In this document: positions 1 to 53,484 of the stretch, in pieces | How positions within the stretch are numbered: position 1 is the first letter of the stretch | How the letters are laid out: every line of letters starts with the position of its first letter | Assembly (NCBI GenBank): GCA_025456175.1 | Contig: JALOLC010000008.1 | Coordinates: 1-53,484 of the forward strand | DNA: 53,484 bases | Direction: 5' to 3' | From: Acidobacteriota bacterium | Lineage (GTDB): Bacteria; Acidobacteriota; Aminicenantia; UBA2199 | Made by a program: the position numbers and the translations under genes | The notes under the pieces: model-generated | What the model saw: only the letters and a program-made list of their open reading frames with translations | Told to the model about the DNA's origin: nothing | The model's database searches: none

Positions 1-2
1 GC

Positions 3-791
3 GGCGAATTCGAGGTCGGCCCCACCTTCGTTAACCATATGCCGGGCGGGCAGTTGCCGCCCATGCTGAAATTCCCCCGCCTGGAGGTCAGCGGCATCGA
101 CCTGGCGCCCAACACCGAGGGCTTTGGCATCGTATTCAACTACAAGAACGTCGGCAACGGCGTCTTGCCCAAGGCCTCTGAAGCGCCGCTGAAGCCGAGT
201 TACCGTGTGCTCATCGACGGCAAGGAGACGGCGAGCGGCAATCTGTTCATCCCCGCCTTCGCCGCCCCGCCCGGCTGGGAGCAAAAGGGCTATTTCGGCG
301 GCTGGATCGTCCTGCCGAATGTTTATACCATAAACCCAGACTGGTTCATCGGAAACACGATTGTTGTCCACATCAACGAAAACAGGGCATTGGGGATGGA
401 TAGCCACTCCCTCGCCCTGCCGCTGAAGCCCATCGCCCTGAAGTATAAATTCGACCTGGTGCGGAACGGGATATCGCTCGATTGGAGCAAGCAGGTGCTG
501 ACGGTATACCTGCGGTTGGATGGCAATGTACCTTCCGGGAGGGAGTTGTTGGTCTATTGCGGGCGACATGCGACCGACGACGGCTACTTCCTTTCCCGGC
601 AGCCCGCCAAGCCAGGAACGTACGTGGTCAGCAAAAAAGTCGATTTTCCCTCGTATTACAATAAGGTGACCTTGTACCTGAATTCCTTCGTCACCCTTCC
701 GAGTGCGGAAAGAGCAGAGGACATGGACTACCGCAACCACTACACGATCAAGCTGGAATTCACGCGCCCCGATCCCAATCCGGTCATGTAG
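3..791 (+). CDS. hypothetical protein, 5' end cut by window edge
   Basis: The frame is open and GC3-rich from nt 3 (GEFEVGPTFVNH precedes the first ATG at 39). Stop TAG at 789-791. No motif recognised. Confidence 0.5.
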   Translation, partial: GEFEVGPTFVNHMPGGQLPPMLKFPRLEVSGIDLAPNTEGFGIVFNYKNVGNGVLPKASEAPLKPSYRVLIDGKETASGNLFIPAFAAPPGWEQKGYFGGWIVLPNVYTINPDWFIGNTIVVHINENRALGMDSHSLALPLKPIALKYKFDLVRNGISLDWSKQVLTVYLRLDGNVPSGRELLVYCGRHATDDGYFLSRQPAKPGTYVVSKKVDFPSYYNKVTLYLNSFVTLPSAERAEDMDYRNHYTIKLEFTRPDPNPVM

Positions 792-799
792 GAACACGG

Positions 800-826
800 A
801 GGATCGCCGCCGATCTTCTGCTTTTT
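800..826 (+). terminator. possible intrinsic terminator after first gene
   Basis: AGGATCG (800-806) pairs with CGATCTT (811-817) as a 7-bp stem including one G.U. It is followed by CTGCTTTTT. Confidence 0.3.
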
Positions 827-895
827 GACCGGCGCCGTGTCGCCGAGAGCGGCACGCCTCGCGCGCCCCTTATGCCCAGACAAGGAGACCCCGCG

Positions 896-1483
896 ATGAG
901 TGGTGAGAAGCACGCCCATCCGGCCGCAGAGCCGCTGCCCGGCCGCGTCCTGGAACAGACCGGCGTCGACGTCGCCCGCTGCTACCAGTGCGGCAAGTGC
1001 TCGGCCGGCTGCCCCCTGGCCGCGGAAATGGATTACCCTCCCAGCCAGATCATGCACCTGCTGCAGCTGGCAGGAGAGTTCCCCGAGTTCGCCGAGATGG
1101 CCCTGCGCTCGCACACCGCCTGGCTATGCCTGACCTGCGAGATCTGCTACTGCCGCTGCCCCATGGAACTCGACATCCCCAAGGTGATGGACGCCCTGCG
1201 CCACGAGGCGCTGCGGAAAAAAAAGGTCAACCCCAAGGCCAAGGACATCCTGGCCTTCCACCGCGCCTTTCTCGACTCGGTGAAACATACCGGCCGGCTT
1301 TTCGAGATGGGGCAGGTGGTCGACTACAAGCTGCGCAGCGGCCACTTCCTGCAGGACCTGCTGCAGGCGCCGTGGATGTTCCTGGTCGGCAAGCTGCACC
1401 TGTTGCCCGAACGCGTCCGCGACCGGCGCCAGCTGAAGCGGATATTCGCCAGAACCCTGAAGGCCAGGGAGAACCGCCCATGA
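896..1483 (+). CDS. hdrC: heterodisulfide reductase subunit C (HdrC)
   Basis: Two CX2CX2CX3CP motifs (CYQCGKCSAGCP, CLTCEICYCRCP). AAGGAG lies 8 nt before ATG 896. The stop overlaps the hdrB start (ATGA). Confidence 0.85.
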   Translation: MSGEKHAHPAAEPLPGRVLEQTGVDVARCYQCGKCSAGCPLAAEMDYPPSQIMHLLQLAGEFPEFAEMALRSHTAWLCLTCEICYCRCPMELDIPKVMDALRHEALRKKKVNPKAKDILAFHRAFLDSVKHTGRLFEMGQVVDYKLRSGHFLQDLLQAPWMFLVGKLHLLPERVRDRRQLKRIFARTLKARENRP

Positions 1484-2364
1484 AGACGGGTTTCTATCCC
1501 GGCTGCTCGATGAAGGGCTCGGCCCGCGAGTACAGTGAATCGCTCCTGGCCGTGGCCAGGGTGCTGGGCCGCGAGCTGCCCGAGGTCCCCGACTGGAACT
1601 GCTGCGGCGCCACCGCCGCCCACAACCTCGACCATGACCTGGCGCTGGCCCTGCCGGCGCGCATCCTGGCCGCCGCCGAAAAGAAGGGCATGGACGAGGT
1701 GCTGGTCCCCTGCGCCGCCTGCTACAGCCGCCTCAAGGTCACGCGCCATGAGCTGCTGGAGGACGAAAAACTAAGGCAACGGATATCGGGCTTGGTCGAA
1801 GCCGACTACCGCGGCTCGGCGAAGGTGGTGAACATCATCGAGTGGCTCGCCGCCGTCCCTGACCTGGAGAAGCTGGTAAAAAAACCCTTCCAGCGCAAGG
1901 TGGCCTGCTATTACGGCTGCCTGCTGGTGCGGCCGGCCGGCATCGTGGAATTCGACCGCCCCGAGGAGCCGCAGTCGATGGACCTGCTGATGGCGAAGCT
2001 CGGTGCCAAGCCCATCGACTGGGCCTTCAAGACCGAGTGCTGCGGCGCCGGCTTCTCGGTCTCGCGCACCGACCTGGTGGCCAAGCTGAGCGGCCTCATC
2101 CTCGAGGACGCCGTCTCGCGGGGCGCCGAGGCGGTCATCGTCGCCTGTCCCATGTGCCATCTCAACCTCGACCTGCGCCGGCCCAACATCGAGAAGCGAG
2201 CCGGAAAGAAATACGATATCCCGGTCATCTACATCACCCAGGTACTCGGCCTGGCCATGGGGCTGCCTCCGAAGAAACTGGGCCTGCAACGGCACAAGGT
2301 TGCAGTGAAATTCGCCCCGGCTGAATCCCCCGTGCCGGGGGTTTCAGCCAAGAGAGGGGCGTAA
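1480..2364 (+). CDS. hdrB: heterodisulfide reductase subunit B (HdrB)
   Basis: Two CCG-domain signatures (WNCCGATAAH, TECCGAGF). I start it at MKTGFYPGC. The upstream part of track ORF 988..2364 is an out-of-phase overlap with hdrC. Confidence 0.85.
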   Translation: MKTGFYPGCSMKGSAREYSESLLAVARVLGRELPEVPDWNCCGATAAHNLDHDLALALPARILAAAEKKGMDEVLVPCAACYSRLKVTRHELLEDEKLRQRISGLVEADYRGSAKVVNIIEWLAAVPDLEKLVKKPFQRKVACYYGCLLVRPAGIVEFDRPEEPQSMDLLMAKLGAKPIDWAFKTECCGAGFSVSRTDLVAKLSGLILEDAVSRGAEAVIVACPMCHLNLDLRRPNIEKRAGKKYDIPVIYITQVLGLAMGLPPKKLGLQRHKVAVKFAPAESPVPGVSAKRGA

Positions 2365-2365
2365 C

Positions 2366-4305
2366 ATGGCGCGCATCGGCGTATTTATCTGCCACTGCGG
2401 CGAGAACATCAGCGCCACCGTCGACGTCGTGAAAGTCGCTGCCGAGGCGGCCCGGATCCCGGGAGTGGCCCACAGCGTCGAGTACAAGTACATGTGCTCC
2501 GACCCCGGCCAGCAGCTGGTCAAGAACGCCATCAAAGAAAAGAACCTGACCGGCGTGGTGGTGGCCGCCTGCTCGCCGCGCATGCACGAGCCCACCTTCC
2601 GCCGCGCCTGCGCCGAGGCGGGGTTGAACCCCTTCCTCTGCGAGATGGCCAACATCCGCGAACACTGCTCCTGGGTGCACGAGAAGGGCGAAGCCACGAC
2701 GCAGAAGGCCCTGGACATCGTGCGCACCCTGGTGGCCAAGGTGAAGAAGAACAAGGCGCTCGAGCCCATCAAGGTGCCGGTGACCAAGACCGCGCTGGTC
2801 CTGGGCGGCGGCATCGCCGGCATCCAGGCCGCCCTGGACATCGCCAACTCGGGGCACAAGGTGATCCTGGTGGAGCAGGCGCCGTCGATCGGCGGCCACA
2901 TGTCGCAGCTATCGGAGACGTTCCCCACCCTCGACTGCTCGCAGTGCATCCTGACGCCGCGCATGGTCGAGGTGGCCCAGCACCCCAACATCACCCTCCA
3001 TTCTTATTCCGAGCTGGAGAGCCTGGACGGCTTCATCGGCAACTTCAAGGCGCGCATCCGCCGCAAGGCGCGCGGCCTCGACGAGAAGCTGTGCACCGGC
3101 TGCGGCCTGTGCATGCAGAAGTGTCCGACGAGGAAGATCCCCAGCGAATTCGACGCCGGGCTGGGCCTGCGTCCGGCCATCTACGTCCCGTTCCCCCAGG
3201 CGGTGCCCAACAAGCCGGTCATCGACCGCGAGCACTGCACCTATTACCGGACGGGGAAGTGCCGCCTCTGCGAGAAAGTCTGTCCCACCCAGGCCATCCG
3301 CTTCGGCCAGGAGGACGAGATCGTCGAGGCCGAGGTCGGCGCCGTGGTCGTGGCCACCGGCTTCGACATCAAGCACGGCGACTTCTTCCCCGAGTACGGC
3401 TACGGCAAGCACCAGGACGTCATCGACGGCCTGCAGTTCGAGCGGCTGGCCTCGGCCTCGGGGCCGACCCTGGGCGAGATCAGGCGGCCGTCGGACGGCA
3501 AGGTGCCCGAGACGGTGGTCTTCATCGCCTGCGCCGGCTCGCGCGACCCAGCCAAGGGCATCGAGTACTGCTCCAAGATCTGCTGCATGTACACAGCCAA
3601 GCACGCCATGCTCTACCGCCACAAGGTGCACCATGGCAAGCCCTATGTCTTCTACATGGACATCCGCGCCGGCGGCAAGATGTACGAGGAGTTCGTGCGC
3701 CGGGCCATGGAGGAGGACGGAGTGCAGTACGTGCGCGGCCGCGTCTCGCGCGTCTACGAGCGCAACGGCAGGCTGGTGGTCAAGGGCGTCGACACCCTGC
3801 TCGGCGCCCGGCCGCTGGAGATCGAGGCCGACCTGGTGGTGCTGGCCACCGCCGGCGTCGCCAACGCCGGCGCCGAGGAACTGGCCCAGAAGCTGCACGT
3901 CAGCTATGATGCCCACAAGTTCTACGCCGAAGCCCACCCCAAGCTGCGGCCGGTGGAGACCAACACCGCCGGCATCTTCCTGGCCGGCGCCTGCCAGGCG
4001 CCCAAGGACATCCCCGAGTCGGTGGCCCAGTCGACCGCCAGGCGCCGCCGGTTTATTCTTCCTGCGTCGGCTGCTTCCTCTGCCAGAGCGCCTGCCCCTA
4101 CCAGGCCATCGAGAAGGAGGAGTTCCGCGGCCGCGACGGGCAGGTGGTCAAGACCGTGGCCAAGGTCAACCCGGGCCTGTGCCAGGGCTGCGGCACCTGC
4201 GTGGCCTTCTGCCGCACCAAATCGATCGACATCCAGGGCTTCTCCCACGCGCAGGTCCATGCCGAGGTTCTGGCCCTGCTGGAACGAGGTGAACGCGATG
4301 GCTGA
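2366..4305 (+). CDS. hdrA: heterodisulfide reductase subunit A (HdrA), reading frame broken by -1 near 4040-4062
   Basis: CHCGENI motif, GGGIAGIQAALD FAD fold and inserted ferredoxin motifs (CTGCGLCMQKCP, CRLCEKVCP) are all present. The C-terminal 2x[4Fe-4S] domain (CVGCFLCQSACP...CQGCGTCVAFC) is readable only in the frame of nt 4063, ending at TGA 4303-4305. Length 1940 nt is 647 codons minus 1 nt. Confidence 0.8.
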
Positions 4306-4732
4306 TTTCAATCCCAAGATCGTGGCCTTCGTCTGCAACTGGTGCACCTACGCCGGCGCCGACCTCACCGGAACCAGCCGCATGAAGTACGCGCCGCAGG
4401 TCTCCATCGTCCGCTTCCCCTGCACCGGCCGCATCGATTTCATGCTGCTGCTCAAGGCCTTCGCCGGCGGCGCCGACGGCATCATCGTCTCGGGCTGCCA
4501 TCCCAACGACTGTCACTACAGCAGCGGCAACTTTCACGCCCGCCGGCGCTGGGTCGTCTTCCGCGGCCTCATGGACTTCCTGGGCATCGACGTGCGCCGC
4601 GTGCAATTCTCCTGGGTCTCGGCCGCCGAGGGGGCCAAGTGGGCCCAGCTGGTCAATGAGACCACCGATCGCATCCGCCGGCTCGGGCCGTTTGCCGATT
4701 ACCAGCGCCTGCGCGGCCAGGGCGTGGGCTAG
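4298..4732 (+). CDS. mvhD: MvhD/FlxD-like methyl-viologen-reducing hydrogenase delta subunit family protein
   Basis: MADFNPKIVAFVCNWCTY...FPCTGR...SGCHPNDCHY is the MvhD/FlpD pattern. Its ATG overlaps the frame-corrected hdrA stop (ATGGCTGA). Confidence 0.8.
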   Translation: MADFNPKIVAFVCNWCTYAGADLTGTSRMKYAPQVSIVRFPCTGRIDFMLLLKAFAGGADGIIVSGCHPNDCHYSSGNFHARRRWVVFRGLMDFLGIDVRRVQFSWVSAAEGAKWAQLVNETTDRIRRLGPFADYQRLRGQGVG

Positions 4733-4741
4733 GAGGCCGGA

Positions 4742-5542
4742 ATGCAGGCATTGCGGAGCAAGGCGCGCGAGCTGCTGGCAACGAAAACGGTCCAGGTGAT
4801 CATCGGCTACGCCAGCGGGGGCGGAGGCAGGGCGCGGGCGGTTTTCGTCCGCGAGGCCGCCAAGGCCGATGCCTTGGTCTTTGACGACTCCTGCCAGCAG
4901 AATCTGGCGGTGTATTTTTCGAAGCCCGAGGTGCGCAAGTTGGGCAAGGCGGCTCTGGTCGCCACCCCCGCCGCCTTGCGCGCCATCCTGCAGCTGGCGG
5001 CGGAGAACCAGATCGCCGAGGGCGAGCTGCTGGCCCTGGCCGTAGGCGGGGACGATGTCGTGCCGCTGGCGACGTTCGCCGCCATCGAGGCGCACGTGGC
5101 CGCCCGGGACGGCGATTGGAGCGCCGCCGAGAAGGAGGAGCTCCAAAAGTATGAAGCCATGGGCCTGGAGGAGCGCCGGCGCTTCTGGGAGGAGCAGTTC
5201 TCCCGCTGCCTCAAGTGCTACGCCTGCCGCGCCGCCTGCCCCCTGTGCTACTGCACGCGCTGCACGGTCGAGTGCAACCAGCCGCAGTGGATCCCGGTGC
5301 CGGCCCACGACCTGGGCAACCTGGAGTGGAACGTCATGCGCGCCATGCACCTGGCCGGCCGCTGCGTCGACTGCGGCGACTGCGGCCGCGCCTGCCCGGT
5401 GAACATCCCGCTGCACCTGCTGAACCGCAGGCTGATCCGCGAGGTCTTCACCGTTTTCGGCTCCCGCAGCGGCAGGTCCGCGAAAGGGGACAACGCCCTG
5501 TCGACGTTCAAGCCCAACGATCCCGAGGACTTCATCCAATGA
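4742..5542 (+). CDS. 4Fe-4S cluster protein (FlxC-like by position)
   Basis: Cys motifs CLKCYACRAACPLCYC and CVDCGDCGRACP. AGGAGG lies before the ATG. Confidence 0.65.
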   Translation: MQALRSKARELLATKTVQVIIGYASGGGGRARAVFVREAAKADALVFDDSCQQNLAVYFSKPEVRKLGKAALVATPAALRAILQLAAENQIAEGELLALAVGGDDVVPLATFAAIEAHVAARDGDWSAAEKEELQKYEAMGLEERRRFWEEQFSRCLKCYACRAACPLCYCTRCTVECNQPQWIPVPAHDLGNLEWNVMRAMHLAGRCVDCGDCGRACPVNIPLHLLNRRLIREVFTVFGSRSGRSAKGDNALSTFKPNDPEDFIQ

Positions 5543-6561
5543 ATTCCATGGAAAAGGATACCCGCTTGATCGGCCGCGAGGCCCTGGCCAAACTTTTTGC
5601 CCAATGGCTCGGCGAGGGCCGGCGCATCCTGGCGCCGAAACAGAGCAACGACAAGGTCGACTTCGCCGAGGTCGAGACGCCCGGCGAGGTCAGCCTCGAT
5701 CCGGTGCAGACCGGGCAATCGCCCAAAGGCGCCTTGTTCCCCCGGGTGGAGGAGCTCTTTTCGTTTCCAAGCCGGGACGGTCGGGTGGAACTGCGCGAGC
5801 GCGACCTGGCCGCCCTGAAGCCGACGGTGGTCTTCGGCCTCAGGCCCTGCGACGCCGCCGCCCTGGCCGCCCTGGCCGCCATCTTCAATTGGGATTCCGC
5901 TGACGCCCTGTTCTCGGCCCGCCTGGCCGCGCTGACCACTGTCGGCGTCGCCTGCAACCGCTGCGACGAATACTGCTTCTGTACCTCGCTGGGTGGCGGC
6001 CCCGGGGCCACCACCGGGAGCGATATCCTGCTGACCGACATGGGCGGCGGGGAATACCTGGCCGAAGTCATCAGCGAGAAGGGCCGGCAGGCGATCCAGG
6101 GCGCCGGGACTCTATTCCAGCCCGCGCTGGGTAAGGACAAGGAGAGCCGCCTGGCCAGGGTGGAGAAGGCATTCGACCTGGACAAGGTCAAGCCGGCCCT
6201 GGAAGCCTTGTTTGACGATGAGGCCTTCTGGGTGGAGCAGTCGCTGCGCTGCCTGGGCTGCGGCGCCTGCGCCTACGTCTGCCCCACCTGCGCCTGCTTC
6301 GACATCCAGGACGAGAATGGCCGGCGGCTGCGCTGCTGGGACTCCTGCGGCTTTGGGCTTTTCACCCTGCACACCTCGGGCCACAACCCGCGGCCGCTGC
6401 AGAGCCAGCGCTGGCGCCAGCGGCTGATGCACAAGTTTTCCTACATGCCCGAACGCCAGAGCGTTCTGGGCTGCGTGGGCTGCGGCCGCTGCTCGCGCGC
6501 CTGCCCGGTGGACATGAACATCCTCGAGCACCTGCGGGCCGTCGCGGAGGCGAAACCATGA
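5539..6561 (+). CDS. 4Fe-4S dicluster protein, sulfhydrogenase-beta/AsrA-like (FlxB-like)
   Basis: CLGCGACAYVCPTCAC and CVGCGRCSRACP. The start at MNSMEKD overlaps the upstream stop (ATGA). Confidence 0.7.
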   Translation: MNSMEKDTRLIGREALAKLFAQWLGEGRRILAPKQSNDKVDFAEVETPGEVSLDPVQTGQSPKGALFPRVEELFSFPSRDGRVELRERDLAALKPTVVFGLRPCDAAALAALAAIFNWDSADALFSARLAALTTVGVACNRCDEYCFCTSLGGGPGATTGSDILLTDMGGGEYLAEVISEKGRQAIQGAGTLFQPALGKDKESRLARVEKAFDLDKVKPALEALFDDEAFWVEQSLRCLGCGACAYVCPTCACFDIQDENGRRLRCWDSCGFGLFTLHTSGHNPRPLQSQRWRQRLMHKFSYMPERQSVLGCVGCGRCSRACPVDMNILEHLRAVAEAKP

Positions 6562-7397
6562 CGACAGCCGATGTCTTCAAGCCCTTCCTGATGCGCATCG
6601 ACAAGGTGACCGAGGAGACTCCCGATGTCCGCACCCTGCGCCTGGCGTTCCAGGATGAGCGGGAGGGCAGGGGATTCACCTTCCGCACCGGCCAATTCGG
6701 CGAGTACTCGGTGTTCGGCGAGGGGGAGTGCACCTTCTGCATCGCCTCGCCGCCCACGCGCCAGGGGTACATCGAGTGCACCTTCCGCAAGGCCGGCCGG
6801 GTGACGGGCGCCCTGGCCGACCTGGAGGCCGGCGAAACCATCGGCTTCCGCGGCCCCTACGGCAACGTCTTCCCCATCGACGAGTGGGAGAAAAAGAGCC
6901 TGCTGTTCATCGCCGGGGGCATCGCCCTGCCGCCCATGCGCAGCGTCATCTGGAACGTGCTGGACCTGCGCGACCGCTACCGGGACATCACCATCGTCTA
7001 CGGCGCGCGCACGGTCGCCGACCTGGTCTACAAATCCGAGCTGGCCGAATGGGAGAAGCGACCCGACGTCCGCCTGGTCGCCACCGTCGATCCGGGCGGC
7101 CAGACTCCCGACTGGAAGGGCGAGATCGGCTTCGTGCCGGCCGTGCTGGACAAGCTGGCCCCCGCCAGCCGCGATACGGTGGCTGTCGTCTGCGGCCCGC
7201 CGGTGATGATCAAGTTCACCTTCCCGGTGCTGGCCCGACTGGGCTTCGCCCCGGAGAAGATCTTCACCACCCTCGAGAACCGCATGAAGTGCGGTGTGGG
7301 GAAATGCGGCCGCTGCAACGTCGGCAAGCACTTCGTCTGCAAGGACGGGCCGGTGTTCACCTTCGCCCAGCTGCAGGAAATGCCGCAGGAGTACTGA
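6558..7397 (+). CDS. FAD/NAD(P)-binding oxidoreductase with C-terminal 2Fe-2S, sulfhydrogenase-gamma/AsrB-like (FlxA-like)
   Basis: FRTGQFGEY, FRGPYG and LLFIAGGIALPPMRS match a ferredoxin-reductase-type fold. C-terminal CGVGKCGRCNVGKHFVC. ATGA overlap with the upstream gene. Confidence 0.75.
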   Translation: MTTADVFKPFLMRIDKVTEETPDVRTLRLAFQDEREGRGFTFRTGQFGEYSVFGEGECTFCIASPPTRQGYIECTFRKAGRVTGALADLEAGETIGFRGPYGNVFPIDEWEKKSLLFIAGGIALPPMRSVIWNVLDLRDRYRDITIVYGARTVADLVYKSELAEWEKRPDVRLVATVDPGGQTPDWKGEIGFVPAVLDKLAPASRDTVAVVCGPPVMIKFTFPVLARLGFAPEKIFTTLENRMKCGVGKCGRCNVGKHFVCKDGPVFTFAQLQEMPQEY

Positions 7398-7452
7398 CGG
7401 CCGGCGCCGGCTGCGGGGAGGGAACGATGACGGCGAATGCCCAGGAGGCACG

Positions 7453-8823
7453 GTGAGGGCGACGCTGCCTCTGCGCCGCTTCCTGGCGCGCACGCTGACC
7501 CCGGCGCGCAGCTTCGTCATCAGCTTCCTGCTGGTCATTCTCGCCGGCACCGCGTTGCTGTTCCTGCCTGCCGCCGCGAGCCGCCAGCCGCTCGGCTTCG
7601 TCGATGCCCTGTTCACCTCGGCATCCGCCGTCTGCGTCACAGGGCTCACCGTGGTCGACGTGGGCCGCGACCTCTCCCTTTTCGGCCAGATCGTCACCCT
7701 CCTGTTGTTCCAGATCGGCGGCCTGGGCATCATCACCTTCTCGCTGGTGTTTTTCGGACAAATGGGGCGCAGCCTCTCGTTCCGCGGCCGCGAACTGCTG
7801 CAGAGCACCTTTCTGCATACGCCGCGGCGCGACTTCTTCCGTATCCTGCGCTTCGTGGTCGCCGGTACTTTTGCCATCGAGGCCATTGGCACCCTGTTGC
7901 TGTTCATCCGTTTCCTTGCCGATTTTCCTCCCGGGCAGGCTTTCCATCGCGCAATCTACCACGCGGTGTCGGCTTTCAACAACTGTGGCTACTCGCTTTT
8001 TTCGAACAGCCTGGCGAATTACCGCGATGACTGGATGGTCAACCTGGTGAACATCGTCCTGATTGTGACGGGCGGCTTGGGATTCATCGTCATATACGAA
8101 TTGCGCAATCGCTGGCGGGGCCGGCAGAAGCGCCTGTCGTTGCATGCCAAGGTGGTGATTTTGACCACCGCGGCGCTGATCGTCGGCGGCGCCCTTTTGT
8201 TTTATTTTTTCGAGTCCAACAACGTCCTGAAGGACACCGGCGGCTCGGGCCGGTTTCTGGCTTCACTGTTCCAGTCGGTCACGGCGCGCACCTGCGGCTT
8301 CAGCACCGTGGATGTCGCCGCCCTGACCAATGCCACCCTCCTGGTGCTGATGACGCTGATGTTCATCGGTGCCTCGCCGGGATCGACCGGGGGCGGCGTC
8401 AAGACCTCCAGCTTCGCCCTGCTGATGCTCATGATCTTCAACCGCCTGCGGGGACGCGACGGCGTGACCATCTTCAACCGCACCGTGCCGGCGGAGATCC
8501 TGGTGCGCACCGTCGCCATCGTCATCGCCTCGGCCTTGTCGGTGCTGGTCATCGCCTCGGTGCTGCTGCTGGCCGCCGGACACCCGGGGACCGACTTGCA
8601 GTCCAGCCGCGGCCTGTTCGTTGAATACGTTTTCGAAACGCTGTCGGCTTTCGGCACCGTCGGTCTGTCCATGAACGTCACGCCCGGACTCAACGACATC
8701 CAGAAGCTGGCCCTCACCCTGCTGATGTTCATCGGCCGGGTCGGGCCGCTCACCATGGCCTACGCCTGGTCATCGTCGAAGCGAGGATTGGTTTACGCCG
8801 AGGAAGCGGTGATGGTCGGTTAG
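7453..8823 (+). CDS. ktrB: TrkH/KtrB family K+ transporter membrane subunit
   Basis: Multi-TM protein with SPGSTGGGVKT and GLGIITFS filter-like loops. GTG 7453 lies 4 nt after AGGAGG (7443-7448). The track start at 7294 overlaps the previous gene. Confidence 0.8.
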   Translation: MRATLPLRRFLARTLTPARSFVISFLLVILAGTALLFLPAAASRQPLGFVDALFTSASAVCVTGLTVVDVGRDLSLFGQIVTLLLFQIGGLGIITFSLVFFGQMGRSLSFRGRELLQSTFLHTPRRDFFRILRFVVAGTFAIEAIGTLLLFIRFLADFPPGQAFHRAIYHAVSAFNNCGYSLFSNSLANYRDDWMVNLVNIVLIVTGGLGFIVIYELRNRWRGRQKRLSLHAKVVILTTAALIVGGALLFYFFESNNVLKDTGGSGRFLASLFQSVTARTCGFSTVDVAALTNATLLVLMTLMFIGASPGSTGGGVKTSSFALLMLMIFNRLRGRDGVTIFNRTVPAEILVRTVAIVIASALSVLVIASVLLLAAGHPGTDLQSSRGLFVEYVFETLSAFGTVGLSMNVTPGLNDIQKLALTLLMFIGRVGPLTMAYAWSSSKRGLVYAEEAVMVG

Positions 8824-8832
8824 GGAGGAAGC

Positions 8833-9480
8833 ATGAAACGCTGCGTTGTCATCGGTTTGGGAATTTTCGGAAACAACATCGTGCGCGAACTGGCCGACAA
8901 GGGCTTCGATGTCATCGCTGTCGACAAAAACAAGGAGGCCGTGCAGCAGGTCCGCGATTTGGCCAGCAAGGCCATCGTCGCCGACGGCACCGACAGGGGG
9001 ATCATGGACCAGATCGGCATCCACGAGGACGATACGGTCATCATCTCCTTCGGCGAGGACCTGGCCGCGGCCACCCTGATCACCCTGCACCTCAAACAGA
9101 TGGGGGTCAAGTCGATCATCGTCAAGGCCCCCAATGAGGAGCACCAGGTGATCCTGGAAAAGGTCGGCGCCACCGATGTGATCATCCCCGAAAAGGAGAT
9201 CGCCATCAAGGTGGCGCGCAGCCTCATCTCGCCGAACGTCTTCGACTACCTGCCGCTTTCCGAAAACTACATGATAACCGAGATGGCGCCGCCCGAGAGC
9301 TTCCTGGGCAAGAGCATTGCCGATTTGCAGCTGCGTTCTCAATACAACGTCATGGTCATCGCCATCAAGGACATTCTGACCGACAAGGTCTTTACCCTGC
9401 CGCCGGCCAACTTCATAGTCAAGGATGGCCAGGTGATGGTCGTGGTAGGCAAAGTGGACGACATCGAAAAGATCCGCTGA
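8833..9480 (+). CDS. ktrA: TrkA/KtrA RCK-domain K+ uptake regulatory subunit
   Basis: VIGLGIFGNNIVRELADKG Rossmann GxGxxG motif. 215 aa is KtrA size. GGGAGGA RBS. Confidence 0.8.
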   Translation: MKRCVVIGLGIFGNNIVRELADKGFDVIAVDKNKEAVQQVRDLASKAIVADGTDRGIMDQIGIHEDDTVIISFGEDLAAATLITLHLKQMGVKSIIVKAPNEEHQVILEKVGATDVIIPEKEIAIKVARSLISPNVFDYLPLSENYMITEMAPPESFLGKSIADLQLRSQYNVMVIAIKDILTDKVFTLPPANFIVKDGQVMVVVGKVDDIEKIR

Positions 9481-9530
9481 GCACGGCCACTTCGCCGCGC
9501 GTGGGGCTGTTTTTTTGCCTCGAATTGCTG

Positions 9531-9536
9531 TATAAT
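9531..9536 (+). promoter_or_regulatory. candidate -10 box (TATAAT, preceded by TG) for the EIIA gene
   Basis: gcTGTATAATaaag lies 20 nt upstream of ATG 9557. No convincing -35. Confidence 0.3.
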
Positions 9537-9556
9537 AAAGCCTACAAAGGAACCCG

Positions 9557-10021
9557 ATGCGTCTCTCTCAATACCTCGATCCCCAACTCATCATGCTGGA
9601 TCTGCCTGCTCCGAACAAAAGCGAGGCCCTAACCAAAATCGCTGTCCGCTTGGTCGAAAACAAGCTGATCGATGATTGCGATGAATTTTTGGCAGCTGTG
9701 AAAAAGCGCGAAAACCAAGGTTGCACGGCCATCGGTCATTGCCTGGCGATCCCCCATGCCCGTTCCAAGACTCTGAAGAAGATCGTCATCGTCATGGCAA
9801 GATTGCGTGCCGGCATCGATTTTGGCGCCGAGGACGGCGAACCGGTGCGGCTGGTCTTCCTGCTCGGGACCCCGGAGGACAAGGCGGGGGAATATCTGAA
9901 GGTGTTGGCCCGCCTGTCCAAGCTGCTCAAGGAGAACGGGCTGCGGGGGGACCTGCTCAAGGCCGCGTCTGCCGTCGAAGTGCTGGAGCTGCTGGAGAAG
10001 GCCGAAAGCAAGCTGTCCTGA
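9557..10021 (+). CDS. PTS EIIA type-2 domain protein (PtsN/EIIA-Ntr-like)
   Basis: 154 aa with the LAIPHAR active-site His context and the typical EIIA-2 layout. Confidence 0.7.
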   Translation: MRLSQYLDPQLIMLDLPAPNKSEALTKIAVRLVENKLIDDCDEFLAAVKKRENQGCTAIGHCLAIPHARSKTLKKIVIVMARLRAGIDFGAEDGEPVRLVFLLGTPEDKAGEYLKVLARLSKLLKENGLRGDLLKAASAVEVLELLEKAESKLS

Positions 10022-10058
10022 CGTTCGGCGACCCAAGCCGCCGGGTCCCAAGTCCGCC

Positions 10059-12041
10059 CTAAAGGTCCATGCGGATCGGCAGCGTCACCGAAGCGATCTC
10101 GTCCCAGTGCAGCTGGCGCTGGATGGCGAAGGCCGTCTCATTGTGCAGTATCTTGTGGTAGAACTTCTCGCGGCGAAAGGTCAGCTTGCCGGTGAAGACG
10201 GTGGAGCGGTGGAATTCGGACTTGATGTCCTTGCACAGCTGGGTGGCGGTTTCCACCACGTCGGTGCCCACGGCATGGCGCCAGTCGGAGGCGAAGCCCA
10301 AATGGCGCGCCAGGTCGACGTACTTCTGCAGGGTGGCCTTCGACGCCTCCTCCAGGTTCTTCAGCTCCTCGGCCCCCTTGAACGAGCCCGAATCGACCAC
10401 GGCCACCGAGGCGAAGATGAAGTTCTTGTAGAGGTTGGGGAAGTTGCGGATCACCGAGAGCACGGTGTGCACGCCGAAGCCGTTGAACTCGCTGACCAGC
10501 TGGATGGCGGTCATCTCCTGGGGATTGGGCGTCTCCGCGTTGGCCTTGCGGCTGGTGGGGATGTCCAGCAGCAGGTCGTCCAGCTGGCGCACCGCCTTCT
10601 TCACGTTGGCGTAATGCCGGCGGATCAGGAAACAGATGGCGACCAGCGTGCCGGTGATCAATAACGTCATCCATCCGCCCTCGCTGAATTTCTCGTAGCT
10701 GGTAATGATCAAAATAGTGAAGCAGAGAACGAGGCCGACAAGATGGATGGGCAGATGCCGGCGCCACTGCGTTTCCCGGCGGCGGTTTTGGATGTAGTAT
10801 TTGGACATGCCCAGCTGCGAGATGGAGAAGGTGAGAAACACGTTGATGGCGTACATGGTCACCAGGCTGGAGATCGAGCCGCGGGTATAAAGCAGGAGCA
10901 GGATCGAGGCGCCGCCCATGAGCAGGATGCCGTTGTGCATGGTCAGGCGCTGCGAGAGCGAGGCGAAGCGGTGGGGCAGCCAGGAGTCGATGGCCATGTT
11001 GGCCATGATGCGCGGGCCGTCGATGAAGCCGGCCTGGGCGGCCACGAACAGCAGGGCGCCCTCGGAGAGGATGGTGACCAGCGCCAGGCCATAGCCGAAC
11101 GACCAGTTGCCGTACAGGGCATTGGCCAGGATGGCGTTCAGCGTCTTGCCCTCTCCCGGGGCGACCTTGAGCAGCAGGTAGCAGAAGAAAAGGCCGCTGG
11201 CGGTGAAGGCCAGGGATACGGCCATGTAGAGCATGGTCTTCTTGCCGGTTTGCACCTTGGGCTCGCGCAGGATCTGCATGCCGTTGGCCACGGCCTCGAT
11301 GCCGGTGTAGGTTCCAGCCCCCATGGAATAGGCGCGCAGGAAAAGCGCCAGCATGCCCAGTCCGCCCAGGGTGGTCAGGCCCGAGTTGAAATCGTTGCGG
11401 ATGCCGTGCGCCACCGGCCCGATCTGCGGCAGGTGCGACAGGATGCCGTAGCCGATCATGAAGACATGGGTGACGACGAAGACGATGAAGATCGGCGCCA
11501 GAATGGTCACCGACTCCTTGACCCCGCGCAGGTTGAGCACGATCAGCAGCAGGATGAGGAACAACTCGAAGAATATCTTGTACTCGTGCAATCCCATGGG
11601 CAGGAAGCTGAAAATGGCGTCGCCGCAGGCGGCGATGGAGACGGTGATGGTCAGCATGTAGTCGACCAGCAGGGCGGTGCCCGACACGAGACCGGACTTG
11701 GGTCCCAGGGTGTGGGTGGCCACGATGTAGCCGCCGCCGCCGTGGGGAAAGTGCTCGATGATGCGTGAGTACGAGTACGAAATGATGAAAACGGTCAGCG
11801 AGGTGGCCAGGGCCAGGAAAATGGCCAGGTAGGTGTGCTGGCCCAGGGCGCGGAAGGCCTCCTCGGGTCCGTAGGAGGAGGAGGAGAGGCCGTCGGCGCC
11901 GAGGCCGATCCAGGCCAGCAGCGGCACCAGCGAGAGCTTGTGGAAGATGGAGGGGTCCTTGATGTTGCGCGGGGCGCCGACCACCGTCTGGCGCACCTTT
12001 TCCAGGAGCGTATCGTGTTCGTTTGAACCGTTCTGTGCCAT
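10059..12041 (-). CDS. KimA-like APC-superfamily K+ transporter with cytoplasmic C-terminal domain
   Basis: YSRIIEHFPHGGGGYIVATHTLGPKSGLVSGTALLVDYMLTITVSIAACGDAI and the C-terminal KILHNETAFAIQ...TLPIRM closely recall B. subtilis KimA as I remember it. AAGGA is 6 nt before the second ATG (12041). The first ATG is at 12047. Confidence 0.65.
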   Translation of the reverse strand: MAQNGSNEHDTLLEKVRQTVVGAPRNIKDPSIFHKLSLVPLLAWIGLGADGLSSSSYGPEEAFRALGQHTYLAIFLALATSLTVFIISYSYSRIIEHFPHGGGGYIVATHTLGPKSGLVSGTALLVDYMLTITVSIAACGDAIFSFLPMGLHEYKIFFELFLILLLIVLNLRGVKESVTILAPIFIVFVVTHVFMIGYGILSHLPQIGPVAHGIRNDFNSGLTTLGGLGMLALFLRAYSMGAGTYTGIEAVANGMQILREPKVQTGKKTMLYMAVSLAFTASGLFFCYLLLKVAPGEGKTLNAILANALYGNWSFGYGLALVTILSEGALLFVAAQAGFIDGPRIMANMAIDSWLPHRFASLSQRLTMHNGILLMGGASILLLLYTRGSISSLVTMYAINVFLTFSISQLGMSKYYIQNRRRETQWRRHLPIHLVGLVLCFTILIITSYEKFSEGGWMTLLITGTLVAICFLIRRHYANVKKAVRQLDDLLLDIPTSRKANAETPNPQEMTAIQLVSEFNGFGVHTVLSVIRNFPNLYKNFIFASVAVVDSGSFKGAEELKNLEEASKATLQKYVDLARHLGFASDWRHAVGTDVVETATQLCKDIKSEFHRSTVFTGKLTFRREKFYHKILHNETAFAIQRQLHWDEIASVTLPIRMDL

Positions 12042-12102
12042 AGCCATTCCTTATTGTTGATTGCCAAGGCGGGCAGGGTATCCAGCCTCGAAGATAATAC
12101 TA

Positions 12103-12131
12103 ATTTTACGCTCAACCCCGCGTTCTGTCAA
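12103..12131 (-). promoter_or_regulatory. sigma70-type promoter of the KimA-like gene
   Basis: Minus strand reads TTGACA (12131-12126), a 17-nt spacer, then TAAAAT (12108-12103). The leader is about 55 nt. Confidence 0.6.
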
Positions 12132-12272
12132 ATCACCGGGGCCGCGCGGCGCAGTTGACAGCCCATATTCTTTATGATACTGAATGAGTGGGCAAGGTCG
12201 CTCACGGCTGCTGTCAGGAATCAGAAAGGAGAAGTCGGCGATGATGTGTTGCGGGCGGCAGGAGGCGGGGCC

Positions 12273-14174
12273 ATGGAAAACGAACATCAGAGTACCTTAA
12301 AAAAGAAGATCCAGATCCTGTTCCAGCTCGGGAAATGGCCCGACGTGGTCAAGCTTTGCGAGTCCTACGGCGAGAGCTACGGCAAGGACATGGAGATCGA
12401 CCTGATCCGCTTCAAGTGCCAGCGCCACATGGGCATCCCGGCGGCGGAGTCGAAGCCGGAAACGGAGGCGGGCAAGAGCGCGGCGGCGGAAAAGGCTCCC
12501 CCGCGAGAATCCGCCCGCGCCGCTGGGGATGACGTCGATCCGACCATCCCGCTCATCCCGCCCACGATCTCCGACGAGTTGGCTTCGAGCGGCGGGGAAA
12601 AAGCAGCGTATGATTATTCGCCCGAGCCCGACGAGGTGGATATCGGCGACCCTTTCGCTGACAACGAACTGGCCATCAGCGATCCTTTCGCCGACAGTGA
12701 ACCCGGACTGCGCCTGGCCCCTGAGGGGCCTCCGGTCCACATCTCCGAGAGCGAACCCGCTGCCGCCGAACCCATGGTGGGTCCCTCGTCACTGGAAATG
12801 GAAAGCCCGGACGCCGCCGACAGCCAGCCCGCGGACGGTGACAGCGAGCCCGACTTCGCGAACATGGGATCCTTGACCATCGATGCCGAGCCCGAGCTTT
12901 TACCGGCGGCGGCATTGCCGGAGCGTGCCGCGCCCGCTATGGAAGAAGTTGCGCCCACGAAACCCGATGATCCTTCGCGAATGACCTCCGGCCGCGTCGA
13001 GGTGCTTGCGGAGCGCGTGGAGGAAAAGCGGGCGCCCTCGGCTCCGTTTGTGGAGGAGGAAGCTCCCCGGCCGCGCGCTTCGATGTTCACGCCGGCTCCC
13101 GAGAAGGAGGCGCCGCCAAGAAGGAAACCCTTCACCATCAAGCTGGCGCTGCTGATCGTCCTGCCGCTGCTTTTCGCCATTGCCCTGTGGCTGGCCCTTT
13201 CGGGGAAGCTTAATCTCGGCGGCGATGAACCGCCGCCGGCTCCGGAGCCGGCGGTTGAACGCCCGCTCCCCCGCCGCGTGCGCCCGCCCAAGACGGTTGT
13301 TACGCCTGACGCGGCGGCCCAGGCCGCAGCGCAACAGGCGGAGCAGGAAAAAACTTTCTCTGAAAAGCTCAAACAGGCGGAAGCGCTGAACCAGCAGGGG
13401 GATCTGCTCAACGCCTGGGCAGCGCTCCTGGAGGCCAAGAAGATCAAGGTGACCGAGCCGCTGCAGAAGCTCGAAGAGCAGCTGGCCCTGAAGATGAGCG
13501 AAGCCCGGGCGGCGGCCAAGAAAGTGACCGAGACCGTCAAGAGCGAATATGACAGGGAGATCGAGGCGCTGGCCAAAGCCAGGGAAGCCAACACGATCGC
13601 CGGCTGGCAGGACTTTCTGCGCGCGTACCCTCAGAGCGAGTCGGCGTCCCAGGCCCAGGCGCGGATTGGCGCGCTGGAAAAAAAGGCCCAGGAGGAGGCC
13701 CAGCAGCTGCTGCTGCAGCGAATCCGGCAGGCGCAGAAGGTCAGGATGCGCTCCACGCCGCTGAATCTGAGCCAGGCTGAACTCTCCGCACTACCGGGCC
13801 TCTCCGCCCGACCGCCCACCCAGTTCGAGGCGCATCCGCACGGCGGCGTAACGGTGGTGCTCGACCTTAGCGCCGGGCTGATGTGGTCGCTTTACGACAA
13901 GCCCATGGCCTATGACAAGGCCCGCTGGTGGGCCAACCGGGTTACGGCCGGCTACAGCGGCTGGAGGCTGCCGACCGTCGAGGAAGCACTGGCGCTGCTG
14001 CAGATGGACAAGGGCCGGTACGCCGGCCTGGCCGATTTTTCCGTCTGGACCTGCGACGGGGTCAGCAACCAGCCGCGCAGCGCCTGGGTGCTGCGGCTGC
14101 CCGCCGGGCAGTTCGTCGTCGCTCCCTACAGCCAGATGAGCTATGTCTGGGCCGTGCGCAGCGCTGTCAAATAG
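12273..14174 (+). CDS. single-pass membrane protein with acidic/Pro-rich N-terminal region, coiled-coil segment and C-terminal DUF1566 (Lcl C-terminal)-like domain
   Basis: AGGAGG lies 7 nt before ATG 12273. TM segment LALLIVLPLLFAIALWLAL. C-terminal ...WRLPTVEEALALL...WTCD... resembles DUF1566. Confidence 0.55.
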   Translation: MENEHQSTLKKKIQILFQLGKWPDVVKLCESYGESYGKDMEIDLIRFKCQRHMGIPAAESKPETEAGKSAAAEKAPPRESARAAGDDVDPTIPLIPPTISDELASSGGEKAAYDYSPEPDEVDIGDPFADNELAISDPFADSEPGLRLAPEGPPVHISESEPAAAEPMVGPSSLEMESPDAADSQPADGDSEPDFANMGSLTIDAEPELLPAAALPERAAPAMEEVAPTKPDDPSRMTSGRVEVLAERVEEKRAPSAPFVEEEAPRPRASMFTPAPEKEAPPRRKPFTIKLALLIVLPLLFAIALWLALSGKLNLGGDEPPPAPEPAVERPLPRRVRPPKTVVTPDAAAQAAAQQAEQEKTFSEKLKQAEALNQQGDLLNAWAALLEAKKIKVTEPLQKLEEQLALKMSEARAAAKKVTETVKSEYDREIEALAKAREANTIAGWQDFLRAYPQSESASQAQARIGALEKKAQEEAQQLLLQRIRQAQKVRMRSTPLNLSQAELSALPGLSARPPTQFEAHPHGGVTVVLDLSAGLMWSLYDKPMAYDKARWWANRVTAGYSGWRLPTVEEALALLQMDKGRYAGLADFSVWTCDGVSNQPRSAWVLRLPAGQFVVAPYSQMSYVWAVRSAVK

Positions 14175-14213
14175 CGGCGCGGGGCTACCCGGCAATTTGT
14201 GCGCGCAACGGCC

Positions 14214-15068
14214 ATGAAATTCGTCGGCGCCCATGTCAGCGCGGCCGGAGGGGTGGAAAACGCCCCGCTCAACGCCCGGCGCATCGGCGCCCGCGCTTTC
14301 GCCCTTTTCACCAAGAATCAGAAGCAATGGCAGGCCAAACCGCTGGAGGCGGAAGGCATCGCCGCCTTCAAGAAAAACCTGGCTGCCGCGGGCATCGCCC
14401 CCCGCCATGTCCTGCCCCACGACAGCTACCTGATCAACCTCGGCCATCCCGCTGCCGCGCAGCGGAATAAATCGGTCATGGCGCTGCTGGATGAGGCGCG
14501 CCGGACCGAACAGCTCGGGCTGCCTTTCCTGAATTTCCACCCCGGCAGCCACCTGGGGGAGTTGAGCGATGAGCAGTGCCTGGATTTCGTGGCCGCAGGC
14601 ATGAGGACCATACTTTCCGAAACCTCCGGGGTCGGGCTGCTGGTCGAGGGCACGTCGGGGCAGGGGAACCACGTGGGCCATCGTTTCGAGCACCTGGCCC
14701 GGATCCTGGAGCGGGTCGGCGCTGCGGAGCGCTGCGGCGTCTGCCTCGATACCTGCCACCTGTTCGCTGCCGGCTATGACATCCGCAGCGCCGAGGCCTA
14801 CGAGGCGACCATGGGGCGCTTCGATGCCATCATCGGCCGCCGCTTCCTGCGCGCCGCCCACCTGAACGACGCCAAGGCGGAGCTGGGCAGCCGCAAGGAC
14901 CGCCACGACAGCATAGGCAAGGGAAAGCTTGGGCTCGAGGCCTTTCGCCTGCTGATGAACGATCCCCGCTTCGACGACCTGCCCCTGATCCTGGAGACGA
15001 TCGACGAGAGCCTGTGGCCGGCCGAGATCGAGCTCCTCAATTCGCTGGTGGACGGGCGCGCTTCCTGA
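14214..15068 (+). CDS. nfo: deoxyribonuclease IV (endonuclease IV)
   Basis: MKFVGAHVSAAGG...FALFTKNQKQW...LPHDSYLINLGHP...LNFHPGSH...CLDTCHLFAAGYD...HLNDAK...DRHDSIG...PLILET is collinear with E. coli Nfo. Confidence 0.9.
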   Translation: MKFVGAHVSAAGGVENAPLNARRIGARAFALFTKNQKQWQAKPLEAEGIAAFKKNLAAAGIAPRHVLPHDSYLINLGHPAAAQRNKSVMALLDEARRTEQLGLPFLNFHPGSHLGELSDEQCLDFVAAGMRTILSETSGVGLLVEGTSGQGNHVGHRFEHLARILERVGAAERCGVCLDTCHLFAAGYDIRSAEAYEATMGRFDAIIGRRFLRAAHLNDAKAELGSRKDRHDSIGKGKLGLEAFRLLMNDPRFDDLPLILETIDESLWPAEIELLNSLVDGRAS

Positions 15069-15128
15069 GCCCTTACCGGCTTCCTGACCGCATGGCGGGG
15101 AGCTTGGGAATTCTCCCGGGGAATTCCA

Positions 15129-15157
15129 TTGAAAATCGGCGAGATTGATTGTATTAT
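15129..15157 (+). promoter_or_regulatory. sigma70-type promoter, leaderless layout (SBP gene)
   Basis: TTGAAA (15129-15134), a 17-nt spacer, TATTAT (15152-15157), then 8 nt to ATG 15166. No SD. Confidence 0.55.
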
Positions 15158-15165
15158 ACTTGCGC

Positions 15166-16668
15166 ATGACCCGATGGCGCCATGGCCGCCTCCTTCTGTT
15201 CCTGATCGCCTTCATCCCCCTGGTCGGGGCGGAGCCGCCGGTAGTCTACCTGCGCTTTTCCGACGCGATCACCCTGGATCCGGGCAAGGCCGAGGAGTTT
15301 TATTCCCAGGAGGTCATATTCAATGTCTTCGAAAACCTGGTGCGCCTGCGCCCGGAGGGGATGGAGGCGGAGCCGTGCCTGGCCGAGCGCTGGCAGATGC
15401 GGGAGAACGGCCGGCGCTGGGTCTTCACCCTGCGCCGCGGCGTGAAGTTCCACAACGGCAAGGCGTTCAACGCCCGGGCCGTCGTGTATTCGTTCCAAAG
15501 GAGGATCGCCCGGCGGACGGGCGAGTACGCCTCCTTCGGCCGCATCTTCCCGTACATCGAGGATGTCCGGGCCCTGGACGACTGGACGGTGGAATTCCTC
15601 CTCTCCCGGCCCCACAGCCAGTTCCTGCTCGCCCTCGTCGACCAGCGCGCCTGCATCGTGGCGCCGGGGGCCATGGACAATCCCTTGTTCAAGCCCGTCG
15701 GCACCGGTCCCTTCGTGCTCTCCGAGTGGGTCCGCGGCCGCTCCATCGTGCTGGACCGCTTTGCCGGCTACTGGCAGCCGCCAGTCGGGCTGGCCCGGAT
15801 CATCTTCCGCTACGAGCCCAACACGGCGCTGCGGCTCACGCAGATCAAGAACCACAGCGCCGACATCAATTTCATCCGCTCGGCCAAGGAATACGAGGAG
15901 CTGATCGGACGGAAGGACGTGGCGATCATCTCCGAGCCCAAGCTGAGCACCCAGTACCTGGGTTTCAACTGCCGGCGGCCGCCCTTCTCCTCGTTGCCCG
16001 TGCGGAAGGCCTTCTTCCACCTCCTGAACAAGGAAATTTTGGTCAAGCGCATCTTCCAGAATTTCGCCGTTCCGGCCGCCGGCATGCTGCCGCCGCGCAT
16101 GCCTGGTTATGACGCCGGGATCGGGCGGGACGACTTCAATCCGGGGAAAGCCCGCCAGCTCCTGGCCCAGGCCGGCTGGAGGTCGGGTTTCTCCGTCTCG
16201 CTGTATCTTCCCGAGGGGCAGTTCGGACTCGAAGACCTGGCCTGGATGATCATCGCCAACGCCCGCCTGGTCGGCGTCACGGTCAAGGCCGTCACGCTCC
16301 CACTCGGCGCGATGATCCAGGCCGTGAGGGACGGTGAGCCCGACCTGTTCACCCTGGGATGGGGCTACACCGCCGACCCGGGGATATTCATGAATCCGCT
16401 CTTCCTCTTCAGCTCCGGCGGCAGCCGCAGCATCATGACGGCCAGTCCCGAGTTCACCCGCCTGCTGGTCCAGGCGGAGGAGACGGAGGACCCCCAGCGG
16501 CGCAACGGGATTTACTCCGCCGCCCAGCGCCGCCTGCAGGAGGACATGCCGCTCATCCCGCTGTTCTACCTCAACCACGTCCTGGCCTGCAGCCGGCGGC
16601 TGCGCAACCTGCGCCTGAATCCCTTCGGCTTCATCCTCTTCAAGGAGGTCAGCGTGGCGGCCGAGTAG
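15166..16668 (+). CDS. ABC transporter substrate-binding protein, family 5 (peptide/nickel type)
   Basis: Signal peptide MTRWRHGRLLLFLIAFIPLVGA. SBP_bac_5-like ...DPGKA...NLVRL...WTFTLRRGVKFHNG... Confidence 0.75.
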   Translation: MTRWRHGRLLLFLIAFIPLVGAEPPVVYLRFSDAITLDPGKAEEFYSQEVIFNVFENLVRLRPEGMEAEPCLAERWQMRENGRRWVFTLRRGVKFHNGKAFNARAVVYSFQRRIARRTGEYASFGRIFPYIEDVRALDDWTVEFLLSRPHSQFLLALVDQRACIVAPGAMDNPLFKPVGTGPFVLSEWVRGRSIVLDRFAGYWQPPVGLARIIFRYEPNTALRLTQIKNHSADINFIRSAKEYEELIGRKDVAIISEPKLSTQYLGFNCRRPPFSSLPVRKAFFHLLNKEILVKRIFQNFAVPAAGMLPPRMPGYDAGIGRDDFNPGKARQLLAQAGWRSGFSVSLYLPEGQFGLEDLAWMIIANARLVGVTVKAVTLPLGAMIQAVRDGEPDLFTLGWGYTADPGIFMNPLFLFSSGGSRSIMTASPEFTRLLVQAEETEDPQRRNGIYSAAQRRLQEDMPLIPLFYLNHVLACSRRLRNLRLNPFGFILFKEVSVAAE

Positions 16669-16692
16669 CCGTCCGTCCTGTCCGCGGGGATC

Positions 16693-18360
16693 CTACCCTG
16701 CCTGGGATCGCCCCCTGCGCTTACGCCAGGCCAGCCAGACCATGAGCACGGTGAGCAGGATCAGGCCGACGAACATGGCGCGCGCGCCCCAAAGATAGGG
16801 GTGACGGCTTTTTTCCTCGCCCTTCATCAAAAACTTGGCGATGGCCTCCTGGTAGGTCCAGGCGCCCAGCACCACCAGCATGTATACCGGCGTGACGTAT
16901 TTCAGGATGAATTTGAAGATTTTCGGCACTTTCAGGTCGGCGCCCAGGTGCATTTGCTCCCAGCCCTTCTTGACGCCGAAGATCCAGGAAAAAATGATGA
17001 TCTCGATGGTGGCGAAGACGACCAGGCCGAAGGTGCCGGCCCAGAAGTCGAGCTCATCCAGGAAGCCGAATTTGAAGAAAGCGACCACCAGGACCGCGCA
17101 GGCGGCCAAGACGGCGAATACGGCGTTGACCGCTTTTTCGCGCCGCCACTTGAATTCGTCTTCCAGGAACGCCACGGCCGGCGAAGTCATGGCCACCGAC
17201 GAAGTGATGCCGGCGATGAAGAGCAGGAAGAACCACATGGCCCCGAAGACCTGGCCCAGGGGGATCTTCTGGAAGATGACCGGCATCGACTGGAAGCCCA
17301 GGTTGAAGGCGCCCTCGCTGGCGATGAGCTTGGTCTCAACCACGCCGAAGAAAGCCACGGCCACCGGGATGGCGATGGTGCCGCCCAGGATGACTTCGGC
17401 GAATTCGTTGGTCATGGAGGTGGAGAGGCCGTTGAGGGTGACGTCGTCCTTCTCGCGTAAATAAGAGGCGTAGGTGTTGATGATTCCTTGTCCGAGGCTG
17501 AGGGTGAAGAAGATTTGCCCGGCCGCCACCAGCCAGACCGTCGCTTTGCTGAGCTGGCTGAAGTCGGGGTTCCACATGTACGCCAGGCCTGACGAGACCG
17601 AAGAGACTCCCGTCGGCGGCGTGCCCAGAGTGAGGACGCGTACGACCAGGATGGCGGCGAAGGCGAACAGGATCGGCATGCCGATCTTGGCCAGCACCTC
17701 GATCCCCTTGGATATTCCCTTGCGCAGGAAATAATAGTTGATCGAAAGGGTGAGGGCGAAGAAGAAGATGATCGGCAGCCAGGAGGCGAAGAACTGGTTG
17801 TGCTCGATGCCCTGGAAGCCGCGCAGGAACTGGCCCATGGCCTCGCGCGTGGTCAGGCCGAAGTACTTGCCGGTGCCCGAGAACCAGGCAAAGCCCAGGG
17901 TCCAGGATTCGATGAAATTGTAGTAGATGACGATGGTGAAGGGCAGGGAGATGCCCAGGGCGCCGATGTACTTGGCCGCCGGGTGCTTCCACATCAGGGC
18001 GAACATGCCCGGCGTGGTGCCGTGGCCGTGGACGCCGCCGTGGCGGCCCATCGACCACTCCACCCACATCAGCGGGATGCCCAGGAAGAGCAGGGCGCAG
18101 AAATAGGGGATCATGAAGGCGCCGCCGCCGTTGGCCGCCGCCTTGACCGGGAAGCGCAGGAAGTTCCCCAGGCCGATGGCGTTGCCGGCCATGGCCAGGA
18201 TCAGGCCGATGCGCGAAGCCCACTGGGCGCGGCCGCCGCTTTCCGTTCTTTTCTTCTTGGCCAGCAGCACGCGGCTGAAGCAGTAGATGGTCAGCAGCAG
18301 GATCACTCCCCAGGCGGTGGCCATGAAGATCCAGCCCCACAGCGATGGTCCTTGGTTCAT
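16693..18360 (-). CDS. sodium-dependent transporter, NSS (SNF) family
   Basis: NAIGLGNFLRFPVKAAANGGGAFMIPY signature and about 12 TM segments. Confidence 0.85.
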   Translation of the reverse strand: MNQGPSLWGWIFMATAWGVILLLTIYCFSRVLLAKKKRTESGGRAQWASRIGLILAMAGNAIGLGNFLRFPVKAAANGGGAFMIPYFCALLFLGIPLMWVEWSMGRHGGVHGHGTTPGMFALMWKHPAAKYIGALGISLPFTIVIYYNFIESWTLGFAWFSGTGKYFGLTTREAMGQFLRGFQGIEHNQFFASWLPIIFFFALTLSINYYFLRKGISKGIEVLAKIGMPILFAFAAILVVRVLTLGTPPTGVSSVSSGLAYMWNPDFSQLSKATVWLVAAGQIFFTLSLGQGIINTYASYLREKDDVTLNGLSTSMTNEFAEVILGGTIAIPVAVAFFGVVETKLIASEGAFNLGFQSMPVIFQKIPLGQVFGAMWFFLLFIAGITSSVAMTSPAVAFLEDEFKWRREKAVNAVFAVLAACAVLVVAFFKFGFLDELDFWAGTFGLVVFATIEIIIFSWIFGVKKGWEQMHLGADLKVPKIFKFILKYVTPVYMLVVLGAWTYQEAIAKFLMKGEEKSRHPYLWGARAMFVGLILLTVLMVWLAWRKRRGRSQAG

Positions 18361-18384
18361 GTGCGTCCTCCTCGGTTAAGGAAG

Positions 18385-18413
18385 ATTGTAAAAAAGAAAA
18401 GTGAATTAGTCAA
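18385..18413 (-). promoter_or_regulatory. sigma70-type promoter of NSS gene
   Basis: Minus strand reads TTGACT (18413-18408), a 17-nt spacer, then TACAAT (18390-18385). GAGGAGG RBS lies before ATG 18360. Confidence 0.6.
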
Positions 18414-18572
18414 TCCGCAGGCTCGCCGATCCAAGTACAAGGTGGGAGGGAAAATCCTGAATCAATCGCTCAGAATTTCTTGAATAAACCCTCGCGTGGG
18501 CAATCCGGGCACCGCGCTCGGTCGCCGGCCTTGCCGGCCACTATTTGCCGTCTGCCGTACACCCAGTCTGGG

Positions 18573-20087
18573 CTAGTGGATCTCTTCCAGGGACAACTCC
18601 AGCTTCTCCATGAGGCGCATGACCGGGCAGGTTCCCCCTTCCCGGGCATAGGCGCTGAATTCACTCGCGACTCCGCCGCTGTCGGTGAGGATGCCCCAGG
18701 AGGATTCGGGTTCGAGCAGCAGCGGCAGCAGCAGGCGGGCGCGCTGCGGCAGCCAAGCCACCACGTCGCCCGGCTGCAGCCCGACCTTTGCCGTGGTCCG
18801 CTCCAGGTCGAACTCGGGCTTGGGGCTCTCCTCCTCGATGCGCCCGGTCGCATGCAGCACGCGGTATCTCTCTACCACAGCCTCGGCCGGGGCGGTGAGC
18901 CGGAACAGCTGCACCTGGTGGCGACGGAGCAGGGCGACGAGCCCGGTTTCGCTGCCCGGGATGATGTAGGCCGCGGGCAGGCTGACGCTCTTCTTGACCT
19001 TGACCAGCGGTTCGAAGCGCCCCCATTCGCGGACCTCGGCCCGCCATTCCTCCAGGTTGAAGACGGGGACGGCGATCGTGGGCCGAGCGGGATCGGGGAA
19101 ATAGTCCATGCGTACCAGGGCGCGCTCGCCGGGGGCGATCTCCCGGAGAAGCCGCGCGCGGGCGGAGCGCACCATGGCCAGGATCTCGCCGCCGCGCTCG
19201 GCGGCGGTCTTCAGGAAGGCGGTCATGGCGCTGAGTTGCGTCGCGGTGCGCCGATCGAGCATGTTTTCCACGCTGCCGTAGCGCTTGCCCTCGAGGATGA
19301 AAGCCAGGGTGTTGTAGATGCCCAGGCCCTGGCGGCCGTCGTCGATGTCGGTGGTTGAGAAACGCACGCGATCGTTCTCGACCGGGGCGCCGACCAGGTA
19401 GGGGAAGAAGATGAATCCGTCCCGGGTTACTTTTTCCTTCATGGCCGGGTAGAAAACGTCCTGGCTGAAGGCGCGGATGGCGGCGTCGATGTTCAGGTTG
19501 CTCAAGGCTCCCAGCATCTCGTCGGCGTTCTTGACCGCTCCCTGGCCGACCCACCACGTGGACACCGCGCCGTATTCGTGGACGTCGAGGACGATCTCGG
19601 GGAACCATTGCTGGAACAGGTGGTGCAGGGCGAGGGTCTCGGGCTCGCTGAGCAGGACATGGTTGCGGTTCAGGTCGCGGCCATTGGCGTTGCGCCGCTG
19701 CTTCAGTTCCGCGCCGTCGGGGTTGGCGCAGGGAACCAGGATCAGGTCGAGCTTCTCCAGCACGGCCTGGCCGTCGCGCAGCAGGCCGGCGGCGAGTTTC
19801 AGCGCAGCCTCCTTGCCAGAGGCCTCGTCGCCGTGCTGCTGGCAGAAGATGAGAACGATGGGCTTCTGCTCCCGCCGGCCGGCGAATTTCCCCTTGGAGA
19901 AAAACAGGGCCGGGATCTCGCGTTTCTGCACCGACCTGCCGATCGGCGTCATGGAGACGAGGGGACTGGAGGCGTCCAGTTTTCGCAGCATGGCCATCAT
20001 GTCGTCATGGCGGGTCAGCGGCTGGGTTTGGCCGCCGAGAGCCAGCGCCAGTACCAGGACGATGAACCCGCTGATTGATTTTTTCAT
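18573..20087 (-). CDS. M14 family zinc carboxypeptidase (secreted)
   Basis: Signal peptide MKKSISGFIVLVLALALG. QQHGDEASG (HxxE), DLNRNH and VHEYG zinc/catalytic motifs. Confidence 0.8.
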   Translation of the reverse strand: MKKSISGFIVLVLALALGGQTQPLTRHDDMMAMLRKLDASSPLVSMTPIGRSVQKREIPALFFSKGKFAGRREQKPIVLIFCQQHGDEASGKEAALKLAAGLLRDGQAVLEKLDLILVPCANPDGAELKQRRNANGRDLNRNHVLLSEPETLALHHLFQQWFPEIVLDVHEYGAVSTWWVGQGAVKNADEMLGALSNLNIDAAIRAFSQDVFYPAMKEKVTRDGFIFFPYLVGAPVENDRVRFSTTDIDDGRQGLGIYNTLAFILEGKRYGSVENMLDRRTATQLSAMTAFLKTAAERGGEILAMVRSARARLLREIAPGERALVRMDYFPDPARPTIAVPVFNLEEWRAEVREWGRFEPLVKVKKSVSLPAAYIIPGSETGLVALLRRHQVQLFRLTAPAEAVVERYRVLHATGRIEEESPKPEFDLERTTAKVGLQPGDVVAWLPQRARLLLPLLLEPESSWGILTDSGGVASEFSAYAREGGTCPVMRLMEKLELSLEEIH

Positions 20088-21565
20088 GCCGCCTCCCTTG
20101 CCTTGCGCCGCTTCCAGAAGAGGTAACCGGGGATGCCCAGGGCCACCAGCAGCAGGCCGAACAGTGAATTGATCAGCGGCGCCTGGCCGCTCAGGTAGTG
20201 GGAGACGTCGGAATACAGGGTGAACACGACATAGATCATGGCGAAGACGATGAAAACCGCCGGCACGACCGGGTAACCCCACACGCGGTATGGCCGCTCG
20301 CGCTCGGGCATCGTTTTGCGCAGGACGATGACGCTCAGAGCGGCGGCGGCGTAAAATATCCAGGAAACGAAGATCAGCATGTCGGTCAGCTGGTCGAAGG
20401 TGCCGCTCAGGATCAGCACGCAGGTCCAAATGCACTGGGCGACCAGCGAGGGGCCGGGCGTGCGGAAGCGGGGATGCACGGCGCTCAGCTTGCGGAAGAA
20501 CAGCCGCTCGCGGGCCATGGCGTAGTAAACGCGTGCCGACATCATCAGCGTGCCGTTGACCGTGCCGAAGGTGGAGATCATGATGGCCACGGCGATCAGG
20601 CTGCCGCCCCAGGAGCCCAGGAAGGAGGAGGCCACGTCGGTGGCCACCAGGTAAGAGCCGCCGCCGGCTTCGGCGGCCAGGTAGCGGGCGCCCATGACCT
20701 TGGCCGGGATGATGTAGAAGTAGGCCAGGTTGGTCAGCACATAGACGGTGATGAAAGTGGCGGTGGCGATGAACATGGCCCGCGGCAGGTTGCGCTGCGG
20801 GTCGCGGATCTCGCCGGCGATGTAGGTGACGTTGATCCAGCCGTCGTAGGCCCAGAAGGCCCCAGCCATGGCCACGATGAAGGCTAGGAAAATGGGGGTG
20901 GCGCCGTTGCTGAAGTTCACGCCCGACTGGGTGAAATGGGCCACGTCGCCGTTGCCGACGGCGAAGGCCAGGGCGACGATGGTCAGGATGGCGGCGATCT
21001 TCAGGGCGGTGAAGAAGACCTGCACGGCGGCGCCCAGGCGCACGCCCAGGTAGTTGATCACGGTCAGGAACACGATGAGCAGGATGGTGCTGCCCTTGAG
21101 GCCGATGAACTTGAAGGGAGTGATGTCGCCCATCCAGGGAATGTGCAGGGCGAAGGCCTCCCAGGCCGGCCCCAGGCGCGGGAACTTGAAAAAATGGCCC
21201 AGCGAGTCGGAGAAGACGTAGGCGATGGAGGCGATGGAACCGGTCTGGATGACGATGAAAACGGCCCAACCGTAGAGGTAGCCGGCGAAATCCCCGAAGC
21301 TGCGGTTGAAGTAGACGTACTGGCCGCCGGCCTCGGGGAACATGCCCGCGATCTCGGCGATGCTCAAGACCCCGAAGAGGGTCATCAGGCCGGCGACGAC
21401 CCATACCGCCAGCAGCAGGAGCGGCGACTCGAGCTGGGCGGCCATCAGGCCGGGCTTCTTGAAGATGCCCGAGCCGATGACCGAGCCGATGGCGAAGGCG
21501 ACGGCGGCGATCAGTCCGATCTGGCGCAGCAGCTCGACGGGTTGCTTCGTTTCCCCATTGTCCAT
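20084..21565 (-). CDS. APC family amino acid permease
   Basis: 12-TM protein with AIGSVIGSGIFKKPG and FPEAGGQYVY motifs. Its stop overlaps the M14 start (ATGA). Confidence 0.8.
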   Translation of the reverse strand: MDNGETKQPVELLRQIGLIAAVAFAIGSVIGSGIFKKPGLMAAQLESPLLLLAVWVVAGLMTLFGVLSIAEIAGMFPEAGGQYVYFNRSFGDFAGYLYGWAVFIVIQTGSIASIAYVFSDSLGHFFKFPRLGPAWEAFALHIPWMGDITPFKFIGLKGSTILLIVFLTVINYLGVRLGAAVQVFFTALKIAAILTIVALAFAVGNGDVAHFTQSGVNFSNGATPIFLAFIVAMAGAFWAYDGWINVTYIAGEIRDPQRNLPRAMFIATATFITVYVLTNLAYFYIIPAKVMGARYLAAEAGGGSYLVATDVASSFLGSWGGSLIAVAIMISTFGTVNGTLMMSARVYYAMARERLFFRKLSAVHPRFRTPGPSLVAQCIWTCVLILSGTFDQLTDMLIFVSWIFYAAAALSVIVLRKTMPERERPYRVWGYPVVPAVFIVFAMIYVVFTLYSDVSHYLSGQAPLINSLFGLLLVALGIPGYLFWKRRKAREAA

Positions 21566-21613
21566 TTTTACCTCGTTTTTAGCCCGGGCGCTGGCGGATT
21601 TGGTTTGAAAAGC

Positions 21614-21642
21614 ATTATAGGGAGATGAGGGATAAAAATCAA
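21614..21642 (-). promoter_or_regulatory. sigma70-type promoter of APC-M14 operon
   Basis: Minus strand reads TTGATT (21642-21637), a 17-nt spacer, then TATAAT (21619-21614). Confidence 0.5.
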
Positions 21643-21660
21643 TGGCAATAAAGCCAAAGT

Positions 21661-21701
21661 AAAAAAGTTAAAGCAGCGTAGGAGCGGTTCGCGAACCGCC
21701 C
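21661..21701 (-). terminator. possible clpA terminator
   Basis: Perfect 16-nt palindrome GCGGTTCGCGAACCGC (21684-21699) lies 7 nt past the clpA stop. A TTTTTT run follows about 17 nt downstream on the minus strand. Confidence 0.4.
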
Positions 21702-21706
21702 TTACA

Positions 21707-24010
21707 CTATTTCGCCTTTCGCCTTTTGCCCTGCCCTCTGTCTGCGATCTTGATCGCCAGCTCGTCCTTGACGACGTCGATGCGGGCCAGGCCCCCGTCC
21801 CTCAGGCGTCCGAACAGAACTTCGTCGACAAAGGGGTTCTTGATCTTTTCCTGGACCAGCCGCGACACTTCGCGGGCGCCGAAAATCCGGGAGAAGCCGC
21901 GCCTGGCCACCCAGGCAACGGCGGCCGGGCTGACGCGCAGGGCGACCCCTTTCTCCTTGAGCTGCTGGCTGAACTCGCCGAGCATTCTTGCCACGATGCG
22001 CGCCACCACGGCTTCGTCCAGGTTCCTGAAGGTGATTACGGCGTCGAGGCGATTGCGGAACTCGGGGGAGAAAAGCTTTTCCAGCGCCATGGCCACGGCT
22101 CCGGAGACGGGTTCGTTCTGGAAGCCGACCGCGGCCCGGCCCAGTTCCTTGGCCCCGGCGTTCGAGGTCATGATCAGCACCACGTTGCGGAAGTCGGCCT
22201 TGCGGCCGCTGTTGTCGGTCAGGGTGGCGTAGTCCATCACCTGCAGCAGGGTGTTGAAGATATCGGCGTGGGCCTTCTCGATCTCGTCCAGCAGCAGGAC
22301 GGCATAGGGCGCCTTGCGCACCGCATCGGTCAGCAGCCCGCCCTCCTCGTAACCGACATAGCCTGGCGGGGAGCCGACCAGGCGCGACACGGTGTGCTTC
22401 TCCTGGTACTCGCTCATGTCGAAGCGCAGCAGCGGCACGCCCAGAACATCGGCGAGCTGCCGGGCCAGCTCGGTCTTGCCCACGCCGGTGGGGCCGACAA
22501 AGAGGAACTTGGCCACCGGCTTGTCATTGTCACGGAATCCGGCCCGCGAGCGTTTGATGGCCCAGGCCGCCTTGGCCACCGCCTCGTCCTGGCCGAAGAT
22601 GCGCGACTTCAGCTCCTGCTCCAGGCGCTGCAGGTCGCGGTTCTCCGCCGTCGAAACGCTGCGGCGCGGGATCTTGGCCATGCTGGAAACGACCTGCTCG
22701 ACGGCATCGACAGCGATGGCCACCGGTCCCGCCTTGGCGGGAGCCTTCATGCGCGCCAGCGCCCCGGCCTCGTCGATGACGTCGATGGCCTTGTCGGGAA
22801 GGAAGCGGTCGTTGATGTATTTGCCCGACAGCTCGGCGGCGGCGCGCAGCACCTCGTCGGCGTAGGTCACCTGGTGGTATTCCTCGTAGCGGCGGCGCAG
22901 GCCGCGCAGGATCTCGTACGTCTCGGCGATCGACGGTTCGGAAATCTCGATCTTCTGGAAGCGGCGCGAGAGGGCCCGGTCCTTTTCAAAGTATTTCTTG
23001 TATTCCTCGTGGGTGGTGGTGCCGATGCAGCGCAGCCGGCCCTGGGTCAGGACCGGCTTCAGGATGTTGGCCGCATCCAGCGAGCCTCCCGAGACGGCGC
23101 CGGCGCCGATGATGGCGTGGACCTCGTCGATGAAGAGCACGGCGTTCGCTTCGCCCTGCAGCGCCGCCAGCACCTTCTTCAGCCGCTCCTCGAAGTCGCC
23201 GCGGTAGCGCGTGCCGGCCAGCAGCCCCCCCAGGTCCAGGGCGTAGATGCGGATATCCTTCAGCGCCGGCGGCACCTTGCCCTGGACCACGCGCTGGGCC
23301 AGCCCCTCGGTGATGGCCGTCTTGCCCACGCCGGCATCGCCGACATGGATCGGGTTGTTCTTGAAGCGGCGGCAAAGCACCTGCAGCGTGCGCTCCAGGA
23401 TCTCCTCGCGGCCGATCAACGGCTCGCTCTCCCCGGCGCGGGCCTTGTCGGTCAGCTCGCGGGTGAATTGCTGCAGGATCCCCTCGCCCCGGGGGAGAGG
23501 GGACTGCCTTGGACTGCCCTTGCCCGCGGGCAGGGCCTCGGATCTGCCGGCCGCCGGCTCGGCGGCGCCGCTGCCGCCCTCGTCCATGCCGTGAGAAATC
23601 ACCCGGAGCAGGGTGAAGCGGCTGATCCCCTCGCGCTGCAGCAGGTAGGCGGCGAACGACTCCTTTTCCTCGAGCAGGGCGGCGTAGAGGTCGCCGATCT
23701 CCAGGAGCTTCTTCTCGGCGGCCAGGGAGTGCACCACCGCCCGCTCCATCAGGTCCTGGAAGCCGAGGGAAGGGGTGGGATCGTCCTTGGCCGCCTTGGG
23801 CACGCGCTCGTTCAGGTAGGTTTCCAGCTCCTTTTTCATGAGCTCGACGTTGCCGCCGCAGCGGTCGATGATGCCGGCGCCGGAGGCGAAGAAGAGCGAC
23901 GCGTAGAAGATGTGCTCCGCGGTCAGGTACTCGTGGCGGCGGCCGCGGGCGTCGGCGAAGGCCACGGCCAGGATGCGGTTCAGCTCCTCCTGGATCTCCA
24001 TCTTGTCCAT
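21707..24010 (-). CDS. clpA: ATP-dependent Clp protease ATP-binding subunit ClpA
   Basis: Clp N-domain, two AAA+ modules (GDAGVGKT, GPTGVGKT), 767 aa. Confidence 0.9.
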   Translation of the reverse strand: MDKMEIQEELNRILAVAFADARGRRHEYLTAEHIFYASLFFASGAGIIDRCGGNVELMKKELETYLNERVPKAAKDDPTPSLGFQDLMERAVVHSLAAEKKLLEIGDLYAALLEEKESFAAYLLQREGISRFTLLRVISHGMDEGGSGAAEPAAGRSEALPAGKGSPRQSPLPRGEGILQQFTRELTDKARAGESEPLIGREEILERTLQVLCRRFKNNPIHVGDAGVGKTAITEGLAQRVVQGKVPPALKDIRIYALDLGGLLAGTRYRGDFEERLKKVLAALQGEANAVLFIDEVHAIIGAGAVSGGSLDAANILKPVLTQGRLRCIGTTTHEEYKKYFEKDRALSRRFQKIEISEPSIAETYEILRGLRRRYEEYHQVTYADEVLRAAAELSGKYINDRFLPDKAIDVIDEAGALARMKAPAKAGPVAIAVDAVEQVVSSMAKIPRRSVSTAENRDLQRLEQELKSRIFGQDEAVAKAAWAIKRSRAGFRDNDKPVAKFLFVGPTGVGKTELARQLADVLGVPLLRFDMSEYQEKHTVSRLVGSPPGYVGYEEGGLLTDAVRKAPYAVLLLDEIEKAHADIFNTLLQVMDYATLTDNSGRKADFRNVVLIMTSNAGAKELGRAAVGFQNEPVSGAVAMALEKLFSPEFRNRLDAVITFRNLDEAVVARIVARMLGEFSQQLKEKGVALRVSPAAVAWVARRGFSRIFGAREVSRLVQEKIKNPFVDEVLFGRLRDGGLARIDVVKDELAIKIADRGQGKRRKAK

Positions 24011-24019
24011 GATCGCGCC

Positions 24020-24343
24020 TCAGGCCTCCTCAAAGGTGCACTGCAGGGGGAACTCCTGCTCGCGGGCCAGCGTCAGGACCCGGGCGACCTTGGTGCGGGC
24101 GATGTCGTAACTGTAGACGCCGCAGACGCCGCTGCCGCGGCGGTGGACGTCAAGCATGATGCGCCGGGCCTCGCGGGCCGGCTTTTGGAAAACGGCGACC
24201 AGCACGTCGATCACGAACTCCATGGTGGTGAAGTGGTCGTTGTGCAGCAGGACGCGGTACATGCGGGGCGGCCGAAGTTCAGTATTTTCCTGCGCTTGCG
24301 TATCGGGATCGCTCTCGAAATTGAATTGATTTTCTCTGGCCAT
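24020..24343 (-). CDS. clpS: ATP-dependent Clp protease adaptor ClpS
   Basis: YRVLLHNDHFTTMEFVIDVL core. Start set at MARENQ (24343) because the promoter -10 overlaps the upstream in-frame ATGs. Confidence 0.85.
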   Translation of the reverse strand: MARENQFNFESDPDTQAQENTELRPPRMYRVLLHNDHFTTMEFVIDVLVAVFQKPAREARRIMLDVHRRGSGVCGVYSYDIARTKVARVLTLAREQEFPLQCTFEEA

Positions 24344-24365
24344 CGGCGTCTCGCTCGTCGCCTGC

Positions 24366-24394
24366 ATTCTATCCGAATCCCCCGGAGGTGTCAA
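24366..24394 (-). promoter_or_regulatory. sigma70-type promoter of clpS-clpA
   Basis: Minus strand reads TTGACA (24394-24389), a 17-nt spacer, then TAGAAT (24371-24366). Confidence 0.6.
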
Positions 24395-24427
24395 TGAAAG
24401 CGGATGCTTTGTGTCAGAACTTGGTTC

Positions 24428-24636
24428 ACGGTGTACGGTAGACGGTGTAAGGCAAGAAACGAAAACAAGATTCGCCGTACGTCGTACTGTTCAGGGGGGA
24501 CGGTAAATACCTGAAGCAAACTGCGCAAGACAGCGAGGAATGTCATTCCCTCCCACCGACTATTTCATGGTCAGTCGTGAACCGAGCTCACTTTTTTTCT
24601 TTACCGTCAACCGTTTGCCGTCAACCGTATACCGAG
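24428..24636. repeat. ACGGTNN / ACCGTNN heptamer arms separated by about 150 nt
   Basis: Left arm ACGGTGT ACGGTAG ACGGTGT (24428-24448). Right arm TACCGTC AACCGTT TGCCGTC AACCGTA TACCGAG (24602-24636). The arms are complementary in ACGGT/ACCGT blocks. Confidence 0.6.
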
Positions 24637-24655
24637 CTCAAAAGCGTGTCGGGTC

Positions 24656-24683
24656 TTGAAATAATAATTCCATTGTCTATAAT
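24656..24683 (+). promoter_or_regulatory. sigma70-type promoter
   Basis: TTGAAA (24656-24661), a 16-nt spacer, then TATAAT (24678-24683). GGTGAGGTG RBS lies before ATG 24703. Confidence 0.55.
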
Positions 24684-24702
24684 CTTCCCGGTGAGGTGCA
24701 GA

Positions 24703-26034
24703 ATGAAAAAAAGCCTTATTTTGCTCTTGTGCGGATTGCTGCTCGGCGCCGCCGCGGCCTGGGCGGTGATCCACTTCGTCGTTCCGCGCTGGGACCGCTC
24801 GGCCGTGGACAACACCTTCTGGCAGGTGGCCTCCCGGCTGGACCAGGGCGGCGAAGCCTTTGCCTACTTCCATGCCGAGGAGGTCGGCAAGGCGGCCATG
24901 ACCATCCTCGACAGCCTGAAGCGGAACGCGACCGCGCTGCCCGCTGCGCAGCAATCCCAGGCCAGGCAGGGCCTGGGCATGCTGGAACTGATGCTCAAGG
25001 GCTACGGCTTGGACGAGCTCAGCGGCCTCGGCTTCAGCTCTTTCGCCGTCAGGCCCGGCTTGCACCGCGTCCGCGTCGTGCTCCACCACCGCCCGGGACG
25101 CGACAAGGGGCTGATCTGGAACATGACCGGCCCGGCGCCGCGGCCCCTGGACGAACTGGAGCTGCTCCCCGCCGGCACGGCCCTGGCTCTCATCTCCGAC
25201 TACAACCTGGTCAAGCTGATCGAGTGGGCGGGCCGGATCGGCCCGATGATGGGCACCCAGGGCCAGTCCGATGCCCCGGCCCCCGGCGCCGACCAGGCCA
25301 TGGCCATGATCAAGGCCGGGCTGCAGGCGGCCGGCATCGACTCCGACCGCCTGTTCAAGTCGTACGGCGGCCGCCTGGGATTCCTGCTGGTGCTCGACCC
25401 GGAAAAGAGGGTGACGCTGCCGGCACAGGGCAAGCCCCTGTCGATTCCCGAGCCGGCGTTCGCCCTGCTCATGCGCGTCAACGACAACTACCTGTTCGAT
25501 ACCCTCAAGGCCAAGCTGGCCGCCCTGGGGCAGCCCAAAATCAGCGAGGAGGGGGGGATGAGGAAAATCGCCTTCCCGCCGCTGCCCGCCCCCTTCCCCC
25601 TGGAGCCGGCCATCGTCCAGAAGGGCGAGTGGCTGCTGGTGGCCTCGCGGCCAGCCCTCGCCGACGAGATGCTCGGCAAAAAGACGCCGCGCCTGAGCGC
25701 CGGCGCCGATTTCAAGGCCATCGCCACCAAGGCCCCCACCCTTGGCAACGGTTTCAGCTATGCCAGCCCGGTGCTGCTGCGCCTGGTCGCCCAGGTCTTG
25801 CGCGAGAACAAGGGCGGGCTGCAGCCGGAGTCGGCGCTGCAGAAGATCACGTCGCTTCTCGACGCCAACAAGGGGCTGTACTGGGTGGTGGAGAACTCCA
25901 GCCAGGGGCTGACCTACACGTTCAACCATGGCTTCGAGATCTCCTCCCTGCCCGCGCTGGTCGAGGCCTTCGTCGAGATCGCCGCCGCGAAGGCGAAGGA
26001 GAAAGCGGCGGCCGCGGTGCCGGCAGAGGAATAG
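24703..26034 (+). CDS. hypothetical membrane-anchored protein
   Basis: N-terminal anchor MKKSLILLLCGLLLGAAAAWAV. No catalytic motif recognised. Confidence 0.6.
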   Translation: MKKSLILLLCGLLLGAAAAWAVIHFVVPRWDRSAVDNTFWQVASRLDQGGEAFAYFHAEEVGKAAMTILDSLKRNATALPAAQQSQARQGLGMLELMLKGYGLDELSGLGFSSFAVRPGLHRVRVVLHHRPGRDKGLIWNMTGPAPRPLDELELLPAGTALALISDYNLVKLIEWAGRIGPMMGTQGQSDAPAPGADQAMAMIKAGLQAAGIDSDRLFKSYGGRLGFLLVLDPEKRVTLPAQGKPLSIPEPAFALLMRVNDNYLFDTLKAKLAALGQPKISEEGGMRKIAFPPLPAPFPLEPAIVQKGEWLLVASRPALADEMLGKKTPRLSAGADFKAIATKAPTLGNGFSYASPVLLRLVAQVLRENKGGLQPESALQKITSLLDANKGLYWVVENSSQGLTYTFNHGFEISSLPALVEAFVEIAAAKAKEKAAAAVPAEE

Positions 26035-26157
26035 CGACGCCGTGACGGGCAAGGAGGAAGCAGGGACAAGCCGGCACGAACTCGAACTGGCGCCGCCGCG
26101 CCTTATTCATCGCTCCGCGCTTGGCAACGAAGGCTCTGCATCTTTCCAAGGTGGCCG

Positions 26158-26856
26158 ATGAAAACCCTGATTGCCATGCTGCTGCTCCCTTTGTCCCTGA
26201 TCCTGGCGGCCCAGGAGGAGCCGCTCGTTGCCGCCGATTCCCAGGATCAGGGGGCGTTTTTTTTCGAAGCCACCAGCCAGTATCTTTCCTTCGCCCTCGC
26301 TGACCTGGACGGAGCGGGGATCATTGGCAATGCCGACCAGGTGTTCTTTCTCCCCCGGATCAGGCCCAGCCTGGGCCTGGGTTTCGGCTTCGGCCGCCGC
26401 TTCCGCTCGGGGCTCTGGGCGGTCACCTACCTGGTCTCCGGACACGACGCCGACTTCCAGGCGCGGGAGAGCACAGCCGTGTCGCGCCTGGTCCAGGTCC
26501 ACTCGCGCATTTTCCTGAACCGCGCCTCGAGACTGCGGCCCTTTCTTCACGTGGGGCTCAGTTTTCCCTGGCTGAAAGTTCGCGACAATGTTGCCGACGG
26601 CAACGGCGTATTGCACGATGCCACCTACGCGGGCGTGGGCGTCAACGGCGGCGCCGGCCTTCTGGCTCCGCTCTCCTCGCGCATGTTCTTCAGCGCCAGC
26701 CTGGTCTGCCGCTACCTGGGCTACCTCTATGCCTATGGCCCGGTGAAGGGGATCGACGTGACCGATCTTTTCGACGGTGTGAGCGGCCCGCGCCACCGCC
26801 GTTTCCTGCGGGCTCCGGTCGTCGCGCTCGAATTAAGCTTGGGCTATGAGTTATAG
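26158..26856 (+). CDS. outer-membrane beta-barrel protein (small porin-like)
   Basis: Signal peptide MKTLIAMLLLPLSLILAAQ and alternating-hydrophobic beta-strand pattern. Confidence 0.55.
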   Translation: MKTLIAMLLLPLSLILAAQEEPLVAADSQDQGAFFFEATSQYLSFALADLDGAGIIGNADQVFFLPRIRPSLGLGFGFGRRFRSGLWAVTYLVSGHDADFQARESTAVSRLVQVHSRIFLNRASRLRPFLHVGLSFPWLKVRDNVADGNGVLHDATYAGVGVNGGAGLLAPLSSRMFFSASLVCRYLGYLYAYGPVKGIDVTDLFDGVSGPRHRRFLRAPVVALELSLGYEL

Positions 26857-26942
26857 TGACAAGTAACAAGTGACAAGTGACAAGGAAAAATGCAATTTCA
26901 AATGGATGTTCATGTCATTGCGGTTCCTCGTCACTCGTCACT
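26856..26942. repeat. GTGACAA-heptamer hairpin element, copy 1
   Basis: GTGACAA GTAACAA GTGACAA GTGACAA GGAA, then a 36-nt loop, then TTCCTCGTCACTCGTCACT. 17 of 19 stem positions are Watson-Crick. Confidence 0.8.
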
Positions 26943-26949
26943 GAAGAGA

Positions 26950-26978
26950 TTGCCATTCCGGTCCGGCCCGGATAAAAT
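26950..26978 (+). promoter_or_regulatory. sigma70-type promoter
   Basis: TTGCCA (26950-26955), a 17-nt spacer, then TAAAAT (26973-26978). Confidence 0.5.
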
Positions 26979-26997
26979 GATTCCAAGGTAAAGACCT

Positions 26998-27687
26998 ATG
27001 GCCAATTGCCTGAACTGCGGGGCGCCACTGACCGGAACGCTGCTGGTGTGCGATTATTGCAAGACCCGCCAGGATGTTGACCTGGCGGTGGTCCACCGCT
27101 TCACCGTCGAGACGCCCAGGTCGGCTCGGGTCTGCCCGCGCTGCCATATTCCCCTGCAGACCGTCGACCTGAGGCTGAAGGAGAAATTCCTGATCGAGCG
27201 CTGCGAGCGCTGCCTGGGCCTGTTTTTTGATCCCGGCGAGCTGGAGGCTTTCCTGGAGACGGCGGTGACCAACGTCCATGCCATTGATCCCCAGCGACTC
27301 AACGAGGTGCAGAGCGTCAAGCGCAACCACGAGTACCCGGTCAGCTACATCGACTGCCCGGTCTGCCGCCGGCTGATGAACCGCATCAACATCGGCTCGC
27401 GCAGCGGCGTCATCGCCGACCAGTGCCGCAACCACGGCCTCTGGCTCGACGGCGGCGAGTTGCGCCAGATCATGGAGTGGATGAAGGCGGGGGGCGGGCT
27501 GGTGCAGAGGGAGAAGGAGCTGGAAATGGCCAGGCTGGAGCTCGAGCAGGAGAAGAAGAAACTGCAGTTCGGCAGGATCGACCAGGCCTTCTTCCATACC
27601 CGTCCCGAGCCTGAGCGCAGGGACCTCGAACTGGACGTCCTGCCGCTGATCGGCAGATTGCTGAAGCGGATCTTTCGCAGGGAATAA
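26998..27687 (+). CDS. zinc-ribbon (zf-TFIIB-like, two copies) domain protein with coiled-coil tail
   Basis: CLNCGAPL...CDYC, CPRCHIPL...CERCLGLFFDPGELE and CPVCRRLM...CRNHGLWLDGGEL. Confidence 0.6.
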   Translation: MANCLNCGAPLTGTLLVCDYCKTRQDVDLAVVHRFTVETPRSARVCPRCHIPLQTVDLRLKEKFLIERCERCLGLFFDPGELEAFLETAVTNVHAIDPQRLNEVQSVKRNHEYPVSYIDCPVCRRLMNRINIGSRSGVIADQCRNHGLWLDGGELRQIMEWMKAGGGLVQREKELEMARLELEQEKKKLQFGRIDQAFFHTRPEPERRDLELDVLPLIGRLLKRIFRRE

Positions 27688-27709
27688 TTACTTTACAAAA
27701 GGAGGGGGG

Positions 27710-28930
27710 ATGAAAAAAAGCGCTTTTTATTTCCTGATGGGCATGGCCATCGCCTGGGGATGTGGCGTGACGTTTGGCCAGACCCCGGGGGAGACGGCCA
27801 ACCTGCTGTCGCTGCAGGAGGGGACGCTGCCGGTGGTGGAACCCGAGTGCTATTCTGGCTGGACGATCGAGGCGCTGCTCGACGACAGCGCAACGTCGGG
27901 CTGGGCCTGCACGGAAAACAAAACCAAGAACAACGTCTTCGTATTCGAAATGGTGGCGGCGGCCACGCTCGAGCGCTTCGAGTTCGATACCGCCAGCATC
28001 GACGAGGATGGGGCCGGGGCAAAGGACGTAATGGTCGAAGTCTCCGCCGTGAACAAGGCGTCGGGCTTCCAGTCCGTCCTGCAGGCCAGCCTGGCGGCCA
28101 AGGCCGACCGCCAGTCGTTCAGGGCGGCCAAGCCGGTCAGCGGCCGCTGGGTGCGGCTGACGGTAAAAAACAACCAGGGCAACGCTTCGTGGACCGAACT
28201 GTTCGCCTTCCGCGGCTTCGGCGTCAGGCCCGCCGCCGTGCCGCCGGCGGGAAACGTTTCCGGCACCTACGAATCCACCTACTCCAAGTTTCACCTGCGC
28301 CAGCAGGGAACGGCGCTGCAGGGTTGCTACGAGTCCAACGAGGGCCTGCTCGACGGCACCATCGAGGGGCGGGTGATGAAGCTCACCTGGCGCGAGAGCG
28401 AGGCCAAGGGCCCGGCCGTGATGGTCTTTGCCGCGGACGGCAGAAGTTTCCGCGGCTACTGGTGGCGCGAGGGAGCGGCCGACCAGGCGCCTCACGGCCG
28501 CTGGGACGGCGACAAGCTTGGCGACGCGGTCGGCGGCTGCCCGCACTGGTCGGGCTCGCTGGGCGGCGAGGTAAAAAAGAAGCTGCTCAGCGAGGGGCGG
28601 GCGCGCGTCTACGGCATTCTCTTCGACACCGACTCGGCCGTCATCCGTTCCGAGTCCAGGCCGGTCATCGACGAGGTCCTGGGCGTGCTCAAAAGCGAAC
28701 CGGGCTGGAAAGTGACCATCGAGGGGCACACCGACTCGACCGGCAACGCCGGCCACAACCTCACCCTTTCGCAGCAGCGGGCCGACTCGGTCAAGGCCTT
28801 CCTGGTGGCCGGGGGCATCGACGGCAACCGGCTGAAGACGAAAGGCTTCGGCGCCGGCAAGCCGGTCGCCGACAACGCCAGCGAGCTGGGCCGCGCCCAG
28901 AACCGCCGCGTGGAGCTGGTCAGGGAATAG
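27710..28930 (+). CDS. OmpA-family peptidoglycan-binding protein with N-terminal sugar-binding-like (discoidin-type) domain
   Basis: Signal peptide. C-terminal TIEGHTDSTGNAGHNLTLSQQRADSVKAFL...NRRVELV OmpA_C motif. Confidence 0.75.
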   Translation: MKKSAFYFLMGMAIAWGCGVTFGQTPGETANLLSLQEGTLPVVEPECYSGWTIEALLDDSATSGWACTENKTKNNVFVFEMVAAATLERFEFDTASIDEDGAGAKDVMVEVSAVNKASGFQSVLQASLAAKADRQSFRAAKPVSGRWVRLTVKNNQGNASWTELFAFRGFGVRPAAVPPAGNVSGTYESTYSKFHLRQQGTALQGCYESNEGLLDGTIEGRVMKLTWRESEAKGPAVMVFAADGRSFRGYWWREGAADQAPHGRWDGDKLGDAVGGCPHWSGSLGGEVKKKLLSEGRARVYGILFDTDSAVIRSESRPVIDEVLGVLKSEPGWKVTIEGHTDSTGNAGHNLTLSQQRADSVKAFLVAGGIDGNRLKTKGFGAGKPVADNASELGRAQNRRVELVRE

Positions 28931-28942
28931 AAAGGAAAGGAC

Positions 28943-29043
28943 TCGGTATACGGTGGACGGTTGACGGCGGGCGGCAGCAGCGATCCTCGAACTAGAGCGG
29001 TGAATGGCAATGACCGTAAACCGTGTACCGTAAACCGTAGGCC
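28943..29043. repeat. ACGGTNN-heptamer hairpin element
   Basis: TCGGTAT ACGGTGG ACGGTTG ACGGCGG GCGGCAG faces GACCGTA AACCGTG TACCGTA AACCGTA. 4-5-bp helices are separated by 2x2 mismatches. Confidence 0.65.
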
Positions 29044-29119
29044 AAGCTTTGATGAATCGCGGTATTGATTTTCGGCGGCGTTTGTCCTACCATGGCTCTT
29101 TTCAAGACGGAGGAAGGCC

Positions 29120-29770
29120 TTGAACGTAATCGACCTGACCCGGTTCATCAGCAGGACCATGCCGGTGTTTCCGGGCACCGAGCCGCCGCGCCTGGAAGAG
29201 TCATTCACCATCGAGCGCAACGGCTTTGCCGAGAAAACGCTCCACCTCGTCTCGCATACCGGCACCCACATCGACGCCCCCGGCCATATCCTTCCCGGAG
29301 CCATTCGCCTCGACGGTTTTCCCGCCGGCCGCTTCCTGGGGCCGGGCGTCGTTCTGGACGCCTCGGCCGTACGCGGGCGACATGTTGAAATCGGCGATAT
29401 CGCGGCGGATGAACCACGGCTGCGCCGGGCCGACTTCGCCTTGTTGCACACGGGGTGGGCCAGGCACTGGGGCGCGGCCGAATACTTCGGTTCCTATCCG
29501 GTCCTTGCGCCTGCCGCCGCGCAGTGGCTGGCCGCCATGGAGCTCAAGGGTTTCGGCGTGGACGCCATCTCGGCCGACGAGGTCGAATCGTCCGCCCTGC
29601 CCGTCCACCGGGCGCTGTTCGCCAGGAACATGCTGATCATCGAGAATCTGGCCGACCTGGGGCCATTGCTCGGCAAGGAATTCATCTTCTCCTGCCTGCC
29701 GTTGAAGATCGCCGATGCCGACGGCTCGCCAATAAGGGCAGTGGCTATGCTGGACTTGCTGACGAAGTGA
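29120..29770 (+). CDS. cyclase family protein (kynurenine formamidase-like)
   Basis: HTGTHIDAPGH motif. TTG start lies 6 nt after GGAGG. Confidence 0.75.
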   Translation: MNVIDLTRFISRTMPVFPGTEPPRLEESFTIERNGFAEKTLHLVSHTGTHIDAPGHILPGAIRLDGFPAGRFLGPGVVLDASAVRGRHVEIGDIAADEPRLRRADFALLHTGWARHWGAAEYFGSYPVLAPAAAQWLAAMELKGFGVDAISADEVESSALPVHRALFARNMLIIENLADLGPLLGKEFIFSCLPLKIADADGSPIRAVAMLDLLTK

Positions 29771-29776
29771 CCCGTA

Positions 29777-29872
29777 CTCGGTGTAGGGTGCAAGGTGCAA
29801 GGTGAAGATGCTTATTGGATTTCTTGTCCTGTCTTTCCACCTGGCACCTTCTACCTTACACCCTGTGCCGAG
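29777..29872. repeat. GGTGCAA-heptamer hairpin element
   Basis: GGTGTAG GGTGCAA GGTGCAA GGTGAAG faces GCACCTT CTACCTT ACACCCT. The stem covers 28 positions: 22 WC, 4 G.U, 2 mismatches. Confidence 0.75.
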
Positions 29873-29880
29873 AACGCTGT

Positions 29881-30705
29881 TTACTTCCTGACCCTGCCTC
29901 TGACGTTGCGGATATCGACCTCGCCGCTGCCGGCATCCTCGATGGTGACGTCCTTTTCCACGCCGTCGATTACGATGTTGCCTGAGCCGTCGTCGATCCG
30001 CACCGAGCCGCGGACTCCGCGCAGATCGATCTCGCCGGAGCCGTCGTCAACGACGACGTCGCCGCCGGCGTTCTTCAGCTCGATGTCGCCCGAGCCGTCC
30101 TCGATCTCGACATGGCCGGCAATGTCAGACAGATCCAGGCCGCCGGAACCGTCTTCGATCTCCACCGCGCCCTTGACGTTGGCCAGCCGCAGGTCGCCGG
30201 AGCCGTCCACGATTTTCACCGGACCCGCGATCTCATCCAGCATCGCGTCTCCCGATCCGTCATTCAGGTCCAGGCTCCCGCCCAGGGAATTGATCGTGAC
30301 ATTCCCCGAGCCGTCCTCCACGCTGAGGTTCATGCTGCGCGGCAGGCTGACATCGAGGTCGATGCGGGCTTCCCGGCCGCCGAAAAGCTTGTCCAGGAAG
30401 AATTTCTCATCGATCTTGGCCAGCAGCACGGCTTCGGAGCCGGTCTTTTCGAGCTTCAGTATGACGTTCTCCTTTCTGAATTCCGCAAGCTCGCCCATGC
30501 CGATGCCCTTCACGCGAAGCATGGCAGTGACCTCGATGCGCTGCAGCCCTTCCTTCCCCTGGACTTTCAGGTAGCCGGCCCCGCAATCGATGCGCATGGC
30601 CCTGCAGCCCGACGCATCCAGCGTCAGCGTCTCCCGGCTCTCCGCCGCCTGGACCGTTGCCAGTAAAAACAGGAATATCAGGCAAAATAAAGTCGTTTTC
30701 TTCAT
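29881..30705 (-). CDS. DUF4097-like beta-solenoid repeat protein (putative adhesin), secreted
   Basis: Signal peptide MKKTTLFCLIFLFLLATVQA. About 8 repeats of the form ...V.I.DGSGDI.L... GAGGAGG RBS lies before ATG 30705. Confidence 0.7.
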   Translation of the reverse strand: MKKTTLFCLIFLFLLATVQAAESRETLTLDASGCRAMRIDCGAGYLKVQGKEGLQRIEVTAMLRVKGIGMGELAEFRKENVILKLEKTGSEAVLLAKIDEKFFLDKLFGGREARIDLDVSLPRSMNLSVEDGSGNVTINSLGGSLDLNDGSGDAMLDEIAGPVKIVDGSGDLRLANVKGAVEIEDGSGGLDLSDIAGHVEIEDGSGDIELKNAGGDVVVDDGSGEIDLRGVRGSVRIDDGSGNIVIDGVEKDVTIEDAGSGEVDIRNVRGRVRK

Positions 30706-30812
30706 GGCAGCCTCCTCAATAGTAAACAAACGCATTGGCAAGGCAAAAAGTTCGCCGCCTGCCGCCTATCTTGAACCGGGAACCGTGTTCAGGAGATGCC
30801 CCTGGCAAATCC

Positions 30813-31832
30813 CTAGGTTGAAATCCCCTGCATGCCCGAAAACTTGTCCTTTGCCAGAAGCGACCATGACAGCGCGCCGCAATAGCCGCTCAGCCTGGAT
30901 GCGGCCACGATCGCTTCCGGGGAACGCGACGAATTGCGGGTCGGGAACTCGCCAAGGAGCAGCGGCCGGTCGAGGCCCAGCTCCGCCACCGGCTGTTCCA
31001 GCGGTGCCACGCTATCCCAGCGGTCGTACCAATGCACCTGGTAGAAGTCGAGACCGCAGCCGCGCACCAGGGGCAGGCCGGCGGCGTTGCCCAGGCCGAC
31101 GGTGGCGAGATGATCGCTATGGCGGTGAACCAGGCGGGCCACTCTCCGGATGAAGCGGCGCATGGCCGGGAAGGAGACGGCGGGCCCGATGCTCCCCCCG
31201 CCCCAGCCGCGGGTGGCCCACTCGGGCTCGTTGATGATGTCCCAGGCCAGGATGGCCGCTGAGCGGCCATAGCGCTTCAGGAGCGGGGCGAGCACCCGCC
31301 GGCGCAGGGCCAGCTGCTTGTAGGTGTTGGTGATGACCCTGCTCCTGCCGCCGGTCTGCACGCCGTTGAACATGGAGGCGGAGTCGAACCAGAGGAAATC
31401 GAACAGCACGAAAACCACCTGCATCTCCTCACGGACCACGGCCTCCAGTGCGCAGTCGATGTCGCTGAACAAGCGCTCGTCGGGCCCGAGCGGCGTTCCC
31501 GCCCTGCTGAAGCGGATGCCGGCGCGGCCGTCGCAGAAAAGGAACCAGCGGACGACGCGGGCGCCGCGTTCCCGCAGGGCGCGCAAATGGCGGCGCAGGT
31601 CTTCCTGCTTTCCGGGACTGGCCAGTCCGCCTGCCGGGCTCCAGGCATTGGCGCCGAAGTCGTTGCCGTAGGAGAGCCAGGGGAGGTTGGCTCCCTCGAG
31701 GAAGGGCAGGGGGGCGTCCTGGCCCCTTTTGACCAGGGCGGGAGGGGGCGCCGCCGGCGCACGGAATAGCCTTCTCCAGGCCCGGTAGCAGCGCAGCCGC
31801 AGGATGAAAAAATACTTGAGCAGGACACTCAC
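30813..31832 (-). CDS. glycoside hydrolase, GH5-like TIM barrel (tentative)
   Basis: WDIINEPEW (acid/base NEP) and LLLGEFP (nucleophile-like). GTG start. Confidence 0.5.
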   Translation of the reverse strand: MSVLLKYFFILRLRCYRAWRRLFRAPAAPPPALVKRGQDAPLPFLEGANLPWLSYGNDFGANAWSPAGGLASPGKQEDLRRHLRALRERGARVVRWFLFCDGRAGIRFSRAGTPLGPDERLFSDIDCALEAVVREEMQVVFVLFDFLWFDSASMFNGVQTGGRSRVITNTYKQLALRRRVLAPLLKRYGRSAAILAWDIINEPEWATRGWGGGSIGPAVSFPAMRRFIRRVARLVHRHSDHLATVGLGNAAGLPLVRGCGLDFYQVHWYDRWDSVAPLEQPVAELGLDRPLLLGEFPTRNSSRSPEAIVAASRLSGYCGALSWSLLAKDKFSGMQGIST

Positions 31833-31838
31833 GGCCGC

Positions 31839-31867
31839 ATTGTAGGCGAAGAAGCCGTGGTTATCAA
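31839..31867 (-). promoter_or_regulatory. sigma70-type promoter, leaderless layout
   Basis: Minus strand reads TTGATA (31867-31862), a 17-nt spacer, TACAAT (31844-31839), then 6 nt to GTG 31832. Confidence 0.5.
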
Positions 31868-31876
31868 GAAGCGATT

Positions 31877-31995
31877 CAAGGGAAGAGAGAGGGAAAGCAG
31901 AGGGAAGACAGAGTGAAAGAAAAAGAGGTGTCAGCGGAGCTTTTTTGGGCTCCAGATTCCCTCTCTCGCTTCTGTCTTCCCCTTGTTTCTCTGAG
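31877..31995. repeat. polypurine / polypyrimidine inverted repeat
   Basis: 31878-31928 is 48/51 purine and 31957-31992 is 33/36 pyrimidine. Two perfect 11-bp complementarities: 31885-95 with 31957-67, and 31902-12 with 31971-81. Confidence 0.7.
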
Positions 31996-32009
31996 TATCG
32001 CCTGGATCA

Positions 32010-32038
32010 TTGGTTCCGGACGTGAAGTAAGGTAGAAT
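32010..32038 (+). promoter_or_regulatory. sigma70-type promoter, leaderless layout (M16 gene)
   Basis: TTGGTT (32010-32015), a 17-nt spacer, TAGAAT (32033-32038), then 6 nt to ATG 32045. Confidence 0.5.
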
Positions 32039-32044
32039 GACTTC

Positions 32045-34624
32045 ATGCATATCGATATCCCGTTCCAGAAGTACGTCCTGGAGAACGGCCTGACGCTGAT
32101 CGTCCACGAGGACCGCAAGGCGCCGATCGTGGCCTGCAACGTCTGGTACCATGTCGGCTCGAAGAACGAGAAACCGGGCCGCACCGGCTTCGCCCATCTC
32201 TTCGAGCACCTGATGTTCAACTACTTCGAGAATGTGCCCACGCCCGCCTGCGACCTGGCCTTGTGGCTGGAATCGGACCGCATGGGCCATCTCCAGGGCG
32301 CCGTCAGCCAGGCCAAGCTGGATGAGCAGCGGGGGGTGGTGCAGAACGAGAAGCGCCAGTACGACAACGAGCCCTACAATGTCGCCGAGGAGCTCATCGC
32401 CAAGGCCTGCTTCCCGGCCGGCCATCCCTATTCCTGGACGGTGATCGGCTCCATGGCTGACCTGCAGGCGGCCACCCTGCAGGATGTCCACCAGTGGTTC
32501 GCCACCCATTACGGTCCCAACAATGCCGTGATCGTTATCTGCGGCGACATGGACGCCCAGACGGCACTGGCCAAGGTCAAACGCTATTTCGGCGACATCC
32601 CGCCCGGCCCGCCCGTCGCCCGTTATGAGGCCTGGATCGCCAAGCGCAGCGGCGAGCAGCGGCAAGCGGTGGAGGACCGCGTTCCCCAGGCCCGGATCAT
32701 GAAGATCTGGAACGCGCCCCAGGCCTTCAGCGCCGAGAACGACCAGCTGGGGCTGGCCGCGCAGCTGCTGGGCTCGGGCAAGACCTCGCGCCTGTACAAG
32801 CGCCTGGTCTACGATGACCAGATCGCCACCGACGTGGCGGTCTACGTTGATACGCGGGAGATCGCCGGGCTGTTCACCATCCAGGCCGACGTCAAGCCCG
32901 GGGTGGAGATCGCCGTGGTGGAGCAGGCCATTGATGAGGAGATGAAGCGCTTCCTGGCGTCCGGCCCCCAGCAGAAGGAGCTGGACAAGGTGCGCATGCA
33001 GTGCCTGGCGCGTTTCGTCCGCGGCTGCGAGCGCATTGGCGGCTTCGGCGGCAAGTCGGACATCCTCGCCCGCAGCCAGGTATTCGGCAGCAGCCCCGAC
33101 GCCTACCGCCGCACCCTGGAGAACATCGCAGCGGCCACGCCGGCCTTGATCAGGGAGGCCGCCGTCCGCTGGCTCTCCGACGGCGTCTACGTGCTGGAGA
33201 TCCGCCCTTATCCCGAGCTGGCCGCAGGCCGGGAGACGGTGGACCGCAGCCGCCTGCCCGAACCGGGTCCGGCGCCCGCCGTGCAGTTTCCCGAGTTCCG
33301 GCGCTTCACCCTGGACAACGGCCTGAAGGTCATGCTGGTCGAGCGTCATGCCGTCCCCATGGTCCGCCTGAACCTGGTCCTGGACGCGGGCTTTGCCACC
33401 GACCAGACGGGGATCGCCGGCACGGCCGAGCTGGCCATGGCCATGCTCGACGAGGGGACGACCCGGCGCAGCGCCCTGCAGATCAGCGAGGAGCTGGCAC
33501 TGCTCGGCGCCGGGCTGGGGACTGGCTCCGACCTGGACACCTCCGTGGTGTCGCTCTCCTCGCTGAAGGAGAAGCTCGATGCCGCCCTGGACATCTACGC
33601 CGACGTGATCCTGGACCCGCAGTTCCCGGAAGCCGATTTCCAGCGGCTGTTGAAGCTGCAGATCGCCCAGATCCAGCAGGAAAAGAGCTCGCCGTTCTCC
33701 ATGGCCTTGCGCGTCCTGCCCAGGCTGCTGTACGGATCCGGGCACGCCTACGGTACCCCCTTCAGCGGCACCGGCTACGAGGACTCGCTGGCCAGGCTGA
33801 CCCGCAGGGAGACGGTCGCCTTCCACCAGGCCTGGTTCAAGCCCGACCATGCCACGCTGGTGATTGTGGGCGCGACGACGGTCGGGGAGATGAAGCCCAG
33901 GTTGGAGAGGCTGTTCCAGGGCTGGCGCCCGGGGCCGATCCCGCCGAAGAACATCGCCGCCGTTGTCCCGCGCGCCCGGCCGGCCGTCTACATCATCGAC
34001 AAGCCCGCCTCACCCCAGTCGGTGGTCATCGCCGGCCAGCTGGCGCCTTCCTCGGCCGATCCCGAGCGCATCGCCATGGAGACCATGAACTTCATCCTCG
34101 GCGGCGACTTCGTCTCGCGCTTGAACATGAACATCCGCGAGGAGAAGCACTGGAGCTATGGCGCCGGCTCCTTCTTGTCCGGCGCCCGCGGCCAGCAGCC
34201 GTTCATCGCCTATGCCCCGGTGCAGGGCGACAAGACCCGGGAGACGATGGTGGAAATCCGCAAGGAGCTTGAGGGCATGCTGGGCCAGAAGCCGATCACC
34301 CAGGATGAATTCGCCAATGCCAAGAAAAGCCAGACCCTGCAGCTGCCGGGCTACTGGGAGACAATGGCGGCCGTAGAGGGGTCCCTGGTCGAGATGGTGC
34401 GCTACGGGCTGCCCGATGATTATTACCAGCGCTATCCCCAGCGGGTGCTCCAGCTGCAGGTTGCCGACCTGGACCGCGCCGCGCGCAAGGTCATCCATCC
34501 CGAGAACCTGGTTTGGGTGGTGGTCGGCGATCGGACCCTGATCGAGCCGCCGATTCGCGAACTCGGCTATGGCGAAGTCTTCGTCATCGACAGCGACGGC
34601 CAGCCGTCCAGCAAGCAACAGTGA
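32045..34624 (+). CDS. M16 family (pitrilysin/insulinase) zinc peptidase, fused double-module form
   Basis: HLFEHLMF (HxxEH) inverted zinc motif. 859 aa with two M16 halves. Confidence 0.85.
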   Translation: MHIDIPFQKYVLENGLTLIVHEDRKAPIVACNVWYHVGSKNEKPGRTGFAHLFEHLMFNYFENVPTPACDLALWLESDRMGHLQGAVSQAKLDEQRGVVQNEKRQYDNEPYNVAEELIAKACFPAGHPYSWTVIGSMADLQAATLQDVHQWFATHYGPNNAVIVICGDMDAQTALAKVKRYFGDIPPGPPVARYEAWIAKRSGEQRQAVEDRVPQARIMKIWNAPQAFSAENDQLGLAAQLLGSGKTSRLYKRLVYDDQIATDVAVYVDTREIAGLFTIQADVKPGVEIAVVEQAIDEEMKRFLASGPQQKELDKVRMQCLARFVRGCERIGGFGGKSDILARSQVFGSSPDAYRRTLENIAAATPALIREAAVRWLSDGVYVLEIRPYPELAAGRETVDRSRLPEPGPAPAVQFPEFRRFTLDNGLKVMLVERHAVPMVRLNLVLDAGFATDQTGIAGTAELAMAMLDEGTTRRSALQISEELALLGAGLGTGSDLDTSVVSLSSLKEKLDAALDIYADVILDPQFPEADFQRLLKLQIAQIQQEKSSPFSMALRVLPRLLYGSGHAYGTPFSGTGYEDSLARLTRRETVAFHQAWFKPDHATLVIVGATTVGEMKPRLERLFQGWRPGPIPPKNIAAVVPRARPAVYIIDKPASPQSVVIAGQLAPSSADPERIAMETMNFILGGDFVSRLNMNIREEKHWSYGAGSFLSGARGQQPFIAYAPVQGDKTRETMVEIRKELEGMLGQKPITQDEFANAKKSQTLQLPGYWETMAAVEGSLVEMVRYGLPDDYYQRYPQRVLQLQVADLDRAARKVIHPENLVWVVVGDRTLIEPPIRELGYGEVFVIDSDGQPSSKQQ

Positions 34625-34708
34625 AAAGTAAATGGTGAAAAGAAAGAGGGGCTGAAAGATTTCGGTGAAAATTACCCTGCATTTCACTTTTCACTATTCA
34701 CTTTTCAC
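34621..34708. repeat. GTGAAAA-heptamer hairpin element
   Basis: GTGAAAA GTAAATG GTGAAAA G faces TTTCACT TTTCACT ATTCACT TTTCACC. 22 positions: 20 WC, 1 G.U, 1 A.C. The first GTGA contains the M16 stop. Confidence 0.8.
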
Positions 34709-34765
34709 CAGGCAAATGAACTTATTTCCCCAGGAACTCGTTCATTTAATGAACCAGGAGGCAAC

Positions 34766-35254
34766 ATGACCGATACCAAGGATCTGCGGGCAAGAATGGC
34801 GGCACTGGCCGGTGGGGCCGTACTCGTCCTGCTGGGCGTGCTGTTCCTGCTGAATAATTTCTACCATTTTCTGGACATCCGGCGCACCTGGCCTCTCTTT
34901 ATGCTGATCCCGGTGATCCCCTTGGCCATCCAATGGATTGAGAAGGGCAGGGCCGCGGCCGGGGCCGTGATTCCGATCACGATCCTGACCTTTTATTGCG
35001 GCCATTTCCTGTGGCTGGCCCATTCGTCTTGGGCGGCAGCCGGTACCTCCTGGCCCAACTACCTGATCGGTCCGGGGCTGGGCTTCCTGTTCCTGTTCCT
35101 GATCGAGCGCCGGGCGGGGCTGCTCGTTCCCGCGTTCGTCCTGCTCGGACTGGGCACGGCCTTCTACAGCGGCATTTACGGCAGTTCCCTGCCGCTGGGC
35201 GGGTTTCTGGTGCTGGCCGGTGTTATCCTGGTGATCGGAAGCAGGAAAAGTTAA
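34766..35254 (+). CDS. hypothetical integral membrane protein (4-5 TM)
   Basis: Hydrophobic segments throughout. AGGAGG lies 5 nt before the ATG. Confidence 0.6.
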   Translation: MTDTKDLRARMAALAGGAVLVLLGVLFLLNNFYHFLDIRRTWPLFMLIPVIPLAIQWIEKGRAAAGAVIPITILTFYCGHFLWLAHSSWAAAGTSWPNYLIGPGLGFLFLFLIERRAGLLVPAFVLLGLGTAFYSGIYGSSLPLGGFLVLAGVILVIGSRKS

Positions 35255-35288
35255 GATAAGCGGATTGTCTGCTGCTTGCCAAGAATTG

Positions 35289-35317
35289 TTGTAGACAAAA
35301 AGTTCTTTTTGTATTAT
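35289..35317 (+). promoter_or_regulatory. candidate promoter of structured leader / small ORF
   Basis: TTGTAG (35289-35294), a 17-nt spacer, then TATTAT (35312-35317), preceded by TG. Confidence 0.4.
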
Positions 35318-35323
35318 AGATTG

Positions 35324-35452
35324 GGGGAGTTCTTTGACAGGGATGACTGAGTCATGCAGAACGGTTGAGAGCCCGGCTCGATGAACCCGTGCCAACCTTC
35401 CCGGCGCCCCGCCGGGAAAGGTGGAAACGCCTTTCACCAGGGAGGTGAAGCC
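35324..35452 (+). promoter_or_regulatory. structured 5' leader, unclassified
   Basis: 13-nt palindrome ATGACTGAGTCAT (35343-35355). 9-bp GC hairpin at 35398-35418. 7-bp bulged hairpin at 35420-35438, abutting the SD GGGAGG. Confidence 0.4.
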
Positions 35453-35698
35453 ATGACGGAAGTTACCTTTTTTGAAGATTTTCATTGCTTTGAATATCAC
35501 ACGCCGCAAGGTGCCGCGCAGCGCTTCCGCTATTACCTCTATTCCCCGGTATACGAGCGCATCCCGTTTTTCATCACGATATTAACGCAGGGGGAGTTCG
35601 CTCAGGAAAAAGTGACCTACTCCAGCGATTTTATCCCTTGTAGACTGGCTCGCCACTTGCAGGGCTTGAAGCGAACTGAAGTGACAAGTGAGGAGTGA
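35453..35698 (+). CDS. small hypothetical protein (81 aa), atypical composition
   Basis: GGGAGGTGA RBS lies 4 nt before the ATG. AT-rich third positions, unlike the neighbours. No homology recognised. Confidence 0.4.
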   Translation: MTEVTFFEDFHCFEYHTPQGAAQRFRYYLYSPVYERIPFFITILTQGEFAQEKVTYSSDFIPCRLARHLQGLKRTEVTSEE

Positions 35699-35774
35699 CA
35701 AGTGACAAGAAAGAAAAGGAAAACGGGTGAACGATTGATTTGATGCTGTTCCTCGTCACTGGTTACTTGTCACT
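35680..35774. repeat. GTGACAA-heptamer hairpin element, copy 2
   Basis: GTGACAA GTGAGGA GTGACAA GTGACAA faces GTTCCTCGTCACTGGTTACTTGTCACT. A 10-bp and a 9-bp helix flank a 4x4 internal loop. Confidence 0.8.
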
Positions 35775-37962
35775 ATTCTTGATCCAGAACTTTCCTGATC
35801 ACCTGCAGCATCTCCGGCATGGTGTAGGGCTTGGCCACGAACTCGCGGACGCCGCTGGCCAGGATGGATTCCTTCAGCGCCGCCTCGACGAAGCCCGATA
35901 TCAGGATGATCCTGGTGCCGGGATTGTCGCTGAGGATCGAGCGGCTGACGGCGGCGCCGTTGATCTTGGGCAGATCCATGTCGGTGATGACCAGTTGGAT
36001 GTCGCCGCGATGGCGGCGGTAGCGCTCCAGGGCCTCCAGGCCGTCACGGGCCACCAGGATGTGATAACCATAGTCATGCAGCACCGAGCAAAACAGTTCG
36101 CGGAGGTCTTCCTCGTCCTCGATCACCAGGATGGTCTCGCTGCCGCCGGTAACGGGCGGGGCTTCCTGGCCGCCCTGGGGCGCCAGCAGGTCCTGGCGCT
36201 CCGATGCCGGGAAAAAAAGGGAGAATGAGGAGCCCTTGCCGAGCTGGCTGTCGACCTCGATGAAGCCCTTGTGCGCCTGGACGACCCCGTAGACGACGGC
36301 CAGCCCCAGCCCCGTGCCCCGGCCCCGCCCCTTGGTGGAGAAAAAGGGCTCGAAGATGCGGTCACGGGTCTTCTCATCCATGCCCACCCCGGTGTCGCTG
36401 ACAAAAATGCGGACCAGGCGCTTGCCCGCTGCGGCGGGGAAGCGCGAAGCGATGGCGCTGCCGTCAATCAGGTCAGCGCCGATCTCCAGCCTGCCGGTGC
36501 CGGCCATGGCGTCACGGGCATTGATGCACAGGTTGAGCAGGGCCTGGTGCAGTTGGCTCGGGTCCATCCAGACCGGGGGCAGCTCGCTCGGGCAGGAAAA
36601 GCGGATATCCATGGTGCGGGGAAAGGTGACGCGCAGCATCTTGACCAGTTCGCTGACCATCTCCTGGAGACGCAGGGCGCGGAAATCGGCCTCGGATTTG
36701 CTGGCAAAGGTCAGGATCTGCCTGACCATGGCGCTGCCGCGTTCGGCGGCCTCGTGGATCGTATGCAGCGCGCTTTGCGCCGTGGGCTGGCCCTGCAGCT
36801 TGTCCGCCAGGAGCGCGGCGTGGCCGCTGATGATCGAGATGATGTTGTTGAAATCGTGGGCGATGCCGCCGGCCAGCGTGCCCAGGCTTTCCAGCTTCTG
36901 GTTCTGGCGGATCTCGGCTTCGAGGATGCGGTGCTCCTCCTCACTGCGCTGACGCTCGGAGATGTCGAGGCAGGTCAGCACCCGCACCTCGCGTCCGCGG
37001 TAGGGGATGGTCTTGCTCCGGCTTTCGACCGGTATGATCCTGCCGTCCCGCCCCTTGACCCGGTGCTCAAAGGAAGCGGTCGAATCGGATTGGGCGAGGA
37101 TGATGGCGGCGGATTCCGCTTCCATGAACTCGCTGAGCGGGCGGCCGATGAGCTCGCGGGCCTCGCAGCCGAGCATGCGGGCCAGGATGGAATTGGCGTC
37201 GATGATGACGCCGTTTTCGCTCAGGCACAGCCCTTCGATGGTCGACTCGGCCAGGAGGCGGAAACGCGTCTCGCTCTCGCGCAGCGCCGCTTCGGTCTGC
37301 AGCCGCTCGTCTACCTCGCGCTGCAGCATTTCGTTGCTGGCGCGCAGTTCCCGCTCGTTCCGCCTGGCCAGGGCGATATGGTGCATGAGATCGCTGGCCA
37401 AGAGGCGCACCGGGACGGCGGCCAGCAAAAAGAAAGCCGTGATCGTGAGCAGAGCGAAGATGCTCGTGTCCAAGGGCCTCGACCAGTGGATCCAGCCGTT
37501 GATCTCCAACAGGATGATGGCCACGGCCGAGAGCCAGGACAGCACGACGATGGCCAGGAATTCCTTCGGCCGCAGCAGCAGGCCGCCGCCGGCAATGATC
37601 ACCGGATAGAGCAATGCTCCCAGGTCGTGGATGCCGCCGCCGATGTAGAGCACGATGGAAATGAGGAAGAGCGCGAACAGGAAGGTCAGGAAAATGGCCA
37701 GGCGGACGCGGCCCCGGCGCAGGGGGATCTGCAGCAGCAGGAACACGGCGGCGCCGGCGGCGATCACCGCCGGTTTCCCCGGCTCCCTGGCCGCGAGGGC
37801 GGCGATGGCCGTCAGCCCGATGGCGATGAATCCGAACCAGAGGATCGTGCTCAAGACCTTGGCGAGCCGATCGTTCTCCTCGTCGCCGCAGCGGGGCGGG
37901 GCAAGTACGCCGCCCAGCCATTTCGCCATGCCGGATGCCGGTTTTTCCCTTGTTGTGCCCAT
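35773..37962 (-). CDS. hybrid sensor histidine kinase (TM region, PAS, HisKA, HATPase, C-terminal receiver)
   Basis: H-box IAHDFNN, G-box GTGLGLAVV, receiver ILVIEDEEDL...DMDLPKINGA. About 6 N-terminal TM segments. Confidence 0.85.
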   Translation of the reverse strand: MGTTREKPASGMAKWLGGVLAPPRCGDEENDRLAKVLSTILWFGFIAIGLTAIAALAAREPGKPAVIAAGAAVFLLLQIPLRRGRVRLAIFLTFLFALFLISIVLYIGGGIHDLGALLYPVIIAGGGLLLRPKEFLAIVVLSWLSAVAIILLEINGWIHWSRPLDTSIFALLTITAFFLLAAVPVRLLASDLMHHIALARRNERELRASNEMLQREVDERLQTEAALRESETRFRLLAESTIEGLCLSENGVIIDANSILARMLGCEARELIGRPLSEFMEAESAAIILAQSDSTASFEHRVKGRDGRIIPVESRSKTIPYRGREVRVLTCLDISERQRSEEEHRILEAEIRQNQKLESLGTLAGGIAHDFNNIISIISGHAALLADKLQGQPTAQSALHTIHEAAERGSAMVRQILTFASKSEADFRALRLQEMVSELVKMLRVTFPRTMDIRFSCPSELPPVWMDPSQLHQALLNLCINARDAMAGTGRLEIGADLIDGSAIASRFPAAAGKRLVRIFVSDTGVGMDEKTRDRIFEPFFSTKGRGRGTGLGLAVVYGVVQAHKGFIEVDSQLGKGSSFSLFFPASERQDLLAPQGGQEAPPVTGGSETILVIEDEEDLRELFCSVLHDYGYHILVARDGLEALERYRRHRGDIQLVITDMDLPKINGAAVSRSILSDNPGTRIILISGFVEAALKESILASGVREFVAKPYTMPEMLQVIRKVLDQE

Positions 37963-37995
37963 GTGGGTCGCCTCTGAACATTCAGTGGCCCACCC

Positions 37996-38024
37996 ATTCT
38001 AGAAGCCCGGGAAAGGATTGTCAA
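37996..38024 (-). promoter_or_regulatory. sigma70-type promoter of histidine kinase gene
   Basis: Minus strand reads TTGACA (38024-38019), a 17-nt spacer, then TAGAAT (38001-37996). Confidence 0.6.
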
Positions 38025-38234
38025 CTCGGTCCAAAACGCGGGATGGCGATCAGCGAATCATGGATCTGGCAGCCGGTCGTTTTAAATGGATTGTAACGTC
38101 GGATAGGACAACGCAGCGCAGGATCAATCTTGCCAGGTTGCTCCTAGGCCCCTTTTTTCAATTTGTCTCCGTCCAATCACTTCCGAAGAGCTTCATATGG
38201 AGGAGCCCAGGAGCATATCTCGCCTGGCGCTGAT

Positions 38235-38263
38235 TTGCATTTCGCCTGCATTGTCATTATCAT
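38235..38263 (+). promoter_or_regulatory. sigma70-type promoter of small lipoprotein gene
   Basis: TTGCAT (38235-38240), a 17-nt spacer, then TATCAT (38258-38263). GGAGG RBS lies before ATG 38303. Confidence 0.5.
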
Positions 38264-38302
38264 GGCGATCAGGATACGGCTCAATGCCATCCGGAGGCGG
38301 AA

Positions 38303-38590
38303 ATGAAAAAGTTCATCGTGTTGTTTTTCATTGTCGTTCTGCTGTTTTCGTGCGCTCCCGGGCCGAACCGGCTGGCGAAGACGGCCAATCCCGAGGGGAA
38401 AGTAGCCGGCTTCTGGCAGGGTTTGTGGCACGGCCTGATCGCCCCCATCACGTTCATCGTATCCCTTTTCAGCAGCAAGGTCGCTCTCTATGAAGTGCAC
38501 AACAACGGCGGCTGGTACAATTTCGGTTTCGTGCTGGGCGCCGGGTTGTTCCTCAGCGGCGGCATCCTGGGCCGCAAGAAAAAGAAGTGA
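38303..38590 (+). CDS. small membrane lipoprotein, hypothetical
   Basis: Lipobox LLFSC after the signal peptide, two further hydrophobic segments, and a KKKK tail. Confidence 0.6.
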   Translation: MKKFIVLFFIVVLLFSCAPGPNRLAKTANPEGKVAGFWQGLWHGLIAPITFIVSLFSSKVALYEVHNNGGWYNFGFVLGAGLFLSGGILGRKKKK

Positions 38591-38705
38591 CGAGTGACAA
38601 GTGACGGGGTTTGAACGAACCTTCGTGACGCGTGACAAGGAAGAAAAACGTCTTTATTTCGATCGATGGGTATTTCTCGTCACTCGTTGCTTGTCACTTG
38701 TCACT
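38586..38705. repeat. GTGACAA-heptamer hairpin element, copy 3
   Basis: 38586-38608 pairs with 38683-38705 (19 WC plus 4 G.U over 23 positions). The loop carries an extra CGTGACG CGTGACA AGGAAGAAAAA arm. Confidence 0.8.
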
Positions 38706-38748
38706 GAGATCAGAGATCTTCTTGCAATGAAGTAGAATAAGCGGCGTT

Positions 38749-40212
38749 CTATTTCCTGACCGGGAGCAGCGCCCGCAGTCGCCCCAGGTCCTCCTTCTTC
38801 ACGACGCGCAGGACGAAGAGCAGCGCGACGAATCCTCCCAGCAGGGCGAAGCGGTGCCACGTCTCCAGGCCGACCCGATAATAGAGGAAATAATAGGACA
38901 GGCCGGTGACGGCAACGACGCCCAGGATCTTCGCCAGTTTTCCGTATTCATAGGGGATGGGATAGAATTTCCGCGCAACAAAGTGAAGGCCGGCGGCCAT
39001 GACCAGGTAGCTGGCCAGTACGGCCAGCGCAGCGCCGCTGATGCCCAGGCGCGGGATGAGCAGCAGGTTGGCCAGGACGTTGACCAGGGCCCCGGCGCCG
39101 GTGATCAGCGGGAAATACTTGGTTTTTTCTGCGATATAGAACCCGGCCTGCAGGTTGACGTAGATGCCGTTGAAGAGATAGGCCAGAAGGATGATCGGCA
39201 CCACGACCAATCCGGGGAGGAATTGCCCGGCGATGAGCGAGCGGCCGGGGGCGAACTCCCAGCCGGCGGCAAGGTCGATGAACAGGGAAACGACCAGCCA
39301 CAGCAGGCTCGCTGCCAGGACGAAGAGGGTCATCACCCTGGCGAACATCTCCCGCGCGTTCTTCTCACGGGCATTGTTCAGGAAGAACGGCTGCCAGGCG
39401 TACTGGAACATGGAGACCACCAGCATCATGAAGATGCCGAGCTTGTGGCCGGTCTGGTAGAGCCCAAGCGTATCGGCATCGGTCAGGGCCAGGACGATGG
39501 GACGGTCGATGACCTGGATCATGATCGAAGCCAGGCTGGCGGGGAGGTAGGGGAGGCCGAAGCGCAGCATCCGCCGCAGGAGGGGCCCCTGGATCCTGCG
39601 GCCGAGCCGGGCCCAGGTCTCAGGCAGCAGGGCCAGGAAGGTCGCGGCCGAGGCGATGAGGTTGGCGGCGAAGATGGCCTCGATGCCCATGCGGAACTTG
39701 ACGAAAAAGAGGAGGTTGAGCCCCAGGTTGAGCAGGATGTTGCCCAGCTTGATGAAGGCGAATTTTTTCGCCTTGCGCTCCAGGCGCAGGTTGGCGAAGG
39801 GAATCAGGGCCAGGGTGTCGAAGAGCAGGATGAAGATGGTGTAGTAGACCAAGCGGGCGTATCCGGCGGGGACCTCCATCAGGCCCACGAAGGGATGGCG
39901 CAGCAGCAAGAGCGCCGCGCTCAGAATCAGGGTACTCATGACGACGGCGAGATAGGCGGTGGAAAACGTGATCTTCTTTTCCCCGGGCTCGGCCAGGGAG
40001 CTGTATTTCATGAAGGCGGCGTCCATGCCGTAGATATACACGATATTCAGGAACGCCAGGTAGGCGTAAACGTTGGTATAGATGCCCATGTCCCCGGGCG
40101 AGATGAAATGCGTATAGAAGGGGACGAGCAGGAAGCCGAGAAAGCGGCCGATGATGGTGGAAATGCCGTAGATCGCCGTGTCCCTGCCCAGTTCCTTTAT
40201 CTTTTCAATCAT
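38749..40212 (-). CDS. polysaccharide/oligosaccharide flippase, MOP superfamily (Wzx-like)
   Basis: About 14 TM segments. N-terminus MIEKIKELGRDTAIYGISTIIGRFLGFLLVPFYT is typical of Wzx/PST family proteins. Confidence 0.7.
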   Translation of the reverse strand: MIEKIKELGRDTAIYGISTIIGRFLGFLLVPFYTHFISPGDMGIYTNVYAYLAFLNIVYIYGMDAAFMKYSSLAEPGEKKITFSTAYLAVVMSTLILSAALLLLRHPFVGLMEVPAGYARLVYYTIFILLFDTLALIPFANLRLERKAKKFAFIKLGNILLNLGLNLLFFVKFRMGIEAIFAANLIASAATFLALLPETWARLGRRIQGPLLRRMLRFGLPYLPASLASIMIQVIDRPIVLALTDADTLGLYQTGHKLGIFMMLVVSMFQYAWQPFFLNNAREKNAREMFARVMTLFVLAASLLWLVVSLFIDLAAGWEFAPGRSLIAGQFLPGLVVVPIILLAYLFNGIYVNLQAGFYIAEKTKYFPLITGAGALVNVLANLLLIPRLGISGAALAVLASYLVMAAGLHFVARKFYPIPYEYGKLAKILGVVAVTGLSYYFLYYRVGLETWHRFALLGGFVALLFVLRVVKKEDLGRLRALLPVRK

Positions 40213-41366
40213 TAGAAAATGTCTCCTTGCCAGAGCCTGGCGCAGAATTGCTGCCAGGGAATAATTTGAATTCCGTTTTGGAGTTTCCTGGGGAAAGGAT
40301 CCCGCGAAACAATGAAATACTGGCGGCATTTTTCTTCCTGGCTGAACAGATGCAGCCCTTTGGTCCGCTCTCCCGCGTGATCGGATGATTTGATTTCGAT
40401 TGCCGCCTCTCCATCGCCAATGAGCAGGTCGACTTCAGCGCCGTTGGTTGTCCGCCAGAATGACAGTTCCAGATTTTTTTGGCTGTAATGGTTGTAAGCC
40501 CAGCACTCCTGCAGGATGAAATGCTCAAAAGCCCGGCCGTATTCATTCGTGCCCGGAGTGAGCGAACGGTAATTCAAGAGGCCGCTGACAATGCCGACAT
40601 CGAAAAAATAAAACTTGGCCGTATCGATCAGTCGCCGTTTTTTTGATTGTTTCCAGGGGAGTAGCCGTTTGCCCAGCAAAGTGTCTTCAAGGATCTGATA
40701 ATATTCACGGATAATCTTAGCCGAAACACCCGCTTCACGGGCGGCGTTGGAATAGTTCAGCAGCATACCGTTGGTCAAGGCCGCGGATTTAAGGAAAAGG
40801 CTGAAAGCGGGGAGATTGCGGGTCAGCGCTTCAGCCTGGATTTCCTCTTTCAGATAATCGTTGATGTATGCTTGCAGGTCCATGTGGAAATCGGAAGATA
40901 AATAATGGGCAGGAACGAGACCTGAACATAACGCTTTGTCCAAGTCCAATTGGCTGCCGATTTCCTTGCTTACTAATGGGAATAACTCATAGCGCCAGGC
41001 GCGGCCTCCCAAAAGACCGGTGTTGCCGCGTTTCAGTTTACGGGCACTCGAACCTGAAAGTATAAATTGATAGTGTTTATTTTCGATAAGCCAGTGGATT
41101 TCGTCCATCAGCTGCGGAATCTTTTGCACCTCGTCAATAACGATTGTTTTTCGTGTTTGGGCGGCGATCATTTGCCGAAGTTCCTTGGGGTTTTGGCTCA
41201 GACGCAAAAAAAGATCGAAGTCGAGTAGGTCAATCCAAAAAGCGTTGGCGAATTGTTGGCGTAGAAGTGTGGTTTTGCCGGTTTTGCGCGCTCCCCACAA
41301 AAAGGCGGACTGTCCCGCCGGCAGTTTGATGTTTAAAAATCTGGGCAGGATTTTTTTATTATTCAT
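40212..41366 (-). CDS. AAA family ATPase (AAA_14 / DUF4143 type)
   Basis: Walker A GARKTGKTT, Walker B TIVIDEVQ. Its stop overlaps the flippase start (TAATG). Low GC. Confidence 0.7.
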   Translation of the reverse strand: MNNKKILPRFLNIKLPAGQSAFLWGARKTGKTTLLRQQFANAFWIDLLDFDLFLRLSQNPKELRQMIAAQTRKTIVIDEVQKIPQLMDEIHWLIENKHYQFILSGSSARKLKRGNTGLLGGRAWRYELFPLVSKEIGSQLDLDKALCSGLVPAHYLSSDFHMDLQAYINDYLKEEIQAEALTRNLPAFSLFLKSAALTNGMLLNYSNAAREAGVSAKIIREYYQILEDTLLGKRLLPWKQSKKRRLIDTAKFYFFDVGIVSGLLNYRSLTPGTNEYGRAFEHFILQECWAYNHYSQKNLELSFWRTTNGAEVDLLIGDGEAAIEIKSSDHAGERTKGLHLFSQEEKCRQYFIVSRDPFPRKLQNGIQIIPWQQFCARLWQGDIF

Positions 41367-41372
41367 ACACCA

Positions 41373-41401
41373 ATGATATGATAATCTGCCCGGCAAGTCA
41401 A
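41373..41401 (-). promoter_or_regulatory. sigma70-type promoter, leaderless layout (AAA ATPase)
   Basis: Minus strand reads TTGACT (41401-41396), a 17-nt spacer, TATCAT (41378-41373), then 6 nt to ATG 41366. Confidence 0.55.
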
Positions 41402-41451
41402 ATTATCTGCGATAATCCGCCCATCAAGACAAATTATCCGCGATATGCCGG
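41380..41451. repeat. 2.3 tandem copies of a 31-bp unit rich in GATAAT/ATTATC hexamers
   Basis: Unit 1 is GATAATCTGCCCGGCAAGTCAAATTATCTGC (41380-41410). Unit 2 is GATAATCCGCCCATCAAGACAAATTATCCGC (41411-41441), 26/31 identical. A partial third unit follows. Confidence 0.75.
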
Positions 41452-41566
41452 CTTTCATTATTTGTTTTGTTTTTTGCATACCTCTTTTTTGTATTTGAGT
41501 TGTCCTTATTTTTTGGTTTTATGCGATCAGGTAGGGCCGCGGTTGTCGCGCCTCATATGCTGTCTT

Positions 41567-41595
41567 TTGACATCTATGCAGAAATCGGTTATAAA
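41567..41595 (+). promoter_or_regulatory. sigma70-type promoter of glnN
   Basis: TTGACA (41567-41572), a 17-nt spacer, then TATAAA (41590-41595). The leader opens with a 7-bp hairpin GATTTCG/CGAAATC. Confidence 0.6.
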
Positions 41596-41673
41596 ACGAT
41601 TTCGACTCGCCGAAATCCTAGAAGATTGTCGTGGGGAAAACCGCAGAAATTTAATTGGGATAGGGAAGGAAAA

Positions 41674-43761
41674 ATGAACGAAAAGTTTGCCAGCCATGTG
41701 TTTGGCCTGGAGAAACTGCAACAGACCCTGCCGCCGCAGATTTTCAAAAAGTTCAACCGTACGGTCGACCAGAAAAAAACTCTCGATGCCGACGTGGCGG
41801 AAGCGGTGGCCCATGCGATCAAAAAGTGGGCCGAGCATCTGGGTGTCACCCATTTTACGCATTGGTTCATGCCGTTGACCGGATTGACCGCCGGCAAGCA
41901 GAATACCTTCCTGGAATGGGAGGGTAACCGCAAGATCATTTCCTGTTTTTCCGGGCGCGACCTGATCAAGGGGGAGCCGGATGCTTCGTCATTCCCGCAC
42001 GGCGGTATGCGCTCGACCTTTGAGGCCCGCGGCTACACGGCCTGGGATCCCTGTTCTCCGGTCTTCGCGGTCAAAAGCCGCAAGAATTGCGTCCTCTTCA
42101 TCCCCTCGGTCTTTTATGGTTACAATGGTTGTGTTTTGGATAAAAAAACACCGCTGCTGCGTTCGTTGCGGTTGATCAATGATATTTCGCTTACTATACT
42201 CACCAAGTTCAACCTGCGGGCCCAATGGGTGAAAAACATGGTCGGCGCCGAGCAGGAGTTTTTTCTGATCTATGAAAAGGACTACCAGCAACGTCCCGAC
42301 CTGAAAACCGTCGGCCGGCTGATTTTCGGCGCCCGACCCCCAAGGGGGCAGCAGATGGGCGACCATTATTTTGGCGCCATTCCCGAAGCGGTGCTGCACT
42401 TCCTCGAGGATGTGGAGGAAGAGGCTTTGAACCTGGGCATTCCGGTTAAAACCCGCCATAACGAGGTGGCTCCCAACCAATTTGAAATTGCTCCACTTTA
42501 CGAGGAAGCCAACATCGCCGCCGATCATAACCAGTTGTTAATGGACCTGTTGATTCGTATCGCCCGTAATCATGGCATGGTCTGTTTGTTGCATGAGAAG
42601 CCCTTTGCTTTTTTTAATGGCAGCGGCAAACACATTAACTGGTCGTTAATGGATAGTCAGGGACGGAACTTGTTCACTCCTGGCGATAATAAAAACTCAC
42701 GGCTGGTATTTTTGAGTTTTTTAGCCGGGTTTATCTGCGGTATGAACCGCTATCATGATCTGTTGCAGGCGGTGCTGGCTTCCCCAGGAAACGAGCTGCG
42801 TTTGGGTGGCCATGAAGCGCCCCCGGCCATCATTTCTATCTTTTTGGGCGATGAATTGCAAGGAGTGATCGATGATCCCCAGGCCTTCATTACCGGTAGA
42901 TTTCGTAAATCGAAAATGGTACGCTTCGAAGAATTCGTGCCGGCGATTCTCCATGATCTCTCTGACCGCAACCGTACTTCACCCGTGGCATTTACCGGCA
43001 ACAAGTTCGAGTTTCGGATGCCCGGATCATCGGCTTCAATGGCTTTTCCGATCTCTGTGATCAATCTGCTTGTAGCCGCCGGTTTGACGGAAGTATACAA
43101 GGCCATAGAGAAGACTCGGGACGAAAAGGCGTTGGTTCATAAACTGCAGCATATCATCAGGGAAAACTCGGGTATAATTTTTGCCGGAGATAACTATAAC
43201 TCAGATTGGCATAGGGAAGCCCGCCGGCGGGGGTTGTTCATTCCGGTTTCGGTACCTGAGACGGTTGACCGTTTGCAGGAAGAAAAAAACATACGTTTGT
43301 TCGAAACATTCGACATACTTTCACGGGAAGAGATCAAGGCTAGAGCCGATATCAAGATCGAAATCTATGTCAAAACCGTGGAAATGGAATTGCGTGTCGC
43401 CCGTAATCTTTTGCGTGTCTATATTATTCCGGCGGCGCTTAAGAACCAAGCTATGCTTCTCGAAGCGATCCGCAAGTTTCCCCGGGAAATTCTGGCCAAG
43501 AAGCCGGCCATGCTAAAAAAGCAGCTTGCTTTCATCGCCAAATTCACTGAAAAGATCAACCGGTCAATGGAAATGGTATCTTTGCTGGATGAGGATAATG
43601 ACAAACTGAAAGAAGGAGATGATCGCACGCGAGCTCAATTTTGCACCAAGTTCATCCGGCCGCATTTGGCAGATGCGGCTATCCTGGTGGAGAAGATCGA
43701 AGAACGGGTGGACCGTGATTTCTGGAAGCTGCCGCGGGTGACCGACATCCTGTTCAGATAA
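41674..43761 (+). CDS. glnN: glutamine synthetase type III
   Basis: 695 aa with KTRHNEVAPNQFEIAP, NGSGKHINWS and LGGHEAPPAIIS motifs. GGAAGGA RBS. Low GC. Confidence 0.85.
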   Translation: MNEKFASHVFGLEKLQQTLPPQIFKKFNRTVDQKKTLDADVAEAVAHAIKKWAEHLGVTHFTHWFMPLTGLTAGKQNTFLEWEGNRKIISCFSGRDLIKGEPDASSFPHGGMRSTFEARGYTAWDPCSPVFAVKSRKNCVLFIPSVFYGYNGCVLDKKTPLLRSLRLINDISLTILTKFNLRAQWVKNMVGAEQEFFLIYEKDYQQRPDLKTVGRLIFGARPPRGQQMGDHYFGAIPEAVLHFLEDVEEEALNLGIPVKTRHNEVAPNQFEIAPLYEEANIAADHNQLLMDLLIRIARNHGMVCLLHEKPFAFFNGSGKHINWSLMDSQGRNLFTPGDNKNSRLVFLSFLAGFICGMNRYHDLLQAVLASPGNELRLGGHEAPPAIISIFLGDELQGVIDDPQAFITGRFRKSKMVRFEEFVPAILHDLSDRNRTSPVAFTGNKFEFRMPGSSASMAFPISVINLLVAAGLTEVYKAIEKTRDEKALVHKLQHIIRENSGIIFAGDNYNSDWHREARRRGLFIPVSVPETVDRLQEEKNIRLFETFDILSREEIKARADIKIEIYVKTVEMELRVARNLLRVYIIPAALKNQAMLLEAIRKFPREILAKKPAMLKKQLAFIAKFTEKINRSMEMVSLLDEDNDKLKEGDDRTRAQFCTKFIRPHLADAAILVEKIEERVDRDFWKLPRVTDILFR

Positions 43762-43774
43762 TAGCGAACGATAC

Positions 43775-43871
43775 ATGTTGGCGGTAGTGGTCGTGTTAGC
43801 AACTGGCAATAAACCGAAATCTCGATAGAACTTAAAAAGGTTCTTCCTGACACTAACACCAACACCAACAC
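43775..43871. repeat. hexamer-periodic weak inverted repeat (GGTNGT / CACCAA)
   Basis: GTTGGC GGTAGT GGTCGT GTTAGC faces CACTAA CACCAA CACCAA CAC. About 4 of every 6 positions pair. Confidence 0.45.
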
Positions 43872-43877
43872 TTTTGC

Positions 43878-43883
43878 TACAAT
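43878..43883 (+). promoter_or_regulatory. -10 box, leaderless layout (C69 gene)
   Basis: TACAAT, then 6 nt to ATG 43890. No good -35 and no SD. Confidence 0.4.
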
Positions 43884-43889
43884 AGGCTC

Positions 43890-45548
43890 ATGAAAAAACC
43901 AATCTCCGCACTGGCGCTCATAGGATTGTCTGTTTTTATCCTGGCGGCGTGCCTCCCCGGCGCCGACGACGAGGGCTGCACCGTGATCGCGGTGGGCAAG
44001 AAGGCCTCCGCCGACGGCTCCGTGATCCTCTCCCACACCGACGCCGGCCCCGATTCGCGCATCTTCGTCGTGCCCGCGGCCAGGCACGAGCCGAACGCCA
44101 AGGCGCCGGTGCACTGGGGCATCCAGGACCCGTCCCGGCCGCTCCGCGATGACGGCGAGGTCCTGGGAACCATCCCGCAGGTTTCGGAAACCTACGCCTA
44201 CATCCACTCGGCCTACCCGCACATGAACGAGCATCAGCTGGCCATTGCCGAGAGCACCATCAACCAGCGCCCTGAGCTCGTGGCCACGCGCGAGAACGGC
44301 AAGCAGATCATGACCGTCGAGCAGGCCGAGATCTTCGCCCTGCAGCGCTGCAAAAAGGCGCGCGCCGCCGTCGAGCTCATCGGCGCGCTCATGGAGACCT
44401 ACGGTTTTCTCCCTTCCAGCGGCGACGGCGCCGAGGACCTGGTCATCGGCGACCCGGACGAGGCCTGGGTCATGGAGATCTTCGGCGTCGGCCCGGGCTG
44501 GACGCCGGATAGCGGCAAGCCGGGGGCCATCTGGGCCGCGCAGCGCCTCGGCGACGACCAGGCCCTGGTCATCCCCAACTGGAGCATCATCAAGGAGATC
44601 CGGGCCGAAGACAGGGAGAACTTCATGGTCTCGGCCAACTACATGCGCGAAGCCATCGAGCGCGGCTGGTACGACCCGGCCGCCGGCAGGCCCTTCATCT
44701 GGCAGGACGTCTACGCCCCGCTGCCGGTGGAGTTTGCCACCAGCCGCTTCTGGCTGTTCTACAGCACCTTCATGCCCAGCCGGGCCCAGTGGCCTCAAAG
44801 AAAGCTGGAGCAGAACCCGATGGCCACGATCAATCCCTATCACCAGATCGTCGAGCCCCTTTCGCTATACCCTTTTTCCGCCGTCCCGGAAAAAAAGATC
44901 TCCCTGGCCGACGTGATCGCCTTCCAGCGTTCGGTCTTTGCCGGCACGATCTACGATTTCACCGCCCAGCCGCAGTGGCTGGTCAGCGACGGCAAGGGCG
45001 GCAGCAAGGTCAGCCCCCTGGCCACGCCGTTCCCCGGCAGTGAATTGCGCGCGCTGCTCAAGCTGAGCAACCGCCGCCCGGTAGCCCGCCACCGCGGGCA
45101 CTACGGCATGGTCTGCCAGCTGCGTTCCTGGCTGCCCGCCGCCGTCGGCGGCGTGTACTGGGTCTACCAGGATAATCCCTACATCAGCCCCTACGTGCCG
45201 GTCTACGCCGGCTGCACCGACACGGGGCCGAGCTACCAGGAATTCGACCCGGAGAAATACAGCGACCGCTCGGCGCGCTGGACCATCGACATGGTCGACA
45301 ACCTCTGCAACCTGCGCTTCCAGGACGCGTCCCGCGAGGTCCAGGCCCTGCGCCGGCCGTTCGAGGACAGGATCTTTGCCGACCAGGAAAAGATCGAAAA
45401 AGAGGCCCTGCGCCTGCATGGCGCCGATCCGCGCCGGGCCAGGGCCTTCCTCACCCGCTACTGCCGCGGGCTGATGGAGCAGGTGCCGCCGCTCTACATC
45501 GCCATCCGCAACCGCCTGATCACCCTGTTCACCAACAACCGCGAGTAA
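43890..45548 (+). CDS. C69 family dipeptidase (lipoprotein)
   Basis: Signal/lipobox ...ILAAC followed by GCTVIAVG (N-terminal nucleophile Cys). Confidence 0.75.
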   Translation: MKKPISALALIGLSVFILAACLPGADDEGCTVIAVGKKASADGSVILSHTDAGPDSRIFVVPAARHEPNAKAPVHWGIQDPSRPLRDDGEVLGTIPQVSETYAYIHSAYPHMNEHQLAIAESTINQRPELVATRENGKQIMTVEQAEIFALQRCKKARAAVELIGALMETYGFLPSSGDGAEDLVIGDPDEAWVMEIFGVGPGWTPDSGKPGAIWAAQRLGDDQALVIPNWSIIKEIRAEDRENFMVSANYMREAIERGWYDPAAGRPFIWQDVYAPLPVEFATSRFWLFYSTFMPSRAQWPQRKLEQNPMATINPYHQIVEPLSLYPFSAVPEKKISLADVIAFQRSVFAGTIYDFTAQPQWLVSDGKGGSKVSPLATPFPGSELRALLKLSNRRPVARHRGHYGMVCQLRSWLPAAVGGVYWVYQDNPYISPYVPVYAGCTDTGPSYQEFDPEKYSDRSARWTIDMVDNLCNLRFQDASREVQALRRPFEDRIFADQEKIEKEALRLHGADPRRARAFLTRYCRGLMEQVPPLYIAIRNRLITLFTNNRE

Positions 45549-45612
45549 AAGAAATGGCATTGCTGGAACTTATCCGGTTCCGGCAACGTCCTATCTGCCT
45601 GAGGAGGTACCG

Positions 45613-47019
45613 ATGAAATCCGTGAAAAAAGCTGTTGCCTTCTTCGCCATTTTCATTTACTTGGCGCTGGCGGCCAGGGGCGACGATGCCTTTGCCTTTC
45701 CGCAAACCCCGCAGGGGCGGCGCGTTGCCGCGTACTTCGCCGCCTTCAACGCGGCCGATGAGGCTGTCATGGCCGCCTTCCTGAGAGACAATTTCAGCCT
45801 GGAGGCGCTGAAGCGGGCCACGCTGGAGCAGCGAATGGCCCGCTACCGCAGCCTTAAGAAAGAAGCGAAACGGCTGACTCCCGAAAAACTGCTCCCTGGC
45901 GCGGCAGACGCGCTCGGTTTCCTGGTGCGTGACGGGCAGGGGGAATTGCTGGAGTTCACCTTCCAGTTCGTGAAGGACGCCGAGGGGCGCATCGCCTCGA
46001 TCCTGGGCGCCCCGATCGACCCTGAGAACGCGGCAGAGCTGGCGGGCCCGTCCCTGGGCCGCGACGAGGTCCTGGCGCGGATCCGGGCCGAGCTGGACAA
46101 GAGGTCGCGCGCCGACCTTTTCTCCGGGGTGGTGCTGGTGGCCCAGGGCGAGCAGGTGGTGCTGCATGAAGCCCGTGGCATGGCCAGTCTGGAATACGGG
46201 GCCGCCAACCGTCCCGACACGCGCTTCAACCTGGGGTCAATCAACAAGTTATTCACCCGGGTGGCCATCGGCCAGCTGGCTGAAAAGGGGCGTCTCTCCC
46301 TGGAGGACACGATCGGAAAATTTCTGCCCGCTTATCCCAACCGCGACGCGGCGGCCAGGGTCACGGTGCGGCAACTGCTGGACATGACCTCGGGAATCGG
46401 TGATTTTTTCGGAAAGAAATACGAGGATACCCCAAAAAACCGCATCCGCATCCTGGAAGACTACCTGCAGCTTTTCGCCTCGGACGCGCTGCTTTTTCCC
46501 CCGGGCAGCCAGCGGCGCTATTCCAACGGCGGCTACGTCGTCCTGGGGCTGATCGTGGAAAAGGCGTCGGGACAAAGTTATTACGATTATGTCCGGGAGC
46601 ATATCTGCATCCCGGCCGGCATGACCGCGACCGGGCATTTCGACGCCGATGTGCCCTTGGAAAATGTGGCCAGCGGCTATACCCGGAATTGGGACGACGC
46701 TGAACATGAAAAGGAGCCCCGGCGCAACAATATGTACACTCGGCCGGCGCGGGGAAGTTCGGCCGGCGGCGGCTACTCGACCGCGCTGGACCTGTTTCGC
46801 TTTTCCCGGGCACTGCGGGCGGGAAAATTGCTGGGGTCTCTCGGCCAGGAGTGGTTTGCCGGCCCGCAGGCCTATGCCGGCGGCGCGCCGGGCATCAACG
46901 CCGAACTGGACATGGATCCGGTCCCCGGCTGGACCGTGGCGGTCGTGGGCAACTACGACCCGCCCGCCGCCATGGCGCTGGCGCAAAAAATCGCGGTTCT
47001 GCTCAGACGCATGCGTTGA
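45613..47019 (+). CDS. serine hydrolase, beta-lactamase/S12 family, with N-terminal extra domain
   Basis: SINK (SxxK) and YSN motifs, plus a signal peptide. GAGGAGG RBS. Confidence 0.75.
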   Translation: MKSVKKAVAFFAIFIYLALAARGDDAFAFPQTPQGRRVAAYFAAFNAADEAVMAAFLRDNFSLEALKRATLEQRMARYRSLKKEAKRLTPEKLLPGAADALGFLVRDGQGELLEFTFQFVKDAEGRIASILGAPIDPENAAELAGPSLGRDEVLARIRAELDKRSRADLFSGVVLVAQGEQVVLHEARGMASLEYGAANRPDTRFNLGSINKLFTRVAIGQLAEKGRLSLEDTIGKFLPAYPNRDAAARVTVRQLLDMTSGIGDFFGKKYEDTPKNRIRILEDYLQLFASDALLFPPGSQRRYSNGGYVVLGLIVEKASGQSYYDYVREHICIPAGMTATGHFDADVPLENVASGYTRNWDDAEHEKEPRRNNMYTRPARGSSAGGGYSTALDLFRFSRALRAGKLLGSLGQEWFAGPQAYAGGAPGINAELDMDPVPGWTVAVVGNYDPPAAMALAQKIAVLLRRMR

Positions 47020-47050
47020 GAAGAACCTCCGCTGGCGGGTGTGGCGCCCG

Positions 47051-47536
47051 TCAGTATTGGTCGAGGTGATTGAACTCGGCGTTTTCCATCCAGGTCTGCG
47101 GCCGGGAGACCAGCTCCAGGACGTGCTCCAGGAGGAATTCGTGGCGCTTCTCCTCCTCGGCGATGAGGAAGAACATCTTCTGCACCCTGGGATCGGTGCT
47201 TTCGCGGGCTTTTTCCATGTAGAAACGGAAACTCTGGCTCTCGATCTCCTTTGCCTTGCGATAGAGGTCGATTTGGGTGGTTGGCAGGTCGTCCCAGTTC
47301 TTTTCTTCCCTGAGCTTGTGGAAAATACTCTTGGCCATGCTGAGGATGGGGGTGGACTCCAGCTCCACCTTGGACGACTCTTTCAGTTTCTGCAGGACCA
47401 GGAAATGCTTGGCCTCGTCCGCCGCCAGCTGGCCAAGGACTTCCCTCATGCCGGCGTTCGTTGTTTTCGCGGCCAGCTGCCGGTAATACGCCTCGCCGTC
47501 TTTTTCAATCTGCATGGCCAGGTCGAATGCGTTCAT
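47051..47536 (-). CDS. ferritin-like (rubrerythrin-type) diiron domain protein
   Basis: Two ExxH motifs (DEAKH, EEKRH). AGGAGG lies before ATG 47536. The longer track ORF 47051..47845 runs through the promoter. Confidence 0.65.
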   Translation of the reverse strand: MNAFDLAMQIEKDGEAYYRQLAAKTTNAGMREVLGQLAADEAKHFLVLQKLKESSKVELESTPILSMAKSIFHKLREEKNWDDLPTTQIDLYRKAKEIESQSFRFYMEKARESTDPRVQKMFFLIAEEEKRHEFLLEHVLELVSRPQTWMENAEFNHLDQY

Positions 47537-47557
47537 GGCCCCTCCTGCTCGGAGACC

Positions 47558-47586
47558 ATTGTATGAGATTGCCGCGGGGCTGTCAA
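47558..47586 (-). promoter_or_regulatory. sigma70-type promoter of ferritin-like gene
   Basis: Minus strand reads TTGACA (47586-47581), a 17-nt spacer, then TACAAT (47563-47558). Confidence 0.6.
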
Positions 47587-47613
47587 TCGGCCGCCTTCCG
47601 CTTGGACGCTGCT

Positions 47614-48899
47614 TCAGCGCGTCGACCAGCTGCGGGTAGTGAGGGTGAAGCCGGCCACCGTGAAGATGCCGACCATCAGCGGACTGCAGAACAGCGTGAA
47701 GGCCAGGGCGTAGGGGAACTCCCGGCCGCCCTCGATGCGGATGAAGTAGAGCATGTAGAGGAAGCCGAAAAGCACGGTGGAGGCCAGGGCGCGCATGAGG
47801 AATTCGCCGTTGGCCAGGCCGCTGGCCAGAATGGCGTAGAACCACACCAGATGCAGCAGGACCAGCACCGACGTGCTGATGAACTCCAGCACCGGCCAGA
47901 TGCGGTTGCCCTGGCGGTTGCGATGGAACATCAGGGTCGTGAACACGATGCTTTCGCGGATGTTGCTCCGTGCCCAGCGGGTGAGCATCTTCAGGATTTT
48001 ACCGCCGGTCTCCGGGACCCGGGTGCGGGCGACCGCCGTGCGCTGGAATGCGGTGCCCTGGCCGAGGCGCAGGAAAAAGTTGGCCAGGCTGCGGTCCTCG
48101 CCGTACGAGCAGGGGCGGCCGAGGAATGTCTGGTCGCGCCAGGCGTCCATCACGCGGCGGAGCACGCTGGTGCGATAGGCGGAGAAGGCCCCCGAGGTGC
48201 AGAAGACGCTGGAGAAGGTCGACTCGATGGCCCGGGTGAAATCGAAGGCCATGGCGAAGTTGACGTCGAGCATGCGGGTGAGGAGGTTGGCTTCGCGGTT
48301 GAGGATGCGGATGCGGCCGGTGACGGCTCCCAGGCGCGGGCAGAGCAGCAAAGGGGCGACCAGCTCGCGGATGGCGTCGGGCGCCACCTCGGTGTCCGAA
48401 TCCACGGTGACCACGATCGGGGTATCGCAGCGCAGGAAGGCCTCATGGAGCGCCCGGCGCTTGCCCCGGTTCTCGGGGAAGCGGATGACTTCCATTCTTC
48501 CCGGAAAACACCCCTGGGCGCGAAGCAGCTGCCGGTGGGTGTCGTCCCGCGAGCCGTCATCCACGGCGATGATCCGCAGCCGCGTGGCCGGGTAGTCGCT
48601 GGCAACGATCGAGGCCACGGTGGAGAAGACCGCGGCGCCCTCATTGTAGGCGGGGAGAACGACGGTCAGGGGCGGCCATTCGCTCACCTGGTGCGAGTCC
48701 TGCGGCCGGTAGCGGAACCAGAACCAGGTGCGCCAGACCAGCGATCCCAGGAAGATGCCCGTGGTGGTGAGCAGGAGTAGGCGCAGGAAGCCGACCAGGC
48801 CAGCAGCGCCGCTCCGGCCAGGATGATCCCCAGGCGGAAGAGCGGTTCCCAGCGGTCCCAGGAATTGCGTGTGGAGCGGTCACCGGAAGGGAGGCTCAT
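47614..48899 (-). CDS. processive family-2 glycosyltransferase (HasA/NodC/chitin-synthase-like), frame broken by -1 near 48795-48815
   Basis: DDGSRD, DSD, YGEDRSL and LTRWARS (QxxRW-type) motifs. An N-terminal TM segment is split between ATG 48899 (MSLPSGDRSTRNSWDRWEPLFRLGIILAGAALLA) and the main frame (LVGFLRLLLLTTTGIFLGSLVWRTWFWFRYRP). Length 1286 nt is 429 codons minus 1 nt. Confidence 0.7.
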
Positions 48900-50461
48900 G
48901 GCAGGTTGACGTAGCCCAGGGCCTTCAGCTTTTCGAGGTGGCGGCGGGCGGGAGCCCCCGTTCGCAGGCCGCGGCGGGCGAACGCGGCCCGCCACAGGGT
49001 GAGGGATTCCTCGAACTGCCGTCGCAGCATCGGTTCCTGGCGGAAAAGGACGCCGGGCGGGATGGCGGAGAGCTTGCGGGAACTGTCCAGCCGCAGGTCG
49101 TAGTACTCGCGGGTCTCCTCGCCCGTTTTCGGGTTGCGGTTGAGAATGAACTGGAAAGGCCAGCGGATCACGGAGCAGCGGTCCAGGACCGCTGCCGGGG
49201 CGAAGGTGAAGGAGACGAGCGGGCTCTCCCCGGTCCGCTGGCGGCGCAGGTCCCTCAAGGAGACGCCGGCGGGTGGAAGCGGAGAGGCCTCAATGGCCAG
49301 CGCCTCGAGCAGCCAGGGGGCGATCGCGGTTAGGCCCACGGGCTGGGCGAAGCGGCGGGGAGCCTCAGCGGGCAAGCGCACGATCAGGGGCACATGGATG
49401 AATTGGCGGTTCAGGTAGCGCGCGTGGCCCCAGTAGCCCTCGCGCTCGCCCAGTCCCTCGCCGTGGTCGGCGAAGATGACCACGGCGGTGCGGCCGGCCG
49501 CGGGGGAGCGCTCCAGGGCGCGCAAGAGCCGGCCCAGCTGGCGGTCAAGATACTCGATCTCGCGCCGGTACTGCTCCAGGGCCGCGCGCGCCGTGAGTAT
49601 CGGGATCACCTGGAAAAGTTGGATCTCCCCGGGGACGCGGCAGCGGATGAACGCGCTGCCTTCGGAGCCGCGCAGCAGGTGCGAGCCGCCGTAGTGCTCC
49701 GCGGAGTATTCCAAATTCTGCAGCTCCTGCAGCGTCCCGTTTTGCGCCTGCAGGCGGCGGATGATCGACCGCAGGCGCAGCCGGTGCGTTCCCGGGGCCA
49801 ACGCCAGGCGCAGGCGCACGAAAGCGCCGGTATAGGCATTGAAGGCGGCGACGGGCTGTTGGTCGAGCTCGATGGTGAAACGGCCCTCGGCTCCCGGCGC
49901 GGCGTACGGCGTGTGGGGATCGGAATAGTGGACAAAAAGGAGGGACTTCTTGTTCTTGAAATGCTCCAGCCGCGTGACGGCCATGTCGGTCACCTGCGCT
50001 GCGGGGATAAAGAAGTGCTCGCCACCCTCGGGCGGCTCGGAGAAGTGACGAAAGCCGCGGGCGAAGCCCGTGGCGGCCGAGAGCGTGCCCAGGGAGACGA
50101 TCCCGGCGGTGTCCCAGCCGCGGCGCTGCAGCACCTGCTGCAGCAACGGCTGGCGGCCGTCGTAGACCGACTCGTTGCCGAACACCCCGAGCTGGTGGGG
50201 CAGCTGCCCGCTGAAAGCGGCCAGGTGGGCAGGCAGGGTCTGGGGAATGGGTGAATAGGCGTTGGCGAAAACCCAGGAGCCGGCGGCGAAGCGGCGCAGC
50301 TCGGGGGTCCAGGCGCGGCCGCCTTGGCCCAGGTCCAGGAAATCGGCGCGCGTCGTGTCCAGTGATATCAGCAGCACGTTCTCGATCCGCGGCGTGGCCG
50401 AGCAGGCGGGGAGCAGGATAAGCAGGTAGAGGAGGGGCAATGAACGCAACCAGTTTGTCAT
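48896..50461 (-). CDS. sulfatase-family (alkaline phosphatase superfamily) hydrolase/transferase, lipoprotein
   Basis: Lipobox LLPAC, then LISLDTTRAD, HYSDPHTPY and FADHGEGLGE motifs. Confidence 0.7.
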   Translation of the reverse strand: MTNWLRSLPLLYLLILLPACSATPRIENVLLISLDTTRADFLDLGQGGRAWTPELRRFAAGSWVFANAYSPIPQTLPAHLAAFSGQLPHQLGVFGNESVYDGRQPLLQQVLQRRGWDTAGIVSLGTLSAATGFARGFRHFSEPPEGGEHFFIPAAQVTDMAVTRLEHFKNKKSLLFVHYSDPHTPYAAPGAEGRFTIELDQQPVAAFNAYTGAFVRLRLALAPGTHRLRLRSIIRRLQAQNGTLQELQNLEYSAEHYGGSHLLRGSEGSAFIRCRVPGEIQLFQVIPILTARAALEQYRREIEYLDRQLGRLLRALERSPAAGRTAVVIFADHGEGLGEREGYWGHARYLNRQFIHVPLIVRLPAEAPRRFAQPVGLTAIAPWLLEALAIEASPLPPAGVSLRDLRRQRTGESPLVSFTFAPAAVLDRCSVIRWPFQFILNRNPKTGEETREYYDLRLDSSRKLSAIPPGVLFRQEPMLRRQFEESLTLWRAAFARRGLRTGAPARRHLEKLKALGYVNLP

Positions 50462-50470
50462 GAGACAGCG

Positions 50471-50476
50471 ATTATA
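50471..50476 (-). promoter_or_regulatory. -10 box, near-leaderless layout (sulfatase-family gene)
   Basis: Minus strand reads TATAAT, then 9 nt to ATG 50461. No SD. Confidence 0.4.
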
Positions 50477-50591
50477 GCGCAGAATGCCTCCGTGAAAAAA
50501 CACAGCCTTGAGAAACACTCCCGACCCATGCTCGGGTTCTGCCCGCTCTGTGCGATCAGAACCGGGATCGGTTATTTTATCGCCGTTCCGC

Positions 50592-52712
50592 TCACTTCTC
50601 CTCGGACAGCAAACCGCGGCTGCGCAGCAGCGGCTCGATTTTCGGTTCGGCGCCGCGGAAGCGCTTGTACAGCGTCGGCGCGTCCTCGGTGCCCAGCTTG
50701 GCCAGGATGTTCTCGCGGAAGGAGGTCGCCGTGGACCGGTCGAAAATCCCCTTTTCCTTGAAGGCCTCGTAGGCATCCTTGTCGAGCACCCCGGACCAGA
50801 TGTAGCTGTAATAGCCGGCCGCGTAGCCCGAGATCATGTGGTTGAAGTAGGGGGTGCGGTAGCGCGGCTCGATGGCCGGGATCAAGCCCAGGGCGTTCAA
50901 GGCCCCGGCTTCGAAGCTGCGCACGTCGACGATCTCGCCTCCTCTCACCGTGTGCCAGGCCATGTCCAGGAGCGAGGCGGCCAGGTACTCGACCGTCTCG
51001 AACCCCTGGTTGAACAGGCTGCTGGCTTTCAGCTTTTCCACCAGCGCCGGCGGGATCACTTCGCCGGTCTGGTGGTGACGGGCATAAAGCGTGAGCAGTT
51101 CGGGCTCCAGGGCCCAGTTCTCCATGATCTGTGAGGGCAGCTCCACGGCGTCGCGGGGCACGCTGCGGCCGCGGTAGACGCCGTCGGCGAACAGGGTGCT
51201 CAGCGCGTGGCCGAATTCATGGAAAAACGTGCTGACCTCGTCGATGCTCAGCAGCGAGGGGGCGCCGGCGGCGGGGCGGGTGAAATTGCACACGATGGTG
51301 GAGATCGGCGCCACGCGCTTGCCCTTCTCGTAATACTCGCGCCGCAGGCCACCCGACCAGGCGCCGCCGCGCTTGCCTGGGCGCGGGTGGAAGTCCATGT
51401 AGAGCAGGCCGACGTGGCGGCCATCGGACTCCTTCACTTCGTAAACCTTGACCTCCGGGTGATAGACCGGCAGCTTGTCCAGCTTGGCGAATTGCAGGCC
51501 GTAAAGCTTCTCGCACAGGGTGAAGATCCCCTGCATCACGTTCTCCAGAGCGAAATAGGGGCGCAGGGCCGAGTCGTCGAAGGCGTATTTCTCCTGGCGC
51601 AGCTTCTCGGCGTAATGCCACCAGTCCCACGAGGCCAGCTGGAAACCGCCCTTTTCGCGGTCGATGATGGCCTGCATCTCGGCCGCTTCCTGGGAGGCGC
51701 GCTGCAGCGCCGGCGACCACAGCTTCTGCAGGAAGGTCATGACCGTGGCCGGGTCCTTGGCCATGCGCTCCTCCAGGACGAAGTGGGCGTAGGTCGGGTA
51801 GCCGAGCAGCTTGGCGCGCTCGGCGCGCAGGGCGATGATCTTCTTGACGATCTCCTTGTTGTCGTTCTCGTTGCCGCGGTCGCCGCGCATGAAATAGGCG
51901 CGGTGCAGCTGCTCGCGCAGGTCGCGGCGCGCCGAGTACTGCAGGAAGGGGGTCAGCGACGGCACCTGGGCGGTATAGACCCACTTGCCGTCCAGCTTGA
52001 GCTGCCTGGCCGCGTCGGCGCCCATGGCGCGCACGCTCTCGGGCAGGCCGGCCAGCCCCTCGGGCGAGTCGATGACGATGCGCGAGGAATTGGTCTCGGC
52101 CAGCAGGTTCTCGCCGAACTTCAGCCCCAGCAGGGACAGCTCGGCGTTGAGCTGGCGCAGGCGGGCTTTGCCGGCGGCGTCCAGCAGGGCGCCGCTGCGG
52201 ATGAAGCCCTTGTAGGTGTTCTCCAGGAGAAAGCTCTCCTCCGGGGTGAGCGCGAGCTTCGCGCGGCCGTCGTAGACCGCCTTGACGCGGGCGAACAGCT
52301 TCTCGTTCAGGCTGATGTTGTCCTGATGCGCCGACAACAGGGGCGACACATCGCGGGCGATGGCCTGCAGGTCGGGGCTGGTCTCGGCGCCCAGCAGCGC
52401 GTAGAAGACGGCGCCGACGTCGCTGAGGAAGATGCCGCCGTGGTCCATGGCGGCGATGGTGTTGGCGAAGGTCGGCACTTTCCTGCTCTGGGCGATGGCG
52501 TCGATCTCGGCCTGGTGCTTCTTCATCCCTTCCTTGAAGGCGGGCAGGTAGTGCTCCTTGGTTATGCGGTCGAACGGCGGCACCTGGAACGGCGTGGTGT
52601 ACGCCTTAAAAAAAGGATTGTCCTTCTGCTGGGCCTGGGCAGCGGCCGGCTCCATTGCCAGCAGCGCGAATACCGCCAGGATGCCGATGATGGCCAGAGG
52701 TCTTTTTTTCAT
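50592..52712 (-). CDS. dcp: M3 family metallopeptidase (peptidyl-dipeptidase Dcp-like), secreted
   Basis: HEFGHAL zinc motif, signal peptide, 706 aa. Confidence 0.85.
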   Translation of the reverse strand: MKKRPLAIIGILAVFALLAMEPAAAQAQQKDNPFFKAYTTPFQVPPFDRITKEHYLPAFKEGMKKHQAEIDAIAQSRKVPTFANTIAAMDHGGIFLSDVGAVFYALLGAETSPDLQAIARDVSPLLSAHQDNISLNEKLFARVKAVYDGRAKLALTPEESFLLENTYKGFIRSGALLDAAGKARLRQLNAELSLLGLKFGENLLAETNSSRIVIDSPEGLAGLPESVRAMGADAARQLKLDGKWVYTAQVPSLTPFLQYSARRDLREQLHRAYFMRGDRGNENDNKEIVKKIIALRAERAKLLGYPTYAHFVLEERMAKDPATVMTFLQKLWSPALQRASQEAAEMQAIIDREKGGFQLASWDWWHYAEKLRQEKYAFDDSALRPYFALENVMQGIFTLCEKLYGLQFAKLDKLPVYHPEVKVYEVKESDGRHVGLLYMDFHPRPGKRGGAWSGGLRREYYEKGKRVAPISTIVCNFTRPAAGAPSLLSIDEVSTFFHEFGHALSTLFADGVYRGRSVPRDAVELPSQIMENWALEPELLTLYARHHQTGEVIPPALVEKLKASSLFNQGFETVEYLAASLLDMAWHTVRGGEIVDVRSFEAGALNALGLIPAIEPRYRTPYFNHMISGYAAGYYSYIWSGVLDKDAYEAFKEKGIFDRSTATSFRENILAKLGTEDAPTLYKRFRGAEPKIEPLLRSRGLLSEEK

Positions 52713-52748
52713 GGGGATGTCCCTCCTGAGAGAATAGAGTGAAGTAAA

Positions 52749-52777
52749 TTTATAGCTGTTGTCCGGGCGAATGTCAA
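52749..52777 (-). promoter_or_regulatory. sigma70-type promoter of dcp
   Basis: Minus strand reads TTGACA (52777-52772), a 17-nt spacer, then TATAAA (52754-52749). GGAGGG RBS. Confidence 0.6.
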
Positions 52778-52837
52778 ATAATTCCCCCTTGGATCCATGT
52801 TTCTGCTACTATGGAGCATGGGCAACGGAGAACGATC

Positions 52838-53484
52838 ATGCCGGTAACCAGGCTGGGCGAGCGAGGCGATTTCCCGGCGGTAGAGCGGGCCGGGCGCGGC
52901 GGCCTGCTGGCTTTCGGTGGCGACCTGTCGCCGCGGCGCCTGCTGCGCGCCTACGGCCGGGGGATCTTTCCGTGGTACGAGGAGGGCCAGCCTGTCCTGT
53001 GGTGGTCGCCCGCTCCGCGTTGTGTCCTTTTTCCCGGAGAGTTTCACGCCGGGGCCAGCCTGAAAAAAGTCCTGCGCCGCGGCGATTTCCGCTTCACATT
53101 CGACAAGGCATTCGCCGTCGTGATCGAGGCCTGCGCCCTGCCGCGCCCCGGCCAGCCCGGAACCTGGATCACCCCGGACATGAGGGCCGCGTATGTCGAT
53201 CTTCATCGCCTGGGCTACGGCCATTCCCTCGAGGTCTGGCGCGGCGAGAAGCTGGCCGGCGGTCTCTATGGCGTCTCCCTGGGACGCTGCTTCTTCGCCG
53301 AGTCGATGTTCCACTTCGAGAGCAACGCCTCCAAGGCCGCCCTGGCCGTCCTGGCCGCGACGCTGGCCAGGATGGACTGCGTCGTCATCGACTGCCAGGT
53401 GCCGGCCCCGCATCTGGCTGCCTGGGGCGCCCGCTGCATTCCTCGCCGCCGCTATCTCGAGCTCGTGCGTGCCGGGCTGCGCTA
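52838..53484 (+). CDS. aat: leucyl/phenylalanyl-tRNA--protein transferase, 3' end cut by window edge
   Basis: My own translation gives MPVTRLGERGDFPAVERAGRGGLLAFGGDLSPRRLLRAYGRGIFPWYEEGQPVLWWSPAPRCVLFP...GTWITPDMRAAYVDLHRLGYGHSLEVW...GGLYGVSLGRCFFAESMF. It is not in the ORF track because no stop is reached. Confidence 0.8.
   Translation, partial: MPVTRLGERGDFPAVERAGRGGLLAFGGDLSPRRLLRAYGRGIFPWYEEGQPVLWWSPAPRCVLFPGEFHAGASLKKVLRRGDFRFTFDKAFAVVIEACALPRPGQPGTWITPDMRAAYVDLHRLGYGHSLEVWRGEKLAGGLYGVSLGRCFFAESMFHFESNASKAALAVLAATLARMDCVVIDCQVPAPHLAAWGARCIPRRRYLELVRAGLR

Follow-up and report, generated by a model that had tools for sequence, protein, structure and literature searches.

Foldbacks of 7-nt tandem repeats at gene ends in an Acidobacteriota bacterium: candidate 3'-end hairpins probably built by slippage

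Introduction

In Xanthomonas, tandem 7-nt units with the sequence GGGAATC are strongly intergenic and form 70-75 convergent (G-first) inverted pairs per genome, which are capable of stem-loop formation (Rehm et al. 2015, PMC4692102). Their G-rich strand is the coding strand at 0-50 bp from, or overlapping, a stop codon and the non-coding strand upstream of ORFs, and the repeats are rare between divergent ORFs. Arrays of four units are preferred, which was ascribed to G4 formation. Related species occupy the same gaps, with variation in length and sequence, and transcripts tend to begin or end at the repeats, the function of which was given as unknown (PMC4692102).

The STRRs of cyanobacteria also consist of 7-bp tandem units; they are intergenic, species-variable and belong to several families per genome. 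Hairpins were reported, e.g. between hupS and hupL, and roles in transcript stability, translational coupling or termination were proposed (PMC2670836). Few inverted pairs are present in Nostoc according to Rehm et al. (PMC4692102). TAACTGA direct repeats occur in marine Beggiatoaceae, cyanobacteria and Bacteroidetes (MacGregor 2015, PMC4679880), where it was explicitly pointed out that in forward orientation they provide stops in all three frames. These arrays overlap upstream ORF ends, and distant lineages share the unit without an evident transfer mechanism. With 132 of 170 sets pointing toward a start codon and one inverted pair only, they were proposed as binding sites of a translational regulator, not as hairpins (PMC4679880).

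Here we describe heptamer foldbacks, repeats of bacteria and viruses that are widespread but have received little attention, in a 53,484-nt contig of an uncultured Acidobacteriota bacterium of the Aminicenantes (JALOLC010000008.1, below called the window) and in its relatives.

Heptamer foldbacks in the window

Arrays and their complementary partners were located in the window by Tandem Repeats Finder and an inverted-repeat search. An earlier note on this DNA had described a repeated heptamer foldback plan between 24.4 and 43.9 kb and a single partial arm in the first 24 kb. Indeed, seven period-7 hairpins (E1-E7) were recovered where it had placed them; together with one 11-mer look-alike they span 24.4-38.7 kb, and the only partial arm upstream lies within the last clpA codons.

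21708-21733, minus strand: (GGCGAAA)3 partial array in clpA sense orientation, forming the final seven ClpA codons (GKRRKAK*)
24366-24394, minus strand: clpS promoter, sigma-70-like, TTGACA-17-TAGAAT, 33 nt left of E1
24422-24636: E1, ACGGTNN arms (5' arm 24422-24450, 3' arm 24600-24636), z = -2.88
24656-24683, plus strand: sigma-70-like promoter, TTGAAA-16-TATAAT, 21 nt past the E1 3' arm
26855-26942: E2, (GTGACAA)4.3 ... (CTCGTCA)2.3 foldback, z = -4.88
26950-26978, plus strand: sigma-70-like promoter, TTGCCA-17-TAAAAT, with its -35 box 7 nt past the E2 3' arm
28944-29041: E3, ACGGTNN / ACCGTNN foldback, z = -3.30
29780-29866: E4, foldback of GGTGCAA and its complement, z = -6.04
31879-32003: 11-mer element, AGGGAAGAGAG, purine-rich 11-nt unit with a pyrimidine-rich 3' arm, z = -2.50
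34621-34708: E5, GTGAAAA / TTTTCAC foldback, z = -5.81
35680-35774: E6, GTGACAA foldback occupying the entire convergent gap, z = -3.37
38585-38706: E7, nested GTGAC[AG]A foldback, z = -5.22

Most intergenic gaps in the described stretch contain such a long hairpin with arms of 7-base repeat runs, and all three convergent gaps within 24-44 kb contain an element. The 5' arm comprises 3-5 copies of a 7-nt unit and is opposed, across a spacer of 20-70 nt (about 149 nt in E1), by a C-rich array of complementary units from its own family. The paired stems of 25-40 bp have moderate G+C and periodic mismatches. The 5' arms contain 0-21% C, in line with the G-rich, C-poor arm noted before, and the 3' arms 0-24% G; that both strands show a G-rich 5' arm is automatic, since the reverse complement of X...X' keeps the arm order. 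RNA-fold z values against dinucleotide shuffles ranged from -2.5 to -6.0 for the eight elements.

The window contains six period-7 arrays, while 0.33 (maximum 2) were expected from a dinucleotide-matched simulation; for periods 8-12 there was essentially none, except one period-9 array. Arrays of period 6 and of period 9 exceed expectation as well, the majority of them inside coding sequence. In the relatives, period 7 is the dominant long period among arrays. No U-tract follows any window element, as the earlier note had stated, and TTTT within 12 nt was found in 11% and 7% of cases. Canonical hairpin-plus-T terminators are also present in the window, e.g. at 795-830. The site at 43790-43871, previously taken as a member of the family, was rejected: it consists of ACACCA copies with period 6 and is weakly complementary to a stretch rich in G and T (z = -1.42; 14 of 200 shuffles fold equally well).

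Orientation and placement

The G-rich, C-poor arm comes first in 135 cases and second in 12, and the nearest gene is found 5' of the G strand 84 times and on the other side 33 times. Arrays are coupled to stop codons far outside the window as well: of 26 arrays on metagenome contigs that follow a co-oriented gene end, 20 contain the stop or start less than 10 nt after it. A count per intergenic class, which the earlier note had suggested, gave 47 tandem, 12 convergent and 2 divergent gaps among 61 classified contexts.

In the window, the proposal that five 5' arms abut or contain the upstream stop codon held for the four arms with the stop inside. The first unit of E2 overlaps the TAG of gene 26158-26856, the first-unit TGA of E5 (34622-34624) is the stop of an M16 peptidase gene, the third-unit TGA of E6 (35696-35698) ends an 81-aa gene on the plus strand, and the first-unit TGA of E7 (38588-38590) is the stop of a 95-aa gene. 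In addition, the last unit of E6 overlaps the TAG (35773-35775) of a histidine-kinase gene on the minus strand. It did not hold for E4, located between the convergent cyclase (plus) and DUF4097 (minus) genes with the upstream stop 9 nt before the array, for E3, which follows the stop of an OmpA-family gene (28930) by 14 nt and precedes the cyclase gene, or for E1, which has no upstream stop.

The elements occupy only the room left by coding and promoter sequence, from the stop codon to the next -35 box, and in tandem gaps the promoter follows directly. The promoter downstream of E2 has a counterpart in the relative L001 (TTGCCA-N17-TAGAAT). E1 lies in a divergent gap between the back-to-back promoters of clpS and orf24.7; the TTGACA/TTGACT box of the former is kept in L001 and L002, where the latter corresponds to TTGAAT-N17-TATAAT. 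The 11-mer element has the same plan as E1-E7 and is also located between divergent promoters, with a minus-strand -35 box at 31867 supported by the promoter scan and a weaker promoter read by eye at 32010-32038 (TTGGTT-N17-TAGAAT). A search of this element for likeness to known RNAs gave chance miRNA-like matches only.

Unit families, turnover and relation of the arms

The heptamers had been regarded as locus-specific, but they form families with members at further loci and in different genomes. The families of the window were found again in syntenic Aminicenantes/Acidobacteria MAGs, and many unrelated families exist side by side in one genome, each with matching arms. Hairpins of the type (GTGACNA)n...(TNGTCAC)n were counted in at least 120 stretches from metagenomes and in at least 120 from IMG/VR. 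Across these very different contigs and viruses the GTGAC core is constant and two unit positions vary; the modal array has four cores, and approximately two thirds of GTGACNA arrays stand alone, lacking a complementary array within 400 nt. The elements share the flank consensus TAA/TGA-(G)AGCA-GTGAC. Some of those in viral contigs show an A-tract/hairpin/T-tract arrangement (L214).

The unit turns over among related genomes, and entire elements appear and disappear: in orthologous gaps the unit is swapped, copies are gained or lost, or the element is missing. In the E1 gap, L001 has a hairpin of ACGGTNN units and L002 one of GTTAGAT units, while E2 has the same type in L001 and L005, a GTTAGAC type in L002 and is absent in L004. 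At the E5 position we found GTGAAAA (L002), GTGACGC (L001, L009) or GTGATGA (L004, L005), and no element in L010 and L003; at the E6 position GTGACAA (L002), a GTTCGAA type (L001, L009) or none (L010). The ortholog of E7 in L004 is a native ...AAGAAGTGA gene end without an array. No replacement structure was seen in the element-less L010 and L004. Arrays comparable to that at the clpA end exist in L001 (1466-1502) and L002 (1849-1874). At the strain level, E5 and E6 are unchanged across four contigs/samples with 99.6-100% identity.

The arms vary by gain or loss of whole units, each arm independently. The 5' arm of E5 has three units in the window and five in L002, with identical 3' arms, and the 11-mer element of the strain variant L133 differs by exactly one additional 11-nt unit in the 5' arm only, which speaks for slippage. 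The families of the two arms agree in about 20 of 23 local cases, and unit flavour similarity is 0.606 within elements versus 0.508 ± 0.029 between arms of different elements. A mirrored unit order was absent, the variable positions agreeing in 57-59%, equal to shuffled unit order; thus, the pairing depends mostly on the constant GTGAC core. Pairs of a G-array and a C-array that are not complementary also occur. Nesting was found in E7 (outer arms 38585-38608 and 38683-38706, inner arms 38625-38642 and 38676-38692), in L009 and in the inner elements of L001 and L002. In an all-against-all BLAST, related loops were found in orthologs only, plus one pair. This pair is a C-first CCAAATT/AGCACCA foldback, of which two non-orthologous sites have homologous copies of about 150 nt, and therefore at least some elements were dispersed.

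Discussion

We tentatively favour the view that the elements are heptamer SSR foldbacks, built by slippage and folding in transcripts as a 3'-end structure, with the stop codons as a by-product. Polymerase slippage in a 7-nt register, which is probably their origin, would build and homogenise the arms, and the relation between the two arms could stem from common descent or from weak selection on pairing. Upon transcription of the upstream gene, or of both convergent genes, the arms would pair into an imperfect stem of 25-40 bp. As judged from sequence, this stem would act as a 3'-end hairpin without U-tract: it could block 3'-exonucleases and/or serve as a substrate of a double-strand-specific RNase, or it could be a pause or termination site shielding the next promoter. 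The period-7 excess, the slippage variants, the turnover, the gene-end association, the stable hairpins, the downstream promoters in tandem gaps and the matching arm families are in line with this, as are the viral examples, which resemble bidirectional terminators, the Xanthomonas positional rules with transcript ends at the repeats, and the STRR hairpins. On the other side stand the missing U-tract, the unmirrored units, the non-complementary pairs and the element-less relatives. Further, E1 and the 31.9-kb element should be in neither mRNA due to their placement between back-to-back promoters. A sense-strand G.U signature was not significant (-1.0 kcal/mol, 26 vs 14, Wilcoxon p = 0.16; 21 vs 16 in a separate count).

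The earlier note had offered another explanation for the stops, namely a selected fail-safe in which stops in three frames and two directions keep read-through or frameshifted ribosomes off the hairpin or the next gene. Arrays do start at stop codons and supply the stops of four window genes, the G-first polarity presents the stop-prone strand first from either side, and ATG/GTG are scarce on the C-rich strand (2 vs 6.0 ± 2.3). However, stops occur in 50 of 113 distinct non-GTGAC units, which is what permutations of the same letters give (50.9 ± 4.2). Three-frame stops exist in the 5' arms of E2, E5, E6 and E7 (4 of 8), of which only E5 and E6 have them in both directions, and not in E1, E3, E4 and the 11-mer element. 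Stop-less families (GGTGCAA, the unit of E4, with zero stop trinucleotides, GTTCGAA, GGCGAAA and GACGATG) exist, of which GGCGAAA, stop-free in every frame, is translated as the ClpA tail, and elements are also found upstream of promoters, where no ribosomes arrive. A selected safety device is thus hardly probable. The array stops follow from composition: since stop codons contain no C, any C-poor strand is stop-prone, and with a 7-nt period each trinucleotide of the unit reaches every frame within 21 nt. Such by-product stops would let an array extend up to the native stop, or take its place, while the protein becomes no longer, which may explain the tight abutment of arrays to gene ends. We consider it similarly improbable that the arrays are binding sites of a protein reading the 7-nt register on single-stranded RNA or DNA (cold-shock, S1 or HutP-like) or on duplex DNA, with inverted arrays bringing two protein-bound tracts together. 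The constant core with its two variable positions, the modal four cores, the many single arrays and the heptamer binders proposed for TAACTGA repeats (PMC4679880) would fit, but a candidate protein was not found, one genome has many unrelated families, each with matching arms, and a 7-bp spacing turns successive sites onto different faces of duplex DNA.

A more serious competitor of the 3'-end hairpin, although in our opinion rather unlikely, is neutral or selfish DNA: slippage-born heptamer microsatellites, sometimes dispersed foldbacks, would persist where harmless and have no cellular function. The hairpin potential would then be incidental to facing arrays of one family, and polarity and stop abutment would reflect only purifying selection against longer proteins or spurious starts. 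Close relatives dispense with the elements, loops are unrelated from locus to locus, the unit order is unmirrored, the RNA signature was not found, non-complementary pairs and elements between divergent promoters occur, the C-first foldback was dispersed, and an excess of heptamer SSRs is known as a mutational property of entire genomes (Mrazek 2007, as cited in PMC4679880). Less easily accommodated are the strain-level stability, the arm-family match far above chance, the recurrence of GTGACNA in very different contigs and viruses, the depletion in divergent gaps and the very strong polarity, for which word-level selection on stops or starts does not account. If the dispersal were instead due to a transposase, the elements would be mobile foldbacks (MITE/REPIN-like) with heptamer arrays as terminal inverted repeats and preferred insertion at gene ends. 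Presence/absence polymorphism, different unit families in one gap, nesting, the homologous CCAAATT/AGCACCA pair, the common flank consensus and the presence in viral contigs point in this direction. We regard it as improbable, because the sequence between the arms is locus-unique, copy numbers differ between the arms, their units are not mirror copies, a target-site duplication is not evident and no transposase could be linked to the elements.

Comparison with known repeats

The elements resemble REP/BIME/REPIN sequences and MITEs in being intergenic hairpins of about 100 nt, often downstream of genes, with presence/absence polymorphism and nesting. REPs stabilise upstream mRNA. They are, however, near-identical copies of an imperfect palindrome with a conserved GTAG head and a RAYT transposase, and MITEs have common internal sequence and target-site duplications, whereas here only the short unit is common, the loops are unique and the arms are tandem arrays. 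With intrinsic (Rho-independent) terminators they share the hairpin downstream of the stop, one hairpin serving both convergent genes, but differ in the 25-40 bp mismatched stems, their moderate G+C, the distance of 22-150 nt between the arms and the lack of a U-tract. TAACTGA repeats are almost all direct arrays just upstream of start codons, unlike the inverted gene-end arrays here.

The closest known cases are the cyanobacterial STRR hairpins and the inverted GGGAATC pairs of Xanthomonas. The STRR units CCCCAGT, TTGGTCA and CAACAGT differ from ours, and the strict G-first polarity and stop abutment seen here were not described for STRRs in the literature examined. As Vioque reportedly found in 1997, STRRs lengthen helix P12 of RNase P RNA in heterocystous cyanobacteria. 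The Xanthomonas rules were all found again. In Xanthomonas essentially a single unit is used throughout the genome, and its GGG tracts fold into G-quadruplexes in vitro, while the present genomes, from a different phylum, have several families each (GTGACAA, GTGAAAA, ACGGTNN, GGTGCAA and others). Since these units have no G-tracts and follow the same rules, the rules hold without G4 potential.

Foldback elements in the window

The window has a G+C content of approximately 63%, and its genes were located with GC3 and Pfam. Of the 12 gaps that exceed 60 nt in the region from 24.4 to 38.7 kb, eight contain a long foldback. In seven of the eight, the arms repeat a 7-nt unit 3-5 times. These seven hairpins (E1-E7) and a look-alike with an 11-nt unit are listed below.

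Long foldback elements and their repeat units
E1, 24422-24636, unit ACGGTNN
E2, 26855-26942, unit GTGACAA
E3, 28944-29041, unit ACGGTNN
E4, 29780-29866, unit GGTGCAA
E5, 34621-34708, unit GTGAAAA
E6, 35680-35774, unit GTGACAA
E7, 38585-38706, unit GTGAC[AG]A, nested
31.9 kb element, 31879-32003, 11-nt purine-rich unit, same plan as E1-E7

The fold z-scores of the eight elements range from -2.5 to -6.0 when compared to dinucleotide shuffles. Six period-7 arrays were observed against 0.33 expected in a dinucleotide-matched simulation, while periods 8-12 are essentially absent; period-6 and period-9 arrays are likewise in excess, mostly within coding sequence. An ungapped hairpin detector at low thresholds gave largely chance matches, and period-7-seeded detection was used instead. 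The shared architecture described in the earlier note is a real observation, with corrections. The site at 43.8 kb (43790-43871), from which its end coordinate was taken, does not belong to the group, being a period-6 run with z = -1.4. The description of a G-rich 5' arm is correct, but by symmetry it holds on either strand, and its real content is a polarity in which a G-rich arm precedes a C-rich one (G-first; the reverse is termed C-first).

Rfam at gathering score detected only a SAM riboswitch in the window and left the elements unmatched; at E values up to 5 they gave only chance matches to plant and animal miRNA precursors, and a tRNA/tmRNA scan found none. A small loop-encoded ORF (with an SD and an ATG in the E2 loop) was dropped as a candidate because it is absent from E6 and E7. 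Cruciform extrusion in duplex DNA was judged unlikely because the median arm separation is 38 nt, a judgement based on established extrusion kinetics.

The first 24 kb, mostly densely packed genes with short gaps, are devoid of elements. The sole array there is a partial one, (GGCGAAA)3 at 21708-21733 on the minus strand, which encodes the C-terminal tail GKRRKAK* of ClpA, showing that stop-free heptamer arrays can enter coding sequence. Similar arrays are found at the clpA end in two related MAG loci (L001 1466-1502, L002 1849-1874).

Outside the element-bearing region, a low-G+C island (40212-43761, approximately 49% versus 63%) harbours divergent genes for an AAA_14/DUF4143 ATPase (minus strand) and a type III glutamine synthetase (GSIII, plus strand). 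The 70 nt between them contain 2.1 copies of the 31-nt direct repeat GATAATCCGCCCAGCAAGACAAATTATCCGC (41380-41445). No relatives of the ATPase were found in the syntenic loci. In L001, GSIII immediately follows the flippase gene, and L002 contains neither GSIII nor the ATPase gene.

Gene ends, promoters and terminators

The stop codon of the upstream gene lies within the array in E2 (TAG), E5, E6 and E7 (TGA), and 9 nt and 14 nt before the array in E4 and E3, respectively. E6 occupies an entire convergent gap: the plus-strand gene terminates in the third unit, and the minus-strand histidine-kinase gene has a TAG stop that shares bases with the final unit of the opposite arm. At E5, the M16-peptidase gene has lost its native TAG in the window and the protein extends to the array TGA, while in L001 and L002 the own TAG is retained 14-19 nt ahead of the array.

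The region has an excess of sigma-70-like promoters (17 versus 5.3 expected), which in tandem gaps are located 7-21 nt past the 3' arm. Two of the eight elements, E1 and the one at 31.9 kb, are in divergent gaps. Each is flanked by back-to-back promoters (at 31.9 kb, the scan supports one flank, and the other was identified by eye) and by this position should be outside either mRNA.

Intrinsic terminator identity was rejected, since the elements do not have a short G+C-rich stem with a 3-8 nt loop followed by a U-tract. The arm spacing is 22-149 nt, and no U-tract was found at any window element, while canonical hairpin-plus-T terminators are present elsewhere in the window. A scan for terminator-like structures between 24.3 and 44 kb revealed no enrichment (18 found versus 21.3 expected). 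In the two sets of paired hairpins described below, a TTTT run is found no more than 12 nt from the 3' arm in 11% and 7% of cases.

Three further features were noted at these sites. The approximately 149-nt segment between the E1 arms (24451-24599) has no counterpart in L001 and L002, whose orthologous hairpins are compact. A short hairpin and a T7 run (around 24568-24590) form its end, and it may represent a small transcription unit that was inserted here. A promoter-like site, TTGGTT-N17-TAGAAT (in the region 32010-32047), read by eye and under the scan threshold, ends 6 nt ahead of the M16 peptidase ATG, which suggests a leaderless mRNA. Finally, a SAM-I riboswitch (RF00162, 57.7 bits) is located ahead of a conserved 81-aa ORF (35453-35698; whole region 35349-35698) without Pfam or NCBIfam matches. 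Its last six codons and stop are supplied by the E6 array, and it may be an unannotated small protein under predicted SAM control in this lineage.

Turnover of units and arms in related genomes

Relatives of the M16-peptidase gene (32045-34624) with 78-84% identity were found solely in MAGs labelled Acidobacteria or Candidatus Aminicenantes. Relatives contain 5-9 arrays per 22 kb; carriers of the elements include contigs CAVXTN010000012.1 (721 kb) and CAVSZS010000008.1 (172 kb), of which 22 kb each were covered. Comparison of six MAG loci syntenic with the window revealed that syntenic gaps usually carry a heptamer foldback, but that the unit differs or the element is absent. The gap after the M16 gene contains GTGAAAA in the window and L002, GTGACGC in L001 and L009, GTGATGA in L004 and L005, and no element in L010 and L003. 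After orf26.1, a GTGAC type is present in the window, L001 and L005, and GTTAGAC in L002; in L004 the element is absent and the genes are 17 nt apart. The gap between orf35.4 and the kinase gene contains GTGACAA in the window and L002, a GTTCGAA type in L001 and L009, and none in L010. The idea of a locus-specific heptamer was not borne out, since the same unit families (GTGAC[AG]N, GTGAAAA, GTGATGA, ACGGTNN, GTTAGA[CT], GTAGT[CT]A, GGTGCAA and GTTCGAA) are shared by different loci and by different genomes.

Whole-unit changes hit each arm independently: the 5' arm of E5 has three units in the window and five in L002, while the 3' arm is identical. In one strain-level contig the 31.9 kb element has one additional 11-nt unit in a single arm, outside any gene or promoter spacer. 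E5 and E6 are unchanged in contigs from four samples (99.6-100% identity), and this stability rules out contingency (phase-variable) SSR loci. JGI samples 3300037461 and 3300037408 carry exactly this sequence.

A few pairs of G-rich and C-rich arrays are not complementary, for example ACGGTAN...CTCGTCA in L001 and L002. A C-first foldback with CCAAATT/AGCACCA units shows homology over approximately 150 nt between L001 (9640-9815) and L002 (16615-16795). Since these gaps are non-orthologous and both copies are nested within another element, in a G-first loop, at least this subfamily is dispersed; it looks like a small mobile foldback.

Arrays in other arrangements were also seen. In L001, three successive G-rich arrays (GTGACGC, GGCGTAG and AAAGTAA types) are located upstream of a cyclase gene and C-rich arrays (TTTTACN type), partly complementary to them, downstream, so that inverted arrays approximately 950 nt apart (7412-7546 and 8318-8528) enclose the whole gene. 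A Vicinamibacterales MAG (L011) harbours (CATCGTC)5 directly followed by (GACGATC)4, a near-perfect, loopless, C-first palindrome of 70 nt (6588-6659), with a (GACGATG)5 array 2.6 kb upstream.

Distribution and polarity in metagenomes and viral contigs

An exact scan with the pattern GTGACNAGTGACNAGTGAC resulted in at least 120 matches in JGI metagenomes, which come from soil, peat and sediment and mostly have 55-67% G+C, and at least 120 in IMG/VR viral contigs; with 17 specified bases, some tens of chance matches are to be expected in such collections by our own estimate. Among the matches listed, approximately 70% of the arrays are longer than the three required cores. Again among the matches listed, 36, 52 and 17 metagenomic arrays have three, four and five GTGAC cores, respectively, and 38, 52 and 23 viral ones; the modal array has four, with the limit that the search pattern under-samples three-core arrays.

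The polarity seen in the window is strong in these collections. For 133 metagenomic arrays among the matches listed, a complementary partner within 400 nt was found downstream in 39 cases and upstream in six. Neighbouring period-7 arrays are G-rich then C-rich in 32 cases and the reverse in one, and of the paired hairpins in two sets (87 and 77), 71 and 64 are G-first while nine and three are C-first. The median hairpin length is 103 nt and the median inter-arm distance 38 nt. Loops and between-arm sequences are unrelated between loci, and some viral contigs have 4-5 hairpins of differing unit families at consecutive gene junctions.

The coupling of arrays to stop codons claimed in the earlier note holds: in 20 of the 26 arrays with a GC3-supported, co-oriented upstream gene end, the stop falls within the array or precedes it by less than 10 nt, with a flank consensus of roughly TAA/TGA-(G)AGCA-GTGAC. 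The nearest gene is 5' of the G strand in 84 cases (56 gene ends and 28 gene starts) versus 33. Among 61 hairpins with classified context, 47 are in tandem, 12 in convergent and two in divergent gaps.

Stop codons, arm pairing and RNA-level signals

It had been proposed that three-frame stops in the arrays act as a fail-safe against read-through. This function does not hold. On the G strand, 50 of 113 distinct non-GTGAC units contain a stop, compared to 50.9 ± 4.2 for same-letter permutations; ATG or GTG on the C strand occurs in two versus 6.0 ± 2.3 for permuted units. Thus, word-level selection for G-strand stops or against C-strand starts was not detected beyond composition. Three-frame stops are present in the 5' arm of four of the eight window elements and on both strands of two. 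The property follows from a C-poor strand, as stops do not contain C, and from a 7-nt period, which is not divisible by three, an arithmetic already noted for TAACTGA repeats (PMC4679880). The property is put to use, but there is no sign that it is selected for, and the fail-safe reading is the least probable of those considered here.

The two variable unit positions agree between the arms in 57-59%, which equals shuffled unit order. Pairing therefore depends on the constant core and is interrupted by periodic mismatches. Mirror copying of arms, by inverted duplication or strict compensatory evolution, was rejected because unit order is unmirrored. Arms of the same element share unit flavours more than arms of different elements (0.606 versus 0.508 ± 0.029).

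At the RNA level, sense minus antisense folding energy is -0.66 kcal/mol for 42 hairpins (21 versus 16) and -1.0 kcal/mol for 47 tandem-context hairpins (26 versus 14; Wilcoxon p = 0.16). The G.U versus A.C asymmetry, a test confounded by strand-biased C-to-T mutation, is not significant in either the 42 or the 47 hairpins. Selection on the sense-strand RNA is at best a weak trend.

Possible origin and role

The best-supported account, which we favour tentatively and at somewhat below even chance, regards the elements as simple-sequence-repeat foldbacks of heptamer units that are associated with the 3' ends of genes, are built by slippage and probably serve as 3'-end structures without a U-tract. 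The arms would be built and remodelled through slippage in a 7-nt register, and once transcribed would fold into long imperfect stems, probably 3'-end structures with a role in stability, processing or termination. The stop codons would be a compositional by-product that lets arrays adjoin or replace native stops. Close behind stands a neutral or selfish reading, doubtful but serious, for which speak the dispensability of the elements, the unique loops, the unmirrored arms, the elements between divergent promoters and the one demonstrably dispersed subfamily.

Less likely than either the 3'-end or the neutral reading are transposase-driven mobility, a protein reading the 7-nt register and the fail-safe. 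Mobility by a transposase is quite improbable. In a comparison with MITEs, the C-first CCAAATT/AGCACCA pair is homologous over its full length, internal sequence is not shared among the G-first hairpins, loop homology between elements was not found except in that pair, and no clear target-site duplication was detected. A protein that reads the register is still less probable. Base-composition tests do not account for the G-first polarity.

If the foldbacks mark transcript ends or processing sites, as the 3'-end reading proposes, they would provide a handle on transcription-unit limits in Acidobacteriota/Aminicenantes, abundant and mostly uncultured lineages in which few gene ends are accounted for by canonical terminators, and in their phages. 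In addition, the arrays fix the C-termini of real proteins, as four window genes end on array stops and the ClpA tail is array-encoded, which is relevant to gene callers and to studies of C-terminal variation.

Comparison with known repeat systems

REP or REPIN identity was rejected: only the 7-nt unit is shared, the between-arm sequence is unique and the GTAG head is absent. Literature text searches with the unit strings, and with Aminicenantes or Acidobacteria and repeats, gave nothing relevant. Hairpins between genes are also known from the STRR heptamers of cyanobacteria (PMC2670836). The TAACTGA repeats have the three-frame-stop arithmetic in common with them, but are direct arrays at start codons (PMC4679880).

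The closest likeness is to the GGGAATC heptamers of Xanthomonas, with 70-75 convergent inverted pairs per genome (PMC4692102). At a stop codon or overlapping it, their G strand coincides with the coding strand, and ahead of ORFs with the non-coding one; they are rare between divergent ORFs and prefer four units, a preference attributed to G-quadruplex formation; related species have them in the same gaps, but their length and sequence vary; and their function is not known (PMC4692102). All these rules are recovered here save the G-tract: over-represented head-to-tail 7-nt units, convergent G-first pairing of close arrays, the G strand coding next to or over the stop and non-coding upstream of ORFs, and under-represented divergent gaps (2/61 hairpins). 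The modal four GTGAC cores echo the four-unit preference. Unlike in Xanthomonas, several unit families coexist, and GTGACAA, GTGAAAA, ACGGTNN and GGTGCAA are without a GGG run, which makes the elements a variant outside the G4 subclass.

Whatever the function, rules known solely from Xanthomonas (G strand leaving the gene, stop abutment, about four units, avoidance of divergent gaps) are thus generalised. New is their extension to non-G4 units, a new phylum and viral contigs, and since units that cannot form G-quadruplexes undercut the G4 explanation, a common cause is needed. One is thus led to ask what determines the polarity and fixes the register at 7 nt. It is conceivable, although unlikely, that the G-first foldback is a distinct class common to several phyla and their viruses, with a dedicated register-reading factor behind it or a role as a U-tract-independent, bidirectional end-of-gene signal in Acidobacteriota and similar lineages, and G4 not the common cause. 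Such a class would be marked by a conserved core, in which GTGAC is joined by two free positions and which most often occurs four times per arm, and by a strict polarity relative to genes; the 'G-quadruplex' repeats of Xanthomonas would then be a special case of it.

Follow-up and report, generated by a model that had tools for sequence, protein, structure and literature searches.

Results

A hairpin with tandem-repeat arms lies in the spacer between two genes

The window (the whole stretch of 53,484 nt that was analysed) contains, on its positive strand, a gene encoding a 232-aa protein with a signal peptide followed by a gene encoding a Zn-ribbon protein, the latter being the query with which we fetched orthologous loci. 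The upstream protein, called an OMP in the preliminary description of this DNA, has no match in Pfam or NCBIfam. Between the two genes lies an element, which we refer to as copy 1, that runs from the upstream stop codon to just short of the next sigma70-like promoter; its first base (26856) is the G of the upstream TAG (26854-26856). The features of the locus are as follows.

26158..26856, + strand: upstream gene, 232 aa, signal peptide; its TAG overlaps the first repeat unit
26856..26883, + strand: 5' array of copy 1, GTGACAA GTAACAA GTGACAA GTGACAA; stops in 3/3 frames
26884..26887, + strand: inner purine stem, GGAA, with its partner TTCC at 26924-26927
26888..26923, + strand: loop, 36 nt, A/T-rich, with a small internal helix
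26924..26942, + strand: 3' arm, TTCC TCGTCAC TCGTCAC T; 2 units
26950..26978, + strand: sigma70-like promoter TTGCCA-17-TAAAAT of the downstream gene, 8 nt past the hairpin
26998..27687, + strand: downstream gene, Zn-ribbon protein

The sequence at these coordinates is as the preliminary description had given it, with four GTGACAA-type units counted from the G of the TAG, a 36-nt loop and then TTCC(TCGTCAC)2. RNAfold also agrees with its pairing of 26869-26887 with 26924-26942 at 17 of 19 positions, the two exceptions being A.C on the positive strand and G.U on the negative strand. In the window strain the two outermost units of the 5' array are unpaired, and the long stem that remains is made of 6-bp blocks parted by single mismatches (6+6+5 bp, split by two 1x1 A.C mismatches). 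The sense RNA has a predicted folding energy of -32.3 kcal/mol (z -4.1) and the antisense RNA one of -35.3 kcal/mol (z -6.3), the antisense fold being more stable because the A.C mismatches turn into G.U pairs. The hairpin had been described as lacking a U-tract, and indeed no T-run follows it, the tail being GAAGAGATTG. A further claim, that TGA triplets fall in all three frames on both strands, holds in full for the positive strand (3/3 frames) and in part for the negative strand (2/3), and the 3' arm closes no frame.

About ten hairpins of the same architecture, built from different units, occur in the window

Copy 1 had been proposed to be one of a dispersed family with further members at 35680-35774 and 38586-38705. 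Both are present, and GTTCCTCGTCACT is found exactly in copies 1 and 2, with TTTCTCGTCACT as its counterpart in copy 3, as had been reported. The loops of the three copies, described as unrelated, do differ for the most part, yet each opens with a purine run (GGAAAAA, GAAAGAAAAGGAAAA and GGAAGAAAAA). The class is wider than was claimed: about ten intergenic hairpins in the window have arms made of tandem repeats, their units being GTGACAA, GTGAAAA, ACGGTNN, GGTGCAA, one 6-mer and one 11-mer. Those other than copy 1 that bear on the argument are listed here.

24417..24639: arms of ACGGTNN units, separated by about 160 nt; flanked by two divergent sigma70-like promoters
28939..29043: ACGGTNN-unit hairpin; 3' of an OmpA-domain gene; missing from the ~98%-identical strain L015
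29774..29868: GGTGCAA-unit hairpin; between convergent genes; L015 has a GTGACAA-type hairpin there
31890..31992: hairpin with period-11 purine arms (AGGGAAGAGAG); divergent intergenic region; the window differs from L012 by an 11-nt unit indel
34621..34708: GTGAAAA-unit hairpin; 3' of an M16 peptidase gene; TGA stop in the first unit
35680..35774: copy 2, GTGACAA family; in a convergent spacer, with an 81-aa ORF whose stop falls inside the first units and an opposite-strand histidine-kinase gene that ends at 35773
38586..38705: copy 3, GTGACAA family; in a convergent spacer, a nested double hairpin whose first unit contains the upstream TGA stop
43783..43870: hexamer-arm hairpin (GTGTTR / YAACAC); 3' of a GSIII gene

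The same architecture recurs in the window, and many more times in its relatives, with other 6-, 7-, 8- and 11-nt units. Units have five conserved and two variable positions. Copy 1 is one member of a lineage-wide set of extragenic palindromes in which both arms are short tandem arrays, mostly of 7 nt, of many different units. Elements are found in co-directional, convergent and divergent spacers, with 30-160 nt between the arms. The arrays start from -11 to +36 nt relative to the upstream stop, several ORFs terminating within the first repeat unit, and in co-directional spacers 31-176 nt remain to accommodate the promoter of the next gene. Six of the window hairpins have fold z-scores of -3 to -6 for the sense and antisense strands. 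The 5' arms of GTGA-type families carry stops in 3/3 frames on the positive strand and in 2-3 on the negative strand, and their 3' arms carry stops in none; three-frame stops are absent from the ACGG, GTTCGA and AAAAGG families.

The GC content of the window is ~63%, and not the roughly 70% first stated. Sigma70-like promoters are enriched (25 against 8.5 expected), canonical hairpin-plus-T terminators are not (43 against 46.4 expected), and a consensus terminator scan flagged 0 of the tandem-repeat hairpins. None of the hairpins matches Rfam at gathering score, the sole match in the window being a SAM riboswitch (35349-35459), and the window contains no tRNA or tmRNA gene. No transposase, RAYT, reverse transcriptase or integrase was found among the called ORFs of at least about 65 aa in the 53-kb window, no target-site duplication was seen at the hairpins, and the window has no self-match of at least 45 nt.

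Inverted pairing is specific to tracts of period 7

Comparison with shuffled sequence rules out a chance origin of the hairpins: GTGACAAGTGAC, allowing up to 2 mismatches, has 17 matches against 2.3 +/- 1.5 in shuffles, and GTGACRA has 22 matches against 8.0 expected. Strong tracts of period 7 numbered 4, and there were 0 for each of periods 4, 5, 8, 10 and 11. When 265 kb of DNA from the lineage was searched for tracts with an inverted partner no more than 260 nt away, 33/55 tracts of period 7 had one, compared with 2/91 of period 5 and 2/75 of period 6, so that inverted pairing is specific to period 7. Assembly artefact is likewise ruled out, since the hairpins are identical in 4-6 independent assemblies at 99.6-100% identity.

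Arrays of (GTGACRA)3, part of them paired, also occur in 73 IMG/VR contigs ranging in GC from 25 to 70%. The controls (GGACTRA)3 and (GATGCRA)3 were found in 40 and 4 contigs and (TYAGACG)3 in 3, and GTGACRA is therefore common but not unique. Heptamer-rich contigs of GC 0.63-0.69 have an inverted partner for 7-10 of 8-16 tracts, whereas in those of low GC, which we guess to be cyanobacterial, this is so for only 0-2 of 8-13 tracts.

Covariation in the GTGAC family was assessed with 19 hairpins, each reduced to the two units nearest the loop in both arms and closed by an artificial GAAA linker (alignment A1). The hairpins differ too widely in unit number and loop length to seed a useful covariance model. 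In this set, which is biased because its members were selected by a motif regex, 91.4% of cells are paired compared with 88.3% in shuffles, and compensatory change, at 4 pairs and 7 cells, is weak and does not exceed that in shuffles. Nor do sense-strand mismatches show more G.U than A.C. Nearly every unit of copy 1 and of its orthologs has an A.C, and for this reason their antisense folds are far more stable (-60.7 kcal/mol antisense against -43.2 sense for the L015 ortholog). We counted how often the purine arm comes first as a sign that elements follow gene direction and then abandoned the count as uninformative, because a palindrome reads purine-first on either strand. The sole asymmetric feature is the purine run at the 5' side of the loop, all examples to hand lying downstream of a gene on the positive strand.

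The arms change by whole units and the site by whole families

Syntenic relatives of the window are labelled Candidatus Aminicenantes and contain still other repeat units. At the orthologous site of copy 1, the 12 related genomes between them show five kinds of repeat unit, and others have a plain GC hairpin or lack a spacer. Every orthologous locus that has a spacer has a hairpin, followed, as judged by eye, by a -35/-10-like motif; in L007 and L020 the genes abut, and there is neither hairpin nor promoter-like motif. The L022 ortholog folds with a z-score of -7.0, and the loop of copy 1 is kept in the L018 ortholog with few substitutions. That the plain GC hairpin of L017 and L023 is a functional equivalent is unsupported, since its fold (z 0.0) is no better than that of shuffles.

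Arms gain or lose whole units, and relatives can hold other unit families at the same site. The right arm of copy 1 consists of 2 units in the window but of 4 in L015 (~98% identical). In L015, moreover, one neighbouring hairpin is missing as a package with its promoter-like motif (28931-29119 of the window), and another is swapped for a different unit family. Among strains at 99.6-100% identity there is no hairpin polymorphism; variation is seen only at ~98% identity. Units are more alike within an arm (identity 0.93-1.00) than between arms (0.80-0.82). The differences between the window and L015 take in flanking gene ends and an intervening gene at 96.9% identity compared with ~98.5%, and so look like allelic replacement rather than transposition. 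The unit families ACGGNNN, GTGACGC, GGAATTT and GTTCGAN turn up in different genomes at sites that are not orthologous. L010 carries a compound multi-array element of 220 nt, present as two inverted copies at 90% identity and a partial third, and L020 has a 206-nt direct duplicate. Among relatives the density of elements runs from zero in L003, L005 and L006 to 14 tracts within the 11.5 kb of L010.

Comparison with known repeats and terminators

REP and BIME elements are intergenic imperfect palindromes, with several families per genome, that lie mostly at gene 3' ends and in convergent spacers and vary among strains; the roles ascribed to them are protection of mRNA 3' ends, termination, and provision of IHF and gyrase sites. 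REPs are not known to have tandem sub-repeats and are linked to RAYT transposases. Intrinsic (Rho-independent) terminators, which combine a GC-rich stem with a 3-8-nt loop and a U-tract, resemble the window hairpins in being stable hairpins placed straight after a stop and before the next promoter. The window hairpins differ from such terminators in having no U-tract, a stem of 17-30 bp with periodic mismatches and a loop of at least 30 nt, and in lying also between divergent promoters. With REP and REPIN elements (for REPINs, PMC3116915), the hairpins of the 53-kb window and related loci share a palindromic form, an intergenic position and several families; unlike REPINs, whose copies share a spacer, same-family hairpins have different loops.

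The preliminary description knew as comparable class only the STRR of heterocystous cyanobacteria, which are tandem 7-nt units reported as direct arrays, for the most part close to promoters and start codons. This likeness stands as far as tandem, intergenic 7-nt arrays in several unit families go. The host here is not a cyanobacterium (its relatives being Candidatus Aminicenantes), 33/55 tracts have an inverted partner, and the units (GTGACAA, ACGGTNN and others) differ from what we take to be the sequences of STRR1-3. Nostoc heptamer repeats are likewise tandem, intergenic 7-nt units in several families per genome (bioRxiv 10.1101/2022.06.06.494920). The TAACTGA repeats of marine Beggiatoaceae, Cyanobacteria and Bacteroidetes (MacGregor 2015, PMC4679880) are heptamers with stops in all frames, are intergenic with 2-6 units, include 'split' sets with related heptamers, some over ORF ends, and have a patchy phylogeny. 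They resemble the window hairpins in heptamer units, all-frame stops (GTGA-type) and overlap with ORF ends, but are of a single unit, direct and just 5' of start codons, with only one inverted case among 170 sets and a proposed translational role (PMC4679880).

STRR are neither the sole nor the closest parallel. The closest precedent is the paired 7-9-mers of Geobacter metallireducens, themselves uncharacterised (Aklujkar et al. 2009, PMC2700814). There, each site is made up of 3-5 tandem repeats of 7-9 nt, and the sites come in intergenic pairs, one on each strand, with varying distances between them. Their classes are GTTGCTYN x4 (24 pairs), TCTCCGTS[Y] x3 (21 pairs) and MTYCTGA x5 (8 pairs); a sister species does not have them and carries a different repeat at the same spot, and the G. 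metallireducens sites were aligned in supplementary figures and interpreted as sites for the IHF/HU proteins, not as hairpins (PMC2700814). The window hairpins share with these sites the opposite-strand pairs, variable distance, tandem short repeats, intergenic position and several classes per genome. They come from another phylum, and their units, compared by description, match none of GTTGCTYN, TCTCCGTS and MTYCTGA, so that they are an analogue and not a member of the Geobacter class. Abutment on stop codons, unit-number polymorphism and unit turnover are seen in the window lineage and are not reported for the Geobacter sites. We found no literature on such repeats in Aminicenantes.

Discussion

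The hairpins described here belong to a class that evolves fast, has hardly been described and occurs in this Aminicenantes-like lineage, where it most likely marks the points at which transcription units end. We tentatively favour, at a probability of roughly 45%, the reading that they are REP-like extragenic palindromes that act as 3' hairpins without a U-tract, either terminators or stabilisers, and whose arms evolve by unit slippage; this function is inferred. The transcript of the upstream gene would fold into the copy 1 hairpin, which may serve as a 3'-end structure that needs no U-tract, either terminating transcription or blocking exonucleases, and would insulate the two transcription units, the model being the role ascribed to REP/BIME. 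Between convergent genes one palindrome could serve both transcripts. Because the purine-rich arm, 5' on either strand, would hold three-frame stops in GTGA-type families, arrays growing into or replacing the last codons would still stop translation at once. The heptamer substructure would reflect replication slippage within each arm and not a functional need; signs of slippage are the 2 right-arm units of the window against 4 in L015, the higher unit identity within than between arms, and the 11-nt indel of the period-11 hairpin. Several observations sit poorly with this reading. The hairpins are not canonical terminators, having no U-tract and loops of 30-160 nt, and those at 24417-24639 and 31890-31992 cannot be terminators, since they lie between divergent promoters. 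The sense strand shows no bias, covariation is weak and three-frame stops are not general to all families; moreover, the element is dispensable, some relatives being without it.

A somewhat unlikely alternative is that the hairpins have no host function and are tolerated in intergenic DNA as selfish or neutral repeats, either non-autonomous elements of the MITE or REPIN kind or by-products of slippage and template switching. Much of the comparative evidence suits it: unit families are shared by non-orthologous sites of different genomes, one orthologous site has five families, a plain hairpin or nothing, and presence, absence and replacement are seen at ~98% nucleotide identity; L010 has inverted 220-nt compound copies and L020 a 206-nt direct duplicate; all three kinds of spacer are occupied, the divergent included; and in Geobacter the spacing between IS elements and the analogous sites is constant. 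However, loops differ among same-family copies in one genome, unlike those of a typical MITE or REPIN, target-site duplications were not seen, no transposase, RAYT or reverse transcriptase was found among the ORFs called in the 53 kb, and copies are stable at 99.6-100% identity, the differences between the window and L015 resembling allelic replacement by recombination. Selfish origin would, in any case, be compatible with a co-opted function. A more speculative idea, which we think improbable, is that a candidate undescribed copying mechanism specific to unit families (a non-autonomous 'microsatellite palindrome', or templated repeat addition on both sides of a break) places 7-nt arrays in inverted pairs at the ends of genes, both in several bacterial phyla and in phage-like contigs, and that the host would use them as U-tract-independent bidirectional terminators with three-frame stops.

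The inversion of the arms might instead matter at the level of DNA, each arm being a row of sites for a nucleoid-associated or regulatory protein of the IHF/HU kind that binds as a dimer or by looping, without any hairpin. This is how the Geobacter paired 7-9-mers were read, as sites for global regulators (IHF/HU; PMC2700814), and distances of 30 to 160 nt between arms, the lack of a preferred transcribed strand, the two elements between divergent promoters and units of five conserved and two variable positions are all consistent with it. We nevertheless regard it as unlikely: with at least 10 unrelated units in one clade, many proteins would be needed, or none specific; repeats every 7 bp do not keep phase with the turn of the DNA helix; and at one and the same site the units are exchanged while the flanking genes and promoter stay unchanged. 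Sites of the integron attC type, that is, single-strand hairpins with 7-nt cores at the 3' ends of cassettes that recombine through the bottom strand, would account for the position at ORF 3' ends, for a structure kept while sequence varies, and for the clearly more stable bottom-strand fold of copy 1. Context largely refutes such an origin and makes it very improbable, as the flanking genes are syntenic, of housekeeping type and have their own promoters rather than being promoterless cassettes, the elements occupy divergent and convergent spacers in mixed orientation, no integrase was found among the ORFs called in the window, and GTTRRRY / RYYYAAC cores are absent.

Extragenic palindromes are known, and so are heptamer microsatellites. 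Their systematic union, in which the complementary arms are tandem arrays, unit families are numerous and units turn over rapidly at one site, has been glimpsed only once, in supplementary figures of the 2009 Geobacter genome paper, and never explained. In practice the hairpins are strain-level markers by unit number and by presence or absence, and they probably cause assemblies to break and gene 3' ends to be mis-called, the latter because several ORFs end within the first unit. If the elements are mobile or made by an enzyme, they would represent a new repeat-generating process. If they are terminators or stabilisers, as in the reading we favour, they would reveal how transcripts end in a little-studied phylum in which classical hairpin-plus-U terminators are not enriched, which would bear on operon prediction in metagenome-assembled genomes.

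The GTGACAA element is one member of a class of tandem-armed hairpins

Copy 1 lies at 26856–26942, with exactly the sequence given in the preliminary description, between a 232-aa gene (26158–26856, + strand) and a Zn-ribbon gene (26998–27687, + strand). The G of the upstream gene's TAG stop is the first base of the repeat array, whose parts are as follows.

26856–26887: 5′ arm, GTGACAA GTAACAA GTGACAA GTGACAA GGAA
Between 26887 and 26924: loop, 36 nt, A/T-rich
26924–26942: 3′ arm, TTCC TCGTCAC TCGTCAC T

RNAfold reproduced the proposed pairing of 26869–26887 with 26924–26942 as blocks of 6, 6 and 5 bp with two A·C mismatches between them, and gave −32.3 kcal/mol (z −4.1) for the sense strand and −35.3 kcal/mol (z −6.3) for the antisense strand. 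The GTGACAA-type motif is far commoner than chance: the window holds 17 near-matches to GTGACAAGTGAC (2.3 expected) and 22 occurrences of GTGACRA (8.0 expected). Four to six independent assemblies (99.6–100% identity) carry these hairpins without any change, and they are therefore not assembly artefacts. The upstream protein, earlier called an OMP, has a signal peptide and matched nothing in family searches. The GC content is ~63% rather than the ~70% first given; the Hdr-type genes mentioned with it are represented by an HdrA/FlpD-like protein (2366–4732; FlpD, pyridine nucleotide-disulphide oxidoreductase and 4Fe-4S domains), which has neighbouring ferredoxin-type proteins within 872–6561.

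The initial finding is real, and its reading was sound but too narrow. Tandem Repeats Finder and direct reading of the intergenic regions revealed about ten intergenic hairpins with tandem-repeat arms in the window, among which GTGACAA, including both further copies already reported, is just one unit type among several.

Hairpins with tandem-repeat arms in the window
21640–21735, − strand: degenerate tandem-armed hairpin, 3′ of clpA
24417–24639: unit ACGGTNN
26856–26942: unit GTGACAA (copy 1)
28939–29043: unit ACGGTNN
29774–29868: unit GGTGCAA
31890–31992: 11-mer unit AGGGAAGAGAG
34621–34708: unit GTGAAAA
35680–35774: unit GTGACAA (copy 2)
38586–38705: unit GTGACAA (copy 3)
43783–43870: hexamer unit GTGTTR

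For six of these, the fold z-scores lie between −3 and −6 on each strand; the helices are usually runs of 6 bp, with a single mismatch in every unit. The hairpins occupy co-directional (4–5), convergent (3) and divergent (2) spacers; none in the window lies wholly within a called gene, and none occurs in its first 21 kb. The hairpin 3′ of clpA is GC-rich and has a T-run behind it, much like a classical terminator. Degenerate AAAGGCG and CTTTNNN heptamers flank it, the left ones within the last codons of clpA, and it may represent a transitional form that links plain terminators to heptamer-armed hairpins.

Two other features were also observed. An 81-aa ORF (35453–35698), whose stop falls within the first units of copy 2, follows a SAM riboswitch (RF00162, 35349–35459, + strand, 57.7 bits, E 8e-11). 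Gene calls in other assemblies include this ORF; it appears by eye to be partly conserved in the relative L010, matches nothing in Pfam or NCBIfam, and may encode a small SAM-regulated protein. In a low-GC stretch (40000–44000; 47–51% versus ~64%), next to a DUF4143 AAA ATPase gene (40212–41396), a 31-nt tandem repeat of 2.1 copies, GATAATCCGCCCAGCAAGACAAATTATCCGC (41380–41445), is situated immediately 5′ of the gene for a type III glutamine synthetase (41467–43761); it may be an operator with a regulatory role, or else foreign DNA.

Heptamer arrays are often paired across the lineage

Syntenic relatives, found through the neighbouring OmpA-domain protein, share the gene order of the window. 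Two of them, L007 and L009, are labelled Candidatus Aminicenantes and use the unit GTGATRA; L020 and L022 carry yet other units. In L010 (contig CAZLSH010000073.1, 11.5 kb) there are 14 tracts of period 7, whose units are TYAGACG, GTGACGC, GTGATGC, GGAATTT and ACCGTNN. It is labelled 'uncultured Clostridia bacterium', probably a binning error, since its gene order is that of the window and its proteins are 65–87% identical to those of the window and Aminicenantes MAGs. Eight non-syntenic loci labelled as other phyla or Aminicenantes (~115 kb) contained no period-7 tracts. Of the 55 period-7 tracts in 265 kb of non-redundant sequence, 33 face an inverted partner no more than 260 nt away, versus 2/91 period-5 and 2/75 period-6 tracts, indicating that pairing is a property of heptamer arrays and not of repeats generally.

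Among IMG/VR contigs, (GTGACRA)3 occurs in 73 viral-classified contigs of GC 0.25–0.70 (~0.2 expected by chance, by our estimate); the composition-matched controls (GGACTRA)3 and (GATGCRA)3 occur in 40 and 4, and (TYAGACG)3 in 3. Pairing involves 103 of the 356 period-7 tracts in the 73 contigs, mainly at GC 0.63–0.69 (7–10 of 8–16 tracts), and is nearly nil at GC 0.41–0.47 (0–2 of 8–13), in heptamer-rich contigs that may be cyanobacterial. Clean paired GTGACRA hairpins also occur at 32–38% GC (L034, L087), and one in L082 has a 10-nt loop. Some IMG/VR loci hold 10–16 heptamer tracts in about 10 kb.

Units slip and turn over while position is kept

We compared the spacer orthologous to that of copy 1 in 12 genomes, in which the flanking protein is 78–100% identical.

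Orthologous copy 1 spacer
Window, L015, L018/L019, L009: GTGACRA units
L010: about 13 TTAGACG units facing 3
L016: 8-mer GGGTTCAA facing TTCAACCC, C·C mismatch in every unit
L021: GTTCGAN units
L022/L024: GACGGNN units
L017/L023: GC-rich, without repeats
L007, L020: no spacer

Position and architecture are kept at this site while unit sequence turns over, and the same unit families recur at non-orthologous sites in other genomes. By eye, a −35/−10-like motif lies 3′ of the hairpin in all spacer-bearing loci, the window alone having been scanned.

Four elements differ in L015, a strain whose coding DNA is ~98% identical to the window. The right arm of copy 1 has four units there versus two in the window, a 14-nt indel of two units; the 28939–29043 hairpin is absent together with its promoter region, and the flanking genes almost abut; the GGTGCAA hairpin at 29774–29868 gives way to one of GTGACAA type, with the upstream gene's last codons swapped too; and the divergent spacer 24395–24702 differs over its full length. 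A gene between two of the changed sites is more divergent (96.9%), which makes allelic replacement by recombination just as probable as transposition. Within copy 1 and its orthologs the units of one arm are alike, but the two arms differ (left GTGACAA, right equivalent to GTGACGA), with identities of 0.93–1.00 within arms versus 0.80–0.82 between them, the signature of slippage inside each arm. The period-11 hairpin (31879–31917 region) likewise differs by one 11-nt unit between the window and L012, a 99.8%-identical assembly. Inside the M16 peptidase gene, a segment of 138 nt in the window (33675–33812) corresponds to 90 nt in L012 (10487–10576).

Larger blocks can also be duplicated or moved, as indicated by compound elements of 200–310 nt in L010 and L020 (two or three copies of 200–220 nt, 87–90% identity) that combine several different heptamer arrays with an AAATTCC/GGAATTT hairpin.

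L010, 5349–5626 and 10847–11157: two copies in inverse orientation (90% identity) on either side of a 5.3-kb segment with five genes
L010, 1–55: third copy, partial, at the contig end
L020, 2616–2821 and 4463–4660: direct duplicate, 87% identity

A putative role at RNA 3′ ends

Several observations favor a role at RNA 3′ ends. Arrays directly adjoin or overlap the stop codon (array start −11 to +36 nt from it), a sigma70-like promoter lies 8 nt beyond copy 1, and hairpin and promoter are gained or lost together across relatives. The window shows no excess of classical hairpin-plus-T terminators (43 versus 46.4 expected) but does show one of sigma70-like promoters (25 versus 8.5). The element being a palindrome, its purine-rich arm comes first on both strands; in GTGA-type families this 5′ arm closes all three frames, as originally proposed for the GTGACAA heptamers, and the 3′ arm closes none, so that arrays can replace a gene's last codons harmlessly. 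Against such a role, the ACGG, GTTCGA and AAAAGG families lack three-frame stops, the hairpins have long loops and no U-tract, two sit between divergent promoters, copy 1 folds better in antisense, sense strands show no excess of G·U over A·C, and compensatory change, the covariation suggested as a check, is weak in 19 GTGAC-type hairpins.

A purely selfish or neutral repeat is a rather unlikely account of these elements, and no transposase, RAYT, integrase or reverse transcriptase was found among the ORFs called in the 53 kb; an attC-like recombination site is very improbable. REP/BIME elements resemble the hairpins in where they lie, in the roles presumed for them and probably in multiplicity; tandem sub-repeats are absent from them. 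The STRR heptamers with which the family was first compared share the 7-nt unit and intergenic location but form direct arrays close to start codons. The same holds for Nostoc heptamers (bioRxiv 10.1101/2022.06.06.494920) and for TAACTGA repeats (MacGregor, PMC4679880), the latter also sharing three-frame stops with the GTGA-type arms. Sites in Geobacter metallireducens consist of opposite-strand pairs at variable distance, each of 3–5 tandem repeats of 7–9 nt, and G. sulfurreducens lacks them, having a different repeat in the same place (PMC2700814). Their unit sequences differ from those here, making them an analogue and not a member; they were interpreted as putative IHF/HU sites, and a DNA-level protein-binding array is an improbable reading of our hairpins. 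An Rfam search of the window matched none of the hairpins to a family, and a literature search turned up nothing published on repeats of this kind in Aminicenantes.

The hairpin class exists, slips by units and turns over. With a probability of roughly 0.45, we tentatively infer that it represents a REP-like extragenic palindrome, in which the hairpin would serve as a U-tract-less 3′-end structure dividing adjacent transcription units and the heptamer arms would be created and resized through slippage.

Follow-up and report, generated by a model that had tools for sequence, protein, structure and literature searches.

The window considered here is the whole of a 53,484-nucleotide stretch of DNA (contig JALOLC010000008.1 of assembly GCA_025456175.1). 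Its host is a metagenome-assembled genome of 2.19 Mb and 63.6% GC, whose relatives are labelled Candidatus Aminicenantes. In this window, a gene for a cyclase-family protein and a gene for a DUF4097 (“toastrack”) protein run towards each other, and the space between their stop codons is taken up almost entirely by one long hairpin. The parts of this junction are as follows.

29120 to 29770, + strand: cyclase-family gene (PF04199, Pfam E=3.7e-31; coordinates as in the ORF list), with its TGA stop 6 nt before the hairpin
29777 to 29804, + strand: 5' arm of the hairpin, read as a CTCGG clamp followed by TGTAGGG, TGCAAGG, TGCAAGG and TG; 13 G, 4 C; matches TCGGYRTANGGNNNRNGGNNNANGG
29805 to 29844, + strand: central spacer, a predicted extension of the stem, with a 4-bp apical stem formed by 29817-29820 and 29826-29829
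29845 to 29872, + strand: 3' arm, with heptads GCACCTT, CTACCTT and ACACCCT and then a CCGAG clamp; 12 C, 4 G
29881 to 30741, - strand: DUF4097 gene (PF13349, Pfam E=3.6e-08; coordinates as in the ORF list), with its TAA stop 8 nt beyond the hairpin

A sequence-only reading had described this element as a hairpin of heptad repeats, paired at 26 of 28 positions, that fills the gap between the genes and is followed by no U-tract. This description holds. Segments 29777-29804 and 29845-29872 pair through 22 Watson-Crick and four G.U pairs, with two mismatches among the 28 positions. The gap from stop to stop (TGA 29768-29770, TAA 29883-29881) is 110 nt, of which the element occupies 96 nt. The 7-nt period is recovered by TRF, which reports an array of GGTGCAA at 29787-29804 (2.6 copies, 100% matches). 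The U-tract is indeed missing from both strands; the sequence directly 3' of the hairpin is AACGCTGTTTAC on the + strand and TACGGGTCACTT on the - strand, and a terminator scan gave no hairpin-plus-T-run site here. The loop of about 40 nt needs a more careful statement. Forty nucleotides do lie between the arms, but most of them are base-paired in the predicted fold, where GGUGAAGAUG pairs with UGUCUUUCCACC over about 10 pairs and the 4-bp apical stem leaves a tip of only 5 nt. The stem would therefore be built from the 28-nt arms and about 14 further pairs, interrupted by internal loops, within 96 nt overall.

When folded as RNA, the + strand reaches -50.1 kcal/mol (z -5.35) and the - strand -47.5 kcal/mol (z -5.49); for each strand, 0 of 200 dinucleotide shuffles folded as well. 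An identical stretch of 169 nt is found in two further independent assemblies (L132 and L133), which means that the hairpin is not an artefact of assembly. The 96-base hairpin between the converging genes is, in short, real.

With the whole window searched against Rfam at the gathering score, nothing matched the hairpin, and in E-value mode it drew only sub-threshold matches to microRNA precursors, that is, to generic long hairpins. The sole match in the window at the gathering score is a SAM riboswitch elsewhere (RF00162, 57.7 bits, 35349-35459, + strand). The element is not unified with others by a rule that it supply stop codons in all three frames of both strands. It does so on the + strand; on the - strand, frame 2 stays open, and the rule fails.

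The repeat family and its place in the genome

The hairpin had been thought to use yet another unit sequence, different from those of other hairpins in the window. This was not borne out. The element is a variant of the CTCGG/ACGG-type family to which the copies at 28943 and 24635 belong. The consensus of this family is 5'-CTCGG-(YRNA[C/A/G]GG)3-5 ... (CC[G/T/C]TNYR)3-5-CCGAG-3', so that 7-nt units, repeated a few times in tandem, make up each arm. The ACGGT-type copies of the window fall within it as CTCGG-(YRNANGG)n ... CCGAG, having the outer clamp and the heptad frame in common. At the junction, TCGGTGTAGGGTGCAAGGTGCAAGG stands at 29778 and its partner is ...ACACCCTGTGCCGAG; the 5' arm fits TCGGYRTANGGNNNRNGGNNNANGG and the partner ends in CCGA.

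The pattern TCGGYRTANGGNNNRNGGNNNANGG was used to search for the family, with the reversed pattern as control (0-3 hits per genome). It hit this genome 13 times and was present in each of the 27 other genomes of the genus, at 2-70 hits apiece. Among the other genera of the same family, 1 genome in 44 carried it; over the class outside the genus, 3 in 173 did. There is good support for placing the element, as one copy, in a dispersed and genus-restricted family of extragenic palindromes.

Seven is a favored period in this genome, where 88 tandem arrays of period 7 compare with 20 of period 5 and 5 of period 8. Period-7 arrays that were called loosely number 144; of these, 88 have a reverse-complement partner no more than 200 nt away and 56 are unpaired. 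The 88 partnered arrays merge into 57 paired elements. The spacers of such elements are another matter. The spacer at 29805-29844 has no second copy in the genome, and among about 50 elements only one spacer-to-spacer match was found.

Within the heptads of the family, the GG and A positions are almost always paired (the two G positions by Watson-Crick pairs in 51/56 and 48/56), while positions 2-3 are mismatched in about 40% of cases and paired in about 60%. The GG/CC positions never flip strand. Because positions 2-3 are so often mismatched and the GG/CC positions never flip, what is conserved must be sequence and polarity, not pairing alone. The variable fifth position and its partner form C-G in 22 cases, A-T in 12 and G-T in 7, with 10 unmatched. 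Over the genome as a whole, the purine-rich arm comes first in 51 of the 56 paired heptad elements (p=1e-10); since the elements are palindromes, this order holds on both strands. In the present family the placement of G on the 5' arm is invariant, which speaks for some constraint, or some process of generation, besides pairing. Summed over the whole genome, the left arms of paired heptad elements contain 471 G, 142 C, 663 A and 302 T. With units of the GTGAAAA type, the purine-first order gives both transcripts U4 runs in their 3' arms.

These palindromes favor the 3' ends of genes. Using a crude gene call of our own (1,804 genes, covering 89% of the genome), 45 intergenic paired heptad elements could be classified, with 21 in convergent gaps, 19 in tandem gaps and 5 in divergent gaps. 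Convergent gaps make up only 18.5% of all gaps, against the 21/45 of elements found there (p=1.5e-5). In the tandem gaps, 17 of 19 elements lie nearer to the upstream stop (p=7e-4). A parallel view comes from folding gaps of 50-220 nt throughout the genome with repeats ignored. Here, structure at z<=-3 was present in 27 of the 100 convergent gaps, in 44 of the 295 tandem ones and in 11 of the 148 divergent ones. The proposal that the element resembles a terminator without a U-tract thus fares well in part, as convergent enrichment and placement near the upstream stop support a role at 3' ends; what did not survive is its assignment to a separate unit family.

Most bacteria outside the model phyla lack recognizable terminators at most of their genes. 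Here, lineage-specific long hairpins sit exactly between the stop codons. In this genome, hairpin-plus-U sites occur in 6.6% of gene 3' regions, as against 2.8% of mid-gene positions, which indicates that canonical terminators are rare. The genome does encode rho.

The same junction in relatives

The convergent pair of cyclase and DUF4097 genes is kept in many species of the genus. In most lineages, over a range of 55-100% protein identity, some heptad hairpin occupies the junction, and the unit families differ.

CTCGG-type hairpin: this genome, G004, G007, G018, G024, L060
CGTGACG/GTGACGA-type hairpin: G006, L131, L137/L138
GTTAAAG-type hairpin: G009
Composite hairpin, with a GTTCGAW 5' arm and a CGTCACG 3' arm: G014
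No hairpin, 17-nt gap: L056 (71% protein identity)

The last of these shows that the element is dispensable, at least in L056, where the convergent pair makes do with a gap of 17 nt and no hairpin. The CTCGG type is also found 3' of the cyclase gene despite a different neighboring gene (G023, G043), and its 5' arm alone follows the cyclase gene in G013, G020 and G042. A search of contigs with the DUF4097 protein returned only distant matches in Acidobacteriota.

Compound elements are a further variation. Three of them (L028, L033 and L037, downstream of the cyclase gene in G001, G013 and G002) carry a heptad hairpin of AAATTCC/GGAATTT units, with conserved flanks, nested in the loop of a hairpin of the CTCGG type; the G001 element lacks the outer 5' arm. 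This arrangement suggests that new arrays settle preferentially in loops.

Nine orthologous CTCGG-type hairpins from the junction can be aligned. In register, 79.9% of their cells are paired; sliding the partner by 1-3 columns brings this to 27-45%. Covariation among the nine is not significant. Shuffling the columns gives 78.0% paired cells and reaches the observed 79.9% in 50 of 500 trials, and the covariation score of 0.200, against 0.172 when shuffled, is reached in 34 of 500. Changes on both sides of the stem all come from one lineage, comprising this genome and L134. A switch at five positions that looked “compensated” was rejected as evidence for this reason, since replacement by a different subtype of the family would explain it equally well.

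Close relatives of this locus are found in metagenomes, and these allow turnover to be followed among strains. The haplotypes come from samples JGI 3300037461 and 3300027885, ENA ERZ27247864, and runs DRR846316 and SRR27069943/4. Three of them (L134-L136, from three separate runs) are about 92% identical to the window, with a divergence of 19.1% at four-fold sites. Their hairpin is the same one with an extra heptad, CTCAAGG, in the 5' arm only. This is direct evidence for change at the level of the single heptad. Comparison of this genome with L134 gives 5 differences over 67 arm sites and 44 over 230 four-fold sites (Fisher one-sided p=0.014). In the spacer, 7 of 29 sites differ, approximately the neutral rate (19% at four-fold sites). 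These counts show modest constraint on the arms and none on the spacer.

Other relatives differ in a more radical way. The sequences L051/L137 and L138 are about 99% identical to the window elsewhere, yet carry at the junction an unrelated heptad hairpin of the GTGACGA type. L137 and L138 come from two independent assemblies, with a four-fold divergence of 3.9% and a sliding identity that is mostly 0.95-1.00 over three genes. What differs is a discrete block.

29731 to 29899, no strand: haplotype block holding the last ~12 cyclase codons, the hairpin and the last DUF4097 codons, delimited by alignment and sliding identity

In L051/L137 and L138, this block of about 170 bp is replaced as a unit by the GTGACGA-type allele. 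Across lineages, moreover, the gene tails co-vary with the type of hairpin. The locus behaves as a replaceable cassette, and the simplest reading is that this cassette of about 170 bp has been exchanged between diverged lineages by homologous recombination. The GTGACGA-type allele itself is not uniform, as its arms differ considerably between L138 and L131.

This turnover has practical consequences. Intergenic cassettes of this kind turn over at a far higher rate than the neighboring genes, a point to bear in mind when strains are typed and when the micro-diversity of metagenome-assembled genomes is interpreted. Of particular interest is that nature offers a series of alleles at a single convergent junction: an identical hairpin in three assemblies, a form with one extra heptad, an unrelated family swapped into strains that are ~99% identical, and an empty junction. 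Such a series is a ready-made experiment on a hairpin that lacks U residues after it.

A second element of the family lies just upstream, and its distribution is also patchy.

28943 to 29043, + strand: sibling copy of the ACGGT subtype, after an OmpA-like gene; present only in this genome, L132 and L133

About 75 nt after this hairpin are likewise confined to this genome, L132 and L133. L131, L134-L135 and L137-L138 lack the 28943 hairpin, and in them only 12 nt separate the OmpA-like gene from the cyclase gene, a spacing that fits a transcription-unit boundary at the sibling hairpin. A sigma-70 scan between that hairpin and the cyclase gene gave no promoter. Taken as a whole, the block found only in this genome, L132 and L133 covers about 210 nt (28922-29131), in which the hairpin comes first and after it the GGAGG ribosome-binding site and TTG start of the cyclase gene. 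Its counterpart in L131, L134-L135 and L137-L138 has an ATG start for the cyclase gene, and there are synonymous differences in the adjoining codons. This looks like an operon that has been split, or joined, by the exchange of a cassette.

The DUF4097 gene has variable stretches of its own. Around 30023-30083 and 30189-30209 it aligns very poorly with relatives that are otherwise 88-92% identical (identity 0.10 with L134, 0.25 with L131), and the lengths of its products differ (256-292 aa versus 286 aa). Parts of the protein that vary, or are prone to indels, may be encoded there.

Comparison with known repeats

Extragenic palindromes are, of course, familiar from the Proteobacteria, as REP, BIME and REPIN elements. 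A REP arm is an imperfect palindrome with a 5' GTAG, and is mobilized by a RAYT transposase. REPs stabilize upstream mRNA, and both REP and MITE elements prefer the 3' ends of genes. The family described here is like these in being a multi-copy, lineage-specific set of extragenic palindromes of about 100 nt, with conserved arms and a variable spacer, concentrated after stops and between convergent genes. It is unlike REP in that its arms are purine-rich tandem heptads and in that no association with a RAYT was found, and so departs from REP in two defining features. The arms cannot pair with themselves, because they are made of direct heptads and are strongly purine- or pyrimidine-rich (13 G and 4 C in one, 4 G and 12 C in the other).

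Distribution gave no support to a REP/RAYT mechanism. Genes for Y1_Tnp occur in 16 of the 18 genera that make up the family, and none was found in G004, which has 70 copies of the palindrome. In this genome, the sole Y1_Tnp gene is flanked by inverted repeats of 33 nt that are unrelated to the heptads. That gene (PF01797, 285 aa; G000 contig C61:4660-6390) has the repeats (ATTGGTGTCAGGTCTTACATTATTACTTTTCAT) on both sides, with copies in L049 at 984-1016, 1880-1912 and 2676-2708; the third is 800 nt further on, inside a direct repeat of 152 nt. The unit looks like an IS200/RAYT-like element that has repeats of its own, unrelated to the heptad hairpins. A conserved interior of the MITE kind was also rejected, given that the spacer is single-copy in the genome. 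As to a target-site duplication, filled alleles differ from empty or alternative ones across tracts that include flanking codons, and for that reason the exact limits of an insertion cannot be made out.

Among published descriptions, the nearest is that of Rehm et al. (2015; PMC4692102), on paired inverted heptamer arrays in Xanthomonas. These authors described paired inverted heptameric repeats with the unit GGGAATC in Xanthomonas and GGGGAYT in Nostoc. They counted 70-75 cases where arrays on opposite strands converge as a pair capable of forming a stem-loop, with 89-93% being intergenic. Those repeats lie closer to the upstream ORF and are poorly conserved between related species (PMC4692102). 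The likeness to the present element is evident, in that both have tandem 7-nt units in two opposed arrays, in intergenic positions near the upstream ORF. The differences lie in the unit, in runs of GG rather than GGG (one GGG occurs in the arm), and in the CTCGG/CCGAG clamp. GGG runs, which are needed for a stable G-quadruplex, are a feature of the units of Rehm et al. (2015). The hosts differ too, being Aminicenantes here and Proteobacteria or Cyanobacteria there, and set against those repeats, the Aminicenantes hairpin has its wholesale swapping of alleles documented.

Two other sets of repeats deserve comparison. In Geobacter metallireducens, Aklujkar et al. (2009; PMC2700814) described paired tandem repeats in classes 1-3, as “global regulator binding sites,” with units GTTGCTYN, TCTCCGTS and MTYCTGA; their reading as IHF/HU sites is a guess (PMC2700814). 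These are similarly multi-copy, with four or five tandem units of 7-9 nt paired on opposite strands at a variable distance, and are specific to one species. Their consensus sequences are different, however, and no bias to 3' ends was reported for them. The other set comprises direct repeats of the heptamer TAACTGA in Beggiatoaceae, Cyanobacteria and Bacteroidetes (MacGregor, 2015; PMC4679880), for which an RNA-binding protein that reads heptads (Csp, S1 or Csr) was proposed (PMC4679880). They, too, are abundant intergenic heptamer arrays that supply stop codons. They differ in being direct rather than inverted, with one inverted case reported, and in lying mostly just upstream of start codons. 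None of these three groups of repeats (Rehm, Aklujkar, MacGregor) has an established function. The Aminicenantes hairpin is, then, of a known but unexplained kind.

Transcript ends and the rival explanations

Presented with a long hairpin directly after two opposed stops, one naturally asks how it might serve the transcripts that cross it. We infer, with a probability of roughly 45%, that the element acts with Rho as a two-way hairpin at RNA 3' ends and is something other than a canonical terminator. The element probably marks the ends of both transcripts, if only as a putative assignment. Were each of the converging genes transcribed across the palindrome, its mRNA would end in a long hairpin worth -48 to -50 kcal/mol, predicted to begin 6-8 nt past its own stop codon. 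Canonical intrinsic termination is unlikely because there is no U-tract; more likely, the hairpin would pause or block RNA polymerase with the help of a factor. Alternatively, Rho might terminate transcription in the untranslated antisense region just beyond, with the hairpin being a barrier that would halt 3'-to-5' exonucleases. By either route, both mRNAs would acquire a stable 3' end, and there would be less read-through into the opposing gene.

The second route resembles something known. Dar and Sorek (2018; PMC6061677) mapped, in E. coli, protective 3' stem-loops of Rho-dependent transcripts. Like those, the present hairpin is stable, stands at a gene end in a genome that encodes Rho, is not followed by U, and has C-rich sequence after it, the last on one strand. 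The stem-loops of Dar and Sorek (2018) are, in contrast, short and unique to their genes, with mapped 3' ends, whereas the present hairpin belongs to a repeat family built from heptads. In the 100 nt that follow the hairpin, the + strand is C-rich (C/G 1.52), which fits the Rho picture; the - strand has a C/G of 1.04, is not C-rich, and does not.

A function strictly at the level of RNA also makes a prediction about strands. G.U pairs in one strand become A.C mismatches in the other, and this asymmetry was examined in 19 tandem gaps. The sense strand folded better in 10 and the antisense strand in 9, which gives no sign of selection on the mRNA strand. This absence of strand bias, together with covariation that is not significant, the empty junction in L056 and the invariant polarity, argues against a strict RNA-level function.

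The main rival to the two-way 3'-end hairpin holds that the element is a neutral or selfish palindromic repeat. It would arise by slippage and inverted duplication, or by some mobilizing activity together with recombination, and be tolerated at 3' ends, with the RNA hairpin as a by-product. We hold this account to be doubtful, if a serious contender, for it accommodates much: a multi-copy family restricted to one genus, with a copy number that runs from 2 to 70 per genome; the presence, absence and type of allele, which vary among near-identical strains; an extra heptad in one arm alone; the 56 unpaired period-7 arrays (called half of all); the compound and nested arrays of relatives; the empty L056 junction; and the lack of significant covariation and of strand bias. 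REP and MITE elements, as is generally known, favor 3' ends likewise. The account sits less well with arms that change about 2.5 times more slowly than four-fold sites beside a neutral spacer, or with a heptad hairpin that holds the junction in most lineages down to 55% protein identity (range 55-100%). Neither the distribution of Y1_Tnp nor the flanking repeats gave a link to a transposase, and the tracts that differ, including as they do flanking codons, leave no clean insertion footprint. Further, spacers that share no homology imply that the copies are not recent duplicates of one element. If the repeat is neutral after all, it makes a clean example of slippage-prone palindromes colonizing gene ends.

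The remaining explanations attend to the heptads themselves. One is that A[C/A]GGY boxes, repeated every 7 bp in two inverted blocks, are bound as double-stranded DNA by a multimeric nucleoid-associated or regulatory protein. This would explain why GG and A are near invariant and never flip while positions 2-3 vary freely and are often mismatched; it fits the absence of an RNA strand bias, is in keeping with the 5 of 45 copies that lie in divergent promoter regions, and has a precedent in the guess made for Geobacter metallireducens (PMC2700814). We nonetheless think it improbable. The GTGACGA, GTTAAAG and GTGAAAA units that fill the same junction or niche are unrelated, and a single sequence-specific protein could not read them all. 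The copies are strongly biased to 3' ends and not to promoters, and the arms match in subtype (the C-G, A-T and G-T pairs counted above, against 10 unmatched), as pairing or a common origin predicts; independent boxes need no such match. A different possibility is that the arms are read as single strands, the G-rich arm as a two-tetrad G-quadruplex, or the pyrimidine-rich arm by an OB-fold protein such as a cold-shock protein (Csp), each monomer of which would take one heptad and so tune whether the hairpin forms. The 5' arm does contain four GG runs separated by 5-nt spacers, nearly every element begins with its purine-rich arm (the 51/56 given above), the GGGAATC repeats of Xanthomonas form G4 (PMC4692102), and binding of one Csp per heptamer is cited in PMC4679880. 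Against this, the runs are GG rather than GGG and would compete with a hairpin of about -50 kcal/mol, and other heptad families of the same niche have no G runs; the idea is quite improbable. That the element is simply a canonical Rho-independent terminator in both directions is hardly credible. A stable hairpin directly 3' of both stops is what such a terminator needs, but neither strand has a U-tract, the terminator scan was empty here, and a stem of at least 28 bp with internal loops is far from the short GC-rich stem (about 5-14 bp, with a loop of 3-8 nt) of the canonical form.

The two-way 3'-end hairpin can also be placed within a broader proposal, which is speculative and, in our view, unlikely. 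This is that heptad palindromes constitute a distinct and widespread class of bacterial gene boundary, whose unrelated unit families are functionally interchangeable and are swapped between strains by recombination, and whose period and polarity reflect a factor that reads heptads. The candidate factor might be an OB-fold/Csp-like protein whose monomers each bind a single unit, or it might be RNA polymerase acting with NusA/NusG, and it would set the efficiency with which transcription ends in the two directions.

One heptad hairpin also lies in the neighborhood of rho. On contig C145, a hairpin of the GTGAAAA type (13158-13257) lies about 900 nt downstream of a match to the Rho RNA-binding domain (12028-12252), which places it near the expected end of the rho gene.

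Follow-up and report, generated by a model that had tools for sequence, protein, structure and literature searches.

The M16-family peptidase gene of an Acidobacteriota contig ends inside a pair of inverted heptamer arrays able to fold into a hairpin, which raises the question of whether structure rather than sequence is maintained at this site, as the original prediction had held, and how two matching arms come about. We followed this element in the window, by which we mean the whole stretch of 53,484 nucleotides in which it lies, across the genome of the contig (G000, an assembly that is 73% complete) and in related genomes. The peptidase gene (32045-34624, + strand, 859 aa) was recognised from the ORF list, its translation and the Pfam families PF00675 and PF05193, and its ORF carries the domains Peptidase_M16 and M16_C. 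It is followed co-directionally by the gene for a LiaI/LiaF-like membrane protein (34766-35254, + strand, 162 aa), and the 141-nt spacer between the two genes houses the hairpin.

Direct reading of the sequence gave a 5' arm of GTGAAAA GTAAATG GTGAAAA G (34621-34642, + strand), which pairs without gaps with a 3' arm of C TTTTCAC TATTCAC TTTTCAC (34687-34708, + strand) across a spacer or 'loop' of 44 nt (34643-34686, + strand) that is purine-rich at its 5' end. The 22 positions comprise 20 Watson-Crick pairs, one A.C and one G.T (G.U in RNA), exactly as had been proposed, and the TGA at 34622-34624 that ends the 859-aa ORF does lie within the first heptamer. The 5' arm closes all three reading frames within 17 nt (TGA 34622, TAA 34629, TGA 34636), and on its bottom strand the 3' arm carries TGA four times and TAG once. 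The right side holds four units (ATTTCAC 34681-87, TTTTCAC 34688-94, TATTCAC 34695-701 and TTTTCAC 34702-08), of which the first is unpaired and begins with the last six bases of the spacer (34681-34686), and an extra, fourth GTGAAAA stands inside the spacer at 34665-34671. The window has 12 copies of GTGAAAA where 4.2 would be expected, and five of them fall within this element. When the region 34610-34720 was folded as RNA, it reached a dG of -34.8 kcal/mol (z = -4.07), which 0/200 dinucleotide shuffles equalled. Since the loops of such elements are weakly structured, both here (z -0.47) and on average in the genome (mean z -0.48), the complementarity resides in the arms.

The surroundings of the hairpin were also inspected. 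At 34714-34765 (+ strand) there are a small separate hairpin (AAATGAAC/GTTCATTT), a AATGAACC repeat and the Shine-Dalgarno sequence AGGAGG, a region that, unlike the heptamer element, is kept in all congeners (67-81% identity). The final residues of the peptidase differ in every congener. The sole Rfam 15 match at gathering score was a SAM riboswitch at 35349-35459; for the M16-site hairpin there was no Rfam 15 match, an E-value scan of 34450-34900 returning only miRNA and snoRNA families at chance level. An intrinsic (Rho-independent) terminator, which has a GC-rich stem, a loop of 3-8 nt and a U-tract behind it, was rejected on the AU-rich stem, the 44-nt loop and the post-stem sequence CAGGCAAATG, and a consensus scan of 34300-35000 found neither promoter nor terminator. 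Mutual exclusion between the elements and canonical terminators was likewise absent, the terminator motif occurring in 12% vs 14%, with no depletion in element regions. Four sister elements lie in the window: one of unit GTGACAA at 26856-26942, and three flanked by convergent genes, of unit GGTGCAA at 29780-29862, GTGACAA at 35681-35774 and GTGACGA/GTGACAA at 38586-38705. As predicted, the fifth unit position distinguishes the M16-site element, with A in all units of both arms, from the GTGACAA elements at 26856, 35681 and 38586, with C.

Across G000 we found about 70 loci with heptamer-armed hairpins in about 13 unit classes. The commonest unit is GTGAAAA (33 loci) and GTGACAA is a minor one (5 loci); GTGAAAA is thus the majority type and does not derive from GTGACAA. 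An arm consists of three or four tandem heptamers, each GT[G/A]A followed by three variable bases, and the opposite arm is its complement; arm length has a median of 25 bp and is at least 20 bp in 46/70, and the median spacer is 58 nt. Each GTGAAAA element has a loop of its own, whereas the GTKATGC class shares a core of 100-150 nt. At the M16 site the spacer is unique within the genome, and its sole homologue is the spacer of the congener G001; a copy-and-paste MITE was rejected on these grounds, the loop having no second genomic copy, and searches for direct insertion traces, be it a duplicated target or an unoccupied site with clean borders, found none. The original prediction had also called for a check of whether units cluster by genomic region, and the signal was weak: adjacent pairs were of the same class in 10/24 cases vs 5.8 expected (P = 0.03) and same-contig pairs in 13/34 vs 8.2 expected (P = 0.06), which favours a degree of local spread without settling the matter.

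These elements sit at the 3' ends of genes. Convergent intergenic regions hold 26/57 of them, compared with 125/768 of all intergenic regions of at least 60 nt (odds ratio 4.3, P = 7e-7), and co-directional elements begin a median of 9 nt after the upstream stop and end 48 nt before the downstream start. For 56/73 facing gene ends an arm is no more than 20 nt away, and 16 stop codons are inside an arm. Read inwards, the arms close at least two frames in 53/70 and 57/70 elements, and read outwards they are stop-free in 51/70 and 58/70. The orientation is constant: from whichever side an element is read, stops in all frames come first.

An RNA hairpin acting as terminator, attenuator or stabiliser and selected for its pairing only, with the heptamer free to drift and the arms compensating, would make structure the maintained property, and the stability of the stem favours such a hairpin. 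In a census based on periodicity only, neighbouring G-type and C-type arrays had an equal unit, with at most one mismatch, in 32/36 pairs, and true arms were 87% complementary vs 56% for column-permuted units of equal composition, in support of the prediction at the level of the unit. At the orthologous M16 site, where covariation was scored on a hand-built arm alignment, the value was 0.316 vs 0.119 in shuffles and was reached by 0/500 of them, with unit positions 5-7 as the covarying columns and an invariant GT[G/A]A core. The covariation runs between clades: the arms are of GTGAAAA/TTTTCAC type in G000, G001, G003 and G006 and of GTGATGA/TCATCAC type in G005, G007, G009, G014 and G018. A heptamer hairpin is present in all nine congeners that retain the downstream gene, and its folding energy beats that of shuffles in 8/9 orthologs, being marginal in G006. 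Two further observations point the same way: the equivalent place in G020, which belongs to another family, is occupied by a canonical GC hairpin with a T-tract, and three GTGAAAA elements are shaped like a terminator, their TTTTCAC units coming immediately after a GC hairpin within the loop.

Covariation is present at the level of the unit but not at that of the individual element. In the GTGAAAA class partner arms matched at 89.0% and the arms of other elements at 88.7% (P = 0.43), and about 80% of single-unit variants were uncompensated. Within-arm permutation of units gave 36 compensated variants vs 17 expected, a result that we discounted because the register maximised matches and many 'compensated' positions lay at array edges. 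Selection on an RNA structure predicts an excess of G.U over A.C among sense-strand mismatches; there were 15 G.U and 19 A.C (P = 0.6), and among all mismatches 51 G.T vs 45 A.C. Different families of the class have the conserved GTRA core in common, and a few units are preferred genome-wide, which is unexpected for a free sequence. Arms may be unequal, with 5 vs 2 units in G006 and 10 vs 5 in G009, or hybrid, as at C84. The claim that structure and not sequence is maintained is upheld in that the arms covary per unit, and it fails on the conserved core, the lack of partner-specific matching and of G.U excess, the unequal and hybrid arms and, as described below, the replacement of the interior. 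Selection on pairing only is for us a possible but unlikely explanation.

The interior of the element turns over faster than its flanks. Between G000 and G018 the loop is 48% identical (z 0.7) and the downstream spacer 67% (z 5.5), so the interior has been replaced wholesale. The ancestor common to G000, G001, G003 and G006 already had an M16 site of GTGAAAA type. In neighbouring intergenic regions the unit has switched between close relatives despite near-identical flanks, and the same repertoire of units recurs across congeners. At the 26856 site the G003 ortholog retains unit and loop, other units are found in G018, G007 and G001, and the element is absent from G005 and G014. Together, the conserved core, the match of non-partner arms, the wobble counts, the arm lengths, the ancestry and the turnover argue for renewal of whole arms or whole elements and not for stepwise compensation.

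The best explanation, to which we give about an even chance, is that the M16-site element is one member of a lineage-wide family of gene-less palindromes with outward-facing stops at gene 3' ends, whose complementarity is kept by concerted renewal and which probably serve as hairpins at the RNA 3' end. The family is intergenic and of fast turnover; membership in it, the place at gene 3' ends, the polarity, the turnover, the covariation per unit but not per element and the link to PF05635 are shown by the data, and the means of renewal and any role of the RNA are inferred. Insertion at gene ends would be harmless given the outward-facing stops. The arms would match because both are made and renewed together, not through base-by-base compensatory substitution. 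Renewal would likely proceed by slippage within arrays together with arm-to-arm conversion, or by replacement of the whole element from the small genus-wide repertoire of units. As the tail of an M16 transcript, the 22-28-bp stem would most likely form a 3'-end hairpin, acting as a barrier to 3' exonucleases or as a weak termination or processing point. A classical terminator is a poor match for this hairpin, whose loop of 44 nt is weakly structured and which has no GC stem with a U-tract.

On this explanation the M16-site element is also the gene-less form of the heptamer-armed cassettes that in relatives carry genes of PF05635, the 23S rRNA intervening-sequence protein with a four-helix bundle. 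In 12/12 cases sampled in the class, inverted heptamer arrays with the polarity and units of the gene-less hairpins stand on both sides of the PF05635 gene, and across families PF05635 is distributed in parallel with the arrays. A pattern of four GT[G/A]A-NNN units was found in 26/26 sampled congeners and in 65/151 genomes of the class, and in 0/26 genomes of family f3, which has a similar GC content. No PF05635 gene was found in G000, so the link holds in relatives only; G047 has none either, though it is 93% complete and has 230 array hits, and the cassette protein is therefore not needed to keep arrays. The comparison extends to the intervening sequences of 23S rRNA and further cassettes with an S23p / PF05635 four-helix-bundle ORF, which likewise have terminal inverted repeats, with a 28-bp stem around the PF05635 ORF in Coxiella burnetii, and whose patchy distribution suggests horizontal spread (PMC4990558). 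The M16-site stem, at 22 bp, falls within their range of about 20-30 bp; unlike the cassettes, the element has no ORF in its 44-nt spacer and follows a protein-coding gene rather than lying in rRNA.

Hairpins and PF05635 cassettes could even be two forms of one undescribed mobile or self-renewing system, an idea that we regard as rather improbable. An active process would then place whole 'stop-first' palindromes, new or as replacements, in operon spacers and at the ends of genes, possibly through an Avd-like PF05635 protein or another reader of the GT[G/A]A core; the heptamer units would be drawn from a genus-wide repertoire, and the gene-less copies would be miniature derivatives. If true, this would account for the simultaneous switches of two arms and the genome-specific unit preferences, and also for the origin of the 23S rRNA intervening sequences.

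Arrays of this kind might instead be binding sites in double-stranded DNA, where a protein reads the GTGA/TCAC core at 7-bp spacing and the inversion reflects protein geometry. A possible parallel is the ribbon-helix-helix omega repressor, which binds WATCACW heptads. The conserved core with its free three-base tails across families, the strict 7-bp period, the long and mostly unstructured spacers and the existence of single as well as hybrid-arm arrays fit such a role, and protein binding was proposed for paired tandem repeats in Geobacter metallireducens, whose classes 1-3 were described as 'global regulator binding sites' (Aklujkar et al. 2009, PMC2700814). Those repeats resemble ours in having three to five tandem 7-9-mers (GTTGCTYN, TCTCCGTS, MTYCTGA) as opposite-strand pairs at variable spacing, with several classes per genome that are absent from sister species; they differ in their units and in being proposed IHF/HU or regulator sites, and that study did not include the analysis of stop codons, gene 3' ends and orthologous sites made here for G000 (PMC2700814). 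The elements of G000, however, lie between convergent genes and at the 3' ends of genes and not at promoters, the three-base tails match in 32/36 pairs, an agreement that a reader of the core alone would not need, the GTRA-less classes GTTCGAA, GGCAAAA and GGAATTT have identical architecture, and no candidate protein was identified. We consider binding sites of this type quite unlikely. The conserved GTRA core could nevertheless point to a sequence-specific protein on the arrays, which speaks against the best explanation given above.

Yet another possibility is that the elements are a tolerated by-product of slippage in AT-rich spacers after genes, with template switching at quasi-palindromes copying the arms. 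Copy number is variable and arms are unequal, one array at C100 has TTTTCAC alongside TTTTGCC, presence varies, the element being absent from the 26.9-kb site in G005 and G014, and no element-specific constraint was seen, all in keeping with neutrality. Such a by-product would not be expected to show an absolute polarity (36:0 for neighbouring arrays in the periodicity-only census of G000 and 21:0 for GTGAAAA arrays of other phyla), a core conserved across families, a hairpin at the M16 site of nine congeners despite complete sequence turnover, a distribution as sharp as that between the genus and family f3, or the same arms around PF05635 genes, and we hold this explanation to be very unlikely.

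Known duplex substrates of RNase III include the stems found in 23S rRNA intervening sequences and, in phage T7, the intercistronic sites. The arm lengths fit the two-turn duplex that RNase III needs, stems of the 28-bp PF05635-cassette class are cut by it in Coxiella (PMC4990558), and rnc lies 0.4-4.2 kb from PF05635 genes in 7/15 congeners that have rnc. An RNase III domain (PF14622 or PF00636) was not found in G000, G001, G002 (95% complete), G047 (93%) or G113 (97%), nor was PF14622, the sole model used there, in G003 and G006. RNase III, which excises 23S rRNA intervening sequences, was thus missing from the results for the G000 subclade, which removes the best precedent for the use of such stems. 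A processing site cutting the M16 / LiaF-like transcript was rejected as extremely improbable, since under both models the domain was found neither in G000 nor in four near relatives.

The closest descriptions in the literature are the paired convergent heptameric repeats GGGAATC of Xanthomonas and GGGGAYT of Nostoc (Rehm et al. 2015, PMC4692102). In Xanthomonas, 70-75 loci have two convergent arrays able to form a stem-loop, most repeats are transcribed, and transcript starts and stops are commoner near repeats than near controls (PMC4692102). As in G000, these are tandem 7-mers of mostly about four units, intergenic, on the sense strand at most 50 bp from a stop codon or overlapping it, rare between divergent genes, and kept in type but variable in array length between species (PMC4692102). 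The M16-site element conforms in its tandem units (three left, four right), their convergence over 44 nt and the overlap with the stop codon in unit 1. Xanthomonas and Nostoc each have a single G-tract unit per genome, interpreted as G-quadruplex forming, whereas G000 has no G-tracts, GTGAAAA being without a G-run, and differs further in its about 13 unit classes, GT[G/A]A core, unit swaps at orthologous sites and stop-bearing arms.

Other repeats are more distant. Like REP, BIME and REPIN elements, ours are extragenic, at 3' ends or between convergent genes, hairpin-forming, multicopy and of fast turnover; unlike them, they have tandem-repeat arms, unique loops and no conserved REP sequence, and the M16-site element was rejected as a REPIN, for which an imperfect palindrome of 20-40 nt would have to recur in the genome in inverted doublets, since only the heptamer arms are shared and the spacer is unique. 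A RAYT-like Y1 transposase gene is present in G000 (C61:4689-5543), and homologs occur in 123/151 genomes of the class, including 26/26 of the array-free family f3; being nearly ubiquitous and unrelated in distribution to the arrays, they led us to reject a RAYT/REPIN link. The cyanobacterial STRR and the TAACTGA repeats of Beggiatoaceae are also abundant intergenic tandem heptamers, patchy across phyla, and TAACTGA is likewise stop-bearing (MacGregor 2015, PMC4679880). In contrast to G000, each genome has one unit, and it is mostly arranged in single direct arrays that often stand just before start codons, not in inverted pairs at gene ends (PMC4679880). For GTGAAAA arrays we found no report in the literature.

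The paired heptamer repeats described close to stop codons in Xanthomonas, Nostoc and Geobacter came without an explanation, and the present lineage is informative in this respect, with its many unit classes on one core, absolute polarity, wholesale swaps of units and arms that bracket PF05635 genes. Our results separate selection acting on each base pair from complementarity that is kept through both arms being copies of one array. They also bear on annotation, for the heptamer elements supply many stop codons and reshape the C-termini of the proteins encoded next to them.

The heptamer-armed hairpin at 34621-34708 lies between the gene of an M16 peptidase (32045-34624, an 859-aa open reading frame with Peptidase_M16 and M16_C domains) and that of a LiaF-like membrane protein (34766-35254). 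Its 5' arm at 34621-34642 reads GTGAAAA GTAAATG GTGAAAA G, exactly as originally predicted, and the stop codon of the peptidase (TGA, 34622-34624) is located inside the first heptamer. The 3' arm (34681-34708) consists of the four units ATTTCAC, TTTTCAC, TATTCAC and TTTTCAC, and ungapped pairing of 34621-34642 with 34687-34708 gave the 20 Watson-Crick pairs, one A.C and one G.T that had been described, with 44 nt between the arms. The loop is long and weakly structured and contains an extra GTGAAAA, the fourth copy, at 34665-34671. RNA folding of the region yielded -34.8 kcal/mol (z = -4.07), a value reached by none of 200 dinucleotide shuffles. The left units supply a stop in each reading frame (TGA 34622, TAA 34629, TGA 34636), and the right arm, read on the bottom strand, has TGA four times and TAG once.

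Two features of the flanking genes were also observed. The window's M16 protein has 859 aa against open frames of 890-935 aa in its congener orthologs; the matches of these orthologs are split at residues 52-64, and the window's protein seems to lack about 60 residues directly following the HxxEH zinc motif. Directly 5' of the Shine-Dalgarno sequence of the LiaF-like gene, 34714-34765 forms a small hairpin (AAATGAAC/GTTCATTT) with a third copy of AATGAACC, which is kept in all congeners at 67-81% identity while the adjoining heptamer element is not conserved, and which may be a translation or leader structure.

A search of the whole assembly of the window's genome, G000 (2.19 Mb in 188 contigs, 63.6% GC, 73.5% complete), revealed 158 period-7 arrays and 70 hairpin loci, with median arms of 25 nt and median spacers of 58 nt. 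The loci fall into about 13 unit classes: GTGAAAA (33 loci), GTKATGC (7), GTGACRA (5), AGACGTY and ACGGTNN (4 each), GTRACGC, GTRATTC and AAGGTGY (3 each), GGCAAAA, AAATTCC and GTTCGAR (2 each) and two singletons (one locus each). Thus GTGACAA, which the original prediction had used as its archetype, is a minor unit, with three of its five loci inside the window, and the majority unit is GTGAAAA. When arrays were found by periodicity alone and neighbouring pairs 15-250 nt apart were counted, 36 ran from G-rich to C-rich, none from C-rich to G-rich and 8 in the same sense, and in 32 of the 36 the two arrays shared the same unit (at most one mismatch). Composite loci, in which arrays of differing units stand in series and the outer arms are non-complementary, were present on contigs C84, C45, C136, C16, C118 and C100. 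The GTKATGC-class elements share a common core of 100-150 nt at 78-92% identity in at least 10 copies (among them C136:16420-16640; C101:28838-28990 and 31778-31955; C165:1682-1948; C132:1324-1428; C45:6919-7034 and 7559-7663; C79:9275-9368; C19:370-496); this class is a true dispersed repeat, in contrast to the GTGAAAA elements with their unique loops.

The elements also have a characteristic genomic placement. Using 1757 genes called by a simple codon-usage model, we found 57 elements flanked by genes on both sides, 26 convergent, 21 co-directional and 10 divergent, some gene calls among the last being doubtful, against 125, 441 and 202, respectively, for all intergenic regions of at least 60 nt, an enrichment in convergent regions with an odds ratio of 4.3 (P = 7e-7). 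Elements in co-directional spacers lie against the upstream gene, at a median of 9 nt from its stop and 48 nt from the next start. An arm lies within 20 nt of 56 of the 73 gene ends that face one, and 16 stop codons fall within an arm. In the inward direction, two or more frames are closed by the arms in 53 and 57 of the 70 elements; in the outward direction the arms are stop-free in 51 and 58.

The original prediction had taken the matching change in the opposite arm as the pattern expected if structure, and not sequence, is maintained. At the level of the unit this stood: true arms were 87% complementary as compared with 56% when unit columns were permuted, so that the opposite outcome, arms no more complementary than shuffled heptamers of the same composition, does not hold. 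Beyond unit identity, however, we detected no covariation, since among 30 GTGAAAA elements partner arms matched at 89.0% and arms of different elements at 88.7% (permutation P = 0.43). Departures from an element's own consensus were confined to the left arm in 98 cases and to the right in 91, were matched in both in 36 and differed in both in 13; in the element at the M16 stop one variant position has a matching change across the stem (T in GTAAATG pairs with A in TATTCAC) and two have none. Mismatches overall comprised 51 G.T, 45 A.C and 106 others, and on the transcribed strand of co-directional spacers there was no G.U bias (15 G.U vs 19 A.C, P = 0.6). The proposed regional clustering of units was weak: elements adjacent on a contig shared their class in 10 of 24 cases (5.8 expected, P = 0.03), and all same-contig pairs did so in 13 of 34 (8.2 expected, P = 0.06).

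In congeners the M16 gene is likewise followed, in synteny, by the membrane-protein gene (75-79% protein identity), and hairpin potential at the site is retained in 8 of 9 of these genomes. The arms are of the GTGAAAA type in G001, G003 and G006, whereas G005, G007, G009, G014 and G018 have left arms of GTGATGA / GTGATAA and right arms of TCATCAC / TTATCAC; G020, of another family of the class, has a GC-rich canonical hairpin followed by TTTCTT directly 3' of the M16 stop. In a small arm alignment, hand-built by us and falling into two clades, 87.8% of cells pair and the covariation score is 0.316, as compared with 77.9% and 0.119 in shuffles (0 of 500 reach that score), the covarying columns being unit positions 5-7 and the GTGA core being invariant. 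Left and right unit counts are unequal (3/4 in G000, about 5/2 in G001, 5/2 in G006), and each genome has its own peptidase C-terminus, because the open frame runs on into the element up to a stop. A comparison of G000 with G018 gave 67% identity (z 5.5) for the spacer 3' of the element and 48% (z 0.7) for the loops, and only the G001 loop is clearly homologous to that of G000 (76%, z 7.1); the interior of the element is replaced faster than its surroundings. At the 26.9-kb site G003 retains the GTGACAA arms and loop, G018 has GTTGATG-type and G007 GTAGNNA-type arms despite near-identical flanks, G001 has still other units, and G005 and G014 have no element in a 19-nt spacer. At the 29.8-kb convergent site five genomes show five different solutions. 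The same unit classes (GTTCGAA, AGACGTT, GGAATTT, GTGATTC, GTGACGC, GTAGNNA) recur across the genus, so that there is a common repertoire, among whose members sites switch. Farther downstream, a SAM riboswitch (RF00162, 57.7 bits) occupies 35349-35459, 5' of a small conserved ORF; between it and the LiaF-like gene G007, G009, G014 and G018 carry a heptamer hairpin of GTAGNNA or GTTGAAA units, and the window has none.

Four consecutive GT[G/A]A-NNN units occur in all 26 sampled congeners (13-326 matches each). Across the class, 65 of 151 genomes carry them, the three-base tail being genome-specific (e.g. GTGAATK, GTAAATR, GTAAGGA); family f3 (0 of 26 genomes) and f4, f7, f10, f11 and f12 have none. 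GTGAAAA arrays were found in 15 of 26 congeners. Period-7 arrays amount to 0.5-10.7 per 10 kb in congeners and were absent from 40 kb of G020. When one genome per species was scanned for exact (GTGAAAA)3, many phyla were represented among the matches listed, and an inverted partner lay downstream of 21 of the 85 such arrays examined and upstream of none.

Genes of the PF05635 family (23S rRNA intervening-sequence proteins) are linked to such arrays. In 12 of 12 loci examined the gene is flanked by inverted heptamer arrays with the polarity and repertoire of the gene-less hairpins (GTGACGC, GTGACGA, GTGATKA, GGGTMTA and other units), and two cassettes, with different arm units and in genomes from different families of the class, lie in a branched-chain amino-acid ABC transporter operon, between livH and livM (G010:C50 at about 24988-25485, L031 12886-13383; and L164 of G027). 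In Coxiella a 28-bp stem of terminal inverted repeats, cut by RNase III, has in its loop the PF05635 ORF of the 23S rRNA intervening sequence (PMC4990558). The family is present in 71 of 151 genomes of the class, largely in parallel with arrays (f1, 50/65 vs 49/65; f3, 1/26 vs 0/26; neither in f7 and f10-f12), f4 being the exception (4/4 vs 0/4). A simple dependence of arrays on PF05635 is nevertheless disfavoured, because G047, 93% complete and with 230 array matches, has no PF05635 gene; it also counts against it that neither PF14622 nor PF00636 found an RNase III domain in G000, G001, G002, G047 and G113. G000 itself has no PF05635 match. By PF14622, RNase III was likewise not found in G003, G006, G007, G059, G072 and G137, and it was found in 15 of 25 congeners; completeness of the negative G113, G002 and G047 is 97%, 95% and 93%.

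Several side observations concern these loci. The rnc-less genomes are among the richest in GTRA arrays, and in 7 of 15 rnc-bearing congeners rnc lies 0.4-4.2 kb from at least one PF05635 gene (G013:C7, G011:C9, G004:C17, G135:C125, G018:C7, G010:C13, G008:C145). PF05635 genes cluster at 1-5 kb spacing on several contigs (e.g. G011:C9, G063:C42, G095:C4, G022:C7). In G010, the convergent spacer that bears the GGTGCAA hairpin in the window is precisely the site of an insertion of about 15.5 kb (29770-29881 vs G010:C50, L031 566-16120), which by eye holds putative DNA methyltransferases, a GIY-YIG-like protein and the liv operon with its cassette. G000 C61:4689-5543 (L034 1006-1863, minus strand) encodes a 285-aa IS200-like / RAYT-like Y1 transposase (PF01797), with homologs in 123 of 151 genomes of the class, next to an ORF that reads by eye as a putative HicB-type antitoxin.

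Identity of the M16-stop element as a REP or REPIN, a MITE (GTGAAAA-element loops are unique), an intrinsic terminator (neither a terminator nor a promoter consensus was found in the M16/LiaF-like spacer) or an Rfam family was rejected. Among published systems, the paired GGGAATC repeats of Xanthomonas (Rehm et al. 2015, PMC4692102) and paired tandem repeats of Geobacter metallireducens (Aklujkar et al. 2009, PMC2700814) come closest. The former resemble the G000 elements in their preference for four units, overlap with stop codons, 70-75 convergent pairs, and transcripts that start or end near the repeats (PMC4692102). In the published literature we did not find a multi-unit repertoire with a common core, unit switching at orthologous sites, stop-first polarity of paired heptamer arrays or a link of such arrays to PF05635.

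A hairpin kept pair by pair fits this evidence less well than a gene-less palindromic element of a self-renewing family, which is the most likely reading. The two arms would be mirror-image copies of one array, made or renewed together, from which unit-level complementarity follows; renewal could proceed by slippage plus conversion between inverted arrays or, alternatively, by exchange of the entire element for another from the genus-wide repertoire. Such joint renewal would explain why covariation is not element-specific, why mismatches show no wobble bias, why the arms are unequal and why the interior turns over fast. Together with the absolute polarity, the conserved GT[G/A]A core means that a reader arriving from either side meets TGA or TAA in every frame, which makes insertion at gene ends harmless and may be what selection sees.

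It is also plausible that the transcribed hairpin acts at the mRNA 3' end, as a block to exonucleases or as a weak site of termination or processing. Its position, its survival at the M16 site while the sequence turned over completely, and the canonical terminator that G020 has at this place point to such a role; the spacer without terminator or promoter consensus, the weakly structured loop and canonical terminators that are not depleted in element-bearing intergenic regions (12% vs 14%) keep it an inference. Canonical hairpin plus T-tract motifs follow only 14% of G000 gene ends with a spacer of at least 40 nt, and three GTGAAAA elements have a GC hairpin in the loop with the TTTTCAC arm directly 3' of it, giving a terminator shape.

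The hairpin at the M16 stop is one more copy of a large heptamer-armed family, and its value is as a test case that separates unit-level from base-pair-level covariation.
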